Positions 1 through 64,000 of a stretch of DNA of 64,000 bases are shown piece by piece. Origin of the DNA: Nitrospirales bacterium (GTDB lineage Bacteria > Nitrospirota > Nitrospiria > Nitrospirales > UBA8639); contig OY820905.2 of NCBI GenBank assembly GCA_963555755.3, positions 4,384,001-4,448,000 of the forward strand, read 5' to 3'. A program made the position numbers and the translations under genes. Numbering within the stretch: position 1 is the stretch's first letter; each line of letters begins with the position of its first letter. Below the pieces are notes generated by a model, which was given only the letters and a program-made list of their open reading frames with translations, was not told where the DNA came from and did not search any database.

Positions 1-545
1 GCCCAATAGCGAACCGCTGTACCGTCTCGTCACCACGCTGCTGGATGACCAAGGCGCACCCGCCCAGGACCTGGCTCAACTGTATCACGAGCGCTGGGAG
101 GTGGAATTGGTGTTTGATGAGCTGAAGACGCACCTGGGGCAACGTCGTCGCGTCCTGCGCAGTAAAACGCCAGAGTTGGTGCGTCAAGAGTTCTACGGAT
201 GGGTGATGGCCCACTACGCCGTGCGCTGGTTGATGTATCAAGGGGCCACCCAGGCAGACATCCCGGACCGCACAGTATCTTTTACGGCCACGGTGCAGTT
301 AGTGCGTCGAACCCTGCCCCAATCTGGGGCCCTTCCCCCCTGAGCGCCAAAAAACATGGTATCGGCTGCTGTTTGAGGCGACGGCAAAACTGTTGTGTGA
401 ATCCAGCCGGGGAAAAATCAAGCCGAGGATGGTGAAACGCCGAAACTCTCCATACGCACCGTACAAACGCCCGAGACCGCCCGTTGCGCAAATGGACTGG
501 ACACCATCCATCAAACCACCGAAGATATCTAAGTGAACAGTATTG
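1..545 (+). mobile_element. IS4-family insertion sequence, 3' part (truncated by window start)
   Basis: Near-identical to the reverse complement of 2542-4010; ends in terminal IR ATCTAAGTGAACAGTATTG (527-545); encodes the YHERWEVELVFDELK DDE motif. Confidence 0.95.
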
Positions 546-569
546 GGTCAGGTCTAACATTAATACATG
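546..569. repeat. REP-like sequence (GGTCAGGTCT.ACATT..TACA) upstream of RAYT; IS4 target
   Basis: Same sequence at 4011-4034; inverted partners TGTAGGAATGT.AGA.C.GACCC at ~745-767, ~951-975 and ~4116-4140. Confidence 0.8.
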
Positions 570-587
570 CCCTGTTGTACTCAAGCC

Positions 588-950
588 ATGGCCAGACCGT
601 TACGACTGGAATTTGCGGGTGCGGTGTATCATGTCACCGCAAGAGGAGATAGGCGCGAGGTCATCTCTCGGGCTGCTGACAATAGAGAACACGGGCTGGA
701 AGTCTTTGCCAGCGTCTGTGAAAGTTTCAACTGGGTCATGCAGGTGTAGGAATGTGAGACCCGACCCAATACTCCGGACCCTTGTCATTGGATGAATATC
801 ACCGACGCTCTCAGAGGAGATAATGAAGCGATGGCCAGGCTTATCTATCAGGGGCTTACACGATGGCGGAGATCGGCGGTCATTTTGGTCTACACTACTA
901 TATGACGGTGAGTCGAGCCGTGCAACAATTTGAAGGAACACAGCATCCCA
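588..950 (+). pseudogene. REP-associated tyrosine transposase (RAYT/Y1) remnant
   Basis: N-terminus MARPLRLEFAGAVYHVTARGDRRE (588-749); C-terminal HTH-like fragment YTMAEIGGHFGLHYYMTVSRAVQQFE (~857-940); the middle is missing and a REP sits at the break. Confidence 0.85.
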
Positions 951-1131
951 TGTAGGAATGTTAGAACTGACCCCCAACCTGCTATGGTCGGTTCTGACCA
1001 TGGTAATTTGCTTGTCGCTACCCTTTAGTATAGATGTAGGTTATTGTAGAAGTTCATTGAGTTTTCTCCTTTTTTGGTTTAGCCGCCTTCCAGTATAGCT
1101 GATATGGCTAAGCTGGGGGAGAAGGCTCAAT

Positions 1132-1200
1132 GAGTATCAAAGCAATGAACAGGGATTTTTCAAGCTACGCTTTCAAAATCCGTTATTGCGGTCGTTATGT
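1132..1200 (+). other. attC-like integron recombination site
   Basis: Imperfect palindrome GCAATGAAC/GTTATTGC, GGATTTT/AAAATCC, AAGC-TAC-GCTT ending in core GTTATGT (1194-1200); left core degenerate. Confidence 0.65.
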
Positions 1201-1225
1201 GTACACTAGGCTTAAAATGAAAGTA

Positions 1226-2237
1226 TATGCCTTCCCATTTGACTAAGGTTAGTCCCTAGACTAGTCTGCTGGACTATGGACACAGGGTATGCTGCTGATA
1301 TCTTGGATTTTTCTGTTAGGTTCCACACCGAAGAAGCGTGCTTCGAGTACTTGCGGGCGATTCGGTGGCCAGACGGGTTTATGTGTCCAGCTTGCGGTCA
1401 TCGCGGTGGTTGGTGGCTCAAAAAATATTTCCGGTTTGAGTGTTCGTCGTGTCATAGACAGACATCACCGCTAAGCGGCACAGTGATGCATAGATCGCAC
1501 TTGCCGCTACGGCTTTGGTTTTGGGCTGCCTATTTCGTCTCCACGCACACACCTGGCATCAGTGCTGTGCAATTGCAGCGTCAACTCAGTATCAAGAAGG
1601 TGGATAGCGCCTGGTATTTGCTCCACAGATTGCGACGAGGAATGGTACGACAGAACCGTGAACGGCTCGCAGGAACAGTTGAAGCCGATGAAACCCATAT
1701 CGGTGGACCGGTAAAAGGCAAAACGGGCCGTGGCGTCGCGAAAGCGAAAACCAAGACGTTAATAGCCGGAGCCGTAGAAATTGTCACGTACACACAAGGG
1801 GATCACTTTCGAGAGAAAGCAGGGCGTTTACGATTAGCGATTCTTCAAGACGCTGGAGAGAACGAGATCAAAGCATTCCTCAATAGCCATGTCGCTGAGG
1901 GCAGTAAGATCAAGTCCGATGGTTGGAAGGGATACTCGGCAAAAGCCTTGGCAGGATACGAACACCTGAGACGGACCCAGGGTGACCCAGCAAGTGCTGG
2001 GAAGCACGCTCCACACATCCATAGAGCGTTCGGCAATCTGCAGACCTGGCTGAACGGGATTCACCATGGAGTGGATTCAAAATACCTGCAACACTATCTT
2101 GATGAGTTTGTCTTTCGCTATAACCGCCGTGAGACTCCAATGAGTACCTTCCAGAGTTTGTTGAAAATCCTGACCAGCAGCTCAAAACCCTTGGGATTCA
2201 ATAAACTGAAGCAACCTTAGTTAAATGGGAAGGCATA
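1226..2237 (+). mobile_element. IS1595-family insertion sequence (ISSod11-like ends)
   Basis: IRs TATGCCTTCCCATTTGACTAAGGTT / AACCTTAGTTAAATGGGAAGGCATA; 8-bp TSD TGAAAGTA (1218-1225, 2238-2245). Confidence 0.92.
1276..2220 (+). CDS. IS1595-family transposase
   Basis: Zn ribbon CPAC...CSSC, VEADET, KSDGW and YLDEFVFRYNRR motifs. Confidence 0.95.
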   Translation: MDTGYAADILDFSVRFHTEEACFEYLRAIRWPDGFMCPACGHRGGWWLKKYFRFECSSCHRQTSPLSGTVMHRSHLPLRLWFWAAYFVSTHTPGISAVQLQRQLSIKKVDSAWYLLHRLRRGMVRQNRERLAGTVEADETHIGGPVKGKTGRGVAKAKTKTLIAGAVEIVTYTQGDHFREKAGRLRLAILQDAGENEIKAFLNSHVAEGSKIKSDGWKGYSAKALAGYEHLRRTQGDPASAGKHAPHIHRAFGNLQTWLNGIHHGVDSKYLQHYLDEFVFRYNRRETPMSTFQSLLKILTSSSKPLGFNKLKQP

Positions 2238-2491
2238 TGAAAGTATATATATTTGCAGCTTTATTTGGATTATTTGTAACTTTTTTGGGTCTTTTTGCAG
2301 GGCTACAACTATCTCCAATTCTGGGGAATATATTAGCCTTCCCGTTTGTCATATCCGCGATTATTACTGGTACTGGCGTTTTCACTTATTCTAGAAGTGT
2401 ATTTCTTGGTCTATTTTTATTTACTAGTTTGTTTTGGGCCGCAATATTTATTCTAATAATAAAACTCAAAACTATATTTTTTCACAATTAA
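2237..2491 (+). CDS. small hydrophobic membrane protein (cassette-like, AT-rich)
   Basis: 84-aa ORF MKVYIFAALF... with about three hydrophobic segments; lies between GTTATGT and ACATAAC. Confidence 0.65.
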   Translation: MKVYIFAALFGLFVTFLGLFAGLQLSPILGNILAFPFVISAIITGTGVFTYSRSVFLGLFLFTSLFWAAIFILIIKLKTIFFHN

Positions 2492-2541
2492 CAATGTTTA
2501 AACATAACAAGAATCCGGGGTTAGGGTCTGGGGTCAGGTCT

Positions 2542-4010
2542 CAATACTGTTCACTTAGATATCTTCGGTGGTTTGATGGATGGTGTCCAGTCAATTTGCG
2601 CAACGGGCGGTCTCGGACGTTTGTACGGTGCGTATGGAGAGTTTCGGCGTTTCACCATCCTCGGCTTGATTTTTCCACGACTGGATTCACACAACAGTTT
2701 CGCCGTCGCCTCAAACAGCAGCCGATACCATGTTTTTTGGCGCTCAGGGGGGAAGGGCCCCAGATTGGGGCAGGGTTCGACGCACTAACTGCACCGTGGC
2801 CGTAAAAGATACCGTGCGGTCAGGGATGTCTGCCTGGGTGGCCCCTTGATACATCAACCAGCGCACGGCGTAGTGGGCCATCACCCATCCGTAGAACTCT
2901 TGACGCACCAACTCTGGCGTTTTACTGCGCAGGACGCGACGACGTTGCCTCAGGTGCGTCTTCAGCTCATCAAACACCAATTCCACCTCCCAGCGCTCGT
3001 GATACAGTTGAGCCAGGTCCTGGGCGGGTGCGCCTTGGTCATCCAGCAGCGTGGTGACGAGACGGTACAGCGGTTCGCTATTGGGCCCCTGCGGTAAGAC
3101 ATACTCAATCACCCTGATGGCGATCCCATCAATTCGCTTTCTTCTGGCGCGTTCACTGGGATACAGATGGCTCAGGTACGAGCCATCGTCCAACAGCTTG
3201 TCAACTGGAAGGATCAAGCTCTTCGGCATGCGCCAGAGTAGTTGCGCTCCGGTCTGAAGGCCGGCCTGCCAATGGGCGTACCCGACAAAGCCGCGATCGG
3301 CCATGCAGAGCATGTCGGGCGTGAGGCGACGCACCAAGGGCGCGGCCACCTCCCATTCGGCCTGCTTATAGGCCCCTAGTTCGGCATCCAAAATGGCGTG
3401 ACTGGCACATTCCGTCAAAATGGCGCACTGGGCTTGGGGGTAGCCGGCCTGCCCGGTTCGGCTCCCTGGGTACCCAAAGGCTTGCACATTGGCTTCCTCA
3501 TCCGGGACCTCAAAGTTGGAGCCATCTATCGCGACGAGTCGGTAGCCTGCAAAAAAGGCGTGGGCATGCTCTGGACGAGCCAACGGGCGCAAGCAGCGCT
3601 GTCCAATGGCTTTCAGCGCCTTCCACGTCAGCCGTGAGCGGGCTTTGCTGATGGCTGATTTGACAACGGTCACGGGAGCAACGGGTTTGTGGTCTTTCCA
3701 TGCCAGCCCTTGGGCCACAGCGGCAAACACCGCTTCGTACGCGGCCTCGCTGTATAAGCTCAACGCCATGGTGTAGTACACCACGGCAGAAGCGGGAAAG
3801 GTGCGGACACGTTCACTGTTACAATGATGTGCGTCAAGTTCTTCGTTGATGATGGCCACCGGAAAGGCACGAGCCAGTAATCCCGTGCTCAAATAATCCG
3901 CCAATCGAGCCCCCGCCCCCAAGCCGACTTTCTTTCTTGCCATGTTGCCTCCTCCCAGATTACGTGTGGAGGCGAAGTATAACAGATTTTCATCTAAGTG
4001 AACAGTATTG
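2542..4010 (-). mobile_element. IS4-family insertion sequence, complete
   Basis: IRs CAATACTGTTCACTTAGAT / ATCTAAGTGAACAGTATTG; 10-bp TSD GGTCAGGTCT (2532-2541, 4011-4020). Confidence 0.97.
2744..3943 (-). CDS. IS4-family transposase
   Basis: LVAIDGS, MADRGF and YHERWEVE..FDELK motifs; a C-terminal extension lies in the +1 frame. Confidence 0.95.
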   Translation of the reverse strand: MARKKVGLGAGARLADYLSTGLLARAFPVAIINEELDAHHCNSERVRTFPASAVVYYTMALSLYSEAAYEAVFAAVAQGLAWKDHKPVAPVTVVKSAISKARSRLTWKALKAIGQRCLRPLARPEHAHAFFAGYRLVAIDGSNFEVPDEEANVQAFGYPGSRTGQAGYPQAQCAILTECASHAILDAELGAYKQAEWEVAAPLVRRLTPDMLCMADRGFVGYAHWQAGLQTGAQLLWRMPKSLILPVDKLLDDGSYLSHLYPSERARRKRIDGIAIRVIEYVLPQGPNSEPLYRLVTTLLDDQGAPAQDLAQLYHERWEVELVFDELKTHLRQRRRVLRSKTPELVRQEFYGWVMAHYAVRWLMYQGATQADIPDRTVSFTATVQLVRRTLPQSGALPP

Positions 4011-4177
4011 GGTCAGGTCTCACATTCCTACATGCCCTGTTGTACTCAAGCCATGGCCAGCAAATTCCAGCCGTAACAGCAAATTCCAGCCGTAAAGGTT
4101 TTGCCAAGCAAAGCATGTAGGAATGTGAGAACTGACCCCTCCACAGAACTGACCCCACCACCCACCATGACCAGCAC

Positions 4178-5110
4178 CTAAAATATTGATAATTTCGTTC
4201 TGGTCGTTAAAAATTCAAGAATTTTCATGCCTTTATACGAGTTGCCTTTGGCATTTAATTTTGGGCTCCAAACCGCAATACTAAAGTGCCCGGGGTAAAT
4301 AGCGATAATCCCACCGCCGACTCCACTTTTTCCCGGCAATCCCACCTTAAAGGAAAACTCTCCGGCTTCGTCATAAAACCCGCAGAGTTGCATAATGGCA
4401 TTGATCCGCTTGGATTTACTCACATTCACCACGCGTTCATGGGTGAGTGGATGAACCCCCTTGGCGGCAAGAAACAAAAACCCTTGAGCTAATTCCTTAC
4501 ATGTCATTTCAATGGAGCAGAGATGGAAATATAAGTCTAAAACGATCTCGATATCATTGTGAATATTGCCAAAGGTCTTCATTAAATTAATGAGGGCCGC
4601 GTTGGTATAGCCCGTTAATTTTTCTGATTCAGCAACCCGGGGGCAGTAATCTATCGTGGGATTCCCGGATACCTTTCTCGTGAATTCAAGAAATTCTTGT
4701 TTAGGGTGTTGCAGGCGGCTTACCAGAATATCGCAAAGGACCAAGGCGCCCGCATTGATGAACGGGTTACGAGGAATTCCCTTTTCATATTCTAATTGAA
4801 CCAATGAATTAAACGGGGTGCCGGAGGGTTCCACCCCGACTCTCTCCCACAAAAAATCATCTTCCAATTCAAAGGCTAAGACCAAGGATAATACTTTGGA
4901 AATACTTTGAATCGAAAATTTATCATTGGAATCGCCCAAGCTATAATTCTGATTATCGATGGTGGTCAGATGAATGCCAAATTTCTTGGGATCCACATTT
5001 CGTAATTCAGGGATATAGGAAGCCAGATGGCCGATGTCTTTCAAGTGTCGTAATTCGATCGCCATGTCCGAAAATAGTTTTTTATAATCCAGACCCTGAT
5101 CGGATTTCAT
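4178..5110 (-). CDS. glsA: glutaminase
   Basis: YIPEL, FSIQSISK, NPFINAGA and VGLPGKSGVGGGI motifs. Confidence 0.95.
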   Translation of the reverse strand: MKSDQGLDYKKLFSDMAIELRHLKDIGHLASYIPELRNVDPKKFGIHLTTIDNQNYSLGDSNDKFSIQSISKVLSLVLAFELEDDFLWERVGVEPSGTPFNSLVQLEYEKGIPRNPFINAGALVLCDILVSRLQHPKQEFLEFTRKVSGNPTIDYCPRVAESEKLTGYTNAALINLMKTFGNIHNDIEIVLDLYFHLCSIEMTCKELAQGFLFLAAKGVHPLTHERVVNVSKSKRINAIMQLCGFYDEAGEFSFKVGLPGKSGVGGGIIAIYPGHFSIAVWSPKLNAKGNSYKGMKILEFLTTRTKLSIF

Positions 5111-5457
5111 GTCAAATACTCACGAGGGTAAGGGATGACCACTTGCCAGCTTTAAGATTGCAGCTGTAAGTCTAGACTCCGTGTTCCCGTGTCGCAAGAT
5201 AGATTCGCACAGCTAGTGCCTACGCCTTTTCCAGTCTTGCAGTCGGTACAATAGGTGGGATCCTGGGAAGCCCCATGGCCACGTCTGCACCTACCCTGAG
5301 TTGGAATACTTTTCCAGAGCTGGGGGTCCACTGGGAGGCAGTCTTCGCATTTCTACCAGGGGACTGTTGAAAATTGCGTCACTGTAAGGCATCGGTTATA
5401 CTCCTTTTCGAAATTTGGTAATCGGAAAATTCCCTTAGAATACTATTTGGAGCATTC

Positions 5458-6894
5458 ATGGAACCTCAAGCCGTTGAACTTGCACATTTTTCGCTGCATG
5501 AGAGCGAAATCCAGCATGCCTTGGGTCGGGTGAAGGTCAAGGATGTTGATTACGCCGATATTTATATCGAATCGACAATCTCTGAATCAGTGTCCATGGA
5601 AGAAGGCATCGTCAAGCGGGCGGTGAAAAGTATTTCTCAAGGTGCGGGCGTTCGAGCCACGGCTGGGGAAAAGACCGGGTTTGCGTATTCCGACGAAATC
5701 TCGAAACGGGATTTGGAAATTGCCGCGGATACCGCTCGGTACATTGCGAGTTCTCCGCAGGGGGAAACGCCTATTGCGGTGACGCATCGTCCACCGCTTG
5801 CACAAAATCTCTATCCCATCGACCAACCCAACACTGCCATTGCGACCCAAGATCGGGTCGATCTGCTGAATCTCATCGATGTGGAAGCCAGGCGGTACGA
5901 TTCGCGCATTACCAAAGTCATGGCGTCATTCAACACCGAGCACAAGGTCATCATGGTGGCGACAACCGATGGTTTGTTGGTGGGGGATGTTCAACCGCTC
6001 TCTCGCTTGCAAGTGACGTGTATTGCCGAGGAGGGGACGAATCGGCAAGTCGGGTCGTACGGGGGTGGGGGGCGAATTGGGTTTTCATTTTATCTTGAAC
6101 AGGATCGCGCTCGTGAATACGCACGAGAAGCCGCGCGCCAAGCGATATTGAACTTGAGTGCCGTGGATGCCCCAGCTGGCGTCATGCCGGTGGTTTTGGC
6201 CGGGGGTTGGCCGGGGATTCTGTTGCATGAAGCCATCGGGCATGGGCTGGAAGCGGATTTTAATCGAAAGAAAACCTCAGCGTTTAGCAATCTCCTTGGC
6301 CAACGCGTGGCTTCGGAAGTGTGTACTATTGTCGATGATGGCACGCTGCCCGCACGGCGCGGGTCGCTGAATATTGATGATGAGGGTACGCCAACAACGC
6401 GGACCGTTTTAATCGAAGACGGGATTTTACGCGGCTATATTACCGATCGTCTCAATGCCCGGCTCATGGGGATTCCCCTGACTGGTAATGGTCGACGGGA
6501 AGATTTTCGGAGCATCGTATTGCCACGGATGACCAATACCTTCATGTTAGCCGGGAAATCTGATCCGGAAGAAATCATTGGCTCCGTCAAGAATGGCCTG
6601 TATGCGGCCTCCTTTGGTGGCGGGCAAGTTGATATTACGAATGGCAAGTTTGTGTTTTCCGCGAGCGAGGCCTATTTGATCGAAGATGGGGTGGTGACGA
6701 AACCTGTCAAAGGTGCGACCCTGATTGGCAGTGGCCCAGAAATTCTTAAACAGGTTTCGATGGTGGGGCATGACCTGAAGTTGGATTCGGGGATCGGGAC
6801 CTGTGGAAAAGAAGGGCAATCCGTTCCCGTTGGTGTGGGTCTTCCCACGATTCGCATTGATGAAATTACCGTTGGTGGAACCGCTGCTTCATAG
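5458..6894 (+). CDS. tldD: metalloprotease TldD
   Basis: LLHEAIGHGLEADFNRK, PRMTNT and CGKEGQSVPVGVG motifs. Confidence 0.95.
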   Translation: MEPQAVELAHFSLHESEIQHALGRVKVKDVDYADIYIESTISESVSMEEGIVKRAVKSISQGAGVRATAGEKTGFAYSDEISKRDLEIAADTARYIASSPQGETPIAVTHRPPLAQNLYPIDQPNTAIATQDRVDLLNLIDVEARRYDSRITKVMASFNTEHKVIMVATTDGLLVGDVQPLSRLQVTCIAEEGTNRQVGSYGGGGRIGFSFYLEQDRAREYAREAARQAILNLSAVDAPAGVMPVVLAGGWPGILLHEAIGHGLEADFNRKKTSAFSNLLGQRVASEVCTIVDDGTLPARRGSLNIDDEGTPTTRTVLIEDGILRGYITDRLNARLMGIPLTGNGRREDFRSIVLPRMTNTFMLAGKSDPEEIIGSVKNGLYAASFGGGQVDITNGKFVFSASEAYLIEDGVVTKPVKGATLIGSGPEILKQVSMVGHDLKLDSGIGTCGKEGQSVPVGVGLPTIRIDEITVGGTAAS

Positions 6895-6904
6895 TAACTA
6901 TTCA

Positions 6905-7112
6905 GGTTCAGAGTTAATGAGTGACTGGTTCACGGTTTAGGGTAGACAGAGGAAGCCAAAAGGGTTTGGAACTATGTATTCGTGGCAAAAAGGCTATAAA
7001 AAAACCCAAGAAAGCCAACCCCGAACCCCGAACTTTGAACCCCGAACCCTGAACCCTGAACCCTTAACCTTGAACCCTGAACCCTGAACCCTGAACCTTG
7101 AACCTTGACCCT
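6905..7112. repeat. degenerate heptamer tandem array (AACCCTG/AACCCCG/AACCTTG) with a short inverted partner
   Basis: About 13 units at 7017-7112; GGTTCA/GGTTTAGGG units at 6905-6942. Confidence 0.9.
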
Positions 7113-7171
7113 AAGCAATTAAGTTTTTTGTTTATCCTCACCTCCTACTTTTTACCAAGGATTGCGCAATC

Positions 7172-8533
7172 ATGACCGACCCCTCAGACCACCTTCGTGA
7201 CGTGGCTGCTGATTTAATTACTCGAGCAAAAGCCCATGGGGTAACGAGTGCAGATGTGCTGGTCGCTGAAGGCGATTCGGTGTCGGTTCAGGTTCGGTTG
7301 TCTGCGGTGGATCGTCTCAGCAAGGCCAGGGAAAAGAACTTGGGCATTCGCGTGTTTTTTGGAAAGCGGTCGGCGAGCACGTCTACCTCGGATTTTACGC
7401 CGGAATCATTGGATCAGTTAGTGACTGATACCTGCACGCTCGCTAAAGCTGTGGCCGAAGATGATACGTCCGGATTGCCGGATGAAGGGGCGATGGCCAG
7501 TGATCATCCTGATTTAGATCTGTTCGATCCGACAACGCTGACTATAGATGAAGAGATTGCGTTGGCTCGGCGGGCTGAAGATGCTGCGATGGCAGCGGAT
7601 GCACGGATCACAAATTCGGAAGGAGCTGATTGTGCCTACGGGAACGGTTCAGTGGTCTTAGCCAATACCCATGGGTTTCTTGACTCTCATCGTAGCTCAC
7701 GATTTTCGTTGTCCGTATCACCCATTGCCGTTGATGAAAAAAATGGCGGCGGGATGCAACGCGATTCATGGTACACCATCAAGCGAAACTACTCGTTACT
7801 CGATACGCCGGAATCCATCGGGCAGATTGCTGCGAAGCGTACGATTCGCCGGTTAGGCGCGACCAAAGTGAGCACGCAGCGTGTTCCGGTCATCTTTGAT
7901 ACGGAAACCGCTGAGAGTTTGTTGGGACATCTGGCCAGCGCTATCTCGGGATATACTCTATACAAGGGCGCGTCATTTCTTCTTGGACAATTGGGGAAGC
8001 GGATTGCGCCGGAGTTTGTCTGCGTCGAGGACGATGGACGCTTGGTTGGTGGCCTGGGATCGAGGCCATTTGATGGAGAGGGCTTAGCCACCCGGAGAAA
8101 CATCATTCTGGAGAATGGGGTGCTGTCCAGTTATTTGCTAGATACCTATTCCGGACGAAAGTTAGGAATGCCTTCCACGGGGAATGCTGCGCGAAGTGTG
8201 GGGGAGAATCCTTCTGTGGCGACCACGAATTTCTTTTTGCGACCTGGGACCACGACTCCGAAAGAGATTATTGGTTCGGTGAAGCAAGGGTTGTATGTCA
8301 CGGAATTGATCGGGTTTGGCGTGAACATGTTGACGGGTGATTATTCGCGTGGTGCCTCGGGGCTTTGGATTGAGAATGGTGAACTGGCGTATCCTGTGGA
8401 AGAAGTGACCATTGCGGGAAATTTGAAACAGATTTTTGAGCAGATCGAAGTCATTGGGAACGATCTGGAGTTTCGCGGGCGAATGGCAAGCCCCACGATA
8501 AAAATTGCCGAGATGACGGTTGCTGGGAATTAG
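7172..8533 (+). CDS. pmbA: TldE/PmbA protein
   Basis: SRPFDGEG, TGDYSRGASG and PVEEVTIAGNL motifs; follows tldD. Confidence 0.93.
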   Translation: MTDPSDHLRDVAADLITRAKAHGVTSADVLVAEGDSVSVQVRLSAVDRLSKAREKNLGIRVFFGKRSASTSTSDFTPESLDQLVTDTCTLAKAVAEDDTSGLPDEGAMASDHPDLDLFDPTTLTIDEEIALARRAEDAAMAADARITNSEGADCAYGNGSVVLANTHGFLDSHRSSRFSLSVSPIAVDEKNGGGMQRDSWYTIKRNYSLLDTPESIGQIAAKRTIRRLGATKVSTQRVPVIFDTETAESLLGHLASAISGYTLYKGASFLLGQLGKRIAPEFVCVEDDGRLVGGLGSRPFDGEGLATRRNIILENGVLSSYLLDTYSGRKLGMPSTGNAARSVGENPSVATTNFFLRPGTTTPKEIIGSVKQGLYVTELIGFGVNMLTGDYSRGASGLWIENGELAYPVEEVTIAGNLKQIFEQIEVIGNDLEFRGRMASPTIKIAEMTVAGN

Positions 8534-8583
8534 GGGTTCGCGCGAGAATGTCAACCTGGTCAACCAAAATTTGAAGGACATAT

Positions 8584-8856
8584 GTGGCACGATTCACGTT
8601 GGAGGAATTCTCAGAGCGACGGCCGAAGTTGGTCTATATTGCGGGAAACGTGGTGGATGCTAAACACGTGGAAGCCGCACTCAGTGAAATTCAAATTGAT
8701 TACGCCATGAATGTTGAACCCTATGCCAACAATTCGTTTCTCGAGGGCACCTATCACGGTGTGTTTTTTTATGTGTCGGAAGGCGAGGCGCCACGAAGTC
8801 GGGAATGCTTGAATGGCCGTGGCTTCACCAATACCCTTGCCCTAGAAGATCAGTAA
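8584..8856 (+). CDS. hypothetical protein
   Basis: 90-aa ORF, GTG start after GAAGGA. Confidence 0.7.
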   Translation: MARFTLEEFSERRPKLVYIAGNVVDAKHVEAALSEIQIDYAMNVEPYANNSFLEGTYHGVFFYVSEGEAPRSRECLNGRGFTNTLALEDQ

Positions 8857-8940
8857 AGGGACTGTATGGGACGGTTGAATAATTCGAAATTTCCCGTGCC
8901 TGAATCCCGTTTGAAATCTTTCATGAATCATCAATAGCAG

Positions 8941-9062
8941 AGGGCTCGTTCAAAAAGGCCGTCCAGCAAGGCCGCAGGCCCGTTGGCGCGCGGAGCGTAC
9001 TCGGGTACGTGAGCACGACAACGGGCCGAGAACGCCGCTGGCGGACTTTTTGAACGGGCCCT
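8941..9062 (+). mobile_element. MITE family A
   Basis: TIR ...GTTCAAAAAG / CTTTTTGAAC...; core CAGCAAGGCCGC...GAGAACGCCGCTG; nine copies in window. Confidence 0.85.
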
Positions 9063-9074
9063 GAATAGGAGTGA

Positions 9075-9587
9075 ATGATGCCGTTAGATACTGAAGATGG
9101 AGCCAAAGCGTTACAACTGATTACCTCTCGTTATGATGCACGCGAATGGCGAAAGAAAATTGAAAAAACCTTGAGCCTACCACCGAAAGGCATGGAAGAT
9201 GACGTGCAGCGGAAAATTTTTTTGCATCTCAAGCTGGCGTTGCAAGCGTATAAATCACGACGTGCCGACGCCCCGGCTTGGGTGGTGGGCGGGTATGGCA
9301 CGAAAGAAGTCATTGATCGAGCCAAGCTTCGTCCCACGGAAATTGATCCCGCGATGACTCCAGATCAGGTGGCGTTTTTGGGGGAAGACCCTGGTTCTGA
9401 AGTTGATCAAACTTGGTGGGAAGACATGCTCGTGAAGTGGTTTGAAGAGCCTGAAGAAGAGGTGGTTGAAGCGGAAGCTTCTGATGAAGAAGGCGAAGAC
9501 GACGAAGAAGGGGAAGACGGTAAAGACGGTTCTGATACCGCTGCATCGGATTCGGATACATCCGAACCAACGAAAAAATCAACATAG
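9075..9587 (+). CDS. hypothetical protein with acidic C-terminal tail
   Basis: 170-aa ORF, AGGAG RBS. Confidence 0.85.
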   Translation: MMPLDTEDGAKALQLITSRYDAREWRKKIEKTLSLPPKGMEDDVQRKIFLHLKLALQAYKSRRADAPAWVVGGYGTKEVIDRAKLRPTEIDPAMTPDQVAFLGEDPGSEVDQTWWEDMLVKWFEEPEEEVVEAEASDEEGEDDEEGEDGKDGSDTAASDSDTSEPTKKST

Positions 9588-9751
9588 GAGTTTTGTGTCT
9601 CCCTGCCTTGTGCTCGCACGATGGGCTGGGCAATTTTTAGGTGGCTCTTTGCCTAATTGTGCGGGTACTTTTTTTTGAAGATTCCCACTCAACTTCCCCT
9701 TTCCCAAAGGGGGAGATATACAATACCCTCTCACCAATGCTTCTCCTTGAA

Positions 9752-11506
9752 CCTAGAAACCGCAGTTGGATCACAAAAGTCCGCGCAAGCTCTTAGGACC
9801 TGCGAGAAAATAACTTGATCAATCTCGCATCCAATCTTCGGGCCATCTTTGAACGGGCCTCAATCGAAAAACCCTCACCATAGCTGTGCTATGCCTCGAG
9901 TGTTTCGGATCATACAGAAATTATGGTTCTAGGAGTCGCATTCGGATCAATTGCCCAATGAGTGGCGTGAAGCTCAATCCTCGTTTTTCGAGTCCCGGCC
10001 ATTGCCGGTAGCCAAAGACAAAAGGCTCTTCGCGTCACCGGGAGGGTGAATGGGTTGAATAATTCCCCGCCTGTTCCCCCCTTGGGAAAAGGGGGGCTTG
10101 GGGGGATTTTCTGATCCGGAGCAGGCAAGTTCTGCACATTTCTTGCCTCCCACAAAGCGGGTTCCCCCGGCGTGGCTGCCGATCCAACCGAAGGGGCAAA
10201 GCGGGTGCCGGCACCAACGGCCCCCATCCTGACTCGGGGGCGGCCCTAGTCGCTCAGACAGTGCAAGCTTGGTGTGTGAGGGTATGGTTATCGTAAAATC
10301 CCCCCTCCCCCCCTTTTCCAAAGGGGGAGCCTCCCGAGCACCGCTTCCCAAGGGATGTTCTTCCATCACCTGCAGAGGAGAATCTGGCCAACCGACCGAT
10401 ACGGATTGATGAAGCCCCAGAAAAATCTAGAAACCCGGATGGCTCGCCCATGAGCTCCCTGGGGGTCTAGTGGCCACAGATGGGTCCTCTATTATTGGCA
10501 CGGGGTTCCTACAAAATTCATAGAGAACCATAAATTCTGTATGATCCAGTGTTTCCCAATCGTTCCGTCCAAATCCGACCCAAATCTTGGCGCGATATTG
10601 ATCAAGTTATTTTCTCGCAGGTCCTCAGGGTCCGTCACGAAATAACCGGGACAATTGGCCGAGACGATTTTGGAGCGAGCCAAGGAGCGAAGAGCGCGCA
10701 TACCGGGAGTATGGAAGCGATGAGCGACGCCGGCGCAGCCCAAAAGCGTCCGGCCCTCCGGGGAGGCCCATCTTTGGCCCGGGGCGGCGTTGCTCCTCGG
10801 TCACAGAGCCCCGCTAGGCTCCCTCGTCGCGCCTTGCCCCGATCACAAATCTGGGCCTCCCAATTGTCCCGGTTATTTCGTGACGGACCCTTAGCGCACC
10901 TGGCAAAATAAAAAATGTCTTATCACCACCAGGGATTACCCCCCACTCTTGTCATTTCGGGAATAAATGCCAAAAAGTGTTGGGAAAGTTACAAGGAAGT
11001 TCTTCGGTGACAACACGTTACCCTAGAAACGGCAGTTGGGCGCAAAAAAGCCGTGTAAGCTATTGGTGTGCATGGTGAAATAAAAAAAGTCGCAGTCACC
11101 TTCGTGGTGATGGGACATTTTTTTATTTTGCCAGGTGCGCCAAGAGCTTGCGCGGACTTTTGTGATCCAACTGCCGTTTCTAGGGTTACGCATCTTTGTG
11201 TTGAAAGGGTTTAACAAAGGGATGCGGTGATGAGAAAGATGACAGGTGCCTCTCACGCCAAAGTCTCATGAAGACGGCTCCTAATGCGTATTCTCGATGG
11301 TATGAGTATCTCCAACCAAGATTAAAAACCAACACTATTTGGCATTTATTCCCATTTCGACCCTTGGGAGAAATCTGTGGTTCGGCAGAAGGGAGATTTC
11401 TCCCAAGGGTCGAAATGACAGACCCGAGGTGACCACGACTTTTTTTATTTCACCATGCACACCAATAGCTTACACGGCTTTTTTGCGCCCAACTGCCGTT
11501 TCTAGG
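9752..11506. mobile_element. nested MITE stack B[C[N], D, I[J[B]]]
   Basis: Outer B flanked by TTGAA/TTAAA; C 9796-10624; N 9907-10547 (8-bp TSD AGTGTTTC); D 10628-10890; I ~10950-11420; J 10959-11353 (TSD ATTTC); inner B 11022-11184 (TSD GTTAC). Confidence 0.85.
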
Positions 11507-11569
11507 TTAAAGCGTTGAGTGAGGCGGAATATTCGTCAGGGGGGCAGGACCGGGGTGATCAGAATGGCC

Positions 11570-11906
11570 TATTGAATAATAGGCAAATCTTAAAAATTCC
11601 GTTCACCTGTGACTTATCTTATGAAATGCCGAGAGCAACAGGGGATGTTCAAAAAGGTGCGCTCAGCCAGATGGTCTCCAGGCTTCCCATCTGACTTTCC
11701 CAGGGGCTCTGCCCCTAGGACGGCCCAAACAGCAGGGCCTGTGACCCCTCGAAGGGGGAACACCCCCTTCGAACATCCCCCCCACCGAGTGGTACTGACT
11801 ACTCGGTGGGCAAGGCCGCAGGCGCTTTGGCGCGCGGAGCGTACGGGCGAGTACGTGAGCACGACAAAGGGCCGAGAACGCCGCTGACGCCCTTTTTCAA
11901 CATCCC
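11570..11906 (+). mobile_element. long-form MITE A carrying a multi-hairpin insert
   Basis: A leader plus A core interrupted at CAGC^AAGG by about 140 bp (11668-11810). Confidence 0.75.
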
Positions 11907-12515
11907 TTAGAAAAAATCCATTTGAACCGGTTTGGCCGTAGACGGCGAAGGCTGGCTGTCTTCTTTGGACATGTCATCCAGAATCTGTTTGAGCTTTTGA
12001 AAGTCTTCGCGGAGCGGGGTCATGAGATTTCCCTGGTGCAGGGCGGCGGCTGGATGCAATAAAGGGAAGAGAATAAAGTCGGACAACCGAAATATTTGGC
12101 CGCGAACTTTGGTAATTCCAATTTTTCTTTCCAGCAATGTCTGCATGGCAAAGTTTCCGAGCGAGCACACCAGCTTGGGTTTGATGATCTGAATCTGCTG
12201 AAGCAAAAATGGTTTGCAGGTCTCGATTTCATCCGCTTGGGGATTGCGGTTATTGGGAGGCCGGCATTTGATGACATTGGCAATGTAAATTTCGGCACGA
12301 GACAGTCCGACGGATTCGAGCAGTTCCGTCAATAACTTCCCCGCCGCCCCCACAAACGGAACTCCCTGTTTGTCTTCATAAAATCCCGGGGCTTCGCCCA
12401 CAAACATTATAGACGCGTGCGGATTGCCCGTTCCAAAGACAACCTGTGTGCGCCCTGATTCAAGCCGACAAGCCTGGCATTCGCGTAATGATTGATCTAA
12501 TTCATCGAGATTCAT
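11907..12515 (-). CDS. udg: uracil-DNA glycosylase, family 4
   Basis: CQACRL, VGEAPG, KCRPP and HPAA motifs. Confidence 0.95.
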   Translation of the reverse strand: MNLDELDQSLRECQACRLESGRTQVVFGTGNPHASIMFVGEAPGFYEDKQGVPFVGAAGKLLTELLESVGLSRAEIYIANVIKCRPPNNRNPQADEIETCKPFLLQQIQIIKPKLVCSLGNFAMQTLLERKIGITKVRGQIFRLSDFILFPLLHPAAALHQGNLMTPLREDFQKLKQILDDMSKEDSQPSPSTAKPVQMDFF

Positions 12516-12549
12516 AGAGTCGCATCATAGGAAGCGGAGTTTCGGGTTG

Positions 12550-13896
12550 TCAATGACGCTTGTACAACTGGTTGATCATGGTTTGTGCGCACATATTCCC
12601 ACTGGCGATGGCGCTTTCCATTTCGGTCGAGGCTCCCGTGTCCGTCCAACTTCCCGCGAGGAAAAAATTGCGGATCGGGGTTTGATTGGAAGGTCGGGAC
12701 CATTCGGTTCCCGGCATGTCGGGCACAAAACCCAATGGTTGCCGGACGATGTGATAGTGGTGGAGAAGCTCTGGGTTTAAAAACGTTTGATCTGGAAAGA
12801 CGTTTTGGAGAGTTTCAACCGCACAGGCTTTGATCCGTTCGTCCGTCTCTGAGAGGAAATCGGTGTCCCCAGTTGATACGCAGGAAAGCAGAGTGGCACG
12901 GCCCTGCGATGTGTGAGTCGGACGGCACAGCGTCCAGGAAAACCGGCCGTCATGAAGGATGAGTCGAGGTGTGTTGATCGTGTGGTCCGAGATCGCATTG
13001 AAGGTCATCCTAGGAGTAACGGTGGTGTGATTTATCTGATGAAAGGATGAATATCGGGCGAGTAAACGTTCGGGGAGAAACGAGGACAACGTCGTCGGGT
13101 GGACCGCCGCGATATACGAGTCAGCCGTGTAGAGGGTTCCGTTGGATGCACTGACGCCTGTGATCTGTTCTGTCCCAGCTTGGAGGAGTTCAATGGCTGG
13201 AATGCGATGAATGGTCATACCTTGTTGTTCGAGTTGTGTGATTAGGGATTTCACGAGCAAGGTTGAAAGTTGCGGTAAGGGAGTTATCCGCGGGCTGTGA
13301 TGTCGGGATTGGAAAAAGACACGGGTCAACATGGTTGTGAAATTGCCAGCACGAGTGTGCGAAAGGCTTGTTCCTATGAGAAATCGGCATAACGGATCCC
13401 AGATCATTTTTTGAACAGGATGGGTTTGCCCGATACTGGTCAGCCAGGATTCAGCAGATTGCAGATCCAGGGAGCTCGGCAGGACGGTTGCTCCCTCCCA
13501 CACTTTCTCCAGGTAATTGAGAAGGCGCCAACGCTGGCGATACGGAAGAGCCGAAAACGTTGAGATGCCCCACAGGGTATGCCACGGGGCTGGGAGGGGA
13601 GGGGTTGGAAATCGAGCGAGCGTTGAGGACGCGGTGTTACATTCAACAGATATCCGTTTCCAGTTTGATTCTTGTTTCGATATTCCCAAGTCTCGCAATA
13701 ACGAATCAGTATGTGTGTGAGGACCATACAAGACCAAAGGGTCTGACGTTTCATTCGGAGGGGTGGGGGAAACGGGTGTTTCGTGAAGGTTATTGTTCGT
13801 CTTGAGAATGGTGACTGTGAAATCAGCAGCACAAAGCTGCCAGGCTGTGACTAATCCCGCCAGCGTATCGCCGAGGATCAGAGCATGGGGTTTCAT
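12550..13896 (-). CDS. hpnE: HpnE-like FAD-dependent hydroxysqualene dehydroxylase
   Basis: LPAPWH and FLAGSWTDTG...MESAIASG motifs; overlaps hpnD by ATGA. Confidence 0.8.
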   Translation of the reverse strand: MKPHALILGDTLAGLVTAWQLCAADFTVTILKTNNNLHETPVSPTPPNETSDPLVLYGPHTHTDSLLRDLGISKQESNWKRISVECNTASSTLARFPTPPLPAPWHTLWGISTFSALPYRQRWRLLNYLEKVWEGATVLPSSLDLQSAESWLTSIGQTHPVQKMIWDPLCRFLIGTSLSHTRAGNFTTMLTRVFFQSRHHSPRITPLPQLSTLLVKSLITQLEQQGMTIHRIPAIELLQAGTEQITGVSASNGTLYTADSYIAAVHPTTLSSFLPERLLARYSSFHQINHTTVTPRMTFNAISDHTINTPRLILHDGRFSWTLCRPTHTSQGRATLLSCVSTGDTDFLSETDERIKACAVETLQNVFPDQTFLNPELLHHYHIVRQPLGFVPDMPGTEWSRPSNQTPIRNFFLAGSWTDTGASTEMESAIASGNMCAQTMINQLYKRH

Positions 13897-14783
13897 CGTC
13901 TCATGCTAAATCGATTAGTGAGTGAGGTGCGAAGCCAACTGCTGATGGCGATGAGAATGCGTAGGGGCGTGGATAAACTGATTCGAGATTCAAACACGGC
14001 GTAGTTGGAGTGTTGGATGCGAGTGAGAATTCGGAAATACACGCCGCGCATGATTTCTGCTGCGAGCAGGGATTGCCGATCGATTCGGGACAGGGTGTCA
14101 TAGATCGCTTGGGCTTTGTCGTAAAATGCATGGGCTCGGGTGGCTTCGAACTGCATGAGCTCAAGAAATTCTGATGAGTTCGTTTTCGCGAACAGTTGCT
14201 GCTCGGTGTACTTGAATCTCGCCAGATCTTCTTGTGGCAAATAAATACGCTGACGGTCGGCATCGGCTCCAACATCTCGTAAAATATTCGTGAGTTGAAA
14301 GGCGACTCCAAGGTTGATGGCATACTCCTGAGCCCGTGGGTCTTGGGTGCCAAATACCTTGAGACAGATCAATCCTACGATCGACGCGACACGATAACAG
14401 TAGGGATAGAGTTCATCGAAGGTGGCGTATCGTGTGTGCGTTAAATCCATTTCCATGCCGGTCACGAGTTCTTGCAGGTACTCTTCGGGGATCCCAAGCT
14501 GTTTGACATGGGCGGCTAAGCTTATGGTCACCGGGTATTGAGGGGTGCCCTGATAGACGGCCTTAATCTCCTGTCGCCACTGAGAGAGTTGCTCCTGGGG
14601 TTTCGTGCCTGGGGGCGGATCATCAACTGCATTATCGACTTCGTGGCAGAAGGTATACACGGTATACATGGCCTCCCGGCGGAATCGAGGGAGGAAGTAA
14701 AATGAATAATAGAAATTGCTTCCACTCGCTTTGGTCTTCGCGGTGCAATATGCGTGTGCTTCTTCAGCAGTCATGTGGGCCAT
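13893..14783 (-). CDS. hpnD: presqualene diphosphate synthase HpnD
   Basis: SGSNFYYSF, YCYRVASIVG and QLTNILRDVGAD motifs; start may be TTG 14789. Confidence 0.88.
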   Translation of the reverse strand: MAHMTAEEAHAYCTAKTKASGSNFYYSFYFLPRFRREAMYTVYTFCHEVDNAVDDPPPGTKPQEQLSQWRQEIKAVYQGTPQYPVTISLAAHVKQLGIPEEYLQELVTGMEMDLTHTRYATFDELYPYCYRVASIVGLICLKVFGTQDPRAQEYAINLGVAFQLTNILRDVGADADRQRIYLPQEDLARFKYTEQQLFAKTNSSEFLELMQFEATRAHAFYDKAQAIYDTLSRIDRQSLLAAEIMRGVYFRILTRIQHSNYAVFESRISLSTPLRILIAISSWLRTSLTNRFSMRR

Positions 14784-14790
14784 AGTCAAA

Positions 14791-15302
14791 GAACCTGAGA
14801 TAAACTAACTTGGACAATATCGCGCCAAGATTGGGGTCGGATTTGGACGGAACGATTGAGAAAGACCCGAGGCATAGCACAGCTATGTTGAGGGTTTGTC
14901 GATTGAGGCCCGTTCAACCTAGAAACAGCAGTTGGGCGCAAAAAAGCCGTGTAAGATATTGGTGTGCATGGTGAAATACAAAAAGTCGTGGTCACCTCGG
15001 TGGTGATAAGACATTTTTGTATTTTGCGAGGAGCCTGTCCGAGATTAGCGATCGTGACGAGGGGGGGCTGGTTTGAGTCAGATGTTTCGATCGTTTGAGG
15101 CGAATAGTGGTGACTATTTAACGAGAAGGATCGAAAGATCTGGCCAAATCCAGCGCACCCGCAGTAGATCGGTCTAATCTTGGACAGGCTCCTTGGTGCG
15201 CCAAGAGCTTGCGCGGACTTTTGTGATCCAACTGCTGCTTCTAGGTTCAATGATGGCCCGAAGATTGGATGCGAGATGTCCAAGTTATTTTCTCTCAGGT
15301 CC
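14791..15302. mobile_element. nested MITEs C[B[E]]
   Basis: B 14918-15245 with TSD TTCAA inside C; E 15031-15191 inside B. Confidence 0.88.
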
Positions 15303-15402
15303 TTAGTTCGTTGATTTTTGATCGGGGGGTTATTGCCCATACTCGGTTCGAGGATTGTAACGAAAGTTGTGGAGGGAGAAAAGACTTCTGGGAGCAGGGA
15401 TA

Positions 15403-15616
15403 GGCTGAAGGCTGAAGAAGGCTGAAGGCTGAAGGCTAAAGGCTAAAGGCTGAAGCCTACCACTCAAATGCCTGACGTTTTGTATGATCCCGCATGCTTG
15501 CCTCCTCAAAGCCTTCAGCCTTCAGCCTATCCTTACATATATGCCTGACGTTTTATAAGATCCCGCATGCTTGCCTCCTCAAAGCCTTCAGCCTTCAGCC
15601 TTCTTCAGCCTTCAGT
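15403..15616. repeat. GCTGAAG/CTTCAGC inverted heptamer arrays with a ~60-bp internal duplication (related to family M)
   Basis: ATGCCTGACGTTTT...CCTTCAGCCT occurs at ~15468 and 15541. Confidence 0.8.
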
Positions 15617-16185
15617 CTCGACTGGGTTTTGAGTTGATGCTGACCGATCCATCCTGATGCGCCCGACTTGGTATGGACCAGGTAGATCCATGCATTATTG
15701 ACGAGGGCGCCATCTAAAATCGTGAGGAGCTCTCCGGCTTTGACGGAGGGGCCAGGTTGCTTCCCTTGAGCATCACCAGTCAGTTTTAAAGATGATGGTC
15801 CTGAAGGTTTGGCCATCACCATCACAAGCTGACCTTCTTGAAACGATGGCATTGGAGGTTGGGATGTTACAGCTGTGTTGGTTCCGTCAGGGCCGGGAAT
15901 GTTCGAGCCCGCATCGGAGTCCGGGGCCTTGGAACCCGGGGCTGTGATCATGCTGGTGAGGGACGAGAGTGCTCCTGGATCCATCATGAAATACCCTACG
16001 CTTGCAACCACGAGAAGCAGGAGAATCAAAACCAGCGGGCGTCGACTCGGCGGCTTGGGATCCAGATCATCCATGTCATCCAAACTATCGTCAAAATCAA
16101 GGTCCTGGTCTGCGTCCTTGGCAAAAAACAGGGGCCAAGGGCTGAAGGAACCTGGATCCAATGACATGGGAAACGTTGGATTCAT
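15595..16185 (-). CDS. membrane-anchored protein with a C-terminal SH3-like domain
   Basis: Acidic N-terminus, one TM helix, Pro/Ser linker, GELLTIL...WIYLV...GWI motif; start uncertain. Confidence 0.7.
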   Translation of the reverse strand: MNPTFPMSLDPGSFSPWPLFFAKDADQDLDFDDSLDDMDDLDPKPPSRRPLVLILLLLVVASVGYFMMDPGALSSLTSMITAPGSKAPDSDAGSNIPGPDGTNTAVTSQPPMPSFQEGQLVMVMAKPSGPSSLKLTGDAQGKQPGPSVKAGELLTILDGALVNNAWIYLVHTKSGASGWIGQHQLKTQSRLKAEEG

Positions 16186-16432
16186 GGGTGAAACCCTTCG
16201 TATGGGTTTGAGGGTGAGGCGTTGCCTATTGAGGTGGTTTCGCGTTTCGAAAAAACGTTTCCCATTGTCGATGACAATACGCGTAGGCCATACCACCCAT
16301 TCATATCATTCATCATGGGGCATGTCAATCAATGGGTGAGATCTGCGAGGCATCGTGTGTGATCCGCTTTCTGCAAAGAGTGATGTGTGTTGAGTCGAAG
16401 GGCATGATGAAATGGTGACTCGTGATGCGTAA

Positions 16433-16612
16433 GGACCTGAGAGAAAATAACTTAAACAATTTCGCGCCAAGATTTGGGTTAGATTTGGACGGAACGATTG
16501 AGAAAAACCCGAGGCATAGCACAGCTATGTTGAGGGTGTTTCGATTGAGGCCCGTTCAACGATGGCCCGAAGATTGGATGCGAAATTGTTCAAGTTATTT
16601 TCTCTCAGGTCC
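16433..16612 (+). mobile_element. MITE family C (180 bp)
   Basis: TIR GGACCTGAGAGAAAATAACTT; TSD TAA. Confidence 0.9.
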
Positions 16613-16789
16613 TAAAGGGTGATGGGAAAAATTGGAACCCTCTTTTCCTCACAGATCACGCATGATGGGTTACGCATCACGACTGCTTTTCCCTTTCCCG
16701 TTTCTTCACTGATGACGACTCAAATTGCTTGCATAACGGTCTGTCCTTATGCAAAATGCACATCACACACGGTGATCGTCGTGTCATCT

Positions 16790-16957
16790 ATGGAGTTGTA
16801 TCGAGAAGAACTGTGGGTTGAAACGAAAAACCGTCGTGCCTACATGAATATTACTCCTCAGGTTGAAGCCGTCGTCAGGAACAGTCGTATCAAAGATGGT
16901 CCGAGGTGGGATGCGAGGGGTCCATGGTATTTTTTAACAGGCCCTAAGCGCTTGTGA
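16790..16957 (+). pseudogene. yjbQ: truncated YjbQ/UPF0047 (secondary thiamine-phosphate synthase-like)
   Basis: MELYREELWVETKNRRAYMNITPQVEAVVRNSRIKDG, then similarity is lost. Confidence 0.7.
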
Positions 16958-17045
16958 TTCCTCAGACACATACCGAAGAATACTGAGATGTTGAGTGCTG
17001 AATCCGTTCATTTGAACCAGACACTGTGCTTGCGAGGAAGATAGC

Positions 17046-18059
17046 ATGTCGAGTTGGTATCGCCCCGATCCGTTAACACGGGATTTGATTCATTTAATCA
17101 ATGCCCGGCGTCATGATCATGGGGATTCTGAACTAGCCCTTGAAGTGCTACAGGCTCTACTTGAACAGGAACGGGAACATGAGGTGTTGACCGTCCTGGC
17201 CGCGCTGGATGAAGAAATGGCGGAATGGCTGTTTGATCTCCTCGCCGAAGCCTCGTGTTCCGTGATGATCGATGGCGATCCAGATGATAAACCGGCCTAT
17301 GCTGTGCTCGGTGCCATTGAGTTACCGCTTCAGGCGAATTTGCCGAGTCCGCTTCAGTTGAAATTACAGCCCGAACGCACGGCTGATTTATTGAGAGAAT
17401 GTCTCCACATTCCACCAGGGACGGTGGTGACGGTGGAACGTCGTTTGTTGACGGACACGACGCTGGATTTTTTAAGTCTTCAAAAAATTTACGATCATGT
17501 GTCCGCGATTGCCAGTTCGCATCGTCGCCAACCGGTGGCAGCTCGCCTGCATCCTCCCGTCGAGTCCACGGCATTTTTATTTTTCGAACTCATCGGCGCT
17601 GGAGATTCCTCGCTGCCGGAAACATTAGAAGAAAAAGACCGAGAGGCGCTGATCCAAGACTTAGTGGCTCAATGCTCGGAAATTGCGTTGGCGCCCAATT
17701 CCCTCGAAGCGCCGGTGTATGCCGCCTATGCGATGTTTGATGCGCAAAATGCCGTGCGACTGCATCGGTTAGCAGATGAAACTGCAGCCGTGTGGCATGA
17801 TCTCGACCCACCTGTTCGTAGCCGAACGATTGTGCATCTTCATACCCAATGCGGAAATGGCGTGTATATGCCAGTGTGGACCGACTTATTCGATCCTGAA
17901 CTTCCTGAAGATTATGGCCCAATCTGGACCTCGCCCGATGTCTGGGTCTTTACCGCCGACCTGCCTATTGAATGGCCGGGAGAAATGTTAACGAATCGAC
18001 TCCTCGCCGAAGGCTGCACCCGATTCGAAAACCACATTGTCGAAGCCCAAGATAATTAA
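17046..18059 (+). CDS. hypothetical acidic protein
   Basis: 337-aa ORF with GAGGA RBS; no family confidently recognised. Confidence 0.85.
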   Translation: MSSWYRPDPLTRDLIHLINARRHDHGDSELALEVLQALLEQEREHEVLTVLAALDEEMAEWLFDLLAEASCSVMIDGDPDDKPAYAVLGAIELPLQANLPSPLQLKLQPERTADLLRECLHIPPGTVVTVERRLLTDTTLDFLSLQKIYDHVSAIASSHRRQPVAARLHPPVESTAFLFFELIGAGDSSLPETLEEKDREALIQDLVAQCSEIALAPNSLEAPVYAAYAMFDAQNAVRLHRLADETAAVWHDLDPPVRSRTIVHLHTQCGNGVYMPVWTDLFDPELPEDYGPIWTSPDVWVFTADLPIEWPGEMLTNRLLAEGCTRFENHIVEAQDN

Positions 18060-18073
18060 TCGATTTAATTCTC

Positions 18074-18193
18074 CAAAATTGGGGCCATCAAATTTGGGGT
18101 CAGACTCGATTAAATTACACGATCGACCGTTCACAAAATTGGGGCCATCAAATTTGGGGTCAGACTCGATTAAATTACACGATCGACCGTTCA
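18074..18193. repeat. exact 60-bp tandem duplication containing the REP-like GGGGTCAGACTCGATTAAAT
   Basis: 18074-18133 is identical to 18134-18193. Confidence 0.95.
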
Positions 18194-18195
18194 GG

Positions 18196-19041
18196 CTAAT
18201 GACGGGCTGCGATTCTGAGTGGCTCTAACAATTTCTCAGTGACTTTCAAGTCACCTCTCCCCCTTCCAACTTGGATATCTGGTTTGGCAGTGCCGTGAAA
18301 GTCACTGCCGCCGGTCATCAGGAGATCGAGCTTTCTGGCCAGCTCCAGGTACTCCGACGTTTGGCGCTTTGTATGAGTCCCGTAAAACACTTCGATGCCC
18401 ATGAGCCCGGCTTCCTTTAATGTGCTGCACATCACTTCTAACTCCTTCCCTTTTCGTCTGGTCCAATGTGGATGGGCTAACACCGGCACACCGCCTGCTT
18501 CACGAATCCAGGCAATGGCTTCGCGTGAATCCGGTAGCTCGCGTAATACATACGCAGGGCCGCCTTCGGCAAGGTAGCGGTCGAAGGCTTCTTTCGTTGA
18601 GTTGACGTACCCTTTGTCCACTAACACGCCGGCGATGTGTGGGCGGCCAACCGAGCCCCCTCCTGCCTTGGCTGTGACATCCTCATAGGAAAGTTCCAAA
18701 CCCAGGTGATTGAGTTTTTCTACGATGCGAGGATTGCGTTCATGACGGCTTGCTTGTTGGTGAGTAAGCCGGGTGTGTAATGTTGGATCCTGCCAATCGA
18801 AAAAATATCCCAGGATGTGCGTTTCCCGACCGTCAAACCGTGAACTCAATTCGATTCCTGGAATGATTTCAATGCCAACGGTTGCTCCGGCTTCCATGGC
18901 TTCGGGGATGCCCTTGACAATGTCATGGTCCGTAATGGCCAGGGCCGTCACGCCAGCTTCGTGAGCGAATTGAATGACTTCAGCGGGGAAATGACTGCCA
19001 TCCGAATAGGTCGTGTGGAGGTGTAAGTCAATGCATGCCAT
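18196..19041 (-). CDS. PHP-domain phosphoesterase (TrpH-like)
   Basis: DLHLHTTYSDG, AITDHD, VLAHP and GGSDFHG motifs. Confidence 0.93.
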   Translation of the reverse strand: MACIDLHLHTTYSDGSHFPAEVIQFAHEAGVTALAITDHDIVKGIPEAMEAGATVGIEIIPGIELSSRFDGRETHILGYFFDWQDPTLHTRLTHQQASRHERNPRIVEKLNHLGLELSYEDVTAKAGGGSVGRPHIAGVLVDKGYVNSTKEAFDRYLAEGGPAYVLRELPDSREAIAWIREAGGVPVLAHPHWTRRKGKELEVMCSTLKEAGLMGIEVFYGTHTKRQTSEYLELARKLDLLMTGGSDFHGTAKPDIQVGRGRGDLKVTEKLLEPLRIAARH

Positions 19042-19069
19042 GATACTGTCCCTATCCCTAAATCGTTAC

Positions 19070-19192
19070 TACTCAGGTATTGAGGCTGAAGACTGAAGGC
19101 TATCGCTCATAATGCCAGAAGTTTTGTATGCTCACGCATGATTGGTACCTAAAAGTCTTCGGCCTTCAGCCTTCAGTCTATCCACCTGAGCA
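19070..19192. mobile_element. MITE family M
   Basis: TIR TACTCAGG/CCTGAGCA; TSD GTTAC; second copy at 45547-45655. Confidence 0.75.
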
Positions 19193-20128
19193 GTTACCCT
19201 CAACCTTTTGGGCAACTAATCGTGCCGTAAAGGCCGGCTGTTGTCCTCCTGTGTGGTCTTGGTGTTGGCCTTCTTCGTAATAGAGTACGCGCAAGCCGTG
19301 AGTCAATTGAAGAAGTTCATTGTGTTCTAAACAAAATTCTTTCCGGCGTGGATGCTGAAATCGGTAATGATTATCGATGAGAAATGTTTCGTAGATTAAC
19401 ATGCCGCCTGGCTTAAGAGCTTTGATGATGTTCGGAAAGATCGGGCGATATAAATAGTAGAAGACGAGCACCCCAGTAAATTCATTTTTTCCAAGTGAAG
19501 GTGGATTGGTCGAATCAAGTTCAAGATCGAGTTCCCGGATCGTGAGGTTAGGGAGACCCTCATCCTGCGCCGCTTTTGACAGGGTAGCCAGAGCTTCTGT
19601 GTTGCGATCAAGCCCGGCGACCTCATATCCGCCCTTTGCTAAATGCAGAGCGTGCCTCCCGGATCCACAAGCCAGGTCCAACACTCGGCCGTGAGGGATC
19701 TGTTGGCCATACTTCATTAAAAAGGGCGAAGGACCAGTTGAAGACGTTTCCCCAACCCTGGCTGCCGTTGGTCGATGATAGGTGAGGCGCACGCCGACGG
19801 ATCCGAGGACATAATCGAGGGGCGGCTTGGCTTTCCGCACCCAAATGCGAAGCGTTTCGATGGGAAACTCGGCTAAGAGAACACGACAAATCCGGTCCGC
19901 CAGCGTTTCGATCAGCGCACATTTTTCGGAACGTCCGATGTCAACGACCCGGCTAGCCACTTGAGCATAATCAATGGTTTTGGAGATTGTATCAGATTGA
20001 ATCGCGTCTTTTGCTGAACAGGCGAATTCGAGGTCAACCAACAGAGGCTGGGGTTTGGATCGTTCCTCCAGAGGAACCCCACAGCGGCCCTGAAAACTGA
20101 TTCCTTCAATGATCAATCCTTCGTCCAT
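19178..20128 (-). CDS. folB: dihydroneopterin aldolase fused to a class I SAM methyltransferase
   Basis: N-terminal GRCGVPLEER..QPLLVD, TIDY, LIETLA and KAKPP; C-terminal VLDLACGSGRH and LKPGG. Confidence 0.85.
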   Translation of the reverse strand: MDEGLIIEGISFQGRCGVPLEERSKPQPLLVDLEFACSAKDAIQSDTISKTIDYAQVASRVVDIGRSEKCALIETLADRICRVLLAEFPIETLRIWVRKAKPPLDYVLGSVGVRLTYHRPTAARVGETSSTGPSPFLMKYGQQIPHGRVLDLACGSGRHALHLAKGGYEVAGLDRNTEALATLSKAAQDEGLPNLTIRELDLELDSTNPPSLGKNEFTGVLVFYYLYRPIFPNIIKALKPGGMLIYETFLIDNHYRFQHPRRKEFCLEHNELLQLTHGLRVLYYEEGQHQDHTGGQQPAFTARLVAQKVEGNCSGG

Positions 20129-20261
20129 CGAGGTATTGTCGAAAAGCCAACTGGGCGTGTCAAGCCGGTGGCATGACACCTCGCCTTGCTTGACCTGCTT
20201 TTAGTGCGACTTCTATAATGTCATTCTGGTGAGAAAACCCTGGAAATTGAAGCGAATCCTT

Positions 20262-20792
20262 ATGGCTGATTTTACACATTTTAATGAGTCAGGTCGGGCA
20301 AGGATGGTCGATGTGTCGACCAAAGCCAATACTGAACGCGTGGCGGTGGCTCAAGCCCGCGTGTTCATGCAACCCGAGACCTTACGTCGTATCCAAGAGG
20401 GAAAAATTGCCAAGGGCGATGTTCTGGCTGTCGCCCAGGTGGCTGGGGTTATGGGGGCCAAGCGGACGCCCGATCTTATCCCGATGTGCCATCCCTTATT
20501 GGTAACCAGCGTGAACATTGATTTTCAGGAAAACCCCGAGTCTAACAGTTCCGGGCAATGTTCGCTGACGATTCAAGCTGCAGCAAAAACAACAGGACAA
20601 ACTGGGGTAGAGATGGAGGCGATGACCGCGGTCTCGGTGGCTGCCCTCACGGTCTATGATATGTGTAAAGCCGTGGATAAAGGCATGAGTTTTGGTGAGA
20701 TATTTTTAGTCTCCAAAGAAGGGGGAAAATCTGGCACCTATGTGCGTCCGGGGTCGGAAGTGTTTTCTCCAACCAATGGAGTGCAATCATGA
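20262..20792 (+). CDS. moaC: cyclic pyranopterin monophosphate synthase
   Basis: MVDVSTK, LIPMCHP, TGVEMEA and YDMCKAVD motifs. Confidence 0.96.
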
Positions 20793-21511
20793 TCCTGACG
20801 GCTAAGCTCTTTGGCATGCTCAAGACGTTGTTGAAGCAGGAATCAGATTTGACCGTAGAGCTTCAAGATGGTGGCCAGGTGAATGATCTTATCGCCGAAG
20901 TGCAGAGAATCAATCCGGAGCTGGGTGATTTACTCCTCAAGAAAAAAGTGTTGGTGTCGGTCAACCATGAGATTGCCCATGGGGAAATTCTGTTGACAGC
21001 AACCGATGAAATTGCGCTGCTGCCGCCGTTTGCCGGTGGAGCTCATAGTAGGGAGAGCGAGCCCATGTCAATCGTTGAGGCCGAAGAAGCCATGCTGGTG
21101 CGTGTGCAACGCGAGAATTTCTCCATTGATGAGGAAATCCATCGAGTCAAAAATCGGTCCAAGCGGATTGGAGGCATTGCCACGTTTTTGGGAGCAGCCC
21201 GCGATCGTTCGCAAGGTCGAGACGTCAGCAGCATCACGTTTGAGCATTATGAAGGCATGGCGCAAAAAACGTTGCGGGACATTCGAGAACGGGCGCTTCA
21301 AGACTTTGACATCATCGAAGTGCTGATTCTTCATCGATTTGGTGAGATTGAAATTGGCGAAAATATCGTGTTGGTTGTCGTCGGCGCCGAGCATCGAGCC
21401 GATGCTTTTAAAGCCTGCAAGTGGTGTATTGATGAACTCAAACAAATTACCCCCATTTGGAAGCTTGAGAAGACGGTAGATGGTGAGGTATGGGTAGAAC
21501 AACATCCCTGA
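20789..21511 (+). CDS. MoaD-MoaE fusion (molybdopterin synthase)
   Basis: Ubiquitin-like domain ending LLPPFAGG, continuing in frame into MoaE (HRADAF, PIWKLE). Confidence 0.9.
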
Positions 21512-21513
21512 GG

Positions 21514-21635
21514 GGAGGCTGTTGAAAAAGTCCGCCAGCGGCGTTCTCGGTCCGTTGTTGTGCTCACGTACTGGTGTACGCTCCGCGCACCAACGGCCCT
21601 GCGGCCTTGCTGGACAGCCTTTTTGAACAGCCTCC
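21514..21635 (-). mobile_element. MITE family A
   Basis: Reverse-complement copy with TIR GGAGGCTGTT.AAAAAG. Confidence 0.85.
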
Positions 21636-21732
21636 TGTCCCCTTTACAGGGGAGCGTGTTGAGAATTTGTTGCCCAATGGAAAAATTCTTAATTTTGTAG
21701 AAACCCTTATGAACAACGTGACTGGACAGCCC

Positions 21733-22767
21733 ATGACTTCCGATTTGCTGGATACGTTTGATCGACCTTTGCGAAGTTTGCGGTTGTCGGTGACGGATCG
21801 GTGTAATCTCCGTTGCCAATATTGCATGCCGGAAGAAGAATATGCCTGGTTGCCGCGCAATACGCTCCTGACCTATGAAGAGATGAATGTCCTCGTGAGC
21901 ATCTTTACCGAATTTGGAGTTGATCGGGTTCGGTTAACCGGTGGAGAACCGTTACTCCGTCGTGATCTTTCAACCTTGATTCGGATGATTCGCCAGCACG
22001 CCGGTATTCAGGACATTGCTCTGACCACGAATGGCATTCTTTTGGAGGAACAGGGGCAGGAGTTGTTCGATGCCGGATTGCATCGGGTGACGGTGAGTCT
22101 CGATACTCTGAAGCCCGACCGGTTCAAAGCCTTAACACGCCGTGAGACGTTTGATCGTGTGCTCGCGGGAATTCAAAGTGTCGAAAAGGTCGGGTTCACC
22201 GGTCTCAAGATTGACACGGTCGCGATGAAGGGCTTTAACGACGATGAGCTCGCCGATCTTATTGAATATGGAAAATCCGTCAATGCTGAGGTGCGCTTTA
22301 TCGAATATATGGATGTGGGCGGGGCCAATGATTGGACGATGGAGAAAGTGTTTTCCCGTGCTGAAATCCTCTTGTTGCTGAGAAAAACCTATGGCCCAAT
22401 TGAGCCCGTACAGAGGAATAGCTCTGCGCCGGCTCAACAATTTCTTTTGCCGGATGGCACGACCTTTGGCATTATCCCTTCGACCACGGCACCGTTTTGT
22501 GCCACCTGTGATCGAAGTCGTCTTACCGCAGATGGTTTCTGGTATCTGTGTCTGTATGCCAAACAGGGAATTGATTTACGTGAGCCGCTTCGAATGAAAG
22601 ACCTCACAGAGGTCCGCAATCGGATTCGGTCGGGTTGGCAGACTCGAACGGATCGTGGAGCCGAAGAACGGAAACAACTTGAACAGTCTAGTATGCGTGG
22701 TCGTTTTATCGAAATTGAAAAACTCCGTCAAGATCCCCGCCTCGAAATGCATGCCCGTGGTGGATAG
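21733..22767 (+). CDS. moaA: GTP 3',8-cyclase
   Basis: CNLRCQYC, TGGEP, FCATCDRSRL and C-terminal GG; start 21733 or 21709. Confidence 0.95.
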   Translation: MTSDLLDTFDRPLRSLRLSVTDRCNLRCQYCMPEEEYAWLPRNTLLTYEEMNVLVSIFTEFGVDRVRLTGGEPLLRRDLSTLIRMIRQHAGIQDIALTTNGILLEEQGQELFDAGLHRVTVSLDTLKPDRFKALTRRETFDRVLAGIQSVEKVGFTGLKIDTVAMKGFNDDELADLIEYGKSVNAEVRFIEYMDVGGANDWTMEKVFSRAEILLLLRKTYGPIEPVQRNSSAPAQQFLLPDGTTFGIIPSTTAPFCATCDRSRLTADGFWYLCLYAKQGIDLREPLRMKDLTEVRNRIRSGWQTRTDRGAEERKQLEQSSMRGRFIEIEKLRQDPRLEMHARGG

Positions 22768-22847
22768 TACTCTTCACGTGTTCCCCGCCTCTTCATCCCG
22801 TACTTTCCTTTTCTCTATAGACCTCAAGTTTTGTCCAGAATACAAGG

Positions 22848-22980
22848 GGAAAATCCGCAATTCGAATATCGAAATACGAAACCATTCAAAGGTCCAATTA
22901 TCAAAAACGAATATTCCGTTTGAAACATTCATATTTTGAATTTCGGATGTGTTTCGAATTGCGATATTCGAGTTTCTCAT
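22848..22980. repeat. CGAAAT/ATTTCG-based inverted short-repeat element (family K)
   Basis: Related copies at ~48064-48141/49118-49183, ~61676-61815 and ~63305-63350/63820-63845. Confidence 0.7.
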
Positions 22981-23135
22981 TTCAACCTTGCCTCCTGCAG
23001 CCGTATGTTTTTCCTGCCAGTGGATCAGTGAAAGGATCACCGTTTTCTTGATGAAAGGTAGATGCTGTGGTACATTTCTTTTTTCGTAAACTGAGCTTTT
23101 TTGCTTAGTGGGGATTCCTAAAATGGTGAGACAAC

Positions 23136-23981
23136 ATGGGATGGTTTAAAAAGGCTCCAGCGAAAGATTCCGAAAAAGGGAAGTTGAATATTACCGAAGG
23201 CATGTGGTTGAAATGTCCATTTTGTCGGGGCATTGTGTATCGAAAGGAAGTGGATAGGAATCTGAAGCTGTGCCCAAAGTGCGAATATCATTTCCCCCTG
23301 TCGGTGACCGAACGGATTGAGATGCTGCTGGATCCAGAAAGTTTTCAAGAATGGGAGACCGATTTATCCCCGGCCGATCCACTGACTTTTGTGGATACAC
23401 AACCCTATGTTGACCGATTGACGGTGAATCAAGAGAAGACTGGCAGGAAGGATGGGATGGTCATTGGAGGAGGTTCGGTGCAGGGGAAACCTCTCGTGAT
23501 TGCCATATTTGATTTTCGGTTCATGGGTGGGAGCATGGGGTCGGTGGTGGGTGAGAAAATTTGGCGAGCCGTTGATCGTGCCTTGAAACTGAAGCACCCC
23601 TTTGTTCTGGTGGCAACTTCCGGGGGCGCTCGGATGCAAGAAGGCACGCTTTCCCTCATGCAAATGGCTAAGACCGCCGGGGCCGTCGCTCGTCTTCATG
23701 ATGCCAGGCTTCCTTTCCTGTCGCTGCTGGCCGATCCCACCTTTGGTGGCGTCACCGCGAGTATTGCCATGCTGGGGGATATCATCTTCGCTGAGCCAAA
23801 GGCCCTGATTGGTTTTGCAGGCCCTCGGGTGATTGAGCAGACGATCAAGCAACGATTACCAGAGGGATTCCAGCGTGCCGAGTTTTTGTTAGAGCATGGT
23901 ATGATCGACTCTATTGTCTCGCGGCCACGCCTTCGTGAGACCATTCATACTATTTTGACGCATCTGGTGGGCACACATTAG
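23136..23981 (+). CDS. accD: acetyl-CoA carboxylase carboxyltransferase beta subunit
   Basis: Zn finger, FMGGSMGSVVGEK, SGGARMQEG and GFAGPRVIEQT motifs. Confidence 0.97.
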   Translation: MGWFKKAPAKDSEKGKLNITEGMWLKCPFCRGIVYRKEVDRNLKLCPKCEYHFPLSVTERIEMLLDPESFQEWETDLSPADPLTFVDTQPYVDRLTVNQEKTGRKDGMVIGGGSVQGKPLVIAIFDFRFMGGSMGSVVGEKIWRAVDRALKLKHPFVLVATSGGARMQEGTLSLMQMAKTAGAVARLHDARLPFLSLLADPTFGGVTASIAMLGDIIFAEPKALIGFAGPRVIEQTIKQRLPEGFQRAEFLLEHGMIDSIVSRPRLRETIHTILTHLVGTH

Positions 23982-24000
23982 TTGTCCGCAAGTTGAAGAA

Positions 24001-24507
24001 GAGCTTGTCAGAAATTAGCGATCGTCAGATCCCTTCTGTCATTTCGACCCTTGGGAGAAATCTCTCTGTTAGGGTTGGAATGCCTTGGCAGGTGTGGCAG
24101 GAACGGGGAGATTTCTCTCAAGGGTCGAAATGACAAAAGGAGGGGACCTCAAGGTTGCAGGAGCCTGTCCGAGATTAGCGGTCGTCATCTGGGGCTGGTT
24201 ACTAAAGGGCACCTCTACAAACCAGGCATTTTTTGTGAGGGCAAGGAAGCCGCGCGCGGAAAACCGGAGTGTATGGGCGAATACATGAGGATGTGAGCAC
24301 GCGACTGACGCCGCCATCACGGAAAAGGACGGTTTTTAGAGGTGCCCTAAGGGCTCGCGCAAGAATAACTTCCCATGTTTGGGTGTTGAGGCACCTGTCT
24401 GGCAAGGCGCGAGGACTGCGCATACTCCTCGTATGGAAAGGACGAGCAACGCCGTCAGACGGGATGGATCGACGCCCAAACATGGGAAGTTATTCTTGCG
24501 CGAGCCC
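24001..24507. mobile_element. repeat cluster: E ends, I, G and F
   Basis: E left ends at 24001 and 24162; I 24037-24134; G 24207-24347; F 24351-24507 with TSD TAA. Confidence 0.85.
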
Positions 24508-24526
24508 TAAAGCCAAAAGGCCAAAC

Positions 24527-25828
24527 ATGTCAGGGTCGTACGAAGCGTGCCTCACCTACCTCTACGGACTTCAGAAACATGGCATCAAGCTTGGTCTCGA
24601 TACGATTCGAACATTGTTGGCTCAATGCCAGCATCCCGAGCGGCAATTCACGGCTTTGCATATAGGCGGGACGAATGGAAAGGGGTCCGCTGCGGCCATG
24701 ACCGCCGCCATTCTCAAAGCTGGGAATGTTCGGGTGGGGCTCTATACCTCTCCGCATTTGATCGATTTTCGGGAACGAATTCAAGTCCAAGGTGAACGGA
24801 TTCCAGAGTCTCGAGTTGTGGACCTTGTCGAACGCTTTCGGAAGTGTTCTGACGTGGCAGGCCCTCCAACGTTTTTTGAAACCGCGACGGCCATGGCCTT
24901 CCAATACTTTGCCGAAGAGCAGGTGGAGGTGGCGGTCATTGAGGTGGGGATGGGGGGGCGATTTGATGCTACCAATGTGTGCCATCCCAGTGGTGTGTTG
25001 GTGACCAATGTTTCGTTGGATCATGAGTACTATTTAGGCCATACCCTTGAGCTAATCGCCTTTGAAAAAGCTGGAATCATCAAGCCTGGTGTTCCTGTGG
25101 TGATGGGGCCAATGCCAGCAGAAGCCCATACCGTGATTCGGCAAGGAGCCCATGAGTGTGGTGCTCCTCTCCGTCAATATGGGTCGGAATTCACAATCGA
25201 TGTTCACGAGGACGGTCTGTTTGATTACCGAGGGCCCACTCACAATTTTTCAGACCTTCCCTGCGCCTTGAATGGTGCTCACCAACGTGTGAATGCGGCA
25301 TGTGCATTGGCTCTTCTTGAGCAAAGCGTGATGCCTCGTCGAGCGATTTCAAAGGAGGCTATTGTTCAGGGGTTGAGTTCTGTTTCTTGGGAAGGCCGAT
25401 TGGAGACCCTCATGAGCCATCCGCTCATGGTCTGCGATGGAGCGCATAATCCTGCTGCGGCAACCTGTTTGGCTCAACACTTGCGGATTATGATTCATGC
25501 TGTACCGGATCGGAAGTTGATTCTTATTGTTGCCCAGATGCGTGACAAAAATATCGAAGCCTTTCTGGCCGAACTCATTCCGTTAGCCGATGTCATAATT
25601 TGTACACAGATTGATCACTTACGATCAGCGACAGTTCAAGAGTTACAAGACCAACTACCGACCGGTGCTCCAACGGTTCATGGTGTCCCCATCCCGTCTG
25701 ATGCTCTCGCTTTGGCGACTCGACTCGCCGGCTCGCGTGATCTGATTTGCGTGACGGGATCGTTGTTTCTTGTTGGAGCCGTCAAGAGTGTGTTAGCTGG
25801 ATCAATCTATGCTCCTATTGTTGGATAA
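24527..25828 (+). CDS. folC: folylpolyglutamate synthase/dihydrofolate synthase
   Basis: GTNGKGS, YTSPHL, EVGMGGRFDATN and DGAHN motifs. Confidence 0.96.
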   Translation: MSGSYEACLTYLYGLQKHGIKLGLDTIRTLLAQCQHPERQFTALHIGGTNGKGSAAAMTAAILKAGNVRVGLYTSPHLIDFRERIQVQGERIPESRVVDLVERFRKCSDVAGPPTFFETATAMAFQYFAEEQVEVAVIEVGMGGRFDATNVCHPSGVLVTNVSLDHEYYLGHTLELIAFEKAGIIKPGVPVVMGPMPAEAHTVIRQGAHECGAPLRQYGSEFTIDVHEDGLFDYRGPTHNFSDLPCALNGAHQRVNAACALALLEQSVMPRRAISKEAIVQGLSSVSWEGRLETLMSHPLMVCDGAHNPAAATCLAQHLRIMIHAVPDRKLILIVAQMRDKNIEAFLAELIPLADVIICTQIDHLRSATVQELQDQLPTGAPTVHGVPIPSDALALATRLAGSRDLICVTGSLFLVGAVKSVLAGSIYAPIVG

Positions 25829-25864
25829 TCGACAGACGAAACCTCTTTGTTTTTTTTCACCTTA

Positions 25865-26044
25865 GGACCTGAGAGAAAATAACTTGGACAATATCGCGCC
25901 AAGATTTGGGTCAGATTTGGACGGAACGATTGAGAAAAACCCGAGGCATAACACAGCTATGTTGAGGGTTTTTCGATTGAGGCCCGTTCAAAGATGGCCC
26001 GAAGATTGGATGCGAGATTGTCCAAGTTATTTTCTCTCAGGTCC
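25865..26044 (+). mobile_element. MITE family C (180 bp) in the lptD 5' end
   Basis: TIR GGACCTGAGAGAAAATAACTTGGACAAT; TSD TTA. Confidence 0.9.
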
Positions 26045-28289
26045 TTACTGCTGGCCCGGAAGGATTTTCCTTCTTGTGAGTATGATATTGGGGGGAGGTT
26101 TCCCTTTTCAGGTATATGCCCAGCCTTCTTTTCCTGTCGCCGAACGTTCAAAAACAGCCTCCCGTCCCCCCTTAGAGGTGACAGCAGAGCAAGTCCAATT
26201 TGATCAGGTGACGGAAGTCTTTCAGGCCATCGGATCAGTTGTCGTCACCCAAGGCCCTCTTCGATTGACCGCCGACGAAGCTACCATTCACAAACTCTCT
26301 GGAGCCTTGACAGCTAAGGGAAGGGTGCATCTGAATGATCAACTTACCGAGGTATGGGCCGAGGAGTTGGAGATTAATGTCTATACCGAAGCCGGTATTA
26401 TGACGAATGGAAAAATCTTTCTAAAGGAAACCAATACCTGGATTCGTGGACGGTTATTGCAACGGTTCTCAGAAACCCATTATCGAGTGAAAGATGGCAC
26501 GTTTACCAATTGCGATGCTGCTGATGGACAAATTCCCGATTGGAGTTTTGCGTTTGCGGATGTGGATTTAGAGCAGGGTGATAGTATTTATGCCAAGAAT
26601 GTGTGGTTTCAAGTCAGGAATCAACGCCTGTTACCCTTGCCGGTCCTTCGATATCCCATGCCTGGGGCACGCAAAACAGGGTTTCTCCTTCCAACGGCCG
26701 GGTATGATAACGTCTTAGGGTTCCAATATCGACAGGGTTTTTTCTGGGCCATTTCTCCAAGTCAAGATATGTTGCTGACGCCTCAGATTCTATCTGACCG
26801 GGGCTTTGGGGGAAATGTGGCCTATCGATACATTCTCAACCGTCGCTCCAAGGGCAATTGGATGTTGAACTCACTCTATGATACGGAAGTGGATCGAGCC
26901 CGCGCGCAAATCACGGGCGCGCATGTCCAACAGGTGAACGAAGATTTATGGTTTCAAGCGCAGGTGAATTACGCCACTGACCGGTCGCTGTTGCAAGACC
27001 TATCCAGCTCCGGAATATTTCGCGCCCTGCCGAGTCAAGAATCGGTTCTCAATGTGACTCATCGCTTGCCAGGCGGAAGTGTCTATTTGAAGGCCCAATA
27101 TTTACAACCCTTGAACTCAGGCGGGCGTGGAACATTTCAACGCTTGCCTGAAATTGGCCATCTGTATACCAGCCCGGTTTTGGCCAGCGGGACTTTCATC
27201 GTGGGCATGAATTCCAATTTTGTTCATTTTTGGCGTGAGCAGGGTTTTCAGGTCAGCCGCCTTGATTTGATGCCTGGTATTTCCACGCAAGGGCTGCATC
27301 TTGGACATATTGTGGGACTTCGTCCGCAGATGAAATTGCGTGAAGTTATCTATTCGCATGGCCGAACGTCTACCCAGGATGATGCTCGTGATCGAGGCAC
27401 GTTCTGGTTGGGATTTGAGGCGATGACCAGCCTGTCTCGTCGTATTCCCCTGGGTCAGGGTCGTCGGCTTCGTCATACCATCGAACCTCGTCTCTTTTAC
27501 GAATTTGTGCCCAATACGACACAATCCGATTTAGTGCAAATTGACGCTGTGGACAATCTGCCCGAGAAAAATTTGGTAACCTATTCCTTGAGCACCCGTT
27601 TGAAAGGTGAGCGTTTGGGAGGCAAGTCCACCACCTTATTAGATCTCTTTTTTGCCCAAAGTTATCACTTGGGCAAGACACCGGGGGAAGCCAGTATCTT
27701 TTCAGATGTGTGGGGACGTGCTATCGTGGGCCTGCCAATGGACCGCTTGCCGCTGTTTTTGAATAAAGCCTCGGTCTCATTCGATACGTTTTTTGATCCG
27801 GGAGAGTCTGAATTCAGTCAATTCAACACTGATATCTTGTTGCAGGCCAGTCAAACAGCGTATATACAAGTCGGCTATCGGCATACCCGTGCCGGGACGG
27901 TGCCACGGCGAGGAGACATTTGGAATCCGCTTTCGTTTAACGAGGTCTTGGCTCCGCAATCGGAAATTGATTTTCTGACCCTGGGAGGGGCAATTCGTAC
28001 ACCATATGGATGGACCATCGGTTCAAAGGTGTATCATGACTTTGCCAAAGGGCAAACTCCGGAATGGGATGTGGTGGGATTGTACCAGAACCCTTGCCGG
28101 TGTTGGTCCTTAGGGTTGTATTACATTCGCTTGGGTGGAGGAGATGGACTGCCGGAACGAAACCAGTTTAATTTTGTCTTGACCCTTCGAGGCCTCGGAG
28201 CAACCCAAGGGAATGGCACGGCCATTCTCCAATCGATTTTGGGTCCCTTGCTTGAGAATGAGCCGGGGGTGCCTTGGTCTATTGAATAG
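26010..28289 (+). CDS. lptD: LPS-assembly protein LptD
   Basis: OstA-like N-domain, FTNC..PDWSF, RKTGFLLP, QRLPEI, HTIEPR and beta-barrel C-terminus; start uncertain because of the MITE. Confidence 0.88.
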   Translation: MRDCPSYFLSGPYCWPGRIFLLVSMILGGGFPFQVYAQPSFPVAERSKTASRPPLEVTAEQVQFDQVTEVFQAIGSVVVTQGPLRLTADEATIHKLSGALTAKGRVHLNDQLTEVWAEELEINVYTEAGIMTNGKIFLKETNTWIRGRLLQRFSETHYRVKDGTFTNCDAADGQIPDWSFAFADVDLEQGDSIYAKNVWFQVRNQRLLPLPVLRYPMPGARKTGFLLPTAGYDNVLGFQYRQGFFWAISPSQDMLLTPQILSDRGFGGNVAYRYILNRRSKGNWMLNSLYDTEVDRARAQITGAHVQQVNEDLWFQAQVNYATDRSLLQDLSSSGIFRALPSQESVLNVTHRLPGGSVYLKAQYLQPLNSGGRGTFQRLPEIGHLYTSPVLASGTFIVGMNSNFVHFWREQGFQVSRLDLMPGISTQGLHLGHIVGLRPQMKLREVIYSHGRTSTQDDARDRGTFWLGFEAMTSLSRRIPLGQGRRLRHTIEPRLFYEFVPNTTQSDLVQIDAVDNLPEKNLVTYSLSTRLKGERLGGKSTTLLDLFFAQSYHLGKTPGEASIFSDVWGRAIVGLPMDRLPLFLNKASVSFDTFFDPGESEFSQFNTDILLQASQTAYIQVGYRHTRAGTVPRRGDIWNPLSFNEVLAPQSEIDFLTLGGAIRTPYGWTIGSKVYHDFAKGQTPEWDVVGLYQNPCRCWSLGLYYIRLGGGDGLPERNQFNFVLTLRGLGATQGNGTAILQSILGPLLENEPGVPWSIE

Positions 28290-28295
28290 CACTAG

Positions 28296-28584
28296 GAGCC
28301 TGTCCGAGATTAGCGATCGTCACGAGGATGTGCTGGTTTGAGTCAGATATTTCGATCGTTTGAGGCGAATAGCTGGACTATTCAACGAAAACGGGGAAGG
28401 TTCAAAAAGGCCGTCCAGCAAGGCCGCAGGGCTTTTGGCGCGCGGAGCGTACATGGAGTACGTGAGCACGCCAAAAGCCTGAGAACGCAGCTGGCGGCCT
28501 TTTTCAACATTCCCCGAAAAGGATCGGAAAATCTGGCCAAATCCAACGCATCAGCAGTAGATCTGTCTAATCTTGGACAGGCTC
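28296..28584 (+). mobile_element. nested MITEs E[A]
   Basis: E TIR GAGCCTGTCC.AGATTAG; A 28392-28516 flanked by AAAA. Confidence 0.88.
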
Positions 28585-29087
28585 ATAGACAAAAATGGAT
28601 AAGGGACCGGGGGGTAAGCCAATCGGGTACCTTTGGGAATGCGGAAACGGAAATTGGCTGAAAGATTAAGGAAGGCTAATTGGACGATAGGGTATTTTGT
28701 GCTTGCGATGTGCCGGTGAGTCCAGGGTAGTCCAACCCAATGGGAGTGGCCGAGCAATGGGAGCTCCACCATTCAAGCATATCATTTAAAAATGGATCAT
28801 CTGGGCCAGAAGCTATCAAGTGGCCGTACAAATAGCCTGTTTTACTATCAAACAGAATAAACAGAGGTAATGATGGTTTTTCAGGAGGCATGGAGACTCT
28901 CCCTGCATGTCGCTTAGAGTGAGCGGAAAATGGTCAAGGTTGATTCTGAACATGCGAACCGCGTTTACTGTATATTGTTCGGATATCCTCACAAATTACT
29001 TGAGGGTCTAACCGCGAGCATGTGAATCAAACGGAAACAAGATTCAGCGAACGTGATGAGGGTGAGCACAAAAGAGAATATCAATTT

Positions 29088-29280
29088 TGGGACGGTTGAA
29101 TAATTGAAAAAGTTTTCCTATTCACATGTGACCCATCTTATGAAACGCCAAGAACAACAGGGATGTTCAAAAAGGTGTGCTCAGCAAGGCCGCAGGCCCT
29201 TTGATGCGCGGAGCGTACTCATAGTCCGTGAGCACGACAAAGGGCTGAGAACGCCGCTGACGCCCTTTTTCAACATTCCC
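29088..29280 (+). mobile_element. long-form MITE A
   Basis: GGGACGGTTGAATAATT leader plus A core. Confidence 0.8.
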
Positions 29281-29324
29281 TTGACGAGGGATTGATGGCT
29301 TCCAGGGAAGGAAGGAAACCTGAC

Positions 29325-30749
29325 ATGAGCAATTCACCCGCGCAAATTCTGATCGTTGAAGACGAAAGTGATGTGCGAGAGGCACTGTTAGCGCAACTTC
29401 AGATCGAAGGGCATCAAATCGTTGAAGCCCGTTCGGGAAGTGACGCAATTGAATTGGTATCCCAGCAGTCCTTTGATGTGGTGTTGACCGATGTCCAAAT
29501 GCCCGGGCTGAATGGGATTGAGCTGCTCAAACGGATTGCACCAATGCCTTCTGCACCAGCGACTATCGTGATGACGGGATATGGGACTATATCCATGGCC
29601 TGTGAGGCTATGAAAGCTGGGGCCCATGGCTTTTTGGAAAAACCGTTTAGTGGCGAAATCTTACTGGCTACCGTTGCCAGCGCTCTTCGCATGAGGCGGT
29701 TGGGAAATGAAAACGTAGAATTGCGTCGGACCGTACAAGGCCAATTTGGCTTCGGAAAATTGGTGAGTCAGAGCGAGGTCATGAAAGAAGTCTTTCGACT
29801 GATCGAATGTGTGGCTGATTCTGAGGGAACCGTTCTGCTTCTCGGAGAAAGCGGAACCGGGAAAGAACTGCTTGCGCAAACGATCCATTACAACAGTTCT
29901 CGGCGGAAAGGGCCGTTGGTTCCGGTGAATTGTGGTGCGATTCCCGAATCGTTGCTCGAAAGCGAATTGTTTGGTCATGAAAAGGGCGCCTTTACCGGCG
30001 CCATAGCGACAAAAGTTGGGCGGTTTGAATTGGCGGAAGGCGGCACCATTTTTTTAGACGAAATTGGTGACCTCAGTCCGCCGCTTCAGGTGAAAATTCT
30101 ACGTGTTCTTCAGGAACGAACCTACGAACGGGTAGGTGGCGTTCGAACGTTAAAAACGGATGCCCGAGTCGTGGCGGCAACGAATCAGGACCTGGAAGAA
30201 CTCGTGAGTACCAAGCGATTTCGTGAAGACCTTTTTTATCGTCTCAATGTGGTTCCGATCATGGTTCCACCACTCCGGCAGCGGAGTGGGGATATCCCGC
30301 TGTTGATTCATCACTTCATTGAACAACTCAATATACGGCGTAACGCCTCTTTGACTGATTGTTCACCAGAAGCTTTCAGGTTATTGTCAGAATATCAATG
30401 GCCAGGTAACGTTCGGGAGCTTGCGAATTTAATAGAACGGGTTGCCATTTTGAAGCGAAAGGGACAAATTGAGGTTGCCGATCTTCCGGAAAAATTTCGG
30501 CGACCCAGTGTGGTTCCTTCATTATCAACCTCTCCTTCCATTCCTGGCGCGGGTATCGATCTGGGCCGAGTTGTTGAAGAATTCGAGAATCGGTTAATTC
30601 TGGAAGCGCTCGAGCGGACCAATTGGGTTAAAAGCCGGGCCGCACAGTTACTTCAGATCAATCGCACCACACTCATTGAAAAACTTAAAAAACGATCGTT
30701 AGCTACCGCCGCCGCTCAACGTCAAGGCCCAGCTTCTCCATCCTCCTAA
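29325..30749 (+). CDS. sigma54-dependent response regulator (REC-AAA-HTH; FleQ/FlrA-like by position)
   Basis: GESGTGKE, GAFTGA, WPGNVREL and Fis-type HTH. Confidence 0.93.
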   Translation: MSNSPAQILIVEDESDVREALLAQLQIEGHQIVEARSGSDAIELVSQQSFDVVLTDVQMPGLNGIELLKRIAPMPSAPATIVMTGYGTISMACEAMKAGAHGFLEKPFSGEILLATVASALRMRRLGNENVELRRTVQGQFGFGKLVSQSEVMKEVFRLIECVADSEGTVLLLGESGTGKELLAQTIHYNSSRRKGPLVPVNCGAIPESLLESELFGHEKGAFTGAIATKVGRFELAEGGTIFLDEIGDLSPPLQVKILRVLQERTYERVGGVRTLKTDARVVAATNQDLEELVSTKRFREDLFYRLNVVPIMVPPLRQRSGDIPLLIHHFIEQLNIRRNASLTDCSPEAFRLLSEYQWPGNVRELANLIERVAILKRKGQIEVADLPEKFRRPSVVPSLSTSPSIPGAGIDLGRVVEEFENRLILEALERTNWVKSRAAQLLQINRTTLIEKLKKRSLATAAAQRQGPASPSS

Positions 30750-30911
30750 CACCCGCTCTCTGGTTGACAGTGAGACTGTTGAAAATCCTGCCCTCCCCAG
30801 GCCCCCCACCCTAGTAGTGTTGTTAGAGACGTGAAGTGTGGAAGAAACCCACGTGGATCTTTATCTCCCCTATCCTTCACGAATCTGGTTTTCCTTGGTC
30901 CCACACCGCAA

Positions 30912-31109
30912 GGGACTGTTAAACAATTGAAATATTTTCATTATCCCGTCCGCATGTGATCCATTTCGTAAACTTCAAGAGCAAGAGGGGATGTTGAAAA
31001 AGGTGCGCTCAGCAAGGCCGCAGGCGCTTTGGCGCGCGGAGCGTACTCATAGTACGTGAGCACGACAAAGGGCCGAGAACGCCGCTGACGCCCTTTTCCA
31101 ACATTCCCC
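30912..31109 (+). mobile_element. long-form MITE A
   Basis: Same leader and core as 29088 and 36371. Confidence 0.8.
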
Positions 31110-31234
31110 CCTGCCAGGATTTTTGACTCTCGCGTCAACCCACTGACGGCGTTCCCCTTCTTTTCCCCGGTCCATTCGGTAATATTTCTCTCAGATTCCC
31201 TGTGTTCATTGGTAGATACAGCATTCGGTAAAAG

Positions 31235-31250
31235 TGGTCCAAAAATTGCT
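31235..31250 (+). promoter_or_regulatory. sigma54 -24/-12 promoter
   Basis: TGGTCCAAAAATTGCT (GG-N10-GC); upstream palindrome CGTCAACCCACTGACG at ~31133-31148. Confidence 0.6.
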
Positions 31251-31260
31251 CAAGGTTTGT

Positions 31261-33357
31261 ATGGGCAAAAAAGGATGTGGTGGTGTGGCGCGTCTTCTGA
31301 CGATTTATGGATTGGTCCTAATGCTGACATTTGCCTTTTCACAATCTGGTGAGGCTTCGTCTTGCCACACGTTTCCCTGGGAGGATACTGGGACAACCGA
31401 GACCCTTCCCCAGGCATTGTTGCAAGGGCGGCAGGCCATGGAGGATGGGTTTGCCAAAGAGGCTGTTCAGCAGTTTCAGACTTTTATTCGTGAACATCCT
31501 CAGGATAAGAAAAGCATTGGGGCCCGGTTCGCCTTAGCGACCGTGTTGGCCTCGCGAAAAGACCAGGATGACGCGTTTTTGGAAACCATTGGACATCTGC
31601 AGTCCGTGCGTGGGCGATATCCTGATAGCGAGTATAGTGCGTGGGCGTTGTGTCAGATCGGGAATTTATACCTTCAAGCGGGTTGGTCCCCTGAGGCCAA
31701 GGGTTCGTTTGAACAATTTTTTGAAGCCTACCCTGATCACCCGTTAACTCCTGGTGTACTCATTGGGGCAGCCACGAATTTTCTGAACAACCAACAAAGC
31801 CTTGAAGCCACACTCATCTTTCGTCGCGTCTTAACCAAGCCTGCGTGGAATGAGTTTTATCTCGAAGCCGCGCTGGGGTTGGCGGATGGGGCGGCGATGT
31901 CTAAGGCCTGGAAACAAGCGCAGTATTGGTATGAAACAGTGGCGTTGGAAGCGCCCGAATTGTTACGAGCTTCAGCCCCCTCTTTGTATCGGCGGGGACT
32001 GACCCAATTGGCTGTGGGTCAAACCGAAAATGCGATGGAACAATTTCTCAGCGTATTCAATTTACATCCCTTTCACCACGATGCAGGACGGGCACTCAAT
32101 CGTCTGGCGGAATTGCTTGGGGAGCAGGGGAAGGATGTTCCCTCACTCTGGTTTGCGTACTTGGCCGTGAAACGATTTCCCGGAGAGGCACAAGCCTATG
32201 CGGGGGAGGCGGCGATTCTTCGATGGGCGCAAGCCGATCTGAAGAAAGGGCGGGATGTGGTGTTTCATGGCGAGGTGCGTCCACGATTGGCTGAATTAGG
32301 AGTCCCTCTTCCCATCACATGGAACGAATTTCGGCGGCAGGCCGCTCGATTAGTCATGGTGGCAGGAGCCGACGTAAGGGATGAGGCCTCGTTCTGGATT
32401 GCGGAAAGTTATGAGGTTGAAGGCAATCATGAGGAAGCCATGCGGCGATATATTCATTTAATGGGTTCGCGAAGTGGAATGAAATGGGGAAGGCAATCCG
32501 GGGAATCCGTCAAGAAACTTCTCCTGACGTTTGCCGATCAAGAGGATTGGGTTCGGCTTGCTTCGTTTTTCGACGTGTATCCGAATCTTTTTGCGGTGCT
32601 TTCTCCAGGCCCACAGTTGATGTACGTGATGGGTGAAGCCTACCGACACTTACAACTTCCCGAGCATGCTCTGGAATGGTACGACCGGGTGTTAACCAAA
32701 CATCCATCTGCCTCGATTCGGGAGGACGCCTTAGCCCGGAAAGTCTTGGTCGCGACCACAATCCATGATGAGGCTGCGACACAAGAAGCAGGGCAATTAT
32801 ACGAAAACGAATTTCCCGAGGGCCGATGGATTATCGATGTGGCCTCTCAATTAGGGGCTCTGGCCTTGCGGCAACACGCGTTTCAAGACGCTCACATGCA
32901 CTATGCGATCGTCCTGGCCCATGCCACGGATGAAAAAACCCGTGTAGAGATACGGCGACGCGTGCTCCGTATTCACTATCAGGCAGGCGACATCGACAAA
33001 GCCATTCAAGGGTATCAAGGGCTCATTCGCGACAAGGTCGCGACGAATAATGATCGATTGGTGTATGCCGATCTCTTGTTTGACGCGGGACGAACTCAAG
33101 ATGCGAGCCGTGAGTATACCCAATTAGTTGAGACGCTCGAATCCTCCGATCGGCGAGTGTGGGCCCAATACCGTTTGGCCATGAGTTACCAGGCGCAGGG
33201 ACAGGTCGATAAATCGAAGCAATTGCTGATTCAATTGGCCACGTCTCAAGAACTCACCGGAGCATTTGGTCCAACCATTCGAGCAGCCGCGGCTGCACAG
33301 AATATGGCGTTAGACCTTGTCGCCACAAAGGAGACCCGTGAGAAAAACCAAAAGTAG
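31261..33357 (+). CDS. exported tetratricopeptide-repeat protein
   Basis: Signal-peptide-like N-terminus and repeated TPR patterns (F..F...YP). Confidence 0.85.
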   Translation: MGKKGCGGVARLLTIYGLVLMLTFAFSQSGEASSCHTFPWEDTGTTETLPQALLQGRQAMEDGFAKEAVQQFQTFIREHPQDKKSIGARFALATVLASRKDQDDAFLETIGHLQSVRGRYPDSEYSAWALCQIGNLYLQAGWSPEAKGSFEQFFEAYPDHPLTPGVLIGAATNFLNNQQSLEATLIFRRVLTKPAWNEFYLEAALGLADGAAMSKAWKQAQYWYETVALEAPELLRASAPSLYRRGLTQLAVGQTENAMEQFLSVFNLHPFHHDAGRALNRLAELLGEQGKDVPSLWFAYLAVKRFPGEAQAYAGEAAILRWAQADLKKGRDVVFHGEVRPRLAELGVPLPITWNEFRRQAARLVMVAGADVRDEASFWIAESYEVEGNHEEAMRRYIHLMGSRSGMKWGRQSGESVKKLLLTFADQEDWVRLASFFDVYPNLFAVLSPGPQLMYVMGEAYRHLQLPEHALEWYDRVLTKHPSASIREDALARKVLVATTIHDEAATQEAGQLYENEFPEGRWIIDVASQLGALALRQHAFQDAHMHYAIVLAHATDEKTRVEIRRRVLRIHYQAGDIDKAIQGYQGLIRDKVATNNDRLVYADLLFDAGRTQDASREYTQLVETLESSDRRVWAQYRLAMSYQAQGQVDKSKQLLIQLATSQELTGAFGPTIRAAAAAQNMALDLVATKETREKNQK

Positions 33358-34561
33358 GTTTGCATCACTCGTGGTTCCCCCGTTGGGCCAGGAAATCGGT
33401 GCGACGAACATCGGCGTTCGGGAACCGAGTCATGTGCGACCGCAAGACCTGGAGTTGGAGCTTCGGGCGAGCACGCTTGCCTTGGAATCAAAACTTCAGG
33501 AAAACGCCCGCTTGAAACAACAAGGTGAGGTGTTAATTGGAAATCTTGAAGTAGGAGTGATCGTCACGACTGCCACCGGCTGCGTGAGAGTTGCGAACAA
33601 AATGGCGGCGGATCTGCTGGGAACCACGCGAAAGAAAATGTTGGGTGTCCCGCTTGATCACATATGGGCTAGCAGTGGTTTGCCTGTGGTGCCGTGTTCC
33701 TCGATTCGGCATCACGACCGTTTTCTCACGTGTTATAACCAAGTCATCCCGACGTCAAGGCCTCGGGGAACAGGGGTGATCCGAATCATCAAAGACGTGA
33801 CTATGGTGGCGACGCTTCAGGATCAACTCGCCAATCAACAACGTCTAGCGGTTATGGGAGAAATGATTGGCACGATTGCCCATGAAATACGCAACCCCTT
33901 GGGGAGTATCGAATTATTTGCATCGTTGTTGGGTACGTCAATTCAAGATGATACCGAACGGCAAACATTGGCCAAGCAAATTACCACCGTGGTGCAAAGC
34001 CTTGACCAGGTGTTGTCCAATCTCTTGGTCATGACGAAGAACCTGACTCCCAATATTCGAGACGTGAGTCTCGATTCGATGGTTCATGATGTCATCATGA
34101 TGGGCATGCACGTGATTCGGGAACGGTCGATTTCGGTGTGCGAGGACCTTCGTACGTCGCCGCGAATGGTCTGTGTGGATGAACCCCTCTTGAAACAGGC
34201 CTTGCTGAATCTGCTTCTGAACGCGATCCAAGCTTCACTGGAAAACGGGGTGGTTGAGATTTCGAGTCGATGGGCGCCTATCGACTCCTCTCCTCAGGGT
34301 TTGCCCGGGCTGAAGGCTGGCATGCTGGGTCGAGAAGCGGTGGTCCTGAGTGTGCGAGACTCCGGGTGTGGAATACGAGAAGAAGATCAGGAACGCATGT
34401 TTGAGCCATTTTTCTCGAAGCGAAGAGGGGGGACGGGTTTAGGATTAGCCATTGTACGCCAGATTATGGACGTCCATCAGGGATGGGTGGAATGGACCAG
34501 TACACCGGGAGAAGGAACGACCATGACGTTGTGGGTTCCTCAAGGGCTCGCGCAAAAATAG
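33338..34561 (+). CDS. PAS sensor histidine kinase (FleS/FlrB-like)
   Basis: IAHEIRNPLG, NLLLNAIQA, DSGCGI and GTGLGL motifs; GTG start after AAGGAG. Confidence 0.92.
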   Translation: MRKTKSRFASLVVPPLGQEIGATNIGVREPSHVRPQDLELELRASTLALESKLQENARLKQQGEVLIGNLEVGVIVTTATGCVRVANKMAADLLGTTRKKMLGVPLDHIWASSGLPVVPCSSIRHHDRFLTCYNQVIPTSRPRGTGVIRIIKDVTMVATLQDQLANQQRLAVMGEMIGTIAHEIRNPLGSIELFASLLGTSIQDDTERQTLAKQITTVVQSLDQVLSNLLVMTKNLTPNIRDVSLDSMVHDVIMMGMHVIRERSISVCEDLRTSPRMVCVDEPLLKQALLNLLLNAIQASLENGVVEISSRWAPIDSSPQGLPGLKAGMLGREAVVLSVRDSGCGIREEDQERMFEPFFSKRRGGTGLGLAIVRQIMDVHQGWVEWTSTPGEGTTMTLWVPQGLAQK

Positions 34562-34700
34562 CTTCCCCTGTTTGGGCGTCGATCCATCCCGTCTGGCGGC
34601 GTTGCTCCTCCTTTCCATACGAGGAGTATGCGCAGTCCTCGCGCTTTGCCAGACAGGTGTCTCAGCACCCAAACAGGGAAAGTTATTCTTGCGCGAACCC
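34544..34700. mobile_element. MITE family F (157 bp)
   Basis: TIR GGG.TCGCGCAA.AATA; TSD CAA. Confidence 0.9.
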
Positions 34701-34717
34701 CAAGAAAGGGAGAGGTC

Positions 34718-36082
34718 ATGAAGGAATTGAGTGAGTATGATGAATCGGCCATTCTCGTGGTCGAAGATGATTCGAACATGCGGTTGGCCCTATCCAAGTC
34801 TCTCGGGGGACAGGGCTATCCCGTGGTGCTCGCCCATAATGGTTACGAGGCCTTGGAGTGTTTGGAAAAACAGCCAGCGTGGTTGGTGATTGCCGATGTC
34901 AACATGCCGGGAAAAGGTGGAATCGAGATGTTGCGTGAGATCCGGGCAGGAGGAAATTCGGTCCCGGTAGTTCTGATGACGGCCTACAGTACGGTGGAGA
35001 CGGCGGTGCAGGCGTTGAAACTGGGCGCAGCGGATTATCTTCAGAAACCGTTTCCATTTCAGCAATTGGAAAGCATGATTTCTCGAATACGTCATGAAAC
35101 ATTGGAATCTGACGAGGTGGGGCTACCTGATGTGGAGAAGGATCCATCCGTCGGGTTTCTCACCTGTAATGAGCGAGTCCGCCAAATTCTGAAAATGCTC
35201 GAAGCTGTGGCACCCAGTAATGCCACCGTGTTGATTCAGGGAGAAAGTGGAACAGGCAAAGAAGTTTTGGCTCGATACGTTCATAGCATCAGCCCCAGGG
35301 CCAACCGGCCGTTTGTGGCCGTGAATTGTGCGGCTTTGCCGGATGGGTTGTTGGAGAGTGAGTTGTTCGGCTTTGAAAAAGGCGCCTTTACCGGGGCCCT
35401 GGCCCGTCGGAGCGGAAAATTTGAATTGGCGCATCAGGGTACGCTGCTCTTGGATGAAATCGCAGAAATGAGTATAGGCCTGCAAGCGAAACTGCTTCGG
35501 GTTCTCCAGGAACGCGAAGTGGATCGGCTTGGCGCACGCCAGCCGATTTCCATTGATATCCGCGTGTTGGTCACCACCAATCGACATTTACATCAAGAAG
35601 TTCAAGCGGGGAACTTTCGCGAAGACTTGTACTATCGATTGAGTGTCATGCCCGTGACCCTTCCTCCGCTCCGTGAACGCCCGGAGGACATTATTTTGCT
35701 TGCTGAATATCTGGCAGAGCGATCGTTTAAAAGAAATCAGCGACCTGGCGGTGGGATTACCCCGGAAGCCCTTGCCTGTTTGAAATCCCGTCCTTGGCGC
35801 GGCAACGTCCGCGAATTGGAGAATGCCATTGAACGAGCGGTGTTGTTAGCCGACCGGGGACCCTTACGAATTGAGCATTTTGCTTTTGATGCAGAAGCCC
35901 CGCAGGTCACGCTGTCTGTGGAACCAACGGGTTCTATCTGGGAGATGGAGCGGGATTTGATTTTGCGAACATTGGAACGTCACGGGGGAAACCGTACGCA
36001 TGCCGCAAGAGAGTTGGGCATTAGTATTCGGACCATGCGAAATAAGTTGCGGGAATATCGTCAGTTGGGGATCCACGTTTAG
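34718..36082 (+). CDS. sigma54-dependent response regulator (FleR/FlrC-like)
   Basis: REC domain, GESGTGKE, GAFTGA and NRTHAARELGIS HTH. Confidence 0.93.
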   Translation: MKELSEYDESAILVVEDDSNMRLALSKSLGGQGYPVVLAHNGYEALECLEKQPAWLVIADVNMPGKGGIEMLREIRAGGNSVPVVLMTAYSTVETAVQALKLGAADYLQKPFPFQQLESMISRIRHETLESDEVGLPDVEKDPSVGFLTCNERVRQILKMLEAVAPSNATVLIQGESGTGKEVLARYVHSISPRANRPFVAVNCAALPDGLLESELFGFEKGAFTGALARRSGKFELAHQGTLLLDEIAEMSIGLQAKLLRVLQEREVDRLGARQPISIDIRVLVTTNRHLHQEVQAGNFREDLYYRLSVMPVTLPPLRERPEDIILLAEYLAERSFKRNQRPGGGITPEALACLKSRPWRGNVRELENAIERAVLLADRGPLRIEHFAFDAEAPQVTLSVEPTGSIWEMERDLILRTLERHGGNRTHAARELGISIRTMRNKLREYRQLGIHV

Positions 36083-36204
36083 CCAGGTGTTGAAAAAGGC
36101 CGCCAGCGGCGTTCTCGGGAATTTGCCGTGCTCACGTACTGCTGTACGCTCCGCGCGCCAAATCCCCTGCGGCCTTGCTGGACGGACCTTTTTGAACACC
36201 TGGC
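36082..36204 (-). mobile_element. MITE family A
   Basis: TIR GCCAGGTGTT.AAAAAGG. Confidence 0.85.
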
Positions 36205-36341
36205 GGGTTTCGAATTTTAGAGTAAGAGAACGTGAACCGTCATAGGCAAGGATTGCTTGTCGGCAAGAATGGACTGGTTGTTTGTTCCTGGTTTGGTAGA
36301 GGAGACAATGAAAAACTCAGTGCACGCCAAGAAAGAGAGGA

Positions 36342-36357
36342 TGGCACTGAGGTTGCT
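36342..36357 (+). promoter_or_regulatory. sigma54 promoter of the flgB operon
   Basis: TGGCAC-N5-TTGCT consensus match. Confidence 0.85.
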
Positions 36358-36370
36358 ATCTTTCTGGTAG

Positions 36371-36590
36371 GGGACCGTTGAATAATGGAAACTTTTTCAT
36401 AATGCCGTTCACAGGTGGCTCATCTTATGAAACGCCAAGAGCAAGAGGGGATGTTCAAAAAGGTGCGTTCAGCAAGGCCGCAGGCCCTTTGACGCGCGGA
36501 GCGTACTCATAGTACGTGAGCACGACAAAGGGCTGAGAACGCCGCTGACGCCCCCCCGCCTCCGCGGGGGCATGCTTTTTCAACATTCCC
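36371..36590 (+). mobile_element. long-form MITE A in the flgB leader
   Basis: TGGTAG direct repeat at 36365-36370 and 36591-36596. Confidence 0.85.
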
Positions 36591-36609
36591 TGGTAGGGAG
36601 GGGAACGCC

Positions 36610-37017
36610 ATGGTCATTACGCCTTGGGATGGGGGAACAAAACTCTATGAGCACGCGCTCAATGTGCGAGGGGCGATTCATGAAACCGTCGCTGCGAATA
36701 TTGCTAATGAAGAAACTCCCGGGTATCGCGCCATGCATTTACCGTTTCACAAGGCTTTGCAGTCTGCGGTTCAAGGGAATGGCCCTCTTCTACCTACGAA
36801 GAGCCATGCTCGCCATTTGCCGGTGATCAATGAGGGTGATCGTCCGTTTCTTTCAGTGACGACGCCCAACAGTGGAGGGGGAGCCGATCAAAATACCGTG
36901 AACCTCGAAGAGGAGCTGACGCTCATGGCAGAAAACAATCTCATGTACATGGCCCTGTCACAATTTTTAGCCGGCCGGTTCGATGCATGGCGGAACGCGA
37001 TTAATGAAGGGCGATAA
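36610..37017 (+). CDS. flgB: flagellar basal-body rod protein FlgB
   Basis: AANIANEETPGY and NTVNLEEE motifs. Confidence 0.92.
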   Translation: MVITPWDGGTKLYEHALNVRGAIHETVAANIANEETPGYRAMHLPFHKALQSAVQGNGPLLPTKSHARHLPVINEGDRPFLSVTTPNSGGGADQNTVNLEEELTLMAENNLMYMALSQFLAGRFDAWRNAINEGR

Positions 37018-37122
37018 TTAAAAAACCTCGTTCGTATCTCGTTCCTCGTATTTCGTAACAGACTGAAATGCACACGACGAAATACGAACGACGAGATGCG
37101 AGAAACGAAACAAGGAGGCAGC

Positions 37123-37566
37123 ATGAATATTGATCGATTGTTTTCGGTAGTCGGATCCGCGCTCAGTGCGCAACGTCAACGACTGAACATCATTGCGGGA
37201 AATCTGGCGAATGCAGGATCTACGCGTTCCCCGGATGGTGGTCCGTATATCCGTCGAGACGTGGTGTTTCAATCTACTCAGCAGAGCTCACCTTTCAACC
37301 AGGTTTTTTCGGTAGCATTTGGAGGGGTGGCCGAGCCGAATGGCGTGCGGATCTCGCGAATCATTGAGGATCAACGACCTTCACGGCAAGTGTACGACCC
37401 CAAACATCCGGATGCCGATGACAAGGGGTTCATAGCCATGCCCAACGTGAATGCTGTGGAGGAGATGACTAATCTCTTGTCCACTTCGCGATCCTATGAA
37501 GCGAACCTTGCAGTGCTCGATGCAGGAAAAAGCATGGTGCTGAGAGTCTTGGACTTGGCTCGATAA
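37123..37566 (+). CDS. flgC: flagellar basal-body rod protein FlgC
   Basis: NLANA, YDPKHPDAD and MPNVN..EEM..RSYEAN motifs. Confidence 0.96.
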   Translation: MNIDRLFSVVGSALSAQRQRLNIIAGNLANAGSTRSPDGGPYIRRDVVFQSTQQSSPFNQVFSVAFGGVAEPNGVRISRIIEDQRPSRQVYDPKHPDADDKGFIAMPNVNAVEEMTNLLSTSRSYEANLAVLDAGKSMVLRVLDLAR

Positions 37567-37699
37567 CAGACGTGATGCGTGAAGCGTGATCCGTGAAGCG
37601 TAGGGGGGGACGATTTTCCTATATTTACGCATCACGCATTACGTATCACGGGTCACGATTTTTGAACAACCACTGTTGCTATGAAGACGAGGAGTTTCC

Positions 37700-38005
37700 A
37701 TGGATGATCTCACAATTCGAGGGTTTGAATCGCTGGCCGGAATTAATGAGCGTGGGGTGGTCACACCTGGTCGGCAAGTAGAGTCACAAGGTTTTGTGGA
37801 GTTATTGAAAGGCGCAATCGACAATGTGAATCAGATTCAGCATGAGTCGGGACGCCTGCAAGGTGCTGTGGCGCGTGGTGAAAACATGAACATTCATCAA
37901 GCCATCATCGCCGGCGAAAAGGCTGGATTGTCATTTCAGTTGATGATGCAAGTGCGAAACAAACTGCTTGATGCGTATCGAGAAGTATCACGATTACAGC
38001 TCTAG
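37700..38005 (+). CDS. fliE: flagellar hook-basal body protein FliE
   Basis: QVRNKLLDAYREV motif. Confidence 0.95.
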   Translation: MDDLTIRGFESLAGINERGVVTPGRQVESQGFVELLKGAIDNVNQIQHESGRLQGAVARGENMNIHQAIIAGEKAGLSFQLMMQVRNKLLDAYREVSRLQL

Positions 38006-38164
38006 GCGTGAAGGGTGAAGGGTGAAGCGTAACAAACTTGTCGCCCCTCATTAGTTTACTCATCACTCATTACCCTTTACGCATGACATGCTTGAACAAT
38101 GAAGAATAAACACTTTTCGGTACTCATCACGCATTACGTATTACGAACAAGGTAAATTCAAACG

Positions 38165-39802
38165 ATGGCTGAGAACGAAGAAGGCGTCACATTTACTCTG
38201 GATAACGTCAAGCAAAATTTTCAGCGACTCACTTCTATTCAGCGTATGGGATTGCTGGCCCTGCTGGCGTTAGGGCTTGCCGCGATTCCCGTACTGATGC
38301 TCATGGGGAGTGAGCCGGATATGACCGTGTTATTCTCGAACCTCGAGGAGGCTGATGTCCAAGCCATTGCGGGTCGTCTGGAAGCCCAACAGATTCCTTT
38401 TTCCATGGTGGGCAACGGGAATACCATTCTCGTACCCAATGATCAGGTTCATAAATTGCGCATGCAAATGGCTGGGGAAGGGCTGCCGGAAGCCAGTGGC
38501 GTGGGGTTTGAAATCTTCGATCGGACGAGCCTGGGAGTGGGGGAGTTTGCCCAAAAGGTTAACTTCCGTCGTGCGCTACAAGGGGAATTGGCGCGGACCA
38601 TTGGGCAGATGCCCGGTGTGCAACGGGCTCGGGTTCATATCGTGATTCCCGAACGTCGATTATTTACGAAAGATCGAGAACCCGCTCGGGCTGCAGTCGT
38701 GGTGACTTCGAAGCGCGGAGGAATGTTGACTCAGGACCAGGTCGAAGGGGTGGTCCATTTAATCGCCAGTAGTGTGGAGGGACTGGACCCCTCTCAGGTG
38801 ACGGTTGTGGATAGCCGTGGCCACGTATTGAGCCGACCCCAACAGGAAGGACAAGTGGAATTAAGCGGATCGCAGTCTGAATTGCAACGAGCGATTGAAA
38901 CGGATTTTGAACGTCGAGTGCAGACGATGTTGGATCAGGTCTTGGGTCTGAACAAGTCCGTCGTTCGCATTACCGCGGCGCTGGATTTTCGACAGGTGGA
39001 GGTGACCGAGGAGCAGTTTGATCCTGAAACACAGGTTGTGAGAAGCGAGCAACGGAGTCAGGAAAAGGTGAGCGGAAGCGATGGGCCTGCCGGGGTTCCT
39101 GGTACCCGGTCGAATGTGCCAAACGAAGATCCCCCCGAAGAAAACAATAGCAACAAAGAGGCCAAGCGAAAATCCGAAACCATCAATTATGAGATCAATC
39201 GAAAAATCAGCAAAGTGGTTGAGCCGAGCGGGACGATCCAACGCCTGTCCGTGGCCGTTTTAGTGGATGGATCCTATGAGACAGTCGTGAACGAGGAATC
39301 CGGAGAAACAACCTCCCAGTATGTGCCACGCGGTGAAGAGGAAATGGCGAAATTGGAGGAAAGTATCAAAAAAGCCGTCGGGTTTTCAGAAGACAGAGGG
39401 GATCAAATTGAGGTCGTCAATTATCCCTTTGAGAAAGCTACGCCCGATGCTGACGAACAATCGACGATTCGTGGGGTGGAAGATTTCCTTCACGTGTGGG
39501 GTGGATACCTTAAGCCGATCGTCTTCTTGTTGCTGGGCCTGTCCGTGTTGATGCTCGTGGTGAAGCCGCTGGTCAAAAACCTGATTGAACCGGTCATGTC
39601 CTCAAAGGCCACGCTCTTGCCCTCAGGGTTGCCGGCGACGGTTGCCGAGATAGAGGCTCAGGAAGTAGAGAAAGTGAAAGTGATCACTCCCGAGCAAAAG
39701 GCCCTGACCCTGGCCGTTCAAAATCCACAAGCCGCAGCCTATGTCATTCGGGAATGGATCAAGGAAGAGAACCAGGCCGAGACGGCGGTTGAGGTGAAAT
39801 AA
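38165..39802 (+). CDS. fliF: flagellar MS-ring protein FliF
   Basis: GFEIFD, RALQGELARTI and ARVHIVIP motifs. Confidence 0.96.
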   Translation: MAENEEGVTFTLDNVKQNFQRLTSIQRMGLLALLALGLAAIPVLMLMGSEPDMTVLFSNLEEADVQAIAGRLEAQQIPFSMVGNGNTILVPNDQVHKLRMQMAGEGLPEASGVGFEIFDRTSLGVGEFAQKVNFRRALQGELARTIGQMPGVQRARVHIVIPERRLFTKDREPARAAVVVTSKRGGMLTQDQVEGVVHLIASSVEGLDPSQVTVVDSRGHVLSRPQQEGQVELSGSQSELQRAIETDFERRVQTMLDQVLGLNKSVVRITAALDFRQVEVTEEQFDPETQVVRSEQRSQEKVSGSDGPAGVPGTRSNVPNEDPPEENNSNKEAKRKSETINYEINRKISKVVEPSGTIQRLSVAVLVDGSYETVVNEESGETTSQYVPRGEEEMAKLEESIKKAVGFSEDRGDQIEVVNYPFEKATPDADEQSTIRGVEDFLHVWGGYLKPIVFLLLGLSVLMLVVKPLVKNLIEPVMSSKATLLPSGLPATVAEIEAQEVEKVKVITPEQKALTLAVQNPQAAAYVIREWIKEENQAETAVEVK

Positions 39803-40797
39803 TGGGCCACACTTTATCGGGTTCTGAAAAATCCGCGATCCTCTTATTAGCCATGGGGGAATTGCCCGCGGTCGAAGTCATGAAAATGCTTGACCCCAAG
39901 GATATTCGCCAGTTGGGCCAGGAGATGGGCGGCATGGCCAGTGTGGGCGCTGATGATCACTCCCTGGTCATGTTGGAATTTACCAAGCTGGCTTCGACCT
40001 CAGGGCTGTCCGTTGAAGGCAAAACCTTTCTGTCCAAGGTGTTGAATAAAGCCTTGGGTCGGGATAAAGCCCGCCGAATCTTGGCTTCTTTGAGCACGTC
40101 AGACAATGCGGGATTTGAAGCACTCAAGGTTCTTGATGCGGCGTCAATTTCCAATATGCTGACGCACGAGCATCCTCAAACCGGTGCCTTAATCCTGGCC
40201 AACTTGGACGCCGATCAGGCGGGGCAAGTGCTTGGGTTATTACCTGCGAAAAAACGTGAAGAAATCGTCTTTCGGCTGGCGTCTACCGAGGATGTCTTGC
40301 CGAGCGTGCTGGAAGAATTGAATATGGTCATTGAAGAAGAATTGCGGGTTGGGGTGGGTCGGAATGCGGTGCCGGTTGGCGGCGCCGGCATGGTGGCAGA
40401 AGTCCTGAATTCCGTTGGAAAGGATGTGAAGGATGCCATTCTCTCGTCGATGGAATCCCGCAATGAAAAACTGACCGAAGAAATACGGGCGAAGATGTTT
40501 GTCTTTGAGGACCTGGAATATGTGGATGATCGTGGCATGCAAGAATTGCTGCGCGAGGTAAGTAAAGAAGATCTTATGATTGCCTTGAGAGCGGCGGATG
40601 AAGTGTTGCGCGATAAATTCTTCAAGAATATGTCCAGTCGTGCGGCAGAGGCCTTAAAGGATGATATGGAGGCGAAAGGTCCGGCGAAGATCAGTGATGT
40701 GGAAGCCAGCCAACGCACGATTTTGAAAGTGGCCCAAAAACTCGCGGCTGAGGGACGAGTGGTGCTTGGAGGCAAGGATGGCGAACAGATGGTCTAG
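39802..40797 (+). CDS. fliG: flagellar motor switch protein FliG
   Basis: EHPQT, MFVFEDL and NMSSRAA motifs. Confidence 0.96.
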   Translation: MGHTLSGSEKSAILLLAMGELPAVEVMKMLDPKDIRQLGQEMGGMASVGADDHSLVMLEFTKLASTSGLSVEGKTFLSKVLNKALGRDKARRILASLSTSDNAGFEALKVLDAASISNMLTHEHPQTGALILANLDADQAGQVLGLLPAKKREEIVFRLASTEDVLPSVLEELNMVIEEELRVGVGRNAVPVGGAGMVAEVLNSVGKDVKDAILSSMESRNEKLTEEIRAKMFVFEDLEYVDDRGMQELLREVSKEDLMIALRAADEVLRDKFFKNMSSRAAEALKDDMEAKGPAKISDVEASQRTILKVAQKLAAEGRVVLGGKDGEQMV

Positions 40798-41443
40798 GAT
40801 TATTAAAGAGCCTGAGGGGGTGTTGGCGATTGAAAGCTGGGAAGCGCTGGATTTAGAAGAGGAGCGGCTGGCCCAAGAGCGTGCTGAACAGGAAAAGGAG
40901 CCCCCACACGATTGCTCGCAGTTGCAACAGGACGCCCATGCATCTGGAGTTGAGGCCGGGCGAACCCAAGGACGGGCTGAAGTGCAAGGCTCGGCTGACG
41001 CTGAAATACAACGAGCCTTAGGCATTGTGGCTCAAGTTGAGCAACTCCGTATACAATCCGCCAAGCAATCGGAATCCGATATTGTCGAGCTGGCGTTGGC
41101 CATGGCCCGAAAAGTCATTCATCGCGAAGCGGCTCTGGACCCAGATATTGTTGTCGCGCAAGTTCGGGAGATTATTTCCAGCATTGTTGAGACGGGCTTG
41201 ATTCGTGTTCTCGTTCACCCCGGTGATGTGGAGTATCTCCTAACCTTTCGCCAGTCGTTTGTTGGCGCCGATGGTACACCTGTGCAGCTCAGTATTGAAC
41301 CGGATGAGACGATCCAGCCAGGCGGATGCATTATCGAGTCCAGTCAATATTTCATGAACGCCACGATCGAAAAACAACTCGAAGCCATCTGGCAGGAAAT
41401 GATTGCGTCTGATGCCGAGATCGACCCTCCTTCAACGTCTTGA
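40778..41443 (+). CDS. fliH: flagellar assembly protein FliH
   Basis: GxxxG repeats, VHPGD and GGCIIES; position between fliG and fliI. Confidence 0.88.
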   Translation: MANRWSRIIKEPEGVLAIESWEALDLEEERLAQERAEQEKEPPHDCSQLQQDAHASGVEAGRTQGRAEVQGSADAEIQRALGIVAQVEQLRIQSAKQSESDIVELALAMARKVIHREAALDPDIVVAQVREIISSIVETGLIRVLVHPGDVEYLLTFRQSFVGADGTPVQLSIEPDETIQPGGCIIESSQYFMNATIEKQLEAIWQEMIASDAEIDPPSTS

Positions 41444-42755
41444 CGAAATTCGTCCCATCAAAATTCATGGTCGTGTCTGTCGAGCCGTCGGGCTGACAAT
41501 TGAAGGAACAGGACCAGTAACCTCTATCGGGCAACGGTGCCAAATTTTTTCTCCCGCCGGTGACCATGTTGAAGCGGAAGTGGTGGGGTTCCGTGACAAT
41601 CGGGTGCTCGTGATGCCACTGGGAGAGGTCCGCGGCATTGGGCCCGGCAGCCGTCTGGTGTATCACCCCGGCAGCCCCAGTGTGAGGGTGGGGTCTGAAT
41701 TATTGGGCCGGGTCCTGGATGGGTTAGGTCATCCGCTGGATGGCAAAGGACCTGTGCTTTCAACCGCCTCCTATCCCTTGTTTTCACCATCCTTCAATCC
41801 ATTGCATCGGGCCCGCATTACCAAACCGTTGGATCTAGGCATTCGTGCCATTAATGGGCTGCTGACCTGCGGACAGGGCCAGAAAATCGGTATTTTCGCT
41901 GGGAGCGGGGTAGGAAAAAGTGTGTTGCTCGGCATGATGTGCCGACAGACAGCTGCGGACGTGACGGTGCTGGCGCTGATTGGAGAGCGTGGTCGTGAGG
42001 TGAAGGAATTTATTGAAAAGGAGTTAGGGGAGGAAGGGTTGAAACGGACTGTGGTCATTGCCGCGACGTCCGATCAACCGCCACTCGTACGACTGCGTGG
42101 AGCGTTTATCGCGACCGCGATTGCCGAGTATTTCCGAGACCAGGGCCAGCACGTGCTCTTGCTCATGGATTCGTTGACGCGCGTCGGCCATGCCCAACGG
42201 GAAGTTGGCTTAGCTGTGGGAGAACCTCCTACGTCAAAAGGATATCCACCCTCGGTGTTTACCGTGCTGCCACGATTGTTGGAACGAGTGGGGCCTACGA
42301 CAACCGGGTCGGTAACAGGGCTATACACGGTGCTGGTGGAAGGGGATGATTTAGCTGACCCCGTCGCTGACTTCGTACGGACCATCCTGGATGGCCATAT
42401 TGTGTTAAGTCGAGACTTGGCTTCTCGTGCCCATTTTCCCGCGATCGATGTGCTCCAAAGCGTGAGTCGTGTGATGCCCGATATCGTTGAGCCTTCACAA
42501 ATGGACTCAGCACGTGCGTTGGTGGAACTGATGTCTCTCTATCGGAATGCAGAAGATCTGATTAATTTGGGGGCGTATCGTAGCGGATCGAATCCTCGAC
42601 TAGATTTGGCGGTCGCCATGATGGACCCGATCACACAGTTTCTTCGCCAAGGGATCGGCGACCGCGCTGACTTGGCAGCGAGTTTGCAGGGCTTGGATCA
42701 ACTAGTCGCGCACGCGCAGGAACTGGGAGGAAAAAGCGTGAAACGTGAAGCGTGA
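41412..42755 (+). CDS. fliI: flagellar export ATPase FliI
   Basis: AGSGVGKS, LIGERGREV and DGHIVLSR motifs. Confidence 0.96.
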   Translation: MPRSTLLQRLDEIRPIKIHGRVCRAVGLTIEGTGPVTSIGQRCQIFSPAGDHVEAEVVGFRDNRVLVMPLGEVRGIGPGSRLVYHPGSPSVRVGSELLGRVLDGLGHPLDGKGPVLSTASYPLFSPSFNPLHRARITKPLDLGIRAINGLLTCGQGQKIGIFAGSGVGKSVLLGMMCRQTAADVTVLALIGERGREVKEFIEKELGEEGLKRTVVIAATSDQPPLVRLRGAFIATAIAEYFRDQGQHVLLLMDSLTRVGHAQREVGLAVGEPPTSKGYPPSVFTVLPRLLERVGPTTTGSVTGLYTVLVEGDDLADPVADFVRTILDGHIVLSRDLASRAHFPAIDVLQSVSRVMPDIVEPSQMDSARALVELMSLYRNAEDLINLGAYRSGSNPRLDLAVAMMDPITQFLRQGIGDRADLAASLQGLDQLVAHAQELGGKSVKREA

Positions 42756-42912
42756 AGCGACCAGAGTTAAGAGTGAAAACCCTTCTCCACCCATAACGCA
42801 TCACGCATTACGCATCACGAAATGGAGCTATGCAAAACCGTGCAACGAAAAAAAAGAGGCGCGTTCAGTGGGTCATTTCTTTCCAGGTGGGAAAAATTTT
42901 CATAGGTAAATT

Positions 42913-43350
42913 ATGAATTGGGGCAACATTGTACGGTTTCGGACGCAAGTGGAAGATATGATCAAGGAGGAGTTAGCCTTGGCAGAATGGGGAAAAAGCC
43001 AGGAAATCACGAAACACGAGATACTCCAGGAGGATTTGCAAACCATTTCTGCAGAGTTGGAACGAAACTTGCCTCATGGCATTGCAGGAGCGTTTATCGA
43101 GGAGCGATATCGATGGTTGGAAGAAACCAGTCAACGGATAGAGCGTCAAGCCCACGTGCTCGGAGAACGAGAGAAGAAAATAGAGGCATTGCAGGATAAG
43201 TTAAAGGATGCGCATCACCAGAGACGAATCATGGAGATAATGATGACCAAACAACAGACCGAACGCCAACAACGAATCCAGAAGCACGAACAACGTGAGC
43301 AGGATGAGCTGGCGGCCTTTCGTGTCTTCGCGGGCAGGGAAGGGGTCTAA
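42913..43350 (+). CDS. fliJ: flagellar export chaperone FliJ
   Basis: 145-aa coiled coil after fliI ending EQREQDE. Confidence 0.8.
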   Translation: MNWGNIVRFRTQVEDMIKEELALAEWGKSQEITKHEILQEDLQTISAELERNLPHGIAGAFIEERYRWLEETSQRIERQAHVLGEREKKIEALQDKLKDAHHQRRIMEIMMTKQQTERQQRIQKHEQREQDELAAFRVFAGREGV

Positions 43351-43353
43351 TTG

Positions 43354-43989
43354 ATGTTCCCATCGCGTATCGTGACAGTGTGGATCGGGTTGGCATTAGC
43401 CTTGGCCTTGTTCGTGGTGATACCAGTCTACGGAACAGGCAGTGAGAAACAGGCTTCCCCATCTGGCACTCAGGCTGAGAATAGCCAGCCATATGAGGCT
43501 CGGGCTGAGGCTCATGCATCAATGGCTTCTTCCCAAGCGGCGGAACCTCAGGCGTCGTTGCCTGAAATGACGTTGGTGGAGAAGCTCCAGGCTCGTTTGC
43601 AACAGCTCGAAGAACGGGAACAACGTATCCGAGATGACGAACAACGGCTTGGGGTTTTGCGTCGAGACCTTGAACAAATGGCGACACGGCAAGAAAAGGC
43701 GATTGCGGAAGCGATGGCTATTCGCGAAGCGCAAAACGAATCAGGAGGAGAAGACGATGGGTCCCGAAAATCGTTGAAACACTTGATCAAAGTGTATGAA
43801 GCCATGGACCCTGACGAAGCCGCTCTGCGGATTAGCAAGATGAAGGAACCGTTAGCGTTGGATATTCTCGCGGGCATTAAAGAGAAAAAGGCTGCGGGGA
43901 TGTTGGCGGGGATTGAGCCAGTGAAAGCTGCGAAGTTAACAGAAGGGCTACGGTATTACCATCAAAGGAAACGAACGGCGACCCCCTAG
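43354..43989 (+). CDS. MotE-like (MgtE N-terminal-like) flagellar protein
   Basis: Signal/TM, coiled coil, LIKVYEAMDPDEAA...AAKLT. Confidence 0.75.
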   Translation: MFPSRIVTVWIGLALALALFVVIPVYGTGSEKQASPSGTQAENSQPYEARAEAHASMASSQAAEPQASLPEMTLVEKLQARLQQLEEREQRIRDDEQRLGVLRRDLEQMATRQEKAIAEAMAIREAQNESGGEDDGSRKSLKHLIKVYEAMDPDEAALRISKMKEPLALDILAGIKEKKAAGMLAGIEPVKAAKLTEGLRYYHQRKRTATP

Positions 43990-44150
43990 GAGCCTGTCCG
44001 AGATGAGCGATCGTCACGAGGTTGTGCCGGTTTGAGTCAGATTTTTCGATCGTTTGAGGCGAATAGTGGTGACTATTTAACAAAAACAATCGGAAAATCT
44101 GGCCAAATCCGGCGCAACCGCAGTAGATCGGTCTAATATCGGACAGGCTC
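43990..44150 (+). mobile_element. MITE family E (161 bp)
   Basis: TIR GAGCCTGTCCGA; starts directly after the C-TAG stop. Confidence 0.9.
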
Positions 44151-44193
44151 CTCACCTGATAATGTCTACATCGTCGTAAGAGCGTGATGTGAT

Positions 44194-45534
44194 ATGAGTA
44201 TCTTTCCTACATCTGTGTTGCCGGAGTTGTCAGCCGCTGACGCAAAGCCCGTCACTGGGGGGGCACCCTTTTCAAAGAGTGGAACCGCCGACAAGATCAC
44301 GGTGACCTCCTTTCCGGCGGTCTTGGCCCAAGCCAATCAACAAGGCACAACATCAAAAGCTCAGCCATCTGGGAAGGATCAATCGGGGAATCCCACGTCA
44401 CCATTCATCCCACAAGGAGAGCCTGAGGGTGAGGTGCCGAGTGGCTCAGATGGCATAGAAAACTTACCGGCAATCCTTACATCGCCCCTACTTGCTCAGC
44501 TAAGTGGATTGGAAGGAGCACCATTGTCTTTGGAGAATGCTTCGGTTCTTCTCTCTTCCACTCGTGTGGTGAAGGGCGCACTTCCCAATGAGGTCGACTT
44601 GGTCGCGACCCAGGTTTCCCTACACACCAGTAGGTCTGTCGTTGGCCACATTCCTCAGGGAGTACCACTGCCAACGGCGGTTGACCAAGACGTTTCACCG
44701 CCGGCATTGACTCGCGAGCCACTCGGACGGGTGCAATCCGGAAGTCCTCTTCCATTGCCGAACGTGCCTCTGTCATTTGTGAATGGGGCGTTCCGGCAAG
44801 GGCAGGTGTTTGGAGAGCCCGTGAATCCGTCCAATCTTTCCACAACGGTCCCTCAGCCTATTCAAGGAATCCTGGCTCCTTCATCAGGAACCCTCAGCAC
44901 GACGGGCAATGAGTCAGCTAGTCATGGCACATTGTCTGTGTTAGGGAAAGGAGAGGGAGAGACGGGAGGAAGTTCTCTTGGGTTTGATCAACGAGGCCAG
45001 CAAGAGAATGGCGCAGCGTTTTCTCACAAACAACATGCCTCGGGTCACACATTGGGTGGTCAGGCAGCCGTGACAGAAACGGGGAGTGAGTTTCGTGTGA
45101 GTGAATCACAATCAGCCGTTCGTCCGGACACGGTCGTCGATCGCTCGCGCGCAATGAACCTATTATCCCCGCAACGGTTGCAAATGGAAGTCATGCTCGC
45201 TAATGAGGCTAAGGTTCTAGTGGATGTGTTCGTCAAGCATCAGCAGGTGTCGACTCAATTGATGACGGACCAATTGATGCTCAGAAATCTCCTCCTTCAA
45301 CATCAACCCCAACTCGATGCTCAACTGTCCTCGGTTGGCCTCGAGTTAAAGCAATTTGGTGCGGAGGTCGGTGAACACGGGTTGTTTGGGCAGCATCTTT
45401 CAGATTCATCTGACCAGCATTCCACAGAAAATTCCGATGGGAGCGAGGTCGATGATGCCTCTGTTCTCCAAGCGTCTGACGTGTTGGTAGGGGCAGGGGT
45501 TGAAGCAGATGGGCGTTTCCACTTTGTGGCGTGA
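44194..45534 (+). CDS. fliK: flagellar hook-length control protein FliK-like
   Basis: Low-complexity S/P/G/Q N-terminus, C-terminal L..L..QLSSVGLEL; upstream of flgD. Confidence 0.7.
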   Translation: MSIFPTSVLPELSAADAKPVTGGAPFSKSGTADKITVTSFPAVLAQANQQGTTSKAQPSGKDQSGNPTSPFIPQGEPEGEVPSGSDGIENLPAILTSPLLAQLSGLEGAPLSLENASVLLSSTRVVKGALPNEVDLVATQVSLHTSRSVVGHIPQGVPLPTAVDQDVSPPALTREPLGRVQSGSPLPLPNVPLSFVNGAFRQGQVFGEPVNPSNLSTTVPQPIQGILAPSSGTLSTTGNESASHGTLSVLGKGEGETGGSSLGFDQRGQQENGAAFSHKQHASGHTLGGQAAVTETGSEFRVSESQSAVRPDTVVDRSRAMNLLSPQRLQMEVMLANEAKVLVDVFVKHQQVSTQLMTDQLMLRNLLLQHQPQLDAQLSSVGLELKQFGAEVGEHGLFGQHLSDSSDQHSTENSDGSEVDDASVLQASDVLVGAGVEADGRFHFVA

Positions 45535-45546
45535 TCACTATGTCAC

Positions 45547-45655
45547 TACTCAGGTGGATAGACTGAAGGCCGAAGGCTGTTAGGCGGCAATTATGCATGA
45601 TCATACAACACGTCAGGTATTGTGAATGATAGCCTTCAGCCTAAATGCCTGAGTA
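45547..45655. mobile_element. MITE family M
   Basis: TIR TACTCAGG/CCTGAGTA; TSD GTCAC. Confidence 0.75.
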
Positions 45656-45685
45656 GTCACAACACAATAACCTGGTGAGGTCAAC

Positions 45686-46351
45686 ATGGAAGTCAATAGC
45701 ATTCTCGATAATCTTGGGCTGAGACGGGATTTTACGGAGCAAGCGGACGCAACCAATGAGTTGGATCAAAATACCTTCCTGCGGTTGTTTATTGCACAGC
45801 TTGAAAACCAGGATCCCTTGGATCCATCCTCCAGCGAAGAGTTTGTAGCCCAACTCGCGCAATTTTCATCTCTAGAACAAGCGACTCAGACAACCTCACT
45901 GCTTGAAGAACTTCTTGCACAAGGGACTGAGCGCGGCCGCTTTGAAGCCGTCGCACTCATTGGCCATGAGGTGCTCGCCACAGGAAATACTGTCGAGCTT
46001 GATAGTGATGGGGTGGGAAACTTGGTGTATCAAGTAGCCGGTGAGATTTCCTCCGGAACCATTACGATCACTGATTTGACGGGAAAGGTGGTGCGATCCC
46101 TTATCTTAGAAACGCAGGCTGCAGGTCAACAGACCATTGAATGGGATGGGCTTGATAATGAGGGAGAACCGGTTTCCCCAGGTGTCTACCAATTTGCGGT
46201 GAATCCCCTCAATGCAGAAGGTGCCAGTGTGTCGGTGATCACGTTCTTGCGGGAATCTGTCAAAAGTGCAGTGTGGGAAAATGGGCAAACCGAATTGATT
46301 TTAGCCAGTGGTAAATCGTTGTCCACGGATGATGTGTTGTCGGTCTTTTAA
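45686..46351 (+). CDS. flgD: flagellar hook capping protein FlgD
   Basis: FLRLFIAQLENQDPLDP and QLAQFSSLE motifs. Confidence 0.95.
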   Translation: MEVNSILDNLGLRRDFTEQADATNELDQNTFLRLFIAQLENQDPLDPSSSEEFVAQLAQFSSLEQATQTTSLLEELLAQGTERGRFEAVALIGHEVLATGNTVELDSDGVGNLVYQVAGEISSGTITITDLTGKVVRSLILETQAAGQQTIEWDGLDNEGEPVSPGVYQFAVNPLNAEGASVSVITFLRESVKSAVWENGQTELILASGKSLSTDDVLSVF

Positions 46352-46478
46352 GAAAGTCGCTGGTCGCTAGGAACTTGGGATCTAATACGCGCTCTTTTTT
46401 CTAGCGACGAGCGACGATTCCTTAGTTTGAAAAAATGGTGAATTATTCAACAAACTCTCTTAGGAAGTGAGGTGAATC

Positions 46479-47816
46479 ATGGGACTCCAATCAGCATTTT
46501 TTACGGCCATCAGTGGAATCAGCGCCACAGGTCGCGCGCTTGGTGAAATTGGTAACAACATCGCTAACGCGGAAACGACTGGGTACAAATCACGACGAGT
46601 ATCGTTTGGCGATCTGTTTGGAGCTTCCATTGGAGGGGGGGGGACGTCCACCGCCCTCACGGAAGGACGGGGTGTCAGTGTGATCGGGGTCAATGCCAGT
46701 TTCTCCCAAGGCTCATTGGAAAGTACCTCTAACTCACTGGATTTGGCTATCGATGGAGATGGGTTTTTTCACGTCAGGGGTTCGTCCGGAAATAATTTCT
46801 ACACTCGAGATGGACAGTTTAGTGTCAATAATTCTGGAAACATCGTGAATTCGAAGGGATTTCTCTTGCAGGGATTTGGCGCCAGTCCCAGTGGAACCAT
46901 CTTGGGCACAACCGGCGATCTCTTGTTGTCGACGACACAGGAAGCAGCTTCGGTGACAACCCTTGTTGATGTCGGAGTCAATTTGGATGCCTCATCCACC
47001 GCAACCACTTTTGCGATCGCGGACCCGACAAGCACCTCACAATTTAGTACAGGCATTACGGTTTTTGATTCGCTGGGAACAGCCCATGATCTTACCATTT
47101 ACTTTACCAAAACAGCGAACCTGACATGGAATTATAACGTGGTTGCGCCATCCACTTCCGTGACCGTGGATGCCTCGGCCTTGTCAGGGACGAATGCGCT
47201 GATCTTTACGGGTTCATTAACGTTTACGACTTCTGGAGCGTTGGATACAGAAACGTCCATTGCCTATTACGATGCTTCCTCGGCATCCGTGGGAGGGATC
47301 GATTTTACAGGTGGGTCCGCAGCCACTCAAACGATCACGTTTGATTTTGGGACGAGCATCACCACCGATAGTGGTGGGGCCACAGCCGGGTTAGATGGCA
47401 CGACGCAGTTTGGTTCCACGTCAACGTTGTTGACGCTTTCTCAAGATGGGAAAACGAGTGGCACGCTCATTGGAACGTCAATTAGTGAAACCGGAATTAT
47501 CGTAGGTCGTTTTTCGAACGGAATCACCCGAAACTTGGGCCAGGTTGCCTTGGCTCGGTTCACCAATCCCGATGGGCTCGATGGGATCGGGGGTAATCAG
47601 TTTATTGAAACAGCTGATTCAGGATCACCGCTGACGGGGGCGCCAGGTACCGGAGCCTTTGGAAATGTGATTGCGAACACGTTGGAGTCCTCAAATGTGG
47701 ACTTAGGGGATCAACTTGTCAACATGATTAGAATGCAGCGAGCATTCCAAGCCAATTCGCGAATCATCACCACCACGAATGATCTCTTAGGTGAACTCGT
47801 GAATCTCGCTCGATAA
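46479..47816 (+). CDS. flgE: flagellar hook protein FlgE
   Basis: GNNIANAETTGYK, DLAIDGDGFF and LESSNVDL...QRAFQAN motifs. Confidence 0.96.
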   Translation: MGLQSAFFTAISGISATGRALGEIGNNIANAETTGYKSRRVSFGDLFGASIGGGGTSTALTEGRGVSVIGVNASFSQGSLESTSNSLDLAIDGDGFFHVRGSSGNNFYTRDGQFSVNNSGNIVNSKGFLLQGFGASPSGTILGTTGDLLLSTTQEAASVTTLVDVGVNLDASSTATTFAIADPTSTSQFSTGITVFDSLGTAHDLTIYFTKTANLTWNYNVVAPSTSVTVDASALSGTNALIFTGSLTFTTSGALDTETSIAYYDASSASVGGIDFTGGSAATQTITFDFGTSITTDSGGATAGLDGTTQFGSTSTLLTLSQDGKTSGTLIGTSISETGIIVGRFSNGITRNLGQVALARFTNPDGLDGIGGNQFIETADSGSPLTGAPGTGAFGNVIANTLESSNVDLGDQLVNMIRMQRAFQANSRIITTTNDLLGELVNLAR

Positions 47817-47844
47817 GACATTTGGTAGGTTTTAACAGTTAGGT

Positions 47845-47889
47845 AAGGGGATTGCTCTTGACGTTAAAGGAGAAATCCCCTTTTTCTTT
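47845..47889 (+). terminator. intrinsic terminator after flgE
   Basis: AAGGGGATT...AATCCCC followed by a T-run. Confidence 0.65.
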
Positions 47890-47892
47890 AAA

Positions 47893-48033
47893 GGGCACTT
47901 CTACAAACCGTCCTTTTCCGTGATGGCGGCGTCAGCCGCGTGCTCATATCCTCATGTATTCGCCCATACACTCCGGTTTTCCGCGCTCGGCTTCCTTGCC
48001 CTCACAAAAAATGCCTGGTTTGTAGAGGTGCCC
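47893..48033. mobile_element. MITE family G (141 bp)
   Basis: TIR GGGCAC.TCTACAAACC; other copies at 24207 and 61465. Confidence 0.88.
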
Positions 48034-48179
48034 TAAATAATCAAATCAGAAACCGTGGCATAAATACGAAATCCGAATGTGGAGAAAATCCGAAAGTCGA
48101 ATATCGAAATCCGAAACCCATTCAAATGTTCAATTTTCAAATGACCAAAAGGCCGGAAGAGAGACAGTACACGCTTGAA

Positions 48180-49061
48180 CCGAGAAATGGCAGTTGGGCG
48201 CAAAAAAGCTGTGTAAGATATTGCTGTGCATGGTGAAATACAAAAAGTCGTGGTCACCCTAGGGTTCGCGCAAGAATACCTCCCCCGGTTTGGGCGTCGA
48301 TCCATCCTGTTTGGCGGCGTTGCTCGTCCTTTCCATACGAGGAGTATGCGCAGTCCTCGCGCCTTGCCAGACAGGTGTCTCAGCACCCAACCAGGAGAAG
48401 GTATTCTTGCGCGAACCCTTAGTGGTGATGAGACCTTTTTGTATTTTGCGAGGAGCCTGTCCGAGATTAGCGATCGTGACGAGGGGGGGCTGGTTTGAGT
48501 CAGATGTTTCGATCGTTTGAGGCGAATAGTGGTGACTATTTAACGAAAACGGGGAATGTTCAAAAAGGCCATCCAGCAAGGCCGCAGGGGTTTTGGCGCG
48601 CGGAGCGTACACGGAGTACGTGAGCACGCCAAAAGCCCGAGAACGCAGCTGGGGGCCTTTTTCAACATTCCCCGAAAAGGATCGAAAGATCTGGCCAAAT
48701 CCAGCGCACCCGCAGTAGATCGGTCTAATCTTGGACAGGCTCCTTGGTGCGCTTAGGGTCCGTCACGAAATAACCGGGACAATTGGGAGGCCCAGATTTG
48801 TGATCGGGGCAAGGCGCGACGAGGGAGCAGAGCGGGGCTCTGTGACCGAGGAGCAACGCCGCCCCGGGCCAAAGATGGGCCTCCCCGGAGGGCCGGACGC
48901 TTTTGGGCTCCGCCGGCGTCGCTCATCGCTTCCATACTCCCGGTATGCGCGCTCTTCGCTCCTTGGCTCGCTCCAAAATCGTCTCGGCCAATTGTCCCGG
49001 TTATTTCTCGCAGGTCCTAAGAGCTTGCGCGGACTTTTGTGATCCAACTGCCATTTCTAGG
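48180..49061. mobile_element. nested MITE stack B[F, E[A], D/C chimera]
   Basis: B TSD TTGAA; F 48262-48418; E 48453-48742; A 48550-48674; D/C 48756-49017. Confidence 0.88.
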
Positions 49062-49218
49062 TTGAAGGTCCAACAAGCTAATTTGTCCGCTTTGCCCAAG
49101 GGGTCCGTTTGTGACATTCGGGTTTTGGATTTCTGATTTGTTTCGGATTTCGATATTCGTATTTCGATATTCGTATTTCGAATTTCACTGGTCAACGTGA
49201 TGGTGGGGGAAGGCTAAG

Positions 49219-49301
49219 AGATTTCTCCCAAGGGTCGAAATGACAAGAGAGGGTCGAAATGACAAGAGAGGGTCGAAATGACAAGAGAGGGTCGAAATGA
49301 C
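49219..49301. repeat. 20-bp tandem repeat (GGGTCGAAATGACAAGAGA.) from the family I end
   Basis: About 3.5 identical units. Confidence 0.9.
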
Positions 49302-49473
49302 AAAAGATAGTGTCAGAATTTACAACCCAGTGATGAGGGTTCTGACGCATCGTCTTTGAGAGGGAGGATGTGTGGTGTAAGGCTACGCGGTGATTTGCTG
49401 TGTTTTTCCAATCTTTTTCCAATCTTTTTCGGCTTTTTGACAAATGCTCCCGTCAATGTTTTGGAAATGTCTT

Positions 49474-49489
49474 TGGCATGAAGGTTGCT
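49474..49489 (+). promoter_or_regulatory. sigma54 promoter of the fliL operon
   Basis: TGGCAT-N5-TTGCT. Confidence 0.8.
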
Positions 49490-49541
49490 CTCTTTGGTAT
49501 AGAGGGCTATGTGGGACCATTGACAGGAGTGAGGACATACT

Positions 49542-50057
49542 ATGGCAGATACAGAAGGAAAAGCTGAGGAATTGGCCGAGGGCGGAATGAACAAAAAAAT
49601 GTTACTTCTCGTATTGTTGGTTCTTCTTGTTGTGGGAGGGGGGGGGGCAGGGGTTTTTTTCATGTCTGGGGGATATTCCGAGGGAAAAGAGAAGTCTTCA
49701 GATGCGTATGCGTCGGCAGAATCGAAAGCTGAAGACGAACCGGACCCTGAGTTTATCGGACCGGTTGTTGACTTGGAGCCCTTTGTCTTGAACCTGGCTG
49801 ATCATGATCAGCTTCGGTATCTCAAAGTGGCCATTAAACTCCAATTGGATCGGCCACAAGAAGAAACGGACTTTACCATCAAGCTGCCTGCCATTCGTGA
49901 TGCCTTGCTTGTGCTCTTGACGAGTAAGGAATCCCGATCCTTGCGAACCGTGGATGGGAAGATGTTGGTACGTCATGAAATTGGAGGACGGGTGAATACA
50001 ATCATGAAGAAAGGCAAAATTCAGCAAGTCTACTTTACGGAGTTCATTATTCAATAA
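49542..50057 (+). CDS. fliL: flagellar basal body protein FliL
   Basis: TM plus Gly run, FVLNLAD, IRDA and VYFTEFIIQ motifs. Confidence 0.95.
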   Translation: MADTEGKAEELAEGGMNKKMLLLVLLVLLVVGGGGAGVFFMSGGYSEGKEKSSDAYASAESKAEDEPDPEFIGPVVDLEPFVLNLADHDQLRYLKVAIKLQLDRPQEETDFTIKLPAIRDALLVLLTSKESRSLRTVDGKMLVRHEIGGRVNTIMKKGKIQQVYFTEFIIQ

Positions 50058-50169
50058 CAAGCGGAAGACGTGAAACGAAAGGCGGATGGGAATGGAGATG
50101 CCATTACGAGATTGTCTCTCTCGTCGTGCCTCTTCCGTTTCCCACCTTCCGATGTAATCTTAGGTATCA

Positions 50170-51150
50170 ATGGATAAAATTCTTTCACAAGATGAAGTCG
50201 ATGCGCTGCTTCGTGGAGTCACCGGCGGTGATGTGGATACGACTCCGGACCCCGAAGAGCCAACGGATGGTCCGGTCCCGTATGATTTAGGAAATCAAGA
50301 GTGGATTGTTCGAGGGCGTATGCCGACCCTCGACATTATCCATCAACAATTTGCGCGGTTGTTCCGTATGGGGTTAGGCGAGGCTTTGCGGAAACCCGTA
50401 GAAGTGACAGTCACGAATCAAGCGGTCATGAAGTTCGGCGATTTTATTAAGCGGCTACCGCTGCCGGCATATTTGACTATTACCTCGATGGAGCCTCTTC
50501 GAGGATTTGCTCTCCTCGCCACTGATGCGGCCACCGTCTATTTGTTGGTGGATCATTTTTTTGGCGGGGCTGGACAGACCCATGTGAAGCCCGAGGGTCA
50601 GGATTTCACCTTGATTGAGCAGCGCGTGATGACGCGCGTGACCAACATGGCGTTGGGCAATTTGGAAAAGGCCTGGGAGCCAGTTCATCAAGTGGCAATC
50701 AAGGCGGTGCGATTTGAAATGAACCCTCAGTTGGCTGCCATCGTCATCCCATCGGAAATTGTCATTGTCATCACGGTGGGGGTTGAGTTGGGCGATGCGG
50801 TCGGGGAGATGCATCTTTGTATACCCTATGCGATGCTGGAGCCCCTGCGGGAAAAACTCCAAACGAGCTTTCAAAGTGATCTCTATGAAGTGGATCAAGG
50901 ATGGATTTCGCGGTTTTGTTCACGGCTCCAAGAGTCCTCGGTGACCATGTCCGTTCAGTTAGGAACCACCACGATTGCCATTGAAGATCTGTATAATTTT
51001 TCACCCGGTGATGTGGTGGTGCTGGAGCAACCCGCCAGTCAGCCTTTACTGGCTTGTATCGAAGGCGTTTCCAAATTTTTGGGGTTTGGAGTGAAACAGA
51101 ATGGCATTCAGCAATTTCGCGTCGATCGAATATTGCTCCCGCCTGAATAG
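50170..51150 (+). CDS. fliM: flagellar motor switch protein FliM
   Basis: ILSQDEVDALL, GRMPTL and CIPYAMLEP motifs. Confidence 0.96.
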   Translation: MDKILSQDEVDALLRGVTGGDVDTTPDPEEPTDGPVPYDLGNQEWIVRGRMPTLDIIHQQFARLFRMGLGEALRKPVEVTVTNQAVMKFGDFIKRLPLPAYLTITSMEPLRGFALLATDAATVYLLVDHFFGGAGQTHVKPEGQDFTLIEQRVMTRVTNMALGNLEKAWEPVHQVAIKAVRFEMNPQLAAIVIPSEIVIVITVGVELGDAVGEMHLCIPYAMLEPLREKLQTSFQSDLYEVDQGWISRFCSRLQESSVTMSVQLGTTTIAIEDLYNFSPGDVVVLEQPASQPLLACIEGVSKFLGFGVKQNGIQQFRVDRILLPPE

Positions 51151-51334
51151 GAGCAGGACGGAGGGGGGAAATGAAGAGTGAAAAATGAAAAATGAAAAAT
51201 GAAGAGTGAAAAATGAAAAATGAAGAGTGAAAAATGAAAAATTATTACCTTTCGGTACGCATTACGTATCACGCTTCACGTATAAGGATGTCGAATTATT
51301 CAACAGTCCCAATCATTGTGAATGAGGAGAAGCT

Positions 51335-51754
51335 ATGAGTGATGAAGTCGAGGATGTGGATGTCACCGGAGAAGCCAGTGAGATGGTAGAGGCGGATGAG
51401 GGTGAGGGTGAGGGAGGTGGCAAGGTCATCAAAGCCACAGGGACAAAGCCGACAAAAAACGGAAAGGGTGCCTCCAAGTATCCCAACGTGGAATTCGAAA
51501 AGATGGAACGGATTCTCGACATCCCCCTGGTCTTATCCGCCCAGTTGGGTTCGTCTCGGATGTTGGTAAAGGAATTGCTCCAACTTGGTCCGGGGTCGGT
51601 GGTGGAGTTGGATAAGCTGGCTGGCGAACCGTTAGAGGTGTTGGTCAATGACAAGTTGGTGGCCCGAGGGGAAGTCGTCATGGTGAACGACAAGTTTGGC
51701 GTACGATTGACAGATGTTGTCAGCCCGACTGAACGGGTTCAGAAACTGCGATAG
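51335..51754 (+). CDS. fliN: flagellar motor switch protein FliN
   Basis: ILDIPL...GSVVELDKLAGEP..ARGEVV motif. Confidence 0.96.
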   Translation: MSDEVEDVDVTGEASEMVEADEGEGEGGGKVIKATGTKPTKNGKGASKYPNVEFEKMERILDIPLVLSAQLGSSRMLVKELLQLGPGSVVELDKLAGEPLEVLVNDKLVARGEVVMVNDKFGVRLTDVVSPTERVQKLR

Positions 51755-51906
51755 AAAGAACGTGAAGCGTCATGCGTGAAGCGTAAAGCGTATAAGAACA
51801 AGAATAATGAAAATCAAGGAAGACGGACAAAAGGTCATGGTGATTTATTCTTCACGCATGACGCATGACGCATGACGCATCACAATCTAAGAATAACGAG
51901 GGAAGA

Positions 51907-52287
51907 ATGGATTTTGCCACTGAGGCCCTGAAAATGACTGGAGCCCTGATCACCGTGTTAATGGTCATGGGGGGCGTGGCTGTGCTGGTCAAACGGTTTT
52001 TGGGTCATCAGGGAGGAGTTGGTGGTGCACCCGCTTTGCGTCTCATGGGAGGCTTGCGACTGGGGCCGGGAAAATCCGTGATCCTGGTTGAATTGGCAGG
52101 GGAGGTGTTGGTGTTAGGGGCGACCGCTAAAGAACTCACCCTTCTGACCCGGGTTGACGACCCTCATCGAATCGAACAGCTTCGCCCTGGAGGGGGGATT
52201 GGTCTTCCTTCGTTGCCCTGGTCCACGATGTTGATGAAGGCGAAGGCGCGGGTTGCATGTGAGTCGAAAGAGGCGTCAACGGCATGA
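51907..52287 (+). CDS. fliO: flagellar biosynthesis protein FliO
   Basis: TM plus LGPGKSVILVE..VLGAT. Confidence 0.88.
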   Translation: MDFATEALKMTGALITVLMVMGGVAVLVKRFLGHQGGVGGAPALRLMGGLRLGPGKSVILVELAGEVLVLGATAKELTLLTRVDDPHRIEQLRPGGGIGLPSLPWSTMLMKAKARVACESKEASTA

Positions 52288-52391
52288 ACGCGTGAAGCGT
52301 ACTTAAGGTTCGTATCTCGTATTTCGTATCTCGTATCTCGTTTTTTCAGGAGATACGAGATACGAGCGATGGGTTTTTTTAAGGTCTGCTC

Positions 52392-53150
52392 ATGTCAAAA
52401 ACACAAATGATCATCAGTATCGGACTCGGCCTACTCGTGGCGTTGTTCGGGGTGGATGTGTGGGCGCAAAGTCCGCAAGCTCCGGCCTTCAATCTGGATA
52501 TTATAGGGCCAGAGGGTCGGCAGTCGTATACCGTGGGCATCAGAATCATGTTGCTGCTCACCGCGTTGACCTTGGCGCCGGCGTTTATCATGATGATGAC
52601 GTCGTTCACGCGCGTGGTTATCGTTCTGGCCTTGGTTCGTCAAGCGATGGGGACACTGCACTGGCCGCCGAACCAAGTGATCGTGGGCCTTGCCTTATTT
52701 TTGACGCTCTTCATCATGACACCGGTGTGGGAACAAATACAGCTTCGCGCATTGGATCCCTATCTACAAGATCAGATTTCCCAGGAACATGCGCTGGAAG
52801 AGGCGATTGGTCCCATTCGGACGTTCATGTTGAAACAGGTGCGGGAAAAAGATTTGGATCTGTTTGTGAATTTGGCAGGGGTGGAGGTTCCTGAAGGTCC
52901 GGATCAGACACCGCTGCGGATCCTCATCCCGGCCTTTGTGACGAGTGAGCTGCGTACCGCGTTTCAAATTGGGTTCCTGATTTTCATTCCGTTTTTGGTG
53001 ATCGATATGATCGTGGCCAGTATCCTGATGTCCATGGGGATGATGTTACTGCCTCCCATCATGATCTCCCTGCCATTCAAATTAATCTTGTTTGTATTGG
53101 CCGACGGATGGTTCCTGGTCGTTGGGTCGTTGATGCAGAGCTTCAACTGA
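52392..53150 (+). CDS. fliP: flagellar export protein FliP
   Basis: TSFTR, PPNQV, PAFVTSEL and LPFKL motifs. Confidence 0.97.
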   Translation: MSKTQMIISIGLGLLVALFGVDVWAQSPQAPAFNLDIIGPEGRQSYTVGIRIMLLLTALTLAPAFIMMMTSFTRVVIVLALVRQAMGTLHWPPNQVIVGLALFLTLFIMTPVWEQIQLRALDPYLQDQISQEHALEEAIGPIRTFMLKQVREKDLDLFVNLAGVEVPEGPDQTPLRILIPAFVTSELRTAFQIGFLIFIPFLVIDMIVASILMSMGMMLLPPIMISLPFKLILFVLADGWFLVVGSLMQSFN

Positions 53151-53288
53151 AAGACGTCATGCGTGAAGCGTGATGCGTCATGCGCAAAAAAAAATGTGAA
53201 ATGAAAACGAAAAGTAAAGATGGTGGATTTAAGACCATGATGATGTGTTTCCTACGCATGACGCTTCACGCTTCACGAGGTTTTCCCA

Positions 53289-53558
53289 ATGACTCCTGAA
53301 ACCGTTATGCATGTGGCCCGGATGGCGATCGAAACCACGATGTTGGTGGCCGGACCCATGTTGCTTTTGAGTTTGGTCGTCGGGTTGTTCGTCGGTGCGT
53401 TTCAAGCCATGACCCAAATCAATGAAATGACACTCACGTTTGTCCCGAAAATTATCGGGATCTTTCTGGTCCTGTTAATTGGATTTCCATGGTTGCTCCA
53501 AGTGTATCTGGGATTTATGACCACGCTCTTGGTGAATATTCCCAACTATATTCGGTAA
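53289..53558 (+). CDS. fliQ: flagellar export protein FliQ
   Basis: QAMTQINEMTLTFVPK motif. Confidence 0.96.
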   Translation: MTPETVMHVARMAIETTMLVAGPMLLLSLVVGLFVGAFQAMTQINEMTLTFVPKIIGIFLVLLIGFPWLLQVYLGFMTTLLVNIPNYIR

Positions 53559-54288
53559 GGACCTGAGAGAAAATACCTTGGACATCTCGCATCCAAAACA
53601 TAGCTGTACTATGCCTCGGGTGTTTTTCAACCTAGAAACAGCAGTTGGATCACAAAAGTCCGCACAAGCTCTCAGGGTCCGTCACGAAATAACCGGGACA
53701 ATTGGCCGAGACGATTTTGGAGCGAGGCAAGGAGCGAAGAGCGCGCATACCGGGAGTATGGAAGCGATGAGCGACGCCGGCGGAGCCCAAAAGCGTCCGG
53801 CCCTCCGGGGAGGCCCATCTTTGGCCCGGGGCGGCGTTGCTCCTCGGTCACAGAGCCCCGCTCTGCTCCCTCGTCGCGCCTTGCCCCGATCACAAATCTG
53901 GGCCTCCCAATTGTCCCGGTTATTTCGTGACGGACCCTTAGCGCACCTGATAAAAGACAAAAAGGTCTCATCACCACTAAGGGTTCGCGCAACAATAACT
54001 TTCCCTGTTTGGGTGCTGAGACACCTGTCTGGCAAGGCGCGAGGACTGCGCATACTCCTCGTATGGAAAGGACGAGCAACGCCGCCAGACGGGATGGATC
54101 GACGCCCAAACAGGGAAAATTATTGTTGCGCGAGCCCTAAGGTGACCACGACGTTTTGTCTTTCACCATGCACCCCAATAGCTCGCACGGCTTTTTTGCG
54201 CCCAACTGCAGTTTCTAGGTCCAATCGTTCCGTCCAAATCCAACCCAAATCTTGGCGCGATATGTCCAAGGTATTTTCTCTCAGGTCC
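53559..54288. mobile_element. nested MITE stack C[B[D,F]]
   Basis: B 53631-54219 (TTCAA/TCCAA); D 53675-53937; F 53981-54137 (TSD TAA). Confidence 0.88.
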
Positions 54289-54292
54289 TCTC

Positions 54293-55078
54293 ATGGCGAA
54301 ATTTGAAATTGGTCTACAGGAGTTTTGGGGGTTTGCCTTGGTACTCGTCCGAACCGGCGGGATTCTCTCGGCGTTTCCCATCATTGGGGGTCGGTTGGTA
54401 CCCATGAAAATCCGTGTGGCTATGTTGATGGCCGTGGCGCTCGTGTTTGGGCCGCTTGTGTCGCCCACCCTGCACCCGGACTGGCTGGAACCCCTGAAGC
54501 TCACCGTCGGGTTAGCCACGGAATTATTCATCGGGTTATTCCTTGGATTTGCAACCAGATTACTCATGGCCACGATTGAGATAGCCGGGAGTATCATGGG
54601 TTTTCAAATGGGATTTGGCTTGGCGGTTCAACTTGACCCCGTCACACAAGTCGAAGTTCCGGTGTTGGGAAGTTTTTTGGTCATTGTGGCCTCCCTTCTC
54701 TATTTCGTGGTTGATGGGCATCACCTCCTGTTGCTGGCCTTGGGCTCGAGCTTTGCGTTGATCCCTCCGCTTGGTGCGCAGTTTCATCCACCCTTGTTGG
54801 TTGATGCAGTCGAAATCATGCAACGGACTTTTGATATCGGGGTCAAGCTGGCCTTGCCCCTGATAGCGGTGACCTTTCTGATTTATCTCGTCCTGGGAAT
54901 TCTGGGACGTGTGATGCCTCAGATGAATGTGCTGTTTCTCGGATTCCCCTTGACCATTAGTGTCGGATTGTTGGTCGTAGGATTTGGCCTGCCACTCTTT
55001 GCGTCCTTATTTCAACACTCCATTTTGGAGTTAGAAGGGGTGCTCATTGGCATGTTAGAGGAGATGGGGCGTGGCTGA
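54293..55078 (+). CDS. fliR: flagellar export protein FliR
   Basis: AGSIMGFQMG, DGHH and RVMPQMNV motifs. Confidence 0.95.
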   Translation: MAKFEIGLQEFWGFALVLVRTGGILSAFPIIGGRLVPMKIRVAMLMAVALVFGPLVSPTLHPDWLEPLKLTVGLATELFIGLFLGFATRLLMATIEIAGSIMGFQMGFGLAVQLDPVTQVEVPVLGSFLVIVASLLYFVVDGHHLLLLALGSSFALIPPLGAQFHPPLLVDAVEIMQRTFDIGVKLALPLIAVTFLIYLVLGILGRVMPQMNVLFLGFPLTISVGLLVVGFGLPLFASLFQHSILELEGVLIGMLEEMGRG

Positions 55079-56153
55079 AGACAAAGATGGAATGGAGAAG
55101 TCTGAACAGCCGAGTTCACGGAAGCTGGAAAAAGCACGGGAAAAAGGACAGGTTCCCTCGACCAAAGAATTCAGCCCGGTTGTGATGATCTTTGGCGCCA
55201 TGGGCATGATTGCCATGTGGGCGCCTTTAGCGTGGCAGCATATCCAACGGACGAGCATGGGTTGGTTTGAAACCGCCGGGCTTCGCCTGATCACCCCTGA
55301 CACGGCCTATGCCCTCGCGGTCGAAATGGTAGAAACCGGGATGGTGATCGTTTTACCCTTTGCGTTCGGAATGATGACCTTGGGTGTGTTGGCGACGGTG
55401 ATTCAAACAGGACCGCTATGGATTGAGGATGGGATACAGCCCAAAATTTCCAAAATCAATCCGGTGGCTGGCCTCAAACGCATCGTGTCGATTCGAGGTG
55501 TGGTCGAACTGCTGAAATCGTTGATGAAACTCGTCATTCTGGGCGGAATAACCTACTTCATCATCCAAGCACATATTTCAGATATCGTCGAAATTCCTGG
55601 ATTATCCGTTGGAGAAGCATTTCAACGAGTCGGGCGCATTGCGTTTCAGTTGGTGATGGCGATTGGTGTCGTGTTGCTGGTGTTAGCGGTGGCCGATTTC
55701 GCGTTTCAACGATGGCAATTTTTACGGGATCAACGGATGACCAAACGGGAAGTGAAGGATGAAATGAAAGATGTGGAAGGGAATCCGTTGGTTCGCTCTC
55801 GCCGCATGAGTTTGCAGCGGGATCGGGCGCGTCAGCGGATGATGCAAGCCGTACCCAATGCGGATGTGGTGATTACGAACCCGACTCACCTGGCCGTGGC
55901 ACTCAAGTACGACCCTGAACAAGCAGCCTCGCCAACCGTGCTGGCCAAAGGCGCAGGGTATGTCGCGGAGCACATTAAACAAGTTGCCCGTTCCGCGGGT
56001 ATTCCGATTGTGGAGAATAAACCGGTGGCGCAGGGGCTGTATAAATTAGTGGAAGTCGGACGCACCATTCCGACTGACTTGTATAAGGCCGTAGCTGAGA
56101 TTCTGGCTTATGTGTATCGATTGAAACAAAGCCAGAAAGAGATGGCAGGGTAA
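55071..56153 (+). CDS. flhB: flagellar export protein FlhB
   Basis: NPTH autocleavage motif, KAREKGQV. Confidence 0.96.
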   Translation: MAEDKDGMEKSEQPSSRKLEKAREKGQVPSTKEFSPVVMIFGAMGMIAMWAPLAWQHIQRTSMGWFETAGLRLITPDTAYALAVEMVETGMVIVLPFAFGMMTLGVLATVIQTGPLWIEDGIQPKISKINPVAGLKRIVSIRGVVELLKSLMKLVILGGITYFIIQAHISDIVEIPGLSVGEAFQRVGRIAFQLVMAIGVVLLVLAVADFAFQRWQFLRDQRMTKREVKDEMKDVEGNPLVRSRRMSLQRDRARQRMMQAVPNADVVITNPTHLAVALKYDPEQAASPTVLAKGAGYVAEHIKQVARSAGIPIVENKPVAQGLYKLVEVGRTIPTDLYKAVAEILAYVYRLKQSQKEMAG

Positions 56154-56158
56154 GCAGG

Positions 56159-58258
56159 ATGGCGACCTCAACGACGATGACACAAGAAGGCACCCCTCTC
56201 GGGTCGTATAGCGATTTCTTGTTGCCGTTGGGCGTCATTGGCATGTTGATGTTGATGCTTCTCCCGATCCCGCCGGTGCTCCTCGATTTGTGTCTGTCGT
56301 TCAGCATTACCCTGTCGATTCTTATATTGCTGGTGACGATGCATGCGAGACGTCCGATTGATTTTTCCGTGTTTCCTTCAGTCCTGTTGTTGGTGACGCT
56401 CTTTCGGTTAGGCCTGAATATTGCGTCAACGCGTGTCATTCTCCTCAATGGCCATGAGGGCATTGGCGCAGCCGGCGAAGTCATTAAATCGTTTGGGGGG
56501 GTTGTTGTCGGTGGCAATTTTGCAGTGGGAATCGTGGTGTTTTCCATCTTAGTGATCATCAATTTCATTGTGATCACGAAAGGGGCTGGCCGAATCGCGG
56601 AAGTGGCCGCGCGGTTTACGTTGGATGCCATGCCTGGAAAGCAGATGAGCATTGACGCGGATCTCAATGCCGGACTGATCGATGAGGCCACGGCTCGTCG
56701 TCGTCGTGAAGATATTGCCGAAGAAGCCGATTTTTATGGGGCCATGGATGGTGCGAGTAAATTCGTTCGTGGTGATGCGATCGCCGCCATTATTATTATC
56801 CTGATCAACATCGTAGGTGGGTTGGCGATTGGGGTGCTGGAACACGGCATGCCGTTAGCCGAGGCGGCTCGTACTTTTACCCTTCTGACTGTGGGTGATG
56901 CTCTGGTGGGACAGATTCCGGCCCTCATTATTTCAACCGCTGCCGGTATCATCATCACACGAGCCGCCTCATCTGCAAATTTAGGAGAGCAAATCACCAA
57001 CCAAATTCTGGTCAACCCCAATTTGATTGGTATGGTAGCCGGCATTCTTTTCCTATTGGGACTCACTCCTGGCCTACCACATTTTGCCTTCTTGCTGGTA
57101 GGGAGCCTGGTTGCTGGGCTGGCCTATTTTCTTAAAGATCAACAGAAAAAGATGGCTGACACAGAGAAAGCCGCGGTTCCTGCCAAAGGTGAGGAAGCCG
57201 CGAAAACGGATGCCCTCGACGTCGTGACATCCCCTGACTTACTTGAACTTCATGTGGGGTATGGGCTGGTTCCGTTGGTGGATGTCGCACAGGGGGGGGA
57301 GCTTCTTGAGCGCATTCGCGGGATTCGCCGGCAGACTGGCCAGGAGCTGGGTTTGGTCGTTCCGCCCGTGCATATTCGGGATAACCTTCAGCTGCGGCCC
57401 AACGAATACAGCATCATGTTGAAAGGGGTGCAGGTGGCCAAAGGCGAAGTCGTGCCGAGGCATTTGCTGGCCATTAATCCGGGTCAGGCCACGGGTGATT
57501 TGGAAGGGAAGCCGACACAAGATCCGTGCTTTGGGCTACCGGCACTTTGGATTTCGACCCAAAACAAAGAGAAGGCTCAGGTCGAAGGGTATACGGTTGT
57601 CGATTGTGGCTCGGTGATTGCAACACATCTGACTGAAATCATTCGAGCAAATGCTCATGACCTGATTGGGCGTCAAGAGGTACAGAGTTTGCTAGACAAT
57701 ATTGCGAAGACTCATCCCAAGGTTGTGGATGATTTAATCCCCACCTTGTTGCCACTGGGAAGTGTGGTGAGAATTTTACGAAATCTTCTGAAAGAGCGGG
57801 TGTCTATTCGTGATTTGCGCACGATTCTCGAAAGCGTGGCGGATTATGCCCCACAGGTGAAAGACCCTGAAACCTTGACGGATTATGCACGGCAAAGTGT
57901 GGGTCGGACCATCACCAGTCAATTCACCAACCCGGACGGGTTGCTCCCGGTGATCAGTTTAGATCCGGCTCTAGACCGACGGTTGGTTGACGCCCTGCGG
58001 CCAAGTCCGACAGGGGAAGTCCAGTCTATGAGCCCACCCTTCGTGAATGCGTTCCTGGAAGGCGTGCGTCGTGCCATTGAACGCGTCATTTCTCGAGGTT
58101 ATCAACCCGTGTTGCTCTGCTCTCATGGAATTCGGGCCCAGGTGTATCGCCTGGTGGCACCGGGTGTTCAGGCATTGACGGTGTTATCCCCGAATGAGAT
58201 TGACGTCAAAGCCAAAATTCAAGCCATTGAAGTGGTGAGGATTCCAGATGAAGCTTAA
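56159..58258 (+). CDS. flhA: flagellar export protein FlhA
   Basis: RFTLDAMPGKQMSIDADL and GAMDGASKFV motifs. Confidence 0.97.
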   Translation: MATSTTMTQEGTPLGSYSDFLLPLGVIGMLMLMLLPIPPVLLDLCLSFSITLSILILLVTMHARRPIDFSVFPSVLLLVTLFRLGLNIASTRVILLNGHEGIGAAGEVIKSFGGVVVGGNFAVGIVVFSILVIINFIVITKGAGRIAEVAARFTLDAMPGKQMSIDADLNAGLIDEATARRRREDIAEEADFYGAMDGASKFVRGDAIAAIIIILINIVGGLAIGVLEHGMPLAEAARTFTLLTVGDALVGQIPALIISTAAGIIITRAASSANLGEQITNQILVNPNLIGMVAGILFLLGLTPGLPHFAFLLVGSLVAGLAYFLKDQQKKMADTEKAAVPAKGEEAAKTDALDVVTSPDLLELHVGYGLVPLVDVAQGGELLERIRGIRRQTGQELGLVVPPVHIRDNLQLRPNEYSIMLKGVQVAKGEVVPRHLLAINPGQATGDLEGKPTQDPCFGLPALWISTQNKEKAQVEGYTVVDCGSVIATHLTEIIRANAHDLIGRQEVQSLLDNIAKTHPKVVDDLIPTLLPLGSVVRILRNLLKERVSIRDLRTILESVADYAPQVKDPETLTDYARQSVGRTITSQFTNPDGLLPVISLDPALDRRLVDALRPSPTGEVQSMSPPFVNAFLEGVRRAIERVISRGYQPVLLCSHGIRAQVYRLVAPGVQALTVLSPNEIDVKAKIQAIEVVRIPDEA

Positions 58259-59597
58259 ACGATTTGAAGCATTAACTCTTCAGGAAGCATTTTTCGCCGT
58301 GAAAGCCGAATTGGGCTCGGATGCCGTGATCGTCTCGACCCGGCGTATCAATAAAGGTGGAGGTTTTCTTGGGTTGCTCAGTCAACCCATGATTGAAGTC
58401 ACGGCTGCGGTTGATCGAGGGGTGGTGGCCAAAGAACCTGCCAAAGAACTTGCCAAAGAACCTGATCATCGCCAACGCCGGTCACAGGAAACAGTGATGC
58501 CAACCGTTGAACCGGAAACGGTTTCGTCGTGGTATGAACCCCCCATCGAAGCCCAGCAGAGGCAGGCCCCCTCTTTTGGTGAACATCTGAAAGTGGCGGC
58601 GTTACTCGACCCGGTAAGCCAACAGCTCGCCGCCCTCCGTGAGGAAATGAAAGAGTTACGAAGTGTACGGTCTGAGGCCGATACCGGAATTGGTCCCCTT
58701 CGTCAGGAACTCGAAACGTTCCGCACGTTCATGGGAGACATGCTGGCGGATCGGGCATCACAACGGTTGGCTTCGCTTCCGAAAGATCTGAGGGCCTACC
58801 ATGAAGTCCTCGTGACTGCAGGAATTACCCCTTCCCTGGCTGCCAATCTTGTGCGGACGGTTGGGGAAACCCTCGGAACAGGGGAGGGCATTCGGGACGA
58901 AACCGTGGCGGAATTATTGCGGGAGCAAATGGAGAAGGCCATTTCGGTGTCCGGTCCTTTGGCGACACCTGGCGGTTTGCAAAAAGTCGTCATGCTCGTG
59001 GGGCCTACTGGAGTCGGGAAAACCACGACCATTGCTAAACTCGCCAGTCAGTTCACGCAAGGACCCATGCGGATGAAAACTGTCGTGGTGACATTGGATA
59101 CGTATCGAGTGGCCGCTGTCGAACAACTTCGAGTCTATGCTCGAATCTTGAAAGTTCCCGTTGAAGTAGCCGTGACACCAGAGGAATTGCCGGCTTGCGT
59201 GGCTCGGCATCCGGATGCCGGGTTGGTGCTGGTTGATACGGCTGGCCGCAGTCCGCGTGATCCGGCAGGGGCACGAGAACTGGCGGCGATTGCGGAACAA
59301 AAAATGGCACTCGAAACCCATTTAGTGCTGTCTGCGCCCACAGACTTGGCCGTGCAAGAAGATATTGTGCGTCGGTATAGCAGCATCCCCGTGCATCGAT
59401 TGTTGCTCACAAAACTCGATGAAATGCCCCAATTGGGCCGCTTATTCAATTTGATTCATCAAACCGGGCTTCCGCTGTCGTATCTGTCCATGGGACAACG
59501 GGTTCCAGAAGATTTGGAACAAGCGACGCGAAAATCCATCGTGGATCGAATCGACCTGTTTTCCGCATGGGAGCAGGTGTCAGCGAAAGTCGCGTAA
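58248..59597 (+). CDS. flhF: SRP-type GTPase FlhF
   Basis: GPTGVGKTTTIAKLA, DTAG, TKLDE and GQRVPED motifs. Confidence 0.95.
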   Translation: MKLKRFEALTLQEAFFAVKAELGSDAVIVSTRRINKGGGFLGLLSQPMIEVTAAVDRGVVAKEPAKELAKEPDHRQRRSQETVMPTVEPETVSSWYEPPIEAQQRQAPSFGEHLKVAALLDPVSQQLAALREEMKELRSVRSEADTGIGPLRQELETFRTFMGDMLADRASQRLASLPKDLRAYHEVLVTAGITPSLAANLVRTVGETLGTGEGIRDETVAELLREQMEKAISVSGPLATPGGLQKVVMLVGPTGVGKTTTIAKLASQFTQGPMRMKTVVVTLDTYRVAAVEQLRVYARILKVPVEVAVTPEELPACVARHPDAGLVLVDTAGRSPRDPAGARELAAIAEQKMALETHLVLSAPTDLAVQEDIVRRYSSIPVHRLLLTKLDEMPQLGRLFNLIHQTGLPLSYLSMGQRVPEDLEQATRKSIVDRIDLFSAWEQVSAKVA

Positions 59598-59727
59598 TGC
59601 GTGAAGCGTGAAGCGTCATGCGTGAAGGGTAAAGGGAGAAACACTGTGGTATCTTTTTTTACGCATGACGCATGACGCATCACGCATGACGCATCACGCA
59701 TGACGCATCACGCATGACGCATCACGA
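59592..59727. repeat. inverted heptamer arrays (GCGTGAA ... ACGCATC/ACGCATG)
   Basis: Same type at ~37570-37658, 38005-38146, 42737-42820, 51761-51883 and 53155-53278. Confidence 0.9.
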
Positions 59728-59772
59728 CTTCGCAGTGAGTACATCAACGTTTGATTTATAAGGACACACACC

Positions 59773-60654
59773 ATGATCCCCCAGATTGATCAAGCGAGCG
59801 GGCTACGAGCACGAGCGAGTGCTCAACCAACCCTTCCCCCAGTCCAAGTCATCGCGGTGAGCTCGGGGAAAGGAGGAGTCGGGAAAACCAATATTGTCGC
59901 CAACATTGCCGTGGCCGGAGCGAAACAGGGTACGCGCGTCATGATCATGGATGCGGATCTGGCGCTGGGGAATCTCGATGTGCTGCTTGGTCTCACACCT
60001 GTCTATTCGTTAGAAGATGTCATCGCGGGCCGACAGACATTGGAAGAGATTGTGGTGGAAGGGCCGGCGGGGGTGCAGATTCTTCCGGCCACGTCAGGGG
60101 TACAAGATCTGACGGCCTTAAGTCGAGACCAACAACTTCATCTGCAAACACAATTTTTGAATTTGGCTACCCCGCCAGAATTGCTGCTGATTGATTGTGC
60201 CGCCGGCATTTCCGCGAATGTTCTCTATTTTAGCCTGGTGGCCCATGAAGTCCTCGTGGTGGTCACCCCGGAACCGACATCCCTCACGGATGCGTATGCC
60301 TTGATTAAGGTTTTATCCACTCGCTACCGACAAAAACGTTTTAGAATTTTGATCAACATGGCGAAACAGGTTCGTGAGGCCAAGGACGTCTTTCGGAAAT
60401 TGAGTAAGGTGACGGACCGATTTCTGAGCCTCTCATTGGATTTCGCCGGATGGGTACCCTTGGATGACCATTTGCCCATGGCCGTGTGCCAGCAACGAGC
60501 GGTCGTGGAAGCTTTTCCCAAGGCCCCGTCGAGTCGTGCGTTGTCGGACCTCATGGCGACGTTGCTTGGATGGCGATCGGATCATCCCATGGATGGCGGG
60601 CTCCAGCTATTTGGCCCATCGGTTCTTTGGACACCCACACAGGAAGGAGCGTGA
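59773..60654 (+). CDS. flhG: MinD-like ATPase FlhG/FleN
   Basis: SGKGGVGKT, DADLALGN and PEPTSLTDAYALIK motifs. Confidence 0.94.
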   Translation: MIPQIDQASGLRARASAQPTLPPVQVIAVSSGKGGVGKTNIVANIAVAGAKQGTRVMIMDADLALGNLDVLLGLTPVYSLEDVIAGRQTLEEIVVEGPAGVQILPATSGVQDLTALSRDQQLHLQTQFLNLATPPELLLIDCAAGISANVLYFSLVAHEVLVVVTPEPTSLTDAYALIKVLSTRYRQKRFRILINMAKQVREAKDVFRKLSKVTDRFLSLSLDFAGWVPLDDHLPMAVCQQRAVVEAFPKAPSSRALSDLMATLLGWRSDHPMDGGLQLFGPSVLWTPTQEGA

Positions 60655-60660
60655 GGGACT

Positions 60661-61458
60661 ATGAAATCTACTGTCTCGGAAGCCCAAGCCCAGCAGAGGA
60701 TTCACGCTCGGTTTAAGACGGGAGAAGCCGCCAAATCCGTTGGTATTCGCGGAGAAGAACGGGAAGGGATGATCAAGGATTTTGTGCCGGTCATTAAGTA
60801 TATGGCCCTTCGCTTGGCCATGCGTGTTCCGGCGGGCTTAAATGTTGAGGACCTGATTAGCGCAGGAACCGTCGGGCTTTTAGATGCCCTCAGCAAGTAT
60901 GATCCTGGACGGGAAGTGAAGTTTCGGACCTATGCGGAATTTCGTATTCGTGGCGCGATGCTTGATGAAATGCGTGCGATGGACTGGGTGCCTCGGTCGG
61001 TTCGTGAACGCATGGGTCGCATCCAACATGCCGCCAATGAATTTACCAAGCGAAAAGGTCGAACGCCGACCGAACAGGAGCTGGCTACGGAATTAGGGGT
61101 TGATGCCAAAGAAGTGGATGACACGCTGCTGCAAGCCAAAGGGGCCGTCGTATTAAGCCTCGATGATTTGGGCACCTCGGACGATGACGCCCATTCCATT
61201 TTGGATGCCCTGGCTGATACGGAGCAACCAAGTCCTCTTGAATCCTTGTTGTCCGAAGATACCAGAAAAGTGCTCGCCGATGCGATTGATCGACTGCCAG
61301 AGCGGCAACGATTGGTTCTGACGCTCTATTATTTTGAAGAACTGACTATGAAAGAAGTGGGGACGTTGTTGAACGTGACGGAATCCCGCATTTGCCAATT
61401 ACATGCGCAGGCTATGGTCCGGCTTAAAGCTCAACTTAGTACTAAACTGTCTCGTTAA
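60661..61458 (+). CDS. fliA: RNA polymerase sigma-28
   Basis: RIRGAMLDEMRAMDWVPRS and ELTMKEVG..LNVTESRICQ motifs. Confidence 0.96.
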   Translation: MKSTVSEAQAQQRIHARFKTGEAAKSVGIRGEEREGMIKDFVPVIKYMALRLAMRVPAGLNVEDLISAGTVGLLDALSKYDPGREVKFRTYAEFRIRGAMLDEMRAMDWVPRSVRERMGRIQHAANEFTKRKGRTPTEQELATELGVDAKEVDDTLLQAKGAVVLSLDDLGTSDDDAHSILDALADTEQPSPLESLLSEDTRKVLADAIDRLPERQRLVLTLYYFEELTMKEVGTLLNVTESRICQLHAQAMVRLKAQLSTKLSR

Positions 61459-61464
61459 AGATAC

Positions 61465-61605
61465 GGGCACCTCTACAAACCGTCCTTTTCCGTGATGGCG
61501 GCGTCAGCCGCGTGCTCACATCCTCATGTATTCGCCCATACACTCCGGTTTTCCGCGCACGGCTTCCTTGCCCTCACAAAAAATGCCTGGTTTTTAGAGG
61601 TGCCC
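61465..61605. mobile_element. MITE family G
   Basis: Near-identical to 47893-48033. Confidence 0.88.
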
Positions 61606-61901
61606 ATACACCTTTCTTCTCTGATGGGGCTCTTCATTCCTTTGTGGCTCTTTTCCTACCTGCCATAATCTCGACATCCAAATATCGAATTTCGAAACAA
61701 ATCGGAAGCCAAAACTCCAATGTTTCAAACGGGTCATGCCGACTAATTGAGACATGACTTTGGTTCTTTACAATTTGAACATGTGAATGTGTTTCGGACA
61801 GAGATTCGAGTTTTGGATGTATTCAACGGTAAGGAGTTACAGCCCAGATGTCCCTCCCTGTTTCTCATTCCCTACCCCTCCCTATTTTCTATTTCCTCCA
61901 T

Positions 61902-61928
61902 TAAGTTCGATCATACTAATCCCGAGAG
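61902..61928 (+). promoter_or_regulatory. possible sigma28 promoter
   Basis: TAAG-N15-CCCGAGAG resembles TAAA-N15-GCCGATAA. Confidence 0.35.
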
Positions 61929-62037
61929 GTCAGTGAACTCGCTCACTTCAATTTTGCCATTTGGATACCAAAGAGAACGGGTTTTTCATTGGCGGGAACA
62001 TACCATTCAGTAGCACGATACTGCCGAAGGAGCTGCG

Positions 62038-63264
62038 ATGATTGAGCCAACCAATTTGACTTCTGAGAAACTGGGTGTTGTTGGAGAAGTTTCTACTCCG
62101 ACACCACCGGCCACGATTTTACTCGTGGATGATGAAAAGCTTGCCCGCATGGTCACCCGGAAACGACTAGAACGGTTGGGCCATCACATACTTGAAGCGG
62201 AACATGGCAAGCAAGCGTTGGCCGTGCTTGAAGAACATGGCGTTGATCTTATTATCTCGGACTGGATGATGCCGGAAATGGACGGGCCGACCTTTTGTGA
62301 AGCTGTCAAAGCCCATGCAAAATTTCGGTTAATACCCATCATTTTGATGACCGCGTTGGACCAACCTGCGCAAATTGCCGAAGGGTTACAGCGAGGAGCG
62401 GACGACTTTTTAACTAAAGCCGCGTCCGATCAGGAATTGACGGCTCGTGTCACTGCGGGGCTGCGCACGCATCGATTGATTGGCGAACTTGAACAATCCT
62501 ATGCCGTCATTGCAGAAAAACAAAGCGAAATGGAGGCTGAGGTGAAGTCTGCGACACTGTTTGTGACCTCCTTGCTTCCCAAGGCTGGTGAGGTGGCCCC
62601 TGGTGTTCAGATGGATTGGGAATTCATTCCGTCCCTGGGCCTAGGTGGCGATTTATTTCAAGTCACACCGTGGGGTGACGACTATCTTGGGCTGGCCATT
62701 TTGGACATGTCCGGGCACGGGATTGGGCCTTCCCTGCGGGCTGTGTCATTGGCCCTGACGTTTCGGGCGGAACATATGGCACAAACCCATCCCACCTATG
62801 ATCCTGGCGAAATCGTGGCCACCCTCAATAAGGAAAATCCTATGACCCAGGATGGAGAGTATTTCACCATTTGGGTCGGAGCGCTGCATTTGCCAACCGG
62901 CCGTCTCCGGTACGCGACCGCCGGGCATCCTGCCGTGGTGCTGACACGAAATGGACAACCCCTGCAGCAAATTGGTGCAAAGACCTGGCCCATTGGATTT
63001 GGGATTGAGGAAGTGTACGTCAGTGAGGAAATCTTTTTGTTGCCTGGTGATCGATTGTATATGTTCAGCGACGGGATCTATGAAGTCTTCTCTCCAGACG
63101 ACGAGTTATGGGATCGCAAGGGGTTTGAAAGTGCCTGTCAAACCATTCATGCCAAGCCCTTAAAAAAAGGTTTGCAATGGGTGGTTCAACAAGCCAAAGC
63201 CTGGCAACGCCAAGAAACTTTTGGCGATGACGTGGCGCTGGTTGGTCTTGAAATACTGTCGTAA
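62038..63264 (+). CDS. response regulator with a PP2C/SpoIIE phosphatase domain (RsbU-like)
   Basis: REC (DWMMP), GGD, DMSGHG, AGHP, SDG and DD motifs. Confidence 0.93.
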   Translation: MIEPTNLTSEKLGVVGEVSTPTPPATILLVDDEKLARMVTRKRLERLGHHILEAEHGKQALAVLEEHGVDLIISDWMMPEMDGPTFCEAVKAHAKFRLIPIILMTALDQPAQIAEGLQRGADDFLTKAASDQELTARVTAGLRTHRLIGELEQSYAVIAEKQSEMEAEVKSATLFVTSLLPKAGEVAPGVQMDWEFIPSLGLGGDLFQVTPWGDDYLGLAILDMSGHGIGPSLRAVSLALTFRAEHMAQTHPTYDPGEIVATLNKENPMTQDGEYFTIWVGALHLPTGRLRYATAGHPAVVLTRNGQPLQQIGAKTWPIGFGIEEVYVSEEIFLLPGDRLYMFSDGIYEVFSPDDELWDRKGFESACQTIHAKPLKKGLQWVVQQAKAWQRQETFGDDVALVGLEILS

Positions 63265-63451
63265 GGATAGTGAGTAATAAGGTTCGTCGCAGAAATACGT
63301 AGGACAAATCTGAAAATCGAATATCGAAATCCGAAACACATTCAAATGACCAAATTCACAATCACCAAAACGTGGGAAGACAGTTGATACGATCTTGAAG
63401 ATCGAACGCACGAATTGGCCCGCTCTGCCTGCATGATCTGTTTGAACCTAG

Positions 63452-63778
63452 GAGCCTGTCCCAGATTAGACTGATCTACTGCGGATGCACTGGATTTGGC
63501 CAGACATTTCGATCCTTTTCGTTGAACCTAGAAACAGCAGTTGGATCACAAAAGTCCGCGCAAGCTCTTGACGCACCTGGCAAAATACAAAAAGTCTCAT
63601 CACCACGGAGGTAACCACGACTGTTTGTATTTCACCATGCACGCCAATATCTTACACGTCTTTTTTGCGCCCAACTGCCGTTTCTAGGTTGAATAGTCCC
63701 ACTATTCGCCTCAATCGATCGAAATATCCGACTCAAACCAGCACATCCTCGCGACGATCGCTCATCTCGGACAGCCTC
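63452..63778. mobile_element. nested MITEs E[B], inserted into a B-type end
   Basis: E TSD CTAG (63448-63451, 63779-63782); B 63527-63688 with TSD TTGAA. Confidence 0.88.
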
Positions 63779-64000
63779 CTAGAAACGGCAGCTGAATCAT
63801 TCAAATTTTGGGTTGGTTTCGCATTTCGATATTCGGATTTCGAATGTAGGGAAATAGGGAGGAATACGGCGCTGGCAATGAAAGGCCTCTTTGCTTTTAA
63901 CTCATCACAGTCCCTTGGAACGTAACTGCGCGATGCGCCGTAGGTAAATTTGAACCTTTGTGGTAACGAATCTGGATGGGATGCTCCAAGAGCGACCTGA

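Follow-up and report, generated by a model that had tools for sequence, protein, structure and literature searches.

A broken integron gene cassette between two defective TIRtrons in a Nitrospirales genome

Results and discussion

A decayed array scrap bordered by TIR ends

Analysis of a 64,000-nt stretch of the genome of a Nitrospirales bacterium (hereafter the window, beginning at C1:4384001 of genome G000) revealed a genuine integron gene cassette that is now broken. It lies between two defective TIRtrons in a scrap of a decayed array, which comprises this one real cassette and the broken attC of the cassette that preceded it. The most probable explanation, in our assessment, is that the scrap was trimmed by the joining of TIR ends, which probably took place without any specific aim at attC sites. 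A preliminary description had read the region as a cassette without integrase set between repeats of the Y1/HUH transposase family; this arrangement is upheld, but the bordering repeats are TIRtron ends and not the RAYT-associated REPs that it named. The features in question, in window coordinates, are as follows:

1..545, plus strand: IS4-family element (subgroup IS4-type ends), 3' part, interrupting the left TIR of TIRtron remnant A, with a 10-bp duplication (546-555)
546..567, plus strand: left TIR of remnant A, inner part, with the outer part ahead of the window at C1:4383065
588..734, plus strand: TIRYT Y1 transposase, N-terminal remnant (59% match to an intact relative) that has lost the HUH motif and the region of the catalytic Tyr
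745..767, minus strand: internal TIR at a deletion joint within the TIRYT gene
836..898, plus strand: TIRYT C-terminus, helix-turn-helix remnant (71% over 21 aa)
951..974, minus strand: right TIR of remnant A (previously called a REP at 951-975)
980..1139, minus strand: IS1111-type attC-inserting element (IS110 family), remnant of its left end, from DNA matches, with the transposase start codon at 1057 and the element end at 1139
1140..1200, plus strand: attC1 without R'' core, i.e. remainder of the spacer, L'', stem, L' and R' GTTATGT
1226..2237, plus strand: IS1595-family element of 1,012 bp with an ISXO2-like transposase (1276-2220); 8-bp duplication at 1218-1225 and 2238-2245
2237..2491, plus strand: cassette ORF, 84 aa, frame intact, no Pfam family
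2502..2515, plus strand: attC2 stub, i.e. R'' ACATAAC, 5-nt spacer and 2 nt of L''
2516..2541, plus strand: partial tandem unit and outer left TIR of TIRtron remnant B
2542..4010, minus strand: complete IS4-family element in the left TIR of remnant B; 10-bp duplication at 2532-2541 and 4011-4020
4011..4156, plus strand: miniature TIRtron remnant B with inner left TIR (4011-4032), first TIRYT codons, right TIR and tandem unit
4116..4139, minus strand: right TIR of remnant B, followed by a partial tandem unit to 4156

The motif positions given previously (GTTATGT at 1194-1200, ACATAAC at 2502-2508, TGA at 1131-1133, the G-rich run at 2517-2541 and the repeat at 951-975) are all correct.

Identity of the cassette and of its attC sites

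The sequence at 1132-1200 folds on the bottom strand (z -3.3, equalled by 0 of 200 shuffles) and its boxes are arranged with the spacing typical of attC sites, with a 5-nt spacer, L'' AATGAACA, L' CGTTATT, a 6-nt spacer and R'. This site, attC1, belongs to the lost upstream cassette. The description of an attC followed by an ORF had the order right, but the two become contiguous only upon removal of the 1,012-bp IS1595 element, which sits at the start of the cassette ORF and separates it from its upstream DNA. With this element removed, the ATG is placed 16 nt past R' and the complementary R'' 10 nt past the stop codon, so that a single ORF fills the interval between the two cores. The probability of an ACATAAC occurring by chance within 30 nt of an ORF stop is about 0.002. 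The ORF has 31% GC and encodes a strongly hydrophobic product (mean hydropathy 1.6); a Pfam search of it recovered no family, and an Atlas search recovered only unnamed hydrophobic look-alikes, all under the recognition threshold.

A database search recovered four relatives of the ORF. In a metagenome locus, L036, the same ORF (88% aa identity) is flanked by two whole attC sites; a search for it in real integrons had been proposed previously. The attC downstream of the ORF in this locus is a whole site of 89 bp whose first 14 nt are those of window 2502-2515; hence the ACATAAC is indeed the start of the cassette's own attC, as previously read, and attC2 is a true truncation. The attC upstream of the ORF in L036 is whole and different from attC1, i.e. 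the cassette there has another neighbor. That neighboring cassette (L036:231-767) contains what we take, from inspection by eye, to be a decayed HigB/HigA-type toxin-antitoxin pair. Two further relatives of the ORF, L037:1786-2037 (68%) and L039:950-1177 (42%), lie in loci in neither of which an attC was found, and may point to an origin or destination of the gene outside cassettes.

A complete foldable attC is found on neither side of the window ORF, as attC2 is reduced to 14 nt and attC1 has no R''; because neither site is complete the cassette would at present be immobile. An attC covariance model that we built from 11 training sites, including both L036 sites, is insensitive and matched only the attC2 stub in the window (E 0.011) while missing attC1; its scores for the L036 sites follow by construction from their presence in the training set. 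An alternative identity of window 2488-2516 on the minus strand as an attI, proposed on account of 12 nt common with the putative resident attI, was rejected, since L036 shows this stretch to be an ORF end followed by an attC.

The distant integrase and the resident integron

A search for intI within the 64,000-nt window recovered none, in keeping with the earlier remark that no integrase is in view. A full integron integrase of this genome is encoded at C1:318997 (405 bits), millions of bases from the window, in a resident integron with eight attC-like sites at 310-339 kb. In this integron (C1:310126-339523) intI lies on the same strand as the downstream attC sites, and two C-terminal intI fragments (C1:325317 and 332481) are each followed by a similar putative attI-like stretch. 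Elsewhere on C1, the grammar scan alone, and not the covariance model, detected two similar attC-like hairpins at 686494-686588 and 2927408-2927500, the latter adjoining a tyrosine recombinase gene. The distant location of intI and the absence of the block at the corresponding site in relatives (see below) rule out a resident integron at the window site.

An IS1111-type element accounts for the damage to attC1

Positions 1026-1157 match the DNA of 12 plasmid records, and in 9 of these the match falls at a gene annotated as an IS110-family transposase. Two of the records that were fetched carry a transposase annotation; there the gene is on the minus strand, and its first codons survive in the window from position 1057. 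In silico excision of the element restored an attC in all four plasmid records that were fetched, with the insertion point placed right after R'' and an A; in the window the same element end occurs at 1139 and is followed by the remainder of the attC in the same register. Thus, attC1 is without R'' because an attC-targeting IS1111-type element inserted there. The intact plasmid relatives encode an IS110-family DEDD transposase with a non-coding region of 463 and 567 bp downstream of it, and use one fixed insertion point at one end of attC. This agrees with the long non-coding region downstream of the transposase that is described for the IS1111-type layout and with the targeting of one end of attC sites by ISKpn4 and ISPst6 (PMC11187229). 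Of the window copy, in contrast, no more than about 160 bp at the left end remain, with only about 10 transposase codons still recognizable, and its likeness to the group is drawn from the layout of the intact relatives and from the insertion point.

Most of the IS1111-type element would later have been lost up to the TIR at 951-974. The insertion replaces a reading in which the attC1 core was lost through point mutation. What had been described as an upstream ORF fragment stopping at attC1 is actually the start of the IS110-family element on the minus strand; the frame ending in the TGA at 1131 is open for 16 codons only, and an upstream cassette ORF was rejected on this ground.

The bordering repeats are the TIRs of TIRtrons

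TIRtrons have terminal inverted repeats with a GGGGWSAS motif (Di Nocera et al. 2013, PMC3733652), and their transposases, the TIRYTs, constitute subclass 2.1 of TnpA-Y1 (Quentin et al. 2018, PMC6006769). In the window GGGGTCAG repeats, the tip of which fits the GGGGWSAS motif, point inward around both TIRYT remnants. The intact relative L149 combines a PF01797 domain with HTH_28, and the window remnants match its N- and C-terminal ends; its residues 61-257 have no match in the window, i.e. the HUH and Tyr catalytic motifs are gone from this copy. Thus, the Y1 transposase with a C-terminal HTH, the GGGGWSAS TIRs and the dispersed TIR copies are all shared with TIRtrons of subclass 2.1, from which both window copies differ in being internally deleted. 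The REPtrons, whose RAYTs (PMC8266576) belong to the same superfamily of related Y1/HUH transposases, have REPs that are tagged hairpins, whereas the window repeats do not fold (z 0.42 and 0.25) and lack a GTAG/CGTC tag. This rules out a REP or REPtron identity, and the repeats can no longer be called RAYT-associated REPs. The same correction applies to the claim that such a repeat cuts attC2: the junction is real, with the G-rich run 8 nt past the core, but the repeat is a TIR of a TIRtron.

Defective element A (546-974) has a second copy at C1:1019751-1020180 (93% over 434 nt) with different flanks, apart from 5 nt beyond the TIR at 951-974 that are common to both, and three near-identical TIRYTs of 329 aa are encoded at different loci of the genome. 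These observations suggest that such elements are likely to move as units. An intact TIRYT gene of the window's own family was not found in G000.

Short tandem units outside the TIRs accompany 57 of 127 TIR matches as opposed to 34 of 2,389 control GGGTCA sites (1.4%), in a count that covers mostly units of 11-13 nt and in which stacked units may be counted more than once. The units consist of about 5 flanking bases and the first 7-8 bases of the TIR and precede the TIR tip, as at C1:226568-226631, C1:2166703 and window 2516-2529 and 4140-4156. They could possibly be the footprint of staggered nicks by the transposase. Together with the second copy of element A and the three dispersed TIRYTs, they mark the TIR ends as sites of activity. 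Neither these outer units nor the targeting by IS4 elements (see below) is among the features described in the portions of the TIRtron papers (PMC3733652, PMC6006769) available to us.

Insertion sequences in the cassette and in the TIRs

The IS1595 element encodes a transposase with PF12762 and PF12760 domains and is present in 36 full copies in the genome, 32 of which retain the 8-bp duplication. The left TIRs of remnants A and B are both interrupted by an IS4-family element that occurs in 21 copies in the genome, in either orientation and all with a 10-bp duplication, and that was not found in 200 other genomes of the phylum. Its Nterm_IS4 DDE transposase, -AATR--------WTW ends and duplication within the 10-13 bp range place it in the IS4 subgroup (end pattern in Table 1 of PMC2266710). 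The duplication is exactly GGTCAGGTCT in 15 of the 21 copies and within one mismatch of it in 19, and 10-mers of this type are occupied by IS4 in 14 of 22 cases in a TIR context versus 1 of 12 elsewhere. The element thus resembles repeat-targeting IS4 elements like ISRm22, which inserts into Sinorhizobium REPs at a fixed position with a duplication of about 10 bp (PMC1525189, PMC2266710), except that the target in G000 is a TIRtron end. A deletion of attC2 made by the IS4 element was rejected: the junction lies 26 nt outside IS4, and attC2 is also cut in two related loci (L034 and L035) devoid of any IS4.

History of the locus

The cassette block occupies the interval between uppS and tldD, which measures about 9.6 kb in G000. 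This interval is 240-365 bp in three (G001, G003, G004) of the four same-genus genomes with both genes on one contig, and in the fourth (G002) unrelated inserts make up about 3 kb; G005 and G006 have contigs that end before tldD. The block is thus an island and not a resident integron, and is absent at this site in the relatives. A glutaminase gene at window 4178-5110 is located away from both tldD and uppS in the three relatives with a close homolog, indicating that it is also part of the inserted block. Other repeats occur in this neighborhood: about 4 kb before the window (L028:7930-8730) about five tandem 159-bp units lie beside uppS and are followed by an IS6-family remnant; a 7-nt tandem repeat is found between the tldD and pmbA-like genes (window 7003-7121); and window 9746-11900 is densely packed with MITE-like inverted repeats.

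The loci L034 and L035 represent this same locus in related DNA, syntenic with the window on the glutaminase side. In both, attC2 breaks off after 15 nt and gives way to 21 foreign nt and then to the TIR, beyond which lies an extra inverted TIRYT fragment absent from the window; both the IS1595 and the IS4 elements are missing. Given that attC2 is cut elsewhere in these loci, the window junction is a later or parallel event, and the differing cut points would fit a series of deletions starting at TIR ends. At the window junction (2507-2520) the TIR is preceded by nine bases that recur unchanged at C1:1886621-1886634, where a TIR truncates a TIRYT gene. The last five of these bases resemble a flank common in this TIR family, so that a microhomology of 4 nt might have directed where attC2 was cut. 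The assembly is supported by contigs of four sequencing runs, those of two runs covering 940-1228 and 2237-2553 without differences.

Do TIR ends favor attC sites?

One alternative is that the TIRYTs of this family favor folded or single-stranded attC sites, or their vicinity, when joining TIR ends, and thereby prune and terminate arrays. We regard this as unlikely, although several observations point in its direction. A weight matrix derived from 31 attC left arms was applied to 193 TIR outer ends, and the top of these was a locus of a relative (L197 from G005), in which the R'', spacer and L'' of another attC lead directly into a TIR of the window's family. This end scored 13.6 bits, compared with 8.8 for the window, and a score of 12 is reached by 0.035% of random 45-mers. 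The left arm in L197 matches an attC family, the other occurrences of which score as attC in four of four cases. Accordingly, 2 of 22 ends of family A abut an attC left arm, one of them being the window, i.e. the discovery case, and the other L197. Three further integrase-less arrays stop within about 150-220 bp of a TIR. One, at C1:3977748, is among the two other model-confirmed integrase-less attC loci of G000; a TIR of the same family is situated about 155 bp beyond its end, in a genome of which 2.4% is 500 bp or less from a TIR. The others are the 2 of 27 attC loci of relatives with a downstream TIR and a TIRYT piece. L197 and these three arrays together are more than blind erosion would readily give, and to that extent count against erosion.

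Against a preference stand the broader surveys. The RYYYAAC core occurs within 44 nt outside 4 of the 112 TIR ends of G000 versus 3.5 in shuffles, so that the anticipated genome-wide enrichment of cores at repeat junctions did not materialize. None of the 171 TIR ends of other families convincingly abuts an attC arm, and none of the eight attC sites of the resident integron lies within 20 kb of a TIR. The attC model detected no site in either of two sets of TIRYT loci, one of 30 taken as best matches from 62 selected genomes and one of 29 taken from 251 genomes for their closeness to the window's TIRYT family. The sets have three loci in common, reach 1.5 kb from the N-terminal match and sample one phylum in which integrons are scarce; under default filters 30 control loci with IS256 likewise yielded none. 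A grammar scan, which recovered 18 of 27 positive-control loci, gave weak attC hits in 1 of the 30, 0 of the 29 and 2 of the 30 IS256 loci, respectively. One TIRYT match, L066, was dropped, as it aligned to a read-through part of the query outside the TIRYT. Searches for TIRYT relatives recovered only two in plasmids and none in viral contigs; a loose core-plus-TIR pattern matched 78 stretches (64 distinct) of the viral contigs, which are chance-like in appearance. Moreover, both cases from the relatives' attC loci come from one genome (G008), and the TIR cut points at 14, 15 and 21 nt into the site differ from each other, unlike the fixed position of the IS1111-type insertions, which implies that any preference for attC would be regional rather than site-specific.

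A composite element, in which the two TIRtrons captured a piece of an array and moved it to this site, appears less probable still. TIR ends do form both borders of the scrap, the relatives are without the block at this site and defective TIRtrons appear to move as units, all of which speaks for such capture. However, no second location of a TIR-cassette-TIR unit was detected (L034 and L035 being the same locus); the cassette is single in G000 and was not found in five same-genus genomes; the inner junctions vary between strains, as fits erosion; the upstream attC holds an IS1111 remnant, so that no whole cassette or attC would have been carried; and no joints were seen in the contigs of four runs. 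The proposal of the preliminary description that a RAYT/REP system captures or moves cassettes is therefore not borne out, there being no RYYYAAC enrichment, no attC near the TIRYT genes in the two sets of loci from the phylum and no second unit. What survives of it is that TIR ends border the scrap on both sides and that the same family cuts a different attC in one relative. Overall, these comparisons provide weak grounds for thinking that TIR ends might seek or carry integron cassettes.

A scenario for the origin of the scrap

We accordingly return to the erosion of an array piece by the joining of TIR ends as the favored reading. Its parts are observed, namely the identity of the cassette, the IS1111-type end in attC1, the IS insertions, the TIR borders, the other cut point and the relatives without the block; from these we infer the following order of events. 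The IS1111-type element would have entered behind the R'' core of attC1 while the site was part of an integron elsewhere. A piece with at least two cassettes would then have reached the uppS-tldD interval by a conventional route, either inside a larger mobile block or through integrase-driven insertion at a secondary site. TIRtrons probably settled on either side of it, and repeated joining of TIR ends, likely catalyzed in trans by intact TIRYTs that the genome encodes, would have produced inward deletions that took away the greater part of both the IS1111 element and attC2. The bursts of IS1595 and IS4 elements would have arrived last.

The locus is comparable to the CALINs and SALINs, with which it shares cassette DNA and attC remains far from intI in a genome with an integron elsewhere, and for which transposon-mediated rearrangement and insertion at secondary sites are proposed as origins (10.1101/2022.09.11.507474). 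It differs from them in that both attC sites are broken, on account of which a standard attC model may miss it, and in that its borders are TIRtron ends, which go unmentioned in the accessible text of that study.

Implications

Under this reading the locus has reached an ordinary kind of end point, namely that of a dead cassette within an insertion hotspot, and is unusual chiefly in its layering, with four types of elements in 4 kb. A bolder proposition, which we consider doubtful, is that the TIRYTs of this family join their end repeats by preference into folded attC arms, making TIRtrons a further class of attC-directed elements that prune arrays, can bracket and relocate cassettes without an integrase and thereby help create integrase-less arrays. 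Literature listings and abstracts yielded no link between TIRtrons and attC, and the word integron is absent from the main texts of PMC3733652 and PMC6006769. If TIRtron ends did prefer attC sites, for which this locus offers weak support, this would provide a target for a family of Y1 transposases described from sequence alone (PMC3733652, PMC6006769), and an integrase-independent route to many of the small integrase-less arrays.

Follow-up and report, generated by a model that had tools for sequence, protein, structure and literature searches.

A strand-specific structured core shared by MITE families with different ends in a Nitrospirales genome and by ERIC, RPE-1 and Correia-type repeats

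Introduction

For decades, ERIC, RPE-1 and Correia elements have counted as distinct repeats, each restricted to its lineage and of unknown origin. The interiors of MITEs, in turn, are described in reviews as decayed transposon sequence (excerpts of PMC10969869). Here, we analyzed a 64-kb stretch of a Nitrospirales genome (the window), for which an original prediction had proposed that MITE families A, D, F and G, despite unrelated ends, carry one structured core. Taken as a whole, that interpretation is partly supported: the shared core and the diversity of ends stand, while parts of the fold and the lack of a named relative do not.

Copies in the window and the genome

Using R1, a model built from other genomes and trained without Rickettsia or ERIC sequences, we identified 19 window copies of the core below an E value of 0.05 (nine A, three G, four F and three D; Table 1) and ~540 across the genome, all four families showing different inverted ends around the common core as predicted. 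The A and G copies scored 43–67 bits and the F and D copies 18–27 bits, each of the 19 on one strand only. As is typical of MITEs, the elements are short (121–263 bp) and bounded by terminal inverted repeats, here different between families, and contain no transposase gene; the only reading frames overlapping them in the window are spurious. The core sequences quoted in the original prediction for F (54028–54089) and D (48807–48866) matched, with the quoted D letters starting one base earlier, and the A and G cores were likewise present in the window. A second core claimed for the other arm of D also proved real (10680–10733, plus strand; E 0.13 with R1) and has the exact short-form geometry, family D elements thus carrying two cores, one per strand. 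Nested insertion sites were observed both filled and empty, and a relative (G065) shares the gene upstream of the G copy at 61465–61605, but has no copy after that gene.

Table 1. Core-bearing MITEs and partial core motifs in the window
Feature	Position	Strand	Core or remark
Family A MITE	8941..9062	+	long core 8966-9038
Family A MITE, left arm with unrelated ~140 bp insert	11641..11906	+	core 11810-11884
Family A MITE	21514..21635	-	core 21538-21610
Family A MITE inside family K MITE (28292-28584)	28394..28514	+	core 28418-28491
Family A MITE	29159..29280	+	core 29184-29257
Family A MITE	30987..31108	+	core 31012-31085
Family A MITE	36083..36203	-	core 36106-36178
Family A MITE, right arm with small inserted GC hairpin	36447..36590	+	core 36472-36545
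Family A MITE inside a family K MITE	48552..48672	+	core 48576-48649
Family G MITE, 141 bp, 4-bp target duplication	24207..24347	+	long core 24241-24314, A.G basal-loop variant
Family G MITE	47893..48033	-	core 47926-47999
Family G MITE	61465..61605	-	core 61498-61571
Family F MITE, 157 bp, 3-bp TNA duplication	24351..24507	+	short core; R1 match 24394-24463
Family F MITE	34544..34700	-	R1 match 34588-34657
Family F MITE	48262..48418	-	core 48314-48367
Family F MITE	53981..54137	+	core 54032-54085
Family D MITE, 263 bp	10628..10890	-	core 1 10784-10837 (-), core 2 10680-10733 (+)
Family D MITE, right end recombined	48756..49019	+	core 1 48809-48862 (+), core 2 48913-48966 (-)
Family D MITE	53675..53937	-	core 1 53831-53884 (-), core 2 53727-53780 (+)
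Basal loop alone, closing short hairpin, family K MITE	15096..15124	+	R1 E 0.36
Same basal-loop-only hairpin, family K MITE	28361-28388		
Same basal-loop-only hairpin, family K MITE	44055-44083		
Same basal-loop-only hairpin, family K MITE	48518-48546		
Variant apical loop without basal loop, family I MITE (186 bp)	14866..14893	+	by eye, no model score
Same variant apical loop without basal loop, family I MITE	16508-16535		by eye, no model score

Fold and covariation

Cross-phylum covariation supports a fold with two purine-rich internal loops at fixed spacing. The basal loop sets CAAGG[C/A] against [A/G]ACG[C/A]NG and the apical loop G[G/C]AG against UGA, separated by 19/18 nt in a long form and 9/8 nt in a short form, i.e. 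by exactly 10 nt less per arm. The covariation score was 0.53; shuffled data gave 0.17 (0/500 shuffles reached 0.53) and slid partners no more than 0.18. The strongest covarying column pairs among 66 loci are nested helix pairs. This supports the predicted conserved single-strand module with covarying stems between unrelated ends, yet not its proposed base: a bulged AA followed by a GGCG/CGCC stem fits F and D only, the GGCG/CGCC pairs show no covariation over the 66 loci (z 0.0 and –0.1), and the closing element is an internal loop. A non-Watson–Crick swap from C.A to A.G was seen at 11 of the 66 loci, in several phyla (z 6.7), and is of a kind known from sheared pairs in RNA. In a kink-turn, tandem G.A and A.G pairs come after a bulge of three nucleotides; tandem pairs and a UGAG strand are present in the core, but the bulge measures one base, and the kink-turn assignment was rejected.

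As modeled, the fold likely forms on a single strand of the core, probably in RNA upon transcription of the motif strand. Alternatively, the motif strand might fold as single-stranded DNA (on a displaced non-template strand, in a fork gap or in a cruciform arm), its tandem G.A hairpin joining the ends or binding a nucleoid protein and thereby aiding the transposase on a 120–160 bp substrate. We consider this somewhat unlikely. The exact 10-nt difference per arm, the presence of one core on each strand of D, and the greater stability of the motif over the opposite strand with DNA parameters, too (G, F and D), would suit a DNA fold, as would the lack of an RNA tetraloop excess in apical loops (GNRA 1, UNCG 0; n = 50). 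DNA-stable GNA triloops, however, were found in 0/15 cases, and the C.A/A.G swap is of the kind known from RNA.

Ends, target duplications and IS partners

Target duplications follow the ends. They measure 4 bp in family G (84/104) and 3 bp in family F (63/117); in family H, an 8-bp duplication was exact in two of nine cases and retained seven of eight bases in three of nine, family D showed a duplication in 8/35, at one nested site, and family A no clear one. In agreement with the predicted diversity of transposon ends, at least two types correspond to the ends of autonomous IS elements from separate families, neither of which has a core at its own ends: family H shares its ends with an IS66 element (exact 8-bp duplication in 10 of the 11 listed IS66 copies) and family K with an IS1182 element. 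The ends of family A bear a mere resemblance to the IS5 family. For F, G and D, no partner IS was found in this genome, nor, secondary insertions aside, any transposase between their ends. A candidate autonomous element with the core at its end turned out to be an IS110 inserted into family A. Coreless elements exist as well: G-ended elements comprise 115 with the basal loop and three short coreless ones, and because IS66-type ends enclose eight coreless heptamer elements beside eight with the core, the core is dispensable for movement.

Strand and genomic setting

In this genome, cores lie on the leading strand in 109/248 (A), 71/135 (F), 57/112 (G) and 12/40 (D) cases, with no consistent replichore bias across the four families, which speaks against a fold of single-stranded DNA. 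Judged from gene positions set by a crude gene caller, F, G and D have no steady orientation to genes, and between co-oriented genes the motif falls on the non-transcribed strand in about half of the copies. The elements are present in assembled contigs of two RNA libraries, in which no joint skipping a single element was found.

The setting differs in Bacillales, where 44 of the 55 examined loci fall within operons for rRNA, tRNA or tmRNA, at sites of six kinds, and the motif strand is transcribed in all 44 of these stable-RNA operon copies. The Bacillales copies are kin, and five of them belonged to the R1 training set. The sense strand of an rRNA operon is also the displaced DNA strand, which would suit a DNA fold as well. 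It would further agree with an RNA processing or tolerance signal acting for or on the host and kept in stable-RNA spacers, with no role in mobility, as would the position of family A copies 0–5 nt past stop codons in one orientation and published accounts of RNase E effects that depend on the orientation of ERIC, and of Correia elements being cut by RNase III (excerpts of PMC2229807 and PMC10969869). We nevertheless regard such a signal as unlikely: loops of resident copies decay as fast as other sites (see below), the motif of about half the copies between co-oriented genes is not transcribed, and the nuclease sites reported in the excerpts of PMC10969869 lie in terminal repeats rather than in a core.

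After stop codons, it is the non-motif strand of family A that is read (40 vs. 2; n = 216), a bias of which the explanation that we prefer below gives no account.

Selection, decay and arm copying

For a test of sequence variants, copies were collected by their arms only. Variants present in at least 5% of copies affected 0/48 basal sites, compared to 49/286 other interior sites (p 0.0006); rare changes were equally dense (0.79 per basal and 0.72 per other interior site), and basal-loop sites in single copies decay at the normal rate. The signal is carried mainly by family A (without A, p 0.085 and 0.14 in two analyses), and a clade-based split into inherited and recurrent variants was null (p 0.78; opposite in F). 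On the motif strand, G.U exceeded A.C by 22 to 9 among variants in at least three copies, compared to 25 to 28 among private variants. We infer that selection on the loops may act at the amplification step, which, being a DNA event, would also fit a fold of single-stranded DNA.

Could a single ancient MITE lineage have left the core behind as a neutral relic, with stems that covary through arm copying and loops that only look fixed because of ascertainment and recent bursts? Arm copying is real, with 24 (F) and 35 (A) distinct double changes, 12 of each in single copies, and one F copy with its inverted left arm in place of the right arm; outer bases of family A are variable yet still complementary. 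Moreover, the 5′ basal half and the apical motif formed our search pattern. However, unpaired loops should not survive arm copying, yet across nine phyla they are retained even though the stems are saturated. The 3′ basal half, not part of the pattern, follows the apical motif at 68 of 113 other-genome loci, against 1/113 mirrored and 32/659 distant windows, and is kept at 17–19 nt spacing; for each family consensus, both basal halves in register arose in 83–130 of 20,000 shuffles. With ERIC recovered despite its absence from the training set, we consider a neutral relic improbable.

Proposed explanation and significance

Our preferred explanation, which we put forward tentatively, is that MITEs with different ends surround one core whose one-strand fold raises the chance that a copy serves as donor. 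The elements likely owe their movement to DDE transposases, drawn from several IS families, that would act in trans and recognize the 14–19 bp ends, and new ends may be captured from IS elements and then copied to the other arm. The two internal loops would bind a putative host protein conserved across bacteria, and the bound core could act as an enhancer that favors the donor role. The core likely helps the elements multiply and, in this explanation, would be selected because its fold helps donor copies spread. Counting against it are the reliance of the selection signal on family A, the coreless elements with IS66-type ends, the missing partner IS for F, G and D, the lack of an RNA tetraloop excess, the unsteady orientation of F, G and D to genes, the altered 3′ basal half in seven of the 12 ERIC copies and the kinship of the Bacillales copies.

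A broader proposal is possible, if doubtful: that the true replicator in ERIC, RPE-1, Correia and hundreds of unnamed bacterial MITEs is a single RNA or single-stranded DNA module, which recruits a putative host protein present in most bacteria, boosts the transposase of its current ends, swaps ends between IS families and has become part of rRNA and tRNA precursors in Bacillales. The fold names ~20 bases as mutation targets and opens two long-standing questions to tests in E. coli K-12, namely what moves ERIC-type repeats and what binds the hairpin. Should the core be a transposase-independent enhancer, it would be of general use as a tool and would also drive repeat expansion in bacteria at large.

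Comparison with known repeat systems

Far from being confined to this genome, the core occurs in nine phyla and, although the original prediction could assign it to no named family, in ERIC, RPE-1 and Correia-type elements. No Rfam family matched at gathering score (window, 20 loci and 10 loci), the best match on the core being sub-threshold and antisense (sX9, E 0.02; 20 loci). A plasmid search with a G copy gave no match, viral contigs gave seven only, and no sequence match turned up in 13 of 19 Geobacter supplementary files, whose figures may be images. We found no publication uniting the three repeats; the CIR, Correia and Yersinia ERIC literature may hold a prior remark. The shared, covarying and strand-specific core argues for one ancestry or one function of ERIC, RPE-1 and Correia elements.

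ERIC (also IRU or RU-1; 127 bp, enterobacteria) has stems without primary-sequence match to the window families, which nonetheless possess both the apical and basal loops of its hairpin. Over 36 kb, the 12 primer-defined copies of E. coli K-12 were all matched by R1 on the primer strand and were its sole matches. The apical loop is the same in 12/12 of these copies, the 5′ basal half in 11/12 and the full 3′ half, in register, in 5/12; it is altered in the other seven, and the spacing is 21/20 instead of 19/18 or 9/8. The window families are not ERIC, as they lack the 127-bp sequence with TA termini and differ in ends, lengths and duplications (the ERIC target is TA according to excerpts of PMC2229807). 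A second E. coli family of six copies found by R1 was neither RU-2/YPAL nor RU-3 (PMC2759123).

For RPE-1, a Rickettsia palindromic element described by the NCBIfam model TIGR01045, three Rickettsia loci above the cut-off of that model (56–72 bits) scored 44–54 bits with R1, and their apical motif is identical to that of the core. RPE-1 differs in its ends, in a variant basal loop and in many in-frame coding insertions, whereas the window families are intergenic. Conversely, TIGR01045 retrieved two weak matches from this genome, both family G copies (20–21 bits); with the best at 21 bits and the cut-off at 30, the window families are not RPE-1.

Elements resembling the Correia/NEMIS repeats of Neisseria, of 106–107 and 155–157 bp and with TATAG ends, which we take to be the Correia terminal repeat, carry both basal halves; their naming rests on ends and sizes. 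The Correia sizes are those given in excerpts of PMC2229807. Six copies of 106–107 bp scored 19–23 bits with R1, similar to short-form F and D, and the long form 10–12 bits. These elements differ in their ends, their TA target and the lack of a G[G/C]AG x UGA apical loop, and have just the basal loop in common with the window families. With other ends and without the terminal repeat and the 107 or 155 bp body, the window families do not belong to Correia/NEMIS.

With E. coli REPs, the core shares the eleven letters of both basal halves: around a short loop, these occur 184 times in E. coli K-12 (control, 17), occurrences that we presume to be REPs. REPs, however, are 35–40 bp hairpins without inverted transposon ends or duplications, and the flank pairing of the REP fold, as we assume it, is two bases out of register with that of the core, which counts against an HUH nuclease (Y1, RAYT-like) that, as for REPs, would use the basal loop as its substrate and carry the core from one element to another. 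In favor of such a nuclease, beyond the shared letters, small hairpin modules are inserted at fixed points of the core, and RAYT cleavage of REPs needs unpaired AA/GC residues (excerpts of PMC3733652). Yet duplications follow the ends rather than the core, no recurring gene family was found beside 133 metagenome and viral loci (80 of them >1.5 kb), and cores show no enrichment near Y1 genes (3 of 17, with 3.9 expected). We therefore find this reading very improbable, and the absent Y1 link also led us to reject REP/RAYT membership.

Finally, like prokaryotic MITEs related to IS66, IS1182 and IS5, the window families are short and non-coding, with target duplications and inverted ends, those of H and K being shared with an autonomous IS. 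They differ in that the core interior is the conserved part rather than a remnant of the partner IS, and that the ends turn over; the usual picture of a MITE is thus reversed, with the interior kept and the ends varying.

Core copies in the window and in the source genome

A covariance model of the shared hairpin core (R1) was trained on 66 loci from other genomes, which included A- and G-like relatives and no F or D types. At E<0.05 it matched 19 window copies (nine A, three G, four F and three D), every one on a single strand; the F and D copies, of types outside the training set, scored 18–27 bits. The F and D core strings of the original prediction lie where it had placed them, the cores it claimed for A and G are present, and the second core of D was confirmed. 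A pattern catalogue of the 4.6 Mb genome counted 248 A, 135 F, 112 G, 40 D and 9 H cores. Of the two loops, family K has the basal one alone and family I the apical one alone, in a variant form; near-identical A copies also occur in Nitrospira and Nitrospirales records.

MITEs nest within or adjoin one another at fixed positions: A lies in K, both D and F lie in a 173-bp family, and G adjoins F. The composites of the window recur elsewhere in the genome. The genome also harbors very many IS families, group II intron-like repeats and a 186-bp repeat family of another type (~38 copies), from which the core is absent.

Coordinates of the core, its host elements and adjoining features (G000:C1, contig of the source genome)
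Feature	Location	Remark
Second core of family D	window 10680-10733	strand opposite to first core
Nested or abutting MITE composites	window 10628-11200, 24207-24507, 28292-28584, 48180-49061, 53671-54289	
Heptamer arrays	window 7003-7121, 37573-38151, 51172-51897, 59588-59725 and others	
Small hairpin modules in core	window 36553-36576; L360-L365	L loci from relatives G064, G065, G072
Family A behind stop codons	window 21514-21635, 36083-36203	examples
IS66 partner of family H	G000:C1:311099-313498	L001
IS110 in family A variant	G000:C1, e.g. L008 (1893342), L002 (1138011)	
G element with cargo	G000:C1:2350503-2351998	L368
F element with copied arm	G000:C1:2332331-2333548	L367
Weak group I intron match	L402:874-1145	3′ end of a Bacillales tmRNA

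Fold of the core

In A1, the alignment of the 66 loci, 82% of cells were paired and covariation reached 0.53, compared with 0.17 after shuffling (0/500 as high) and no more than 0.18 when partners were slid; these statistics ignore kinship, and the search pattern had fixed part of the apical stem. Nested helix pairs ranked first in mutual information. The GGCG/CGCC pairs of the basal stem originally proposed showed zero covariation (z 0.0 and –0.1), and covariation instead links the base following AAGG to the one that opens the 3′ half (z 6.7; C.A 53, A.G 11). An internal loop thus describes the basal element best: CAAGG[C/A] faces [A/G]ACG[C/A]NG, and tandem non-standard pairs flank a single fixed G-C pair. 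Sources of the A.G variant include Bacillota, Gammaproteobacteria and Desulfovibrio; a second swap, A.C to G.A, was weaker (z 2.7). The same basal loop was predicted when G, a single A copy and the second core of D were folded.

In the apical element, G[G/C]AG faces UGA; a G.U and a covarying pair (z 16) close it. The two loops are spaced by 19/18 nt in the long form (17–19 nt in 170 of ~209 unsearched 3′ matches) and by 9/8 nt in F, D and the second core of D, which have in common a GA-N-GA/GA-N′-GA stretch (read by eye) whose middle pair is G-C, C-G or A-T. Mismatches on the motif strand, which carries CAAGG and G[G/C]AG, were purine–purine in 188 cases and pyrimidine mismatches in 67, and apical terminal loops were unconstrained (GNRA 1/50, UNCG 0/50, GNA 0/15). 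Arm-to-arm copying is evident and can explain the stem covariation; the survival of unpaired loops is beyond it. One trace of such copying has the inverted left arm of F as its right arm, the F core being replaced by an IS630-like element (assigned by eye).

Element ends and insertions

Family G (141 bp) is flanked by 4-bp target duplications in 84 of 104 copies and family F (157 bp) by 3-bp TNA duplications in 63 of 117. D (263 bp) has a single insertion site, within another repeat, and A (~121 bp) showed no clear target duplication; its outermost bases vary, yet keep their complementarity. Consistent with the predicted different ends around one core, H has 14-bp ends in common with a 2413-bp IS66 element (exact 8-bp duplication in 10 of 11 copies listed) and the ends of K are those of an IS1182 element, while those of A resemble IS5-family ends. 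Partners for F, G and D were searched for in this genome and none was found. Since the ends match or resemble those of different IS families whose elements have no core there, the core is a passenger between ends belonging to unrelated transposase families, and we infer that transposases move these elements. Service of the core as an HUH substrate is very unlikely.

The IS66 partner also has a second gene, whose product contains a Druantia DruA domain (PF14236). In a family A variant, one CT site within a hairpin module is the target of an IS110 element (NF033542): 12 of 12 left ends lie there, and 72 targets are empty. The non-coding upstream end of this IS contains 8-base matches to both the target and the donor, which is what a bridge RNA would show. 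In one G element the apical loop is opened by a 1.35 kb cargo, with a 4-bp duplication outside; a 229-aa frame therein had no match in Pfam or NCBIfam. Small hairpin modules enter the core at fixed points, and G copies of the relatives carry a 42-nt module directly behind the apical loop. Elsewhere in the genome, heptamer arrays are framed by IS66-type ends or stand in place of A's apical part, in which case the basal loop is kept.

Apparent selection on the core

Copies were gathered through their arms alone (117 G, 148 F, 37 D and 121 A). Among them, variants present in at least 5% of copies affected 0 of 48 basal sites and 49 of 286 sites in the rest of the interior (p 0.0006); with family A left out, the counts were 0/36 and 19/218 (p 0.085). 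Rare changes were equally dense, at 0.79 per basal site and 0.72 elsewhere in the interior. A comparison of private with shared variants yielded odds of 3.5 (p 0.0001, or 0.14 when A is left out), and a clade-based refinement gave no signal (p 0.78). Shared stem variants on the motif strand favored G.U over A.C, at 22 to 9; private ones stood at 25 to 28. This pattern suggests, short of proof, that intact loops matter for producing new copies rather than for residence in the genome. A neutral relic is an improbable description of the core. IS66-type ends enclose eight coreless heptamer elements and eight with core, which counts against the core being necessary for spread.

Our leading, still tentative, account is of MITEs that several DDE transposases would move, with a core that may fold on one strand, probably as RNA. 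The folded core would bind a predicted conserved host protein and thereby favor donor activity of the copy carrying it.

Orientation and transcription

The source genome showed no steady orientation bias to replichore or co-oriented genes. Upstream of starts, G lies in sense in 22 cases vs. 6 (one test among many). Family A departs from this: in 40 of 216 copies its right end falls 0–5 nt behind a called stop codon, with all three stop codons represented (left end, 2 copies; background, 0.44%). The non-motif strand is therefore read there.

In four Bacillaceae genomes, chosen for having an rRNA- or tRNA-linked match, 27 of the 30 best loci lay within stable-RNA (rRNA, tRNA or tmRNA) operons, as did 17 of 25 further loci from a Bacillales order sample (11 genomes). 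The motif strand was the transcript in 44 of 44 operon copies. As copies are kin, the fair number of independent observations is six, one per site kind: 16S leader, before 23S, 23S-5S spacer, after 5S, tRNA-Asp/Phe spacer and before tmRNA. This orientation ties the fold to transcription and is compatible with RNA or a displaced DNA strand; the same fold and donor effect acting in ssDNA is a less probable alternative to our RNA-based account. Selection against the pyrimidine-rich opposite strand could yield the same bias. A role of the core as host processing or tolerance signal, which such operon sites might be read to favor, seems rather doubtful. Among the Bacillales cores (L372-L426), some form head-to-tail pairs, two (L406, L409) sit within a broken second 5S copy, and one tmRNA locus gave a group I intron match below the gathering score (E 9e-06).

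Spread and kinship with named repeats

A search of GTDB genomes with the 5′ half and apical hairpin, leaving the 3′ basal half free, returned at least 120 loci. The titles listed covered nine phyla: Pseudomonadota, Bacillota, Bacteroidota with Chlorobi, Nitrospirota, Desulfobacterota, Myxococcota, Acidobacteriota, Planctomycetota and Spirochaetota; archaea, actinobacteria and cyanobacteria were named in 0 of 120 titles among the matches listed. The unsearched 3′ half stood at its expected place in 68 of 113 full-flank loci; the control counts were 1 of 113 for mirrored windows and 32 of 659 for distant ones. Both basal anchors were present in 71 loci, 51 of them flanked by inverted ends of many kinds; 66 entered A1, omitting two overlong loci, one near-duplicate, one short and one Rickettsia locus. 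R1 matched 52 of 53 remaining loci tested, which share the search pattern, as well as 24 of 61 genomes from the phylum of the source genome and 17 of 41 in the Bacillales sample; matches in viral contigs were limited to seven.

R1 hit nine places in E. coli K-12, of which the top two fit ERIC primers. Six others (L132-L137) form a repeat with the apical motif and a different basal region, possibly the RSA repeat. Separately, K-12 has 184 short hairpins (e.g. L353), probably REPs, that have eleven letters in common with the two basal halves.

The core corresponds to no Rfam family. Full-text searches of the accessible literature found no paper uniting these repeats by an internal motif. The accessible parts of PMC2229807, PMC3184786, PMC10969869, PMC2267715, PMC11602168, PMC2759123, PMC3733652, PMC2996986, PMC2700814 and PMC7812874 handle ERIC, RPE and Correia as separate families; the last mentions 5S rRNA with inserted unbranched helices, as well as related motifs located in rRNA spacers.

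Contrary to the original view that the core could not be assigned to a named family, it is present in all three. All 12 ERIC copies that the primers alone had picked out were matched by R1; the apical loop was present in every one, the 5′ basal half in 11 and the 3′ half in register in five (nine by a looser count). Three Rickettsia loci passing the RPE-1 model TIGR01045 scored 44–54 bits with R1, and two G copies matched TIGR01045 below the family cut-off. Correia-type elements from viral-collection contigs contain both basal halves; among the 16 loci given, six copies of 106–107 bp scored 19–23 bits, a 69-bp copy 17 bits and the 155-bp form 10–12 bits. By membership criteria the window families fall outside ERIC, RPE-1 and Correia, yet carry the same core. 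The core is real, widespread and more closely tied to known repeats than first supposed: the MITEs are of a known kind, and the core common to these repeats and the apparent selection on it are undescribed in the searchable literature.

Follow-up and report, generated by a model that had tools for sequence, protein, structure and literature searches.

The IS200/IS605 and REPIN elements, which are single-stranded DNA (HUH) elements, make no target duplication and have an orientation tied to replication. Rod-shaped MITEs are already known in the form of ERIC, YPAL and bcr1, and it is a long-standing puzzle why bacterial MITEs fold over their full length when a transposase requires no more than the ends. 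The bacterial MITEs include ERIC/IRU/RU-1, YPAL/RU-2, RU-3, RPE and Correia/NEMIS (PMC2229807, PMC10969869), and the excerpts of these two papers considered here describe neither a G·T strand bias nor a selection test for ERIC-type elements. In similarly excerpted accounts, compensatory changes in bcr1 maintain an RNA structure (PMC3184786), and attC sites as single-stranded DNA have a reported 1.24 G·T pairs per site (PMC5027507). Literature searches, with subscription papers and supplements outside their scope, found nothing on wobble and strand asymmetry in miniature elements and nothing since 2015 on MITEs and covariation. Here we compare with these systems three repeat families, B, C and E, found in a 64-kb stretch of a Nitrospirales genome, the whole of which we call the window.

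Three MITE families and their partner insertion sequences

Families B (163 bp, 68 full copies genome-wide), C (180 bp, 90 copies) and E (163 bp, 47 copies) are type II prokaryotic MITEs, non-autonomous and gene-less, with terminal inverted repeats, a length below 500 bp and many dispersed copies. They duplicate 5 bp (B), 3 bp (C) or the 2 bp TA (E) of the target, and the duplications are exact in 43/68, 58/90 and 19/47 copies, respectively. The targets TTNAA, CTWAG and CTAG are symmetric, which is the likely reason why new insertions fall in either orientation.

Six copies in the window are uninterrupted, two from each family, the remainder being nested in one another or partial. The 163-bp B copy at 11022..11184 (+, the G·T- and purine-bearing folding strand) is flanked by a GTTAC duplication, and its empty site is seen in runs X8 and X2, where 168 bases, i.e. 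163+5, are skipped. The other uninterrupted B (63527..63688, -) splits an E copy (63451..63779, -). The uninterrupted C copies lie at 16433..16612 (180 bp, +, TAA duplication) and 25865..26044 (+, TTA duplication). One uninterrupted E (15030..15192, +, 163 bp), with ends matching the IS1182 left end, splits a B (14918..15245, +) which in turn splits a C (14793..15302, +), and the second (43989..44151, +) overlaps a stop codon; another E is split by an A element (28295..28584, +). An 882-bp composite B (48180..49061, +) with its own TTGAA duplication holds G, F and an E with A inside (48452..48743, +). A 589-bp composite B with F and G (53631..54219, -) splits a C (53559..54288, -) that immediately follows the TAA stop of the reading frame lying between fliP and fliR. 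There are also a B half copy (positions 1-83; 11424..11506, -) and a broken composite with pieces of B, C and F (9752..10930, -).

Of 122 units bounded by B, about 50 are composites, up to 937 bp long and with duplications of their own, many holding G in the tip loop, and six units are minis of 40 bp, implying that an intact 163-nt rod is not needed for moving. The composite of E with A occurs 14 times in the genome at 290-292 bp, and palindromic deletion forms of 40 and 66 bp are seen.

The two ends of E are identical to the left end of an intact IS1182 in the same genome at 19/20 and 17/19 bases, and both resemble this left end more than the right end of the insertion sequence does. This IS1182, present in two copies and with its transposase placed at C1:2920458-2922130, encodes a 462-aa protein that scores 375 bits on the IS1182 model (cut-off 270). 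The ends of B match 16/17 bases at the left end of a 1679-bp frameshifted, IS1380-type element in a relative (L228), of which a 334-bp remnant occurs in the Nitrospirales genome; three of the four frames tested match the IS1380 model, in order (E 5.7e-6, 5e-13 and 1.4e-7, each below the cut-off). Beyond the terminal repeat the ends of the L228 element agree with each other at only 20/65 positions, which argues that the rod is not derived from the insertion sequence, and the similarity of B and E to IS1380 and IS1182 is confined to the ends, with nothing detectable in the interiors. Intact IS1380 copies of the genome were rejected as partners of B because their ends differ, and a PF13701 search of five relatives and five pattern-hit genomes returned fragments only, one being the L228 element. 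For C, no autonomous partner was found in the genome, among 101 matches to the ends in 80 metagenome loci, or in plasmids, where matches at E 0.5 inside traG were taken as chance. Discarded candidates were a 2042-bp unit at C1:2549815 (another insertion sequence within a C copy), an F-bounded 1510-bp unit (a host gene between two MITEs) and L123 (a 112-bp MITE variant rather than an insertion sequence). Target duplications with IS1182 or IS1380 ends point to duplex DDE chemistry, and the matching ends suggest that B is likely moved by an IS1380-type and E by an IS1182 transposase.

Rod fold, strand asymmetry and covariation

A first-pass annotation described B, C and E as full-length imperfect rods with G·T pairs biased to one strand. 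The rods are real: in a strand-neutral self-alignment paired columns make up 95-96% of each consensus. The comparison of folding energies which it proposed agrees, with the B copy at 11022-11184 predicted to fold at -105.7 kcal/mol (z -16.2) on the + strand and -77.4 (z -12.1) on the - strand. All seven stem pairs that it quoted are present and, checked by eye, read G·T on the strand it gave. The bias itself holds for B and C, with strand-neutral consensus G·T:A·C counts of 10:1 (p 0.012) and 9:1 (p 0.021), but not for E (4:3, p 1.0); copies with more G·T than A·C number 68/68 in B, 90/90 in C and 31/47 in E. Neighbouring families G (4:5) and H (3:2) are without such a bias. Purine mismatches, which had been overlooked, fall on the same strand: purine-purine against pyrimidine-pyrimidine counts are 6:1 in B, 8:0 in C (including three tandem GA/AG) and 9:2 in E. 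Both classes combined give 16:2 (p 0.0013) in B, 17:1 (p 0.00014) in C and 13:5 (p 0.096) in E. The two strands differ in folding energy by 19-31 kcal/mol as RNA and by 8-12 as DNA, and the G·T strand folds better with DNA parameters too, in 68/68 B, 89/90 C and 46/47 E copies.

Each rod is predicted to end in a tip hairpin with a 5-bp stem, a 5-nt loop and a purine-rich internal loop. By eye, these tips look like those of A, F, G and H; an A tip matched an unannotated E. coli stretch over 24 nt at E 5, and C/D-box and kink-turn readings of the tip loop were weighed by eye and dropped. Rfam 15 gave no matches in the window at the gathering threshold, and in a relaxed search of 10900-16700 none fell on B, C or E copies, the matches lying on other hairpins. 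The repeats are covered in the RNA data of X1, X2 and X3, which, like all 12 runs listed, consist of assembled contigs and give no strand, ends or level. Among the joints listed, one was a head-to-tail E joint, in X8 only and at single-copy depth; an E copy abutting another E end is present in the genome itself.

The same imperfect pairs do recur across copies, as had been claimed, but this reflects descent from common masters and is not independent evidence. Covariation in the interior of B extends over Nitrospirota and Gammaproteobacteria, at identities as low as 51%. In an alignment of 24 rows, in most of which the search pattern itself forces conservation of the first 22 columns, 92.9% of cells are paired and 37/69 pairs show two-sided change (0/500 shuffles as high; slid controls 40-47%). 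G·T exceeds A·C in all 24 rows, including Gammaproteobacteria rows at 51-57% interior identity, where the tip hairpin is also kept; individual columns alternate between G-C, G·T and A-T, with G·T at 5-11 of 51 interior pairs, and the length is 160-164 bp in 23/24 rows. The G·T columns and purine-rich internal loops hold fixed positions while adjacent pairs turn over. A covariance model (R1), whose underlying alignment also contained decayed copies, detected B in 4/101 genomes of the class and yielded one further genome from outside the family; a search of phages found no B. Singletons in which both arms have changed are frequent in the terminal repeats (9 in C, 21 in G), and L115, a near-perfect palindrome, has a 69-bp perfect arm copy that may be an assembly artefact, indicating that arm-to-arm copying can produce covariation.

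Stronger evidence than recurrence comes from changes of Watson-Crick pairs, which yield G·T and A·C about equally when private to one copy (42:37), versus 20:5 when common to at least three copies (Fisher p 0.02). On a tree, the counts are 143:94 on tip branches and 39:8 on internal branches (p 0.0027), and 86:58 versus 28:5 in the rod interior alone (p 0.008); as the tips are already skewed (143:94, p 0.002), the contrast is a matter of degree. For purine mismatches, private and shared changes do not differ in this way (53:52 and 8:11). Taken overall, mutations are strand-symmetric (C>T 22 on 99 C and G>A 40 on 149 G among private changes, 22 and 23 among shared ones), which disfavours strand-specific deamination.

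Why one strand of the rod would be kept folded

These observations make it probable that selection acts on a fold of one strand, as the first-pass annotation had suggested; this is supported for B and C, and for E by the propagated variants only. By their duplications, IS-matched ends and empty site these are nonetheless ordinary transposase-moved MITEs. We favour non-autonomous elements likely moved by DDE transposases, with a rod interior likely selected on one strand and, as a tentative first choice, selected as RNA. G·T pairs and purine mismatches would preserve the fold of one strand and at the same time make the duplex DNA less palindromic, and this would limit hairpin deletion. A copy transcribed on the folding strand would yield a rod RNA, whose tip hairpin may bind a host factor and render that copy more likely to persist or be copied. 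Private changes are strand-symmetric and propagated ones one-sided, regardless of gene direction, so that the fold seems tied to the success of the element. One point against the RNA reading is that a benefit through host mRNA would predict an orientation bias relative to transcription. This bias, which the first-pass annotation had named as a check, is absent: with crude ORF gene calls, tandem sense:antisense counts are 15:19, 29:32 and 12:15 (pooled p 0.42).

Selection at the level of the host, in which copies lying behind genes would, in one orientation, adjust the stability of the mRNA via RNase III or RNase E, so that hosts keep such lineages, appears improbable on the same grounds, as sense copies are not enriched even beside stops (pooled 42:41). 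It has published precedent in Correia and ERIC, according to the excerpts (PMC2229807, PMC10969869), and an ORF stop is found no more than 60 nt from 48/90 C copies, but the TAA/TAG contained in the targets accounts for this location. A rather unlikely alternative is that the selected fold is one of single-stranded DNA, the strand folding back in replication, copy-out transposition or transfer between cells, where it would pair the two ends or recruit a factor for replication restart or recombination, in the manner of attC sites. The bottom strands of attC show the same G·T and purine skew in the excerpted account (PMC5027507). The better folding of the G·T strand under DNA parameters, a filter that acts on propagated lineages, the crossing of phyla by B-type elements and the irrelevance of transcription direction would all fit. 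The duplications and IS1182/IS1380 ends speak instead for duplex chemistry, G·T pairs are several times denser here than in attC, and in 88/205 copies (p 0.05), slightly under half, the strand that folds is the G-rich leading-strand sequence (lagging-strand template); this weak replication bias is the opposite of the enrichment expected of exposed single-stranded DNA.

It is also conceivable, though we consider it doubtful, that the rod has no function, having arisen by fold-back of the left end of an insertion sequence and being maintained by arm-to-arm template switching: the better-folding strand would extrude more, so that its A·C pairs are overwritten while its G·T pairs persist. The closeness of both E ends to the IS left end, the double-changed singletons in terminal repeats, the L115 arm copy (with the caveat given above), the 40- and 66-bp palindromic deletion forms and the free movement of composites favour such an origin. 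Conversion should nevertheless erase mismatches, whereas the G·T columns and purine-rich loops stay positionally fixed, length and tip hairpin persist at 51-57% interior identity, and shared changes lack the symmetry of private ones. Were this neutral account true, covariation in palindromic repeats would be an unreliable indicator of structured RNA, with consequences for ncRNA searches. A more speculative and, in our estimation, unlikely extension of selection on the fold is that the rod is a helper module working independently of the transposase, a single-stranded signal, RNA or DNA, with a tip hairpin that a conserved host protein would recognise; enclosed by the ends of insertion sequences of unrelated families (IS1380, IS1182 and others), it would boost the copying of its carrier across phyla, and would then represent an unrecognised cis-acting step in DDE transposition. 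The presence of E and its intact cognate IS1182 in one genome makes the question of why these MITEs fold directly testable.

Relation to known elements

As far as the excerpts go, B, C and E share with ERIC, YPAL, RU-3, RPE and Correia the 100-200 bp scale, the lack of coding capacity, target duplications and long stem-loops that run end to end with mispairs and are intergenic and often co-transcribed; E also duplicates TA like the ERIC group. They differ from that group in the 5-bp and 3-bp duplications of B and C and in the tie of B and E to IS1380 and IS1182 ends (PMC2229807, PMC10969869). By description ERIC/IRU, at 127 bp with a TA duplication, is set apart from B, C and E at 163-180 bp with TA in E only. 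B resembles bcr1 of the Bacillus cereus group (~155 bp) in its 5-bp direct repeats and compensatory changes, but bcr1 is described as a two-armed cruciform of one species group, whereas B forms one rod, occurs in several phyla and has ends that match an insertion sequence (for bcr1, excerpts of PMC3184786). Integron attC sites are likewise imperfect palindromes with G·T and purines concentrated on one strand, the functional one in attC; the excerpts present them as co-oriented cassette sites of a tyrosine integrase, unlike the dispersed, randomly oriented, target-duplicating B, C and E with far more G·T (PMC5027507). From the IS200/IS605 and REPIN elements the three families are separated by their target duplications and by the 88/205 leading-strand count. 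B and E share their terminal 17-20 bp and target preference with IS1380 and IS1182, whose ends, unlike B and E, are not rods.

Copies, nesting and mobility

The 4.62 Mb genome (coordinates prefixed C1) carries the gene-less rod-folding mini-transposon (MITE) families B, C and E, which we recognized via the stems quoted in the first-pass annotation (references at window 11022-11184, 16433-16612 and 15030-15192), as 68 full-length copies among 277 pieces, 90 among 167 and 47 among 183, respectively, in whole-genome blast searches. The neighboring families F, G and H yielded 40, 162 and 122 in the same way, and seven families together constitute about 3.5% of the chromosome. The window (C1:4384001-4448000) contains flagellar and housekeeping genes with repeats between them, including two uninterrupted copies each of B, C and E, the others being nested or partial. 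Members of one family insert into the target words of another. Of 122 B-bounded units, about 50 (a by-eye count of units below 1300 bp) are composites; these reach 937 bp, occupy different sites and carry duplications of their own. Their spread shows that neither rod length nor an empty tip loop is essential, although each inserted element folds back on itself and leaves the stem of its host undisturbed. Russian-doll composites at window 48180-49061 and C1:68940-69875, in which B encloses G, E, A, F and C, have spread as units. Relative to B, the listed composites always have G and F reversed and E and C forward, possibly owing to single founding insertions. The B copies at C1:804113 and C1:1092207 lie inside an IS5-type and adjoining an IS1380-type transposase remnant, and a C copy at C1:2549953 holds an IS.

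Target duplications are 5 bp for B (mostly TTNAA; exact in 43/68), 3 bp for C (TAA/TTA; 58/90) and TA within CTAG for E (19/47). In contigs of the sequence runs X8 and X2, the B copy at window 11022 is missing together with five bases, which provides its empty site. The ends of E agree at 19/20 and 17/19 bases with the left end of an element that is present twice and encodes an IS1182 transposase, and those of B match a 1679-bp frameshifted element of a relative (G006) at 16/17 bases, with flanks TTTAA/TTCAA. The frames of the latter match the IS1380 model in order, below the cut-off, and the present genome holds a 334-bp remnant. Neither pair of IS and MITE shares interior sequence, no rod occurs at the IS1380-type ends, and no IS partner was found for C. 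The ends and duplications suggest that the cognate DDE transposase moves such elements in trans; B, C and E are type II MITEs under the definition in the part of PMC10969869 considered here.

Mismatch bias and covariation in the rods

Strand folding and self-alignment bear out the proposal that B, C and E are full-length rods. As RNA folding programs permit G-U and not A-C, each sequence was additionally aligned with its reverse complement under symmetric scores. Read on the folding strand, this alignment gave consensus G·T:A·C ratios of 10:1 (B), 9:1 (C) and 4:3 (E), with G·T in excess in 68/68, 90/90 and 31/47 copies. Purine-purine pairs, again on that strand, dominate the remaining mismatches (6:1, 8:0 and 9:2), and both classes combined give p values of 0.0013, 0.00014 and 0.096; the proposed one-strand bias thus holds for B and C and is weak for E. 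A G·T bias is absent by the same count in G (4:5) and H (3:2), and the count is inapplicable to the branched family F. The same imperfect pairs do recur across copies, as had been noted, but since copies are mostly 85-99% alike a recurring mismatch represents one event and not independent evidence.

Family F (window 10628-10890, 53675-53937) resembles a pair of oppositely oriented core-type arms flanked by a single end pair, and folding energy is similar for its strands (-155.7 and -160.6 kcal/mol). Family H (window 47893-48033) has 12 purine mismatches on the minus strand and a 4-bp duplication in 97/122, and its purine strand lies slightly more often in the sense orientation (39:22, p 0.04 uncorrected). 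The window also contains intergenic heptamer arrays, e.g. ACGCATC/ACGCATG, AGCCTTC and AACCCTG, as inverted blocks (7003-7121, 15402-15618, 37571-37656, 51756-51897, 59586-59726), and a short palindromic family (TGTCATTTCGACC...GAGAAATCT) with one arm tandemly repeated (11355-11420, 24032-24140, 49220-49300).

Among distinct copies of at least 86% identity in this genome (47 B, 77 C, 35 E), changes at Watson-Crick pairs show G·T:A·C of 42:37 as singletons and 20:5 as variants in at least three copies (p 0.02). Trees of 50, 89 and 40 copies, which inter-copy recombination weakens, give 143:94 on tips, themselves skewed (p 0.002), and 39:8 on internal branches (p 0.0027). Purine mismatches show no such private-versus-propagated contrast. 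The substitution spectrum is symmetric overall in both classes; hence the excess is confined to changes that break pairs, a pattern expected under selection but not under strand-specific damage.

From the full-length relatives of B that had been collected, 24 diverse rows were chosen by eye and aligned: 92.9% of cells pair and 37/69 pairs change on both sides (21/28 in the inner helix), a level reached by 0/500 shuffles, and slid controls give 40-47%. The rows share ancestry, the structure was taken from this very alignment, and in most rows the search pattern dictates the first 22 columns. G·T exceeds A·C and loops are purine-rich (0.63-0.95) in every one of the 24 rows, with G·T at 5-11 of 51 interior pairs. 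In its sequence changes the rod interior resembles an RNA helix: B columns interchange G-C, G·U and A-U, and some G·U columns are almost fixed (e.g. 49/122: 20 G·T, 4 A-T). Copying from arm to arm can explain some of the covariation and clearly occurs, as indicated by double-changed singletons and by the B relative L115, though it hardly explains the fixed mismatch positions. L115 (1801-1962), from a gammaproteobacterial bin, is a perfect palindrome over its outer 69 bp through either arm conversion or misassembly; the imperfect L093 belongs to that bin as well.

Relatives in other genomes

DNA searches, counting the source genome and some weak matches, recovered B in 15/61, C in 8/61 and E in 13/41 related genomes. 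The 22-base end pattern of B also matches records labeled Nitrospinota, Gammaproteobacteria, Betaproteobacteria and Elusimicrobiota, among which assembled bins may be mislabeled (80 of more than 83 loci were fetched). Gammaproteobacterial versions keep 162-163 bp at 51-57% interior identity, and the tip TCACC-N5-GGTGA is kept in most B relatives. Betaproteobacterial elements with B ends (L121, L122, L152, L160, L161) are 233-235 bp long with an extra arm, which resembles the center of G and F, the B tip hairpin also being present; we read them as module shuffling inside one end pair. An unannotated stretch upstream of ucpA in E. coli (L195:135-200) resembles by eye the center of H and A and has no terminal repeats; a 24-nt match occurs in 1380/5426 genomes (E 5).

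Possible workings and comparison with known systems

The suggested test of orientation relative to transcription showed no bias with respect to flanking genes (crude ORF calls). With origin and terminus set from GC skew, the folding strand shows a weak deficit on leading-strand sequence (28/68 B, 37/90 C, 23/47 E; pooled p 0.05). Random orientation to host genes favors a fold, putatively of RNA, that benefits the element rather than host mRNA. We infer two opposing pressures: a need for a fold on one strand, and the instability of perfect palindromes in DNA, to which deletion forms of 40, 66 and 107 bp point. G·T on one strand would meet both needs, keeping the fold and lowering DNA palindromy. 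Six diverged, nearly perfect palindromes of 40 bp contain nothing but B ends and are flanked by 5-bp duplications (C1:1221472, 1261837, 1939565, 2306388, 4021648, 4582175); they may have moved in that form or arisen by deletion in place.

Bacterial MITEs typically form long, mispaired stem-loops from end to end, according to the portion of PMC2229807 considered, and the bcr1 structure is described in a section of PMC3184786 as maintained by compensatory changes. Such families are catalogued in PMC2267715, in the available part of which we found no mention of G-U, orientation or covariation; our search, mostly outside the subscription literature, turned up no publication on a wobble bias towards one strand of MITEs. 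Integron attC sites have a like G·T and purine skew (1.24 vs 0.39 per site, in the excerpt of PMC5027507), but their fold is one of single-stranded DNA, so that this signature alone cannot separate RNA from DNA. Contributed here are the private-versus-shared test, the IS1380 link of the cross-phylum family B and the intact IS1182 partner, whose presence in the same genome makes E testable.

Follow-up and report, generated by a model that had tools for sequence, protein, structure and literature searches.

Members of the short repeat family B in this Nitrospirales genome serve as carriers: sister genomes show them acquiring or shedding passengers at set positions while staying in place. C, D, E and F are passengers whose entry into B copies already in place is confined to fixed sites and does not take the form of ordinary insertions that duplicate the host target. 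One such carrier forms the outer layer of a nested repeat stack in the window, i.e. the whole stretch of 64,000 nucleotides that was analysed. Nested repeats are usually read as successive insertions, a reading that fails for half of the layers here. Unusual junction letters of the donor accompany the cargo, and its orientation never flips; for these reasons we favour, with a probability of about one half, the reading in which passengers are copied from a loaded paralogue elsewhere in the genome rather than arriving by ordinary jumping.

Anatomy and genomic context of the stack

The stack comprises seven elements of six families at four levels, arranged as B[C[N],D,I[J[B]]] over 1,755 bp (9752-11506), and its exact junctions are given in Table 1. 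The nested stack is real, and every junction lies where the initial annotation had put it. The description of a four-level Russian-doll stack of six families was thus borne out: the junctions were read directly, and in-silico excision of the inserts restores B, leaving a 160-nt copy that differs from the inner 163-nt B by 6 mismatches and 3 gap columns. A duplication had also been assigned to each insert. Those of N (AGTGTTTC), J (ATTTC) and the inner B (GTTAC) are true target duplications. The T.A duplication is not, since the trimers around C and D (TTA, TCA and TTA) are unequal and are not host letters, and for I we observed a 2-nt ambiguity only.

Table 1. Elements of the nested stack, its neighbouring genes and a second composite in the window.
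Feature	Position	Strand	Description
Outer B MITE	9752-11506	+	163-bp family, ends CCTAG, flanks TTGAA / TTAAA
Outer B pieces	9752-9795, 10894-10928, 11424-11506	+	three segments, 1,755 bp overall
C MITE	9796-10624	+	occupies B site 1, interrupted by N; 180 bp with terminal repeats of 28 bp
N element	9907-10547	+	641 bp, ends GGATCATACAGAA, 8-bp duplication AGTGTTTC
AGTGTTTC duplication of N	9899-9906 and 10548-10555	+	8 bp, true
TCA trimer	10625-10627	+	separates C from D
D MITE	10628-10890	+	263 bp with terminal repeats of 35 bp; folds into a strong hairpin; shares B site 1 with C as a tandem
TTA trimer	10891-10893	+	directly after D
I, TGTC-type REP dimer with short flanks	10929-11423	+	lies in the apex loop of the B hairpin (site 2), without duplication
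J MITE	10959-11353	+	227 bp when empty, ends GGGAATAAATGCCAAA, inside a REP arm
ATTTC duplication of J	10954-10958 and 11354-11358	+	5 bp, true
Inner B, intact	11022-11184	-	between two GTTAC
GTTAC duplication of inner B	11017-11021 and 11185-11189		5 bp, true
Left neighbour gene	9075-9587	+	conserved 170-aa protein, no Pfam match, 3' end towards the stack
Right neighbour gene	11907-12515	-	uracil-DNA glycosylase (udg), 3' end towards the stack
Composite C[B[D,E]]	53559-54288	+	in G005 and G006 both sites of its B are empty

The stack is located between the 3' ends of two convergent genes, the 170-aa gene and udg. A genome-wide BLAST of the region gave blocks of 90-240 matches alternating with low-copy blocks, with sharp common edges, and the intergenic region shrinks from 2,319 bp to 293 bp once all parsed elements are removed. 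The same interval measures 38 bp in the relative G004 and 822-1,107 bp, with an extra ORF, in G002, G003 and G010; B, C, D, N, I and J are absent from it in all four genomes. The extra ORF (L013, L014 and L018) encodes 189-214 aa and is acyltransferase-like by eye. It is missing from this interval in the present genome (G000) and in G004, and its best G000 match (~49-52% identity) lies elsewhere. None of the three ORFs of 100 aa or more scanned over the stack matched Pfam, Rfam gave no match in the window, and promoter and terminator scans of the region remained at shuffle level (1 vs 1.4 and 4 vs 3.7, respectively).

Further repeats were observed in and around the stack. N holds an inverted pair (10075-10111 and 10295-10328) of a second REP-like repeat of the poly-C/poly-G hairpin type, which has dozens of arms in the genome and a similar arm just left of the stack (~9690-9716). 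Beside the stack, an A-family element (11641-11908) carries a 144-bp insert (11666-11809); all six genome copies of this insert occupy the same A junction in the same orientation, forming another stereotyped composite. Elsewhere in the window, an IS1595-family element with ~40 genome copies (1210-2250) lies between two inverted IS4a copies (1-545 and ~2516-4020). A truncated 53-codon fragment beside an IS4 copy (588-752) presumably resembles the start of a Y1 tyrosine transposase. Short intergenic arrays of 7-bp tandem repeats (AACCCTG, ACGCATC and GTGAAGC types) were found at 6990-7120, 37570-37660, 51170-51290, 59590-59730 and other positions.

Repeat census and origin of the B family

B, C, D, N and J are short, have terminal inverted repeats and contain no transposase gene, as is characteristic of MITEs. 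The genome contains 119 parsed copies of B, 105 of C, 38 of D and two of J, counted with a parser that used 24 library entries and near-full-length copies only, 66 partial B chains being excluded. N occurs elsewhere as two intact and two partly matching copies in other contexts (all four hits), and REP I has ~330 arms. Iterative excision yielded 780 top-level elements, of which 95 are nested; three cases reach depth 4, and the present stack, with its seven elements, is the largest. Approximately 44% of the parsed B copies (52/119) are loaded with other elements at two fixed sites. MITE-sized elements cover ~13% of the crude non-coding DNA, and the genome holds 309 multi-copy segments of 700 bp or more.

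The flanks of 43 of the 64 intact B copies match over 5 bp, and the target of B in unique DNA is TTNAA (TTGAA and TTCAA 13 times each). The 8-bp duplications match in both N copies and in 12/17 copies of its sister family N2, while that of J is 5 bp; in the empty targets of B, N and J the duplicated letters are present once.

The IS1380 family is characterised by CC-tipped inverted repeats and a 4-5 bp duplication. The B ends match, within 2-4 of 18 letters, those of an element of 1,637 bp that encodes an IS1380-like transposase of 523 aa. Both ends of this element were seen in 16/51 loci; at these 16 loci the ends read CCTA[AGT]AAACGGCAGT. The best NCBIfam match of the transposase is NF033539 (E = 9e-33), at 113.5 bits under the curated cut-off of 180. 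Judging from these ends, B probably derives from an IS1380-like element. Matching 5-bp flanks accompany only 4 of the 16 both-end loci, yet nearly all fit NTNAN; the mismatch would reflect either assembly chimerism or a property of the group.

The statement that the window contains no matching transposase holds, and in the case of B and J it can be widened to the genome within the reach of the queries: the parent of B was not found in G000 with the query used, and for the transposase of J only IS256-type matches of 32-33% were obtained. For C, D and N, searches of G000, of 115 genomes of the family and 401 of the phylum, and of viral contigs and plasmids gave no partner. Several candidates were rejected. 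The two transposase genes of the window that were checked, those of the IS1595 (1276-2220) and of the IS4a copy (~2516-4020), belong to elements with different ends, which also excludes the former as the partner of N, both having 8-bp duplications. ISNCY-type elements have only the inner CTGAGAGAAAA in common with C, with other tips and a TA target. Among the long G000 elements bounded by B, C or N ends, the three examined turned out to consist of MITE ends enclosing something unrelated, namely an IS110, an IS1634 or a group II intron. At one locus (L033, G000 C1:4584715-4587056), the reverse transcriptase of a group II intron is located between N-type ends that have an 8-bp duplication.

One-off layers and nesting preference

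Two layers of the stack are ordinary one-off insertions with true target duplications, namely N into C and B into J. Each occurs once: sister C copies at B site 1 have AGTGTTTC a single time, and the other J copy has a single GTTAC. These layers require nothing beyond chance and tolerance.

The initial annotation had suggested that the elements preferentially target each other or survive within one another as safe havens, a reading that is partly supported as a whole. Raw nesting exceeds target-motif availability for B, C, D, E and F (for D 30/38, p = 2e-28). The 142 nested copies reduce to only 29 site and orientation classes, a lower bound on the number of events, and none of these lies above availability at p < 0.05 under a crude longest-ORF gene model with 83% coding DNA. 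Therefore, apart from J, no special preference is required for a family to enter another for the first time, and the excess is due to a few composites spreading. N shows no preferential targeting, its sister family N2 being nested in 0/17 cases, and targeting holds firmly for J into REP I only (2/2 copies and 19/20 family loci). In its plain sense the safe haven is supported, since root insertions are depleted in crude coding DNA (B 37/98 against 0.79 expected; H 20/115 against 0.82) and the stack sits between convergent gene ends.

Targeting of REP I by J and its IS256-like parent

J is a miniature of a 1,080-bp IS256-like element with matching ends. The parent encodes a 302-aa Zn-finger/HTH/DDE protein that is closest to IS1249 and the IS256 Zn variant, and it matches Pfam Transposase_mut with 25.7 bits, over the cut-off of 21. 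Its whole-protein scores are below the respective cut-offs (126 vs 300 for IS1249, 104.6 vs 150 for the Zn variant and 40 vs 150 for IS256). D90, D145, C166, H169 and E268 are invariant in four sequences, and we take them to be the Mutator-type DDE residues with the CxxH pair. The IS256 family produces duplications of 8-9 bp; those of the J family are 5 bp (ATTCC, ATTTC, GGAAT, AGGAT and GAAAT).

Both J copies in the genome (2/2) interrupt the REP directly behind TGTCATTTC; the two are oppositely oriented and lie in different variants of the REP, and only 418 of the 15,260 ATTTC sites in G000 follow GTC. Among 20 J-family loci, found with the J sequence alone in 8 of 115 family genomes (related and thus not independent, seven being from one genome), 19 lie in TGTCAT REPs with the REP tag at one end, and the twentieth has REP-interior letters at both ends. 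Three metagenome J elements agree and were left uncounted, having been chosen by a pattern containing the REP. The J family truly targets the TGTC REP at one point, and the REP is restored upon excision (type 1 of PMC1525189).

The target itself, I, has the TGTC tag, a stem starting with AT, an inverted-dimer arrangement and many extragenic copies, as do the CGTC/TGTC REPs, an assignment made apart from the stem and loop lengths of REP families 1-4. No RAYT (Y1) gene flanked by I REPs was found: within 800 bp of the 17 PF01797 matches, I arms are lacking in 16 cases and one has a single arm. The same junction of I with B is found in nine B copies.

Insertion sites, orientation and flanks of the passengers

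The inserts in B are nearly all found at two places, ~41-54 (C, D and F) and 78-86 (E and I). Their orientation is fixed, with D in B 30/30, E 27/27, F 15/15 and C 11/11, while B in C is oriented alike in 16/17. At the empty site 1, 77/78 left arms read TTG and none reads TNA. Loaded arms carry TTA or TCA in 39/40, with TTA before C in 21/21 and, before D, TCA 10 times, TTA 8 times and TTG once. As the empty arms read TTG and the loaded arms TTA or TCA, T.A is not a host duplication. The same applies at the stack, where the flanks of C and D are not a duplication of the host target and the empty orthologue has TTG. In unique DNA, matched trimers accompany C in 57/86 (TTA/TTA 36 and TAA/TAA 19 times) and E in 85/151 cases. 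The targets of the C and D elements are T[AT]A, with the bases C and G favoured outside, as measured for C.

The passengers are young and closely similar to each other, unlike their hosts. The 101-bp C-TCA-D junction is 100% identical at two other loci, three in all, with different B haplotypes. The divergence of D is 2.1% on hosts 7.8% apart and that of C 2.4% vs 7.1%, the hosts being near the family average. C copies at B site 1 cluster on the C tree (7 changes vs 17.9 when shuffled, 0 of 500), and the C of the stack is a member of the sole C haplotype found in B. On the B tree, by contrast, loaded copies are dispersed (28 changes for D vs 27.3 shuffled), although this tree carries signal for in-C status (8 changes vs 16.4, 0 of 500). 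The TGGAA flank occurs in 1/86 empty C, yet accompanies B on five unlike C hosts.

Other flanks resemble the host. One D-like insert retains the host TTG at its left, and E and F often have a host-like flank on one side (GGA/TAA for E). In loaded B, host diversity is lowered in the nine bases left of site 1 (0.037 vs 0.098, p = 0.003); among the nine windows tested, a second low-diversity window (87-110, p = 0.01) is far from site 1. In neither B nor C does linkage weaken as distance grows (permutation p = 0.75 and 0.84, respectively), so that plain long-tract crossing-over receives no support. Under coupling-sequence integration by a tyrosine recombinase, one flank would equal the empty target and the other would come from the donor. 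When the flanks of B were compared with empty sites, 0/8 mismatched cases had exactly one flank equal to the target and in 4/13 all three were equal; three rows of this comparison hit paralogous C copies, and it included one E case and no C or D case. Tandems of E-E, E-C, E-H and E-D share one trimer (G000 C1:1222941-1223257, 895777, 4408351 and 2784935), because the ends are GG...CC and insertion at CTNAG recreates the site at both junctions.

Orthologous loci in sister genomes

A total of 120 loci around B ends was fetched from G005 and G006 (60 of the 72 and 60 of the 77 matches listed, respectively). Among 132 distinct B ends, 58 were unplaceable and 74 were placed, 56 at positions without B in G000 and 18 (15 loci) at positions with B. 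Three of these 15 loci were uninformative. Eight of the 12 informative loci differ in cargo at the stereotyped sites, three agree and one differs by another insertion. At the stack, the outer B of G006 (L367) follows the same TTGAA, and its unoccupied site 1 reads TTG; only G006 informs here, and as its contig ends 50 bp inside B, the comparison covers site 1 and not site 2 (I).

A second composite in the window (53559-54288) provides the polarity of the change, which rests on this one locus. G005 and G006 are empty (TTG and AAA), and G000 has TCA-D-TTA and TAA-E-TAA; both relatives share private host letters with G000. Since the closer G005 and the farther G006 (median flank identity to G000 95.4% and 88.3%) are both empty, a gain in the G000 lineage is the simplest reading. 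Host markers are kept 10 bp left of D and ~10 bp to the right. Donor-type junction letters are thus seen on an unmoved B with recipient markers on either side, the pattern by which gene conversion between repeat copies is recognised. G005 and G006 are fragmented (~400 contigs, 64% and 82% complete), and a loaded copy could collapse onto the empty majority. B[C], B[D] and C[B] are present in both.

Origin of the passengers

According to the favoured reading, copying from a loaded paralogue, each of the composites B[D], B[C,D], B[E], B[F], B[I] and C[B] would go back to a single ordinary insertion or a small number of them. When another copy is broken at the site or beside it, repair templated by a loaded paralogue would then bring in the cargo in donor orientation with donor trimers and leave host markers ~10 bp away in place, while repair on an empty paralogue would remove the cargo and restore TTG. 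A passenger transposase or cleavage of the hairpin may make the break. The resident B of the stack likely received the C-D pair and REP I in place by homology-guided copying from a loaded B; afterwards N and the second B would have entered as one-off insertions, each leaving a true duplication, and J would have inserted into the kind of REP in which its family resides. A loaded B likely also moves as a unit by the transposase of B. The pile likely persists between the convergent gene ends, where added DNA disrupts no gene.

Linkage without decay, the short tracts, the distant second window of low diversity, the searches that gave no partner transposase for C, D or N, the single polarised locus and the fragmented relatives weigh against copying. 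Tracts of ~10-20 bp are short for RecA-type exchange. The one-sided host-like flanks also weigh against it, as a site-specific enzyme would give them too. Mismatched flanks produced by recombination between copies have a precedent in ISRm22 (PMC1525189).

A less probable but viable explanation is that an enzyme of their own drives C, D, E and F into the B site in one orientation and rewrites the three-base overlap. The site would be read from the B sequence or hairpin, the coupling bases would come from the donor element, and a loaded donor copy would be unneeded. The fixed site and orientation fit this explanation, as do the in-place gain with almost no co-conversion, the 33/38 intact D copies found in or beside B arms and the one-sided host-like flanks of E, F and the D-like insert. 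On the other hand, matched trimers prevail in unique DNA, no mismatched B case had exactly one flank equal to the target, and no enzyme was found. The C-D pair arrives whole with its identical odd junction, and the mutated TGGAA flank rides with B, both of which point to copying of donor junctions. In its broader form, which we hold only tentatively, B would be a reusable carrier with docking sites at which MITEs home in one orientation and rewrite three target bases, alongside an undescribed IS256-like group that targets TGTC REPs with 5-bp duplications; gene-less elements would then spread from copy to copy although the genome encodes no nuclease or transposase belonging to them.

Ordinary transposition combined with selection is considered rather unlikely as the general explanation. 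Here, a B allele mutated to CTTAG would have received passengers with a normal duplication, the loaded B would have spread under intergenic safety, and cargo differences between orthologues would be independent events of mutation followed by insertion, or losses. This agrees with site classes within motif availability, the depletion of insertions in coding DNA, the mostly matched 5-bp flanks of loaded B at unique loci, the E at 53559-54288, which requires only AAA to TAA, and the occurrence of B[C], B[D] and C[B] in G005 and G006 as well. It does not account for the lack of TNA among 78 empty B, the single orientation, or the loaded hosts, which match the empty ones in diversity and are dispersed over the tree. 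The 8/12 informative orthologous B that differ in cargo without having moved also stand against it, and the change from TTG to TCA...TTA demands several changes at one junction with nearby letters kept. Ordinary transposition explains the one-off layers and perhaps E, but not the missing TNA empties.

A repeat-induced misassembly of the stack is very unlikely: no single read or contig spanning it was seen in public runs and several junctions fall below the bridging rule of 31 letters on each side, but three exact target duplications have targets that are single in sister copies, the B-I and J-I junctions are bridged by single-copy-depth contigs from public runs of two studies (one perhaps the source sample), the genome consists of two contigs without the letter N, and the left end of the outer B is at the same place in G006. 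The B-I junction is bridged in run X15 by 48 and 60 letters on its two sides at a depth of 132, vs 136 for single copy, and J-I by contigs of runs X17 and X19. Short of the rule were J-B (30 and 28 letters), I-J (78 and 30) and flank-B (24 letters inside), among rows that did not list the N junctions. In run X16, one contig leads from the left end of N into 1.7 kb of other sequence, which hints at an absence of N there; it was not used.

Implications and comparison with known systems

MITEs, REP-targeting IS and mixed intergenic repeat clusters are already known, and the in-place exchange of cargo is an unexplained process. Through orthologous loci, repeat-to-repeat exchange in a bacterium becomes countable. 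The results also carry a warning, as nested copies are unsafe for dating or counting insertions (142 copies reduce to 29 site classes). An exchange directed by an enzyme would represent a novel form of homing, whereas an exchange by repair would be very short-tract copying of cassettes of 160-450 bp. The parent of J extends strict REP targeting to the IS256-like group and provides a compact (1.08 kb) site-preferring transposase.

Like the bacterial MITEs RUP, Correia/NEMIS, ERIC, Nezha, Chunjie and QMITE (PMC10969869, PMC3184786 and PMC3733652), the present elements fall within 70-300 bp and have terminal inverted repeats. They are also alike in the lack of coding capacity, the hairpin fold, the intergenic location, the flanking duplications and, for B and J, ends in common with an autonomous IS. 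Unlike in those families, 52/119 B copies here carry elements at two fixed sites, with cargo changing in place; the word 'nested' is absent from the main texts of two MITE reviews. The parent of B resembles the IS1380 family in its CC ends and 5-bp AT-rich duplications and differs from it in its profile score (113.5 < 180).

REPs are known targets of ISPsy8 (IS3), ISPa11, ISPpu9/10, ISRm19 (IS110) and ISRm22 (IS4), according to PMC1525189, where ISRm5 (IS256) is found near REPs only (type 2). J and its 1.08-kb parent insert at one REP point, like ISPsy8, ISPpu9/10 and ISRm22 (PMC1525189). The parent differs in being IS256/IS1249-like with a 5-bp duplication and in breaking the REP itself (type 1, whereas ISRm5 is type 2); it further differs in its TGTC-type REP target, used in both orientations. 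IS1111 inserts into the REP of Coxiella QMITE2 (PMC5896051), and the REP I inside the MITE B parallels that landing site. As in the CGTC/TGTC REPs described in PMC3733652, I begins with TGTC, has a stem starting with AT and forms an inverted dimer. The same source describes REP dimers inside longer palindromes and the mosaic intergenic regions of Neisseria, where dRS3 occurs with other repeats. I differs from the CGTC/TGTC REPs in having no linked tyrosine transposase and in its host palindrome, an IS1380-type MITE.

In a literature search that left aside most subscription papers, no bacterial description of in-place MITE cargo exchange or of an IS256-like REP breaker was found. Plant MITE multimers are reported to contain MITEs nested in MITEs, as here, and are eukaryotic. 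In Drosophila, gap repair after transposon excision and P-element replacement proceed by template-directed refilling from an ectopic copy. That system is likewise eukaryotic, whereas here the copying would act on passengers inside a 163-bp carrier in a bacterium.
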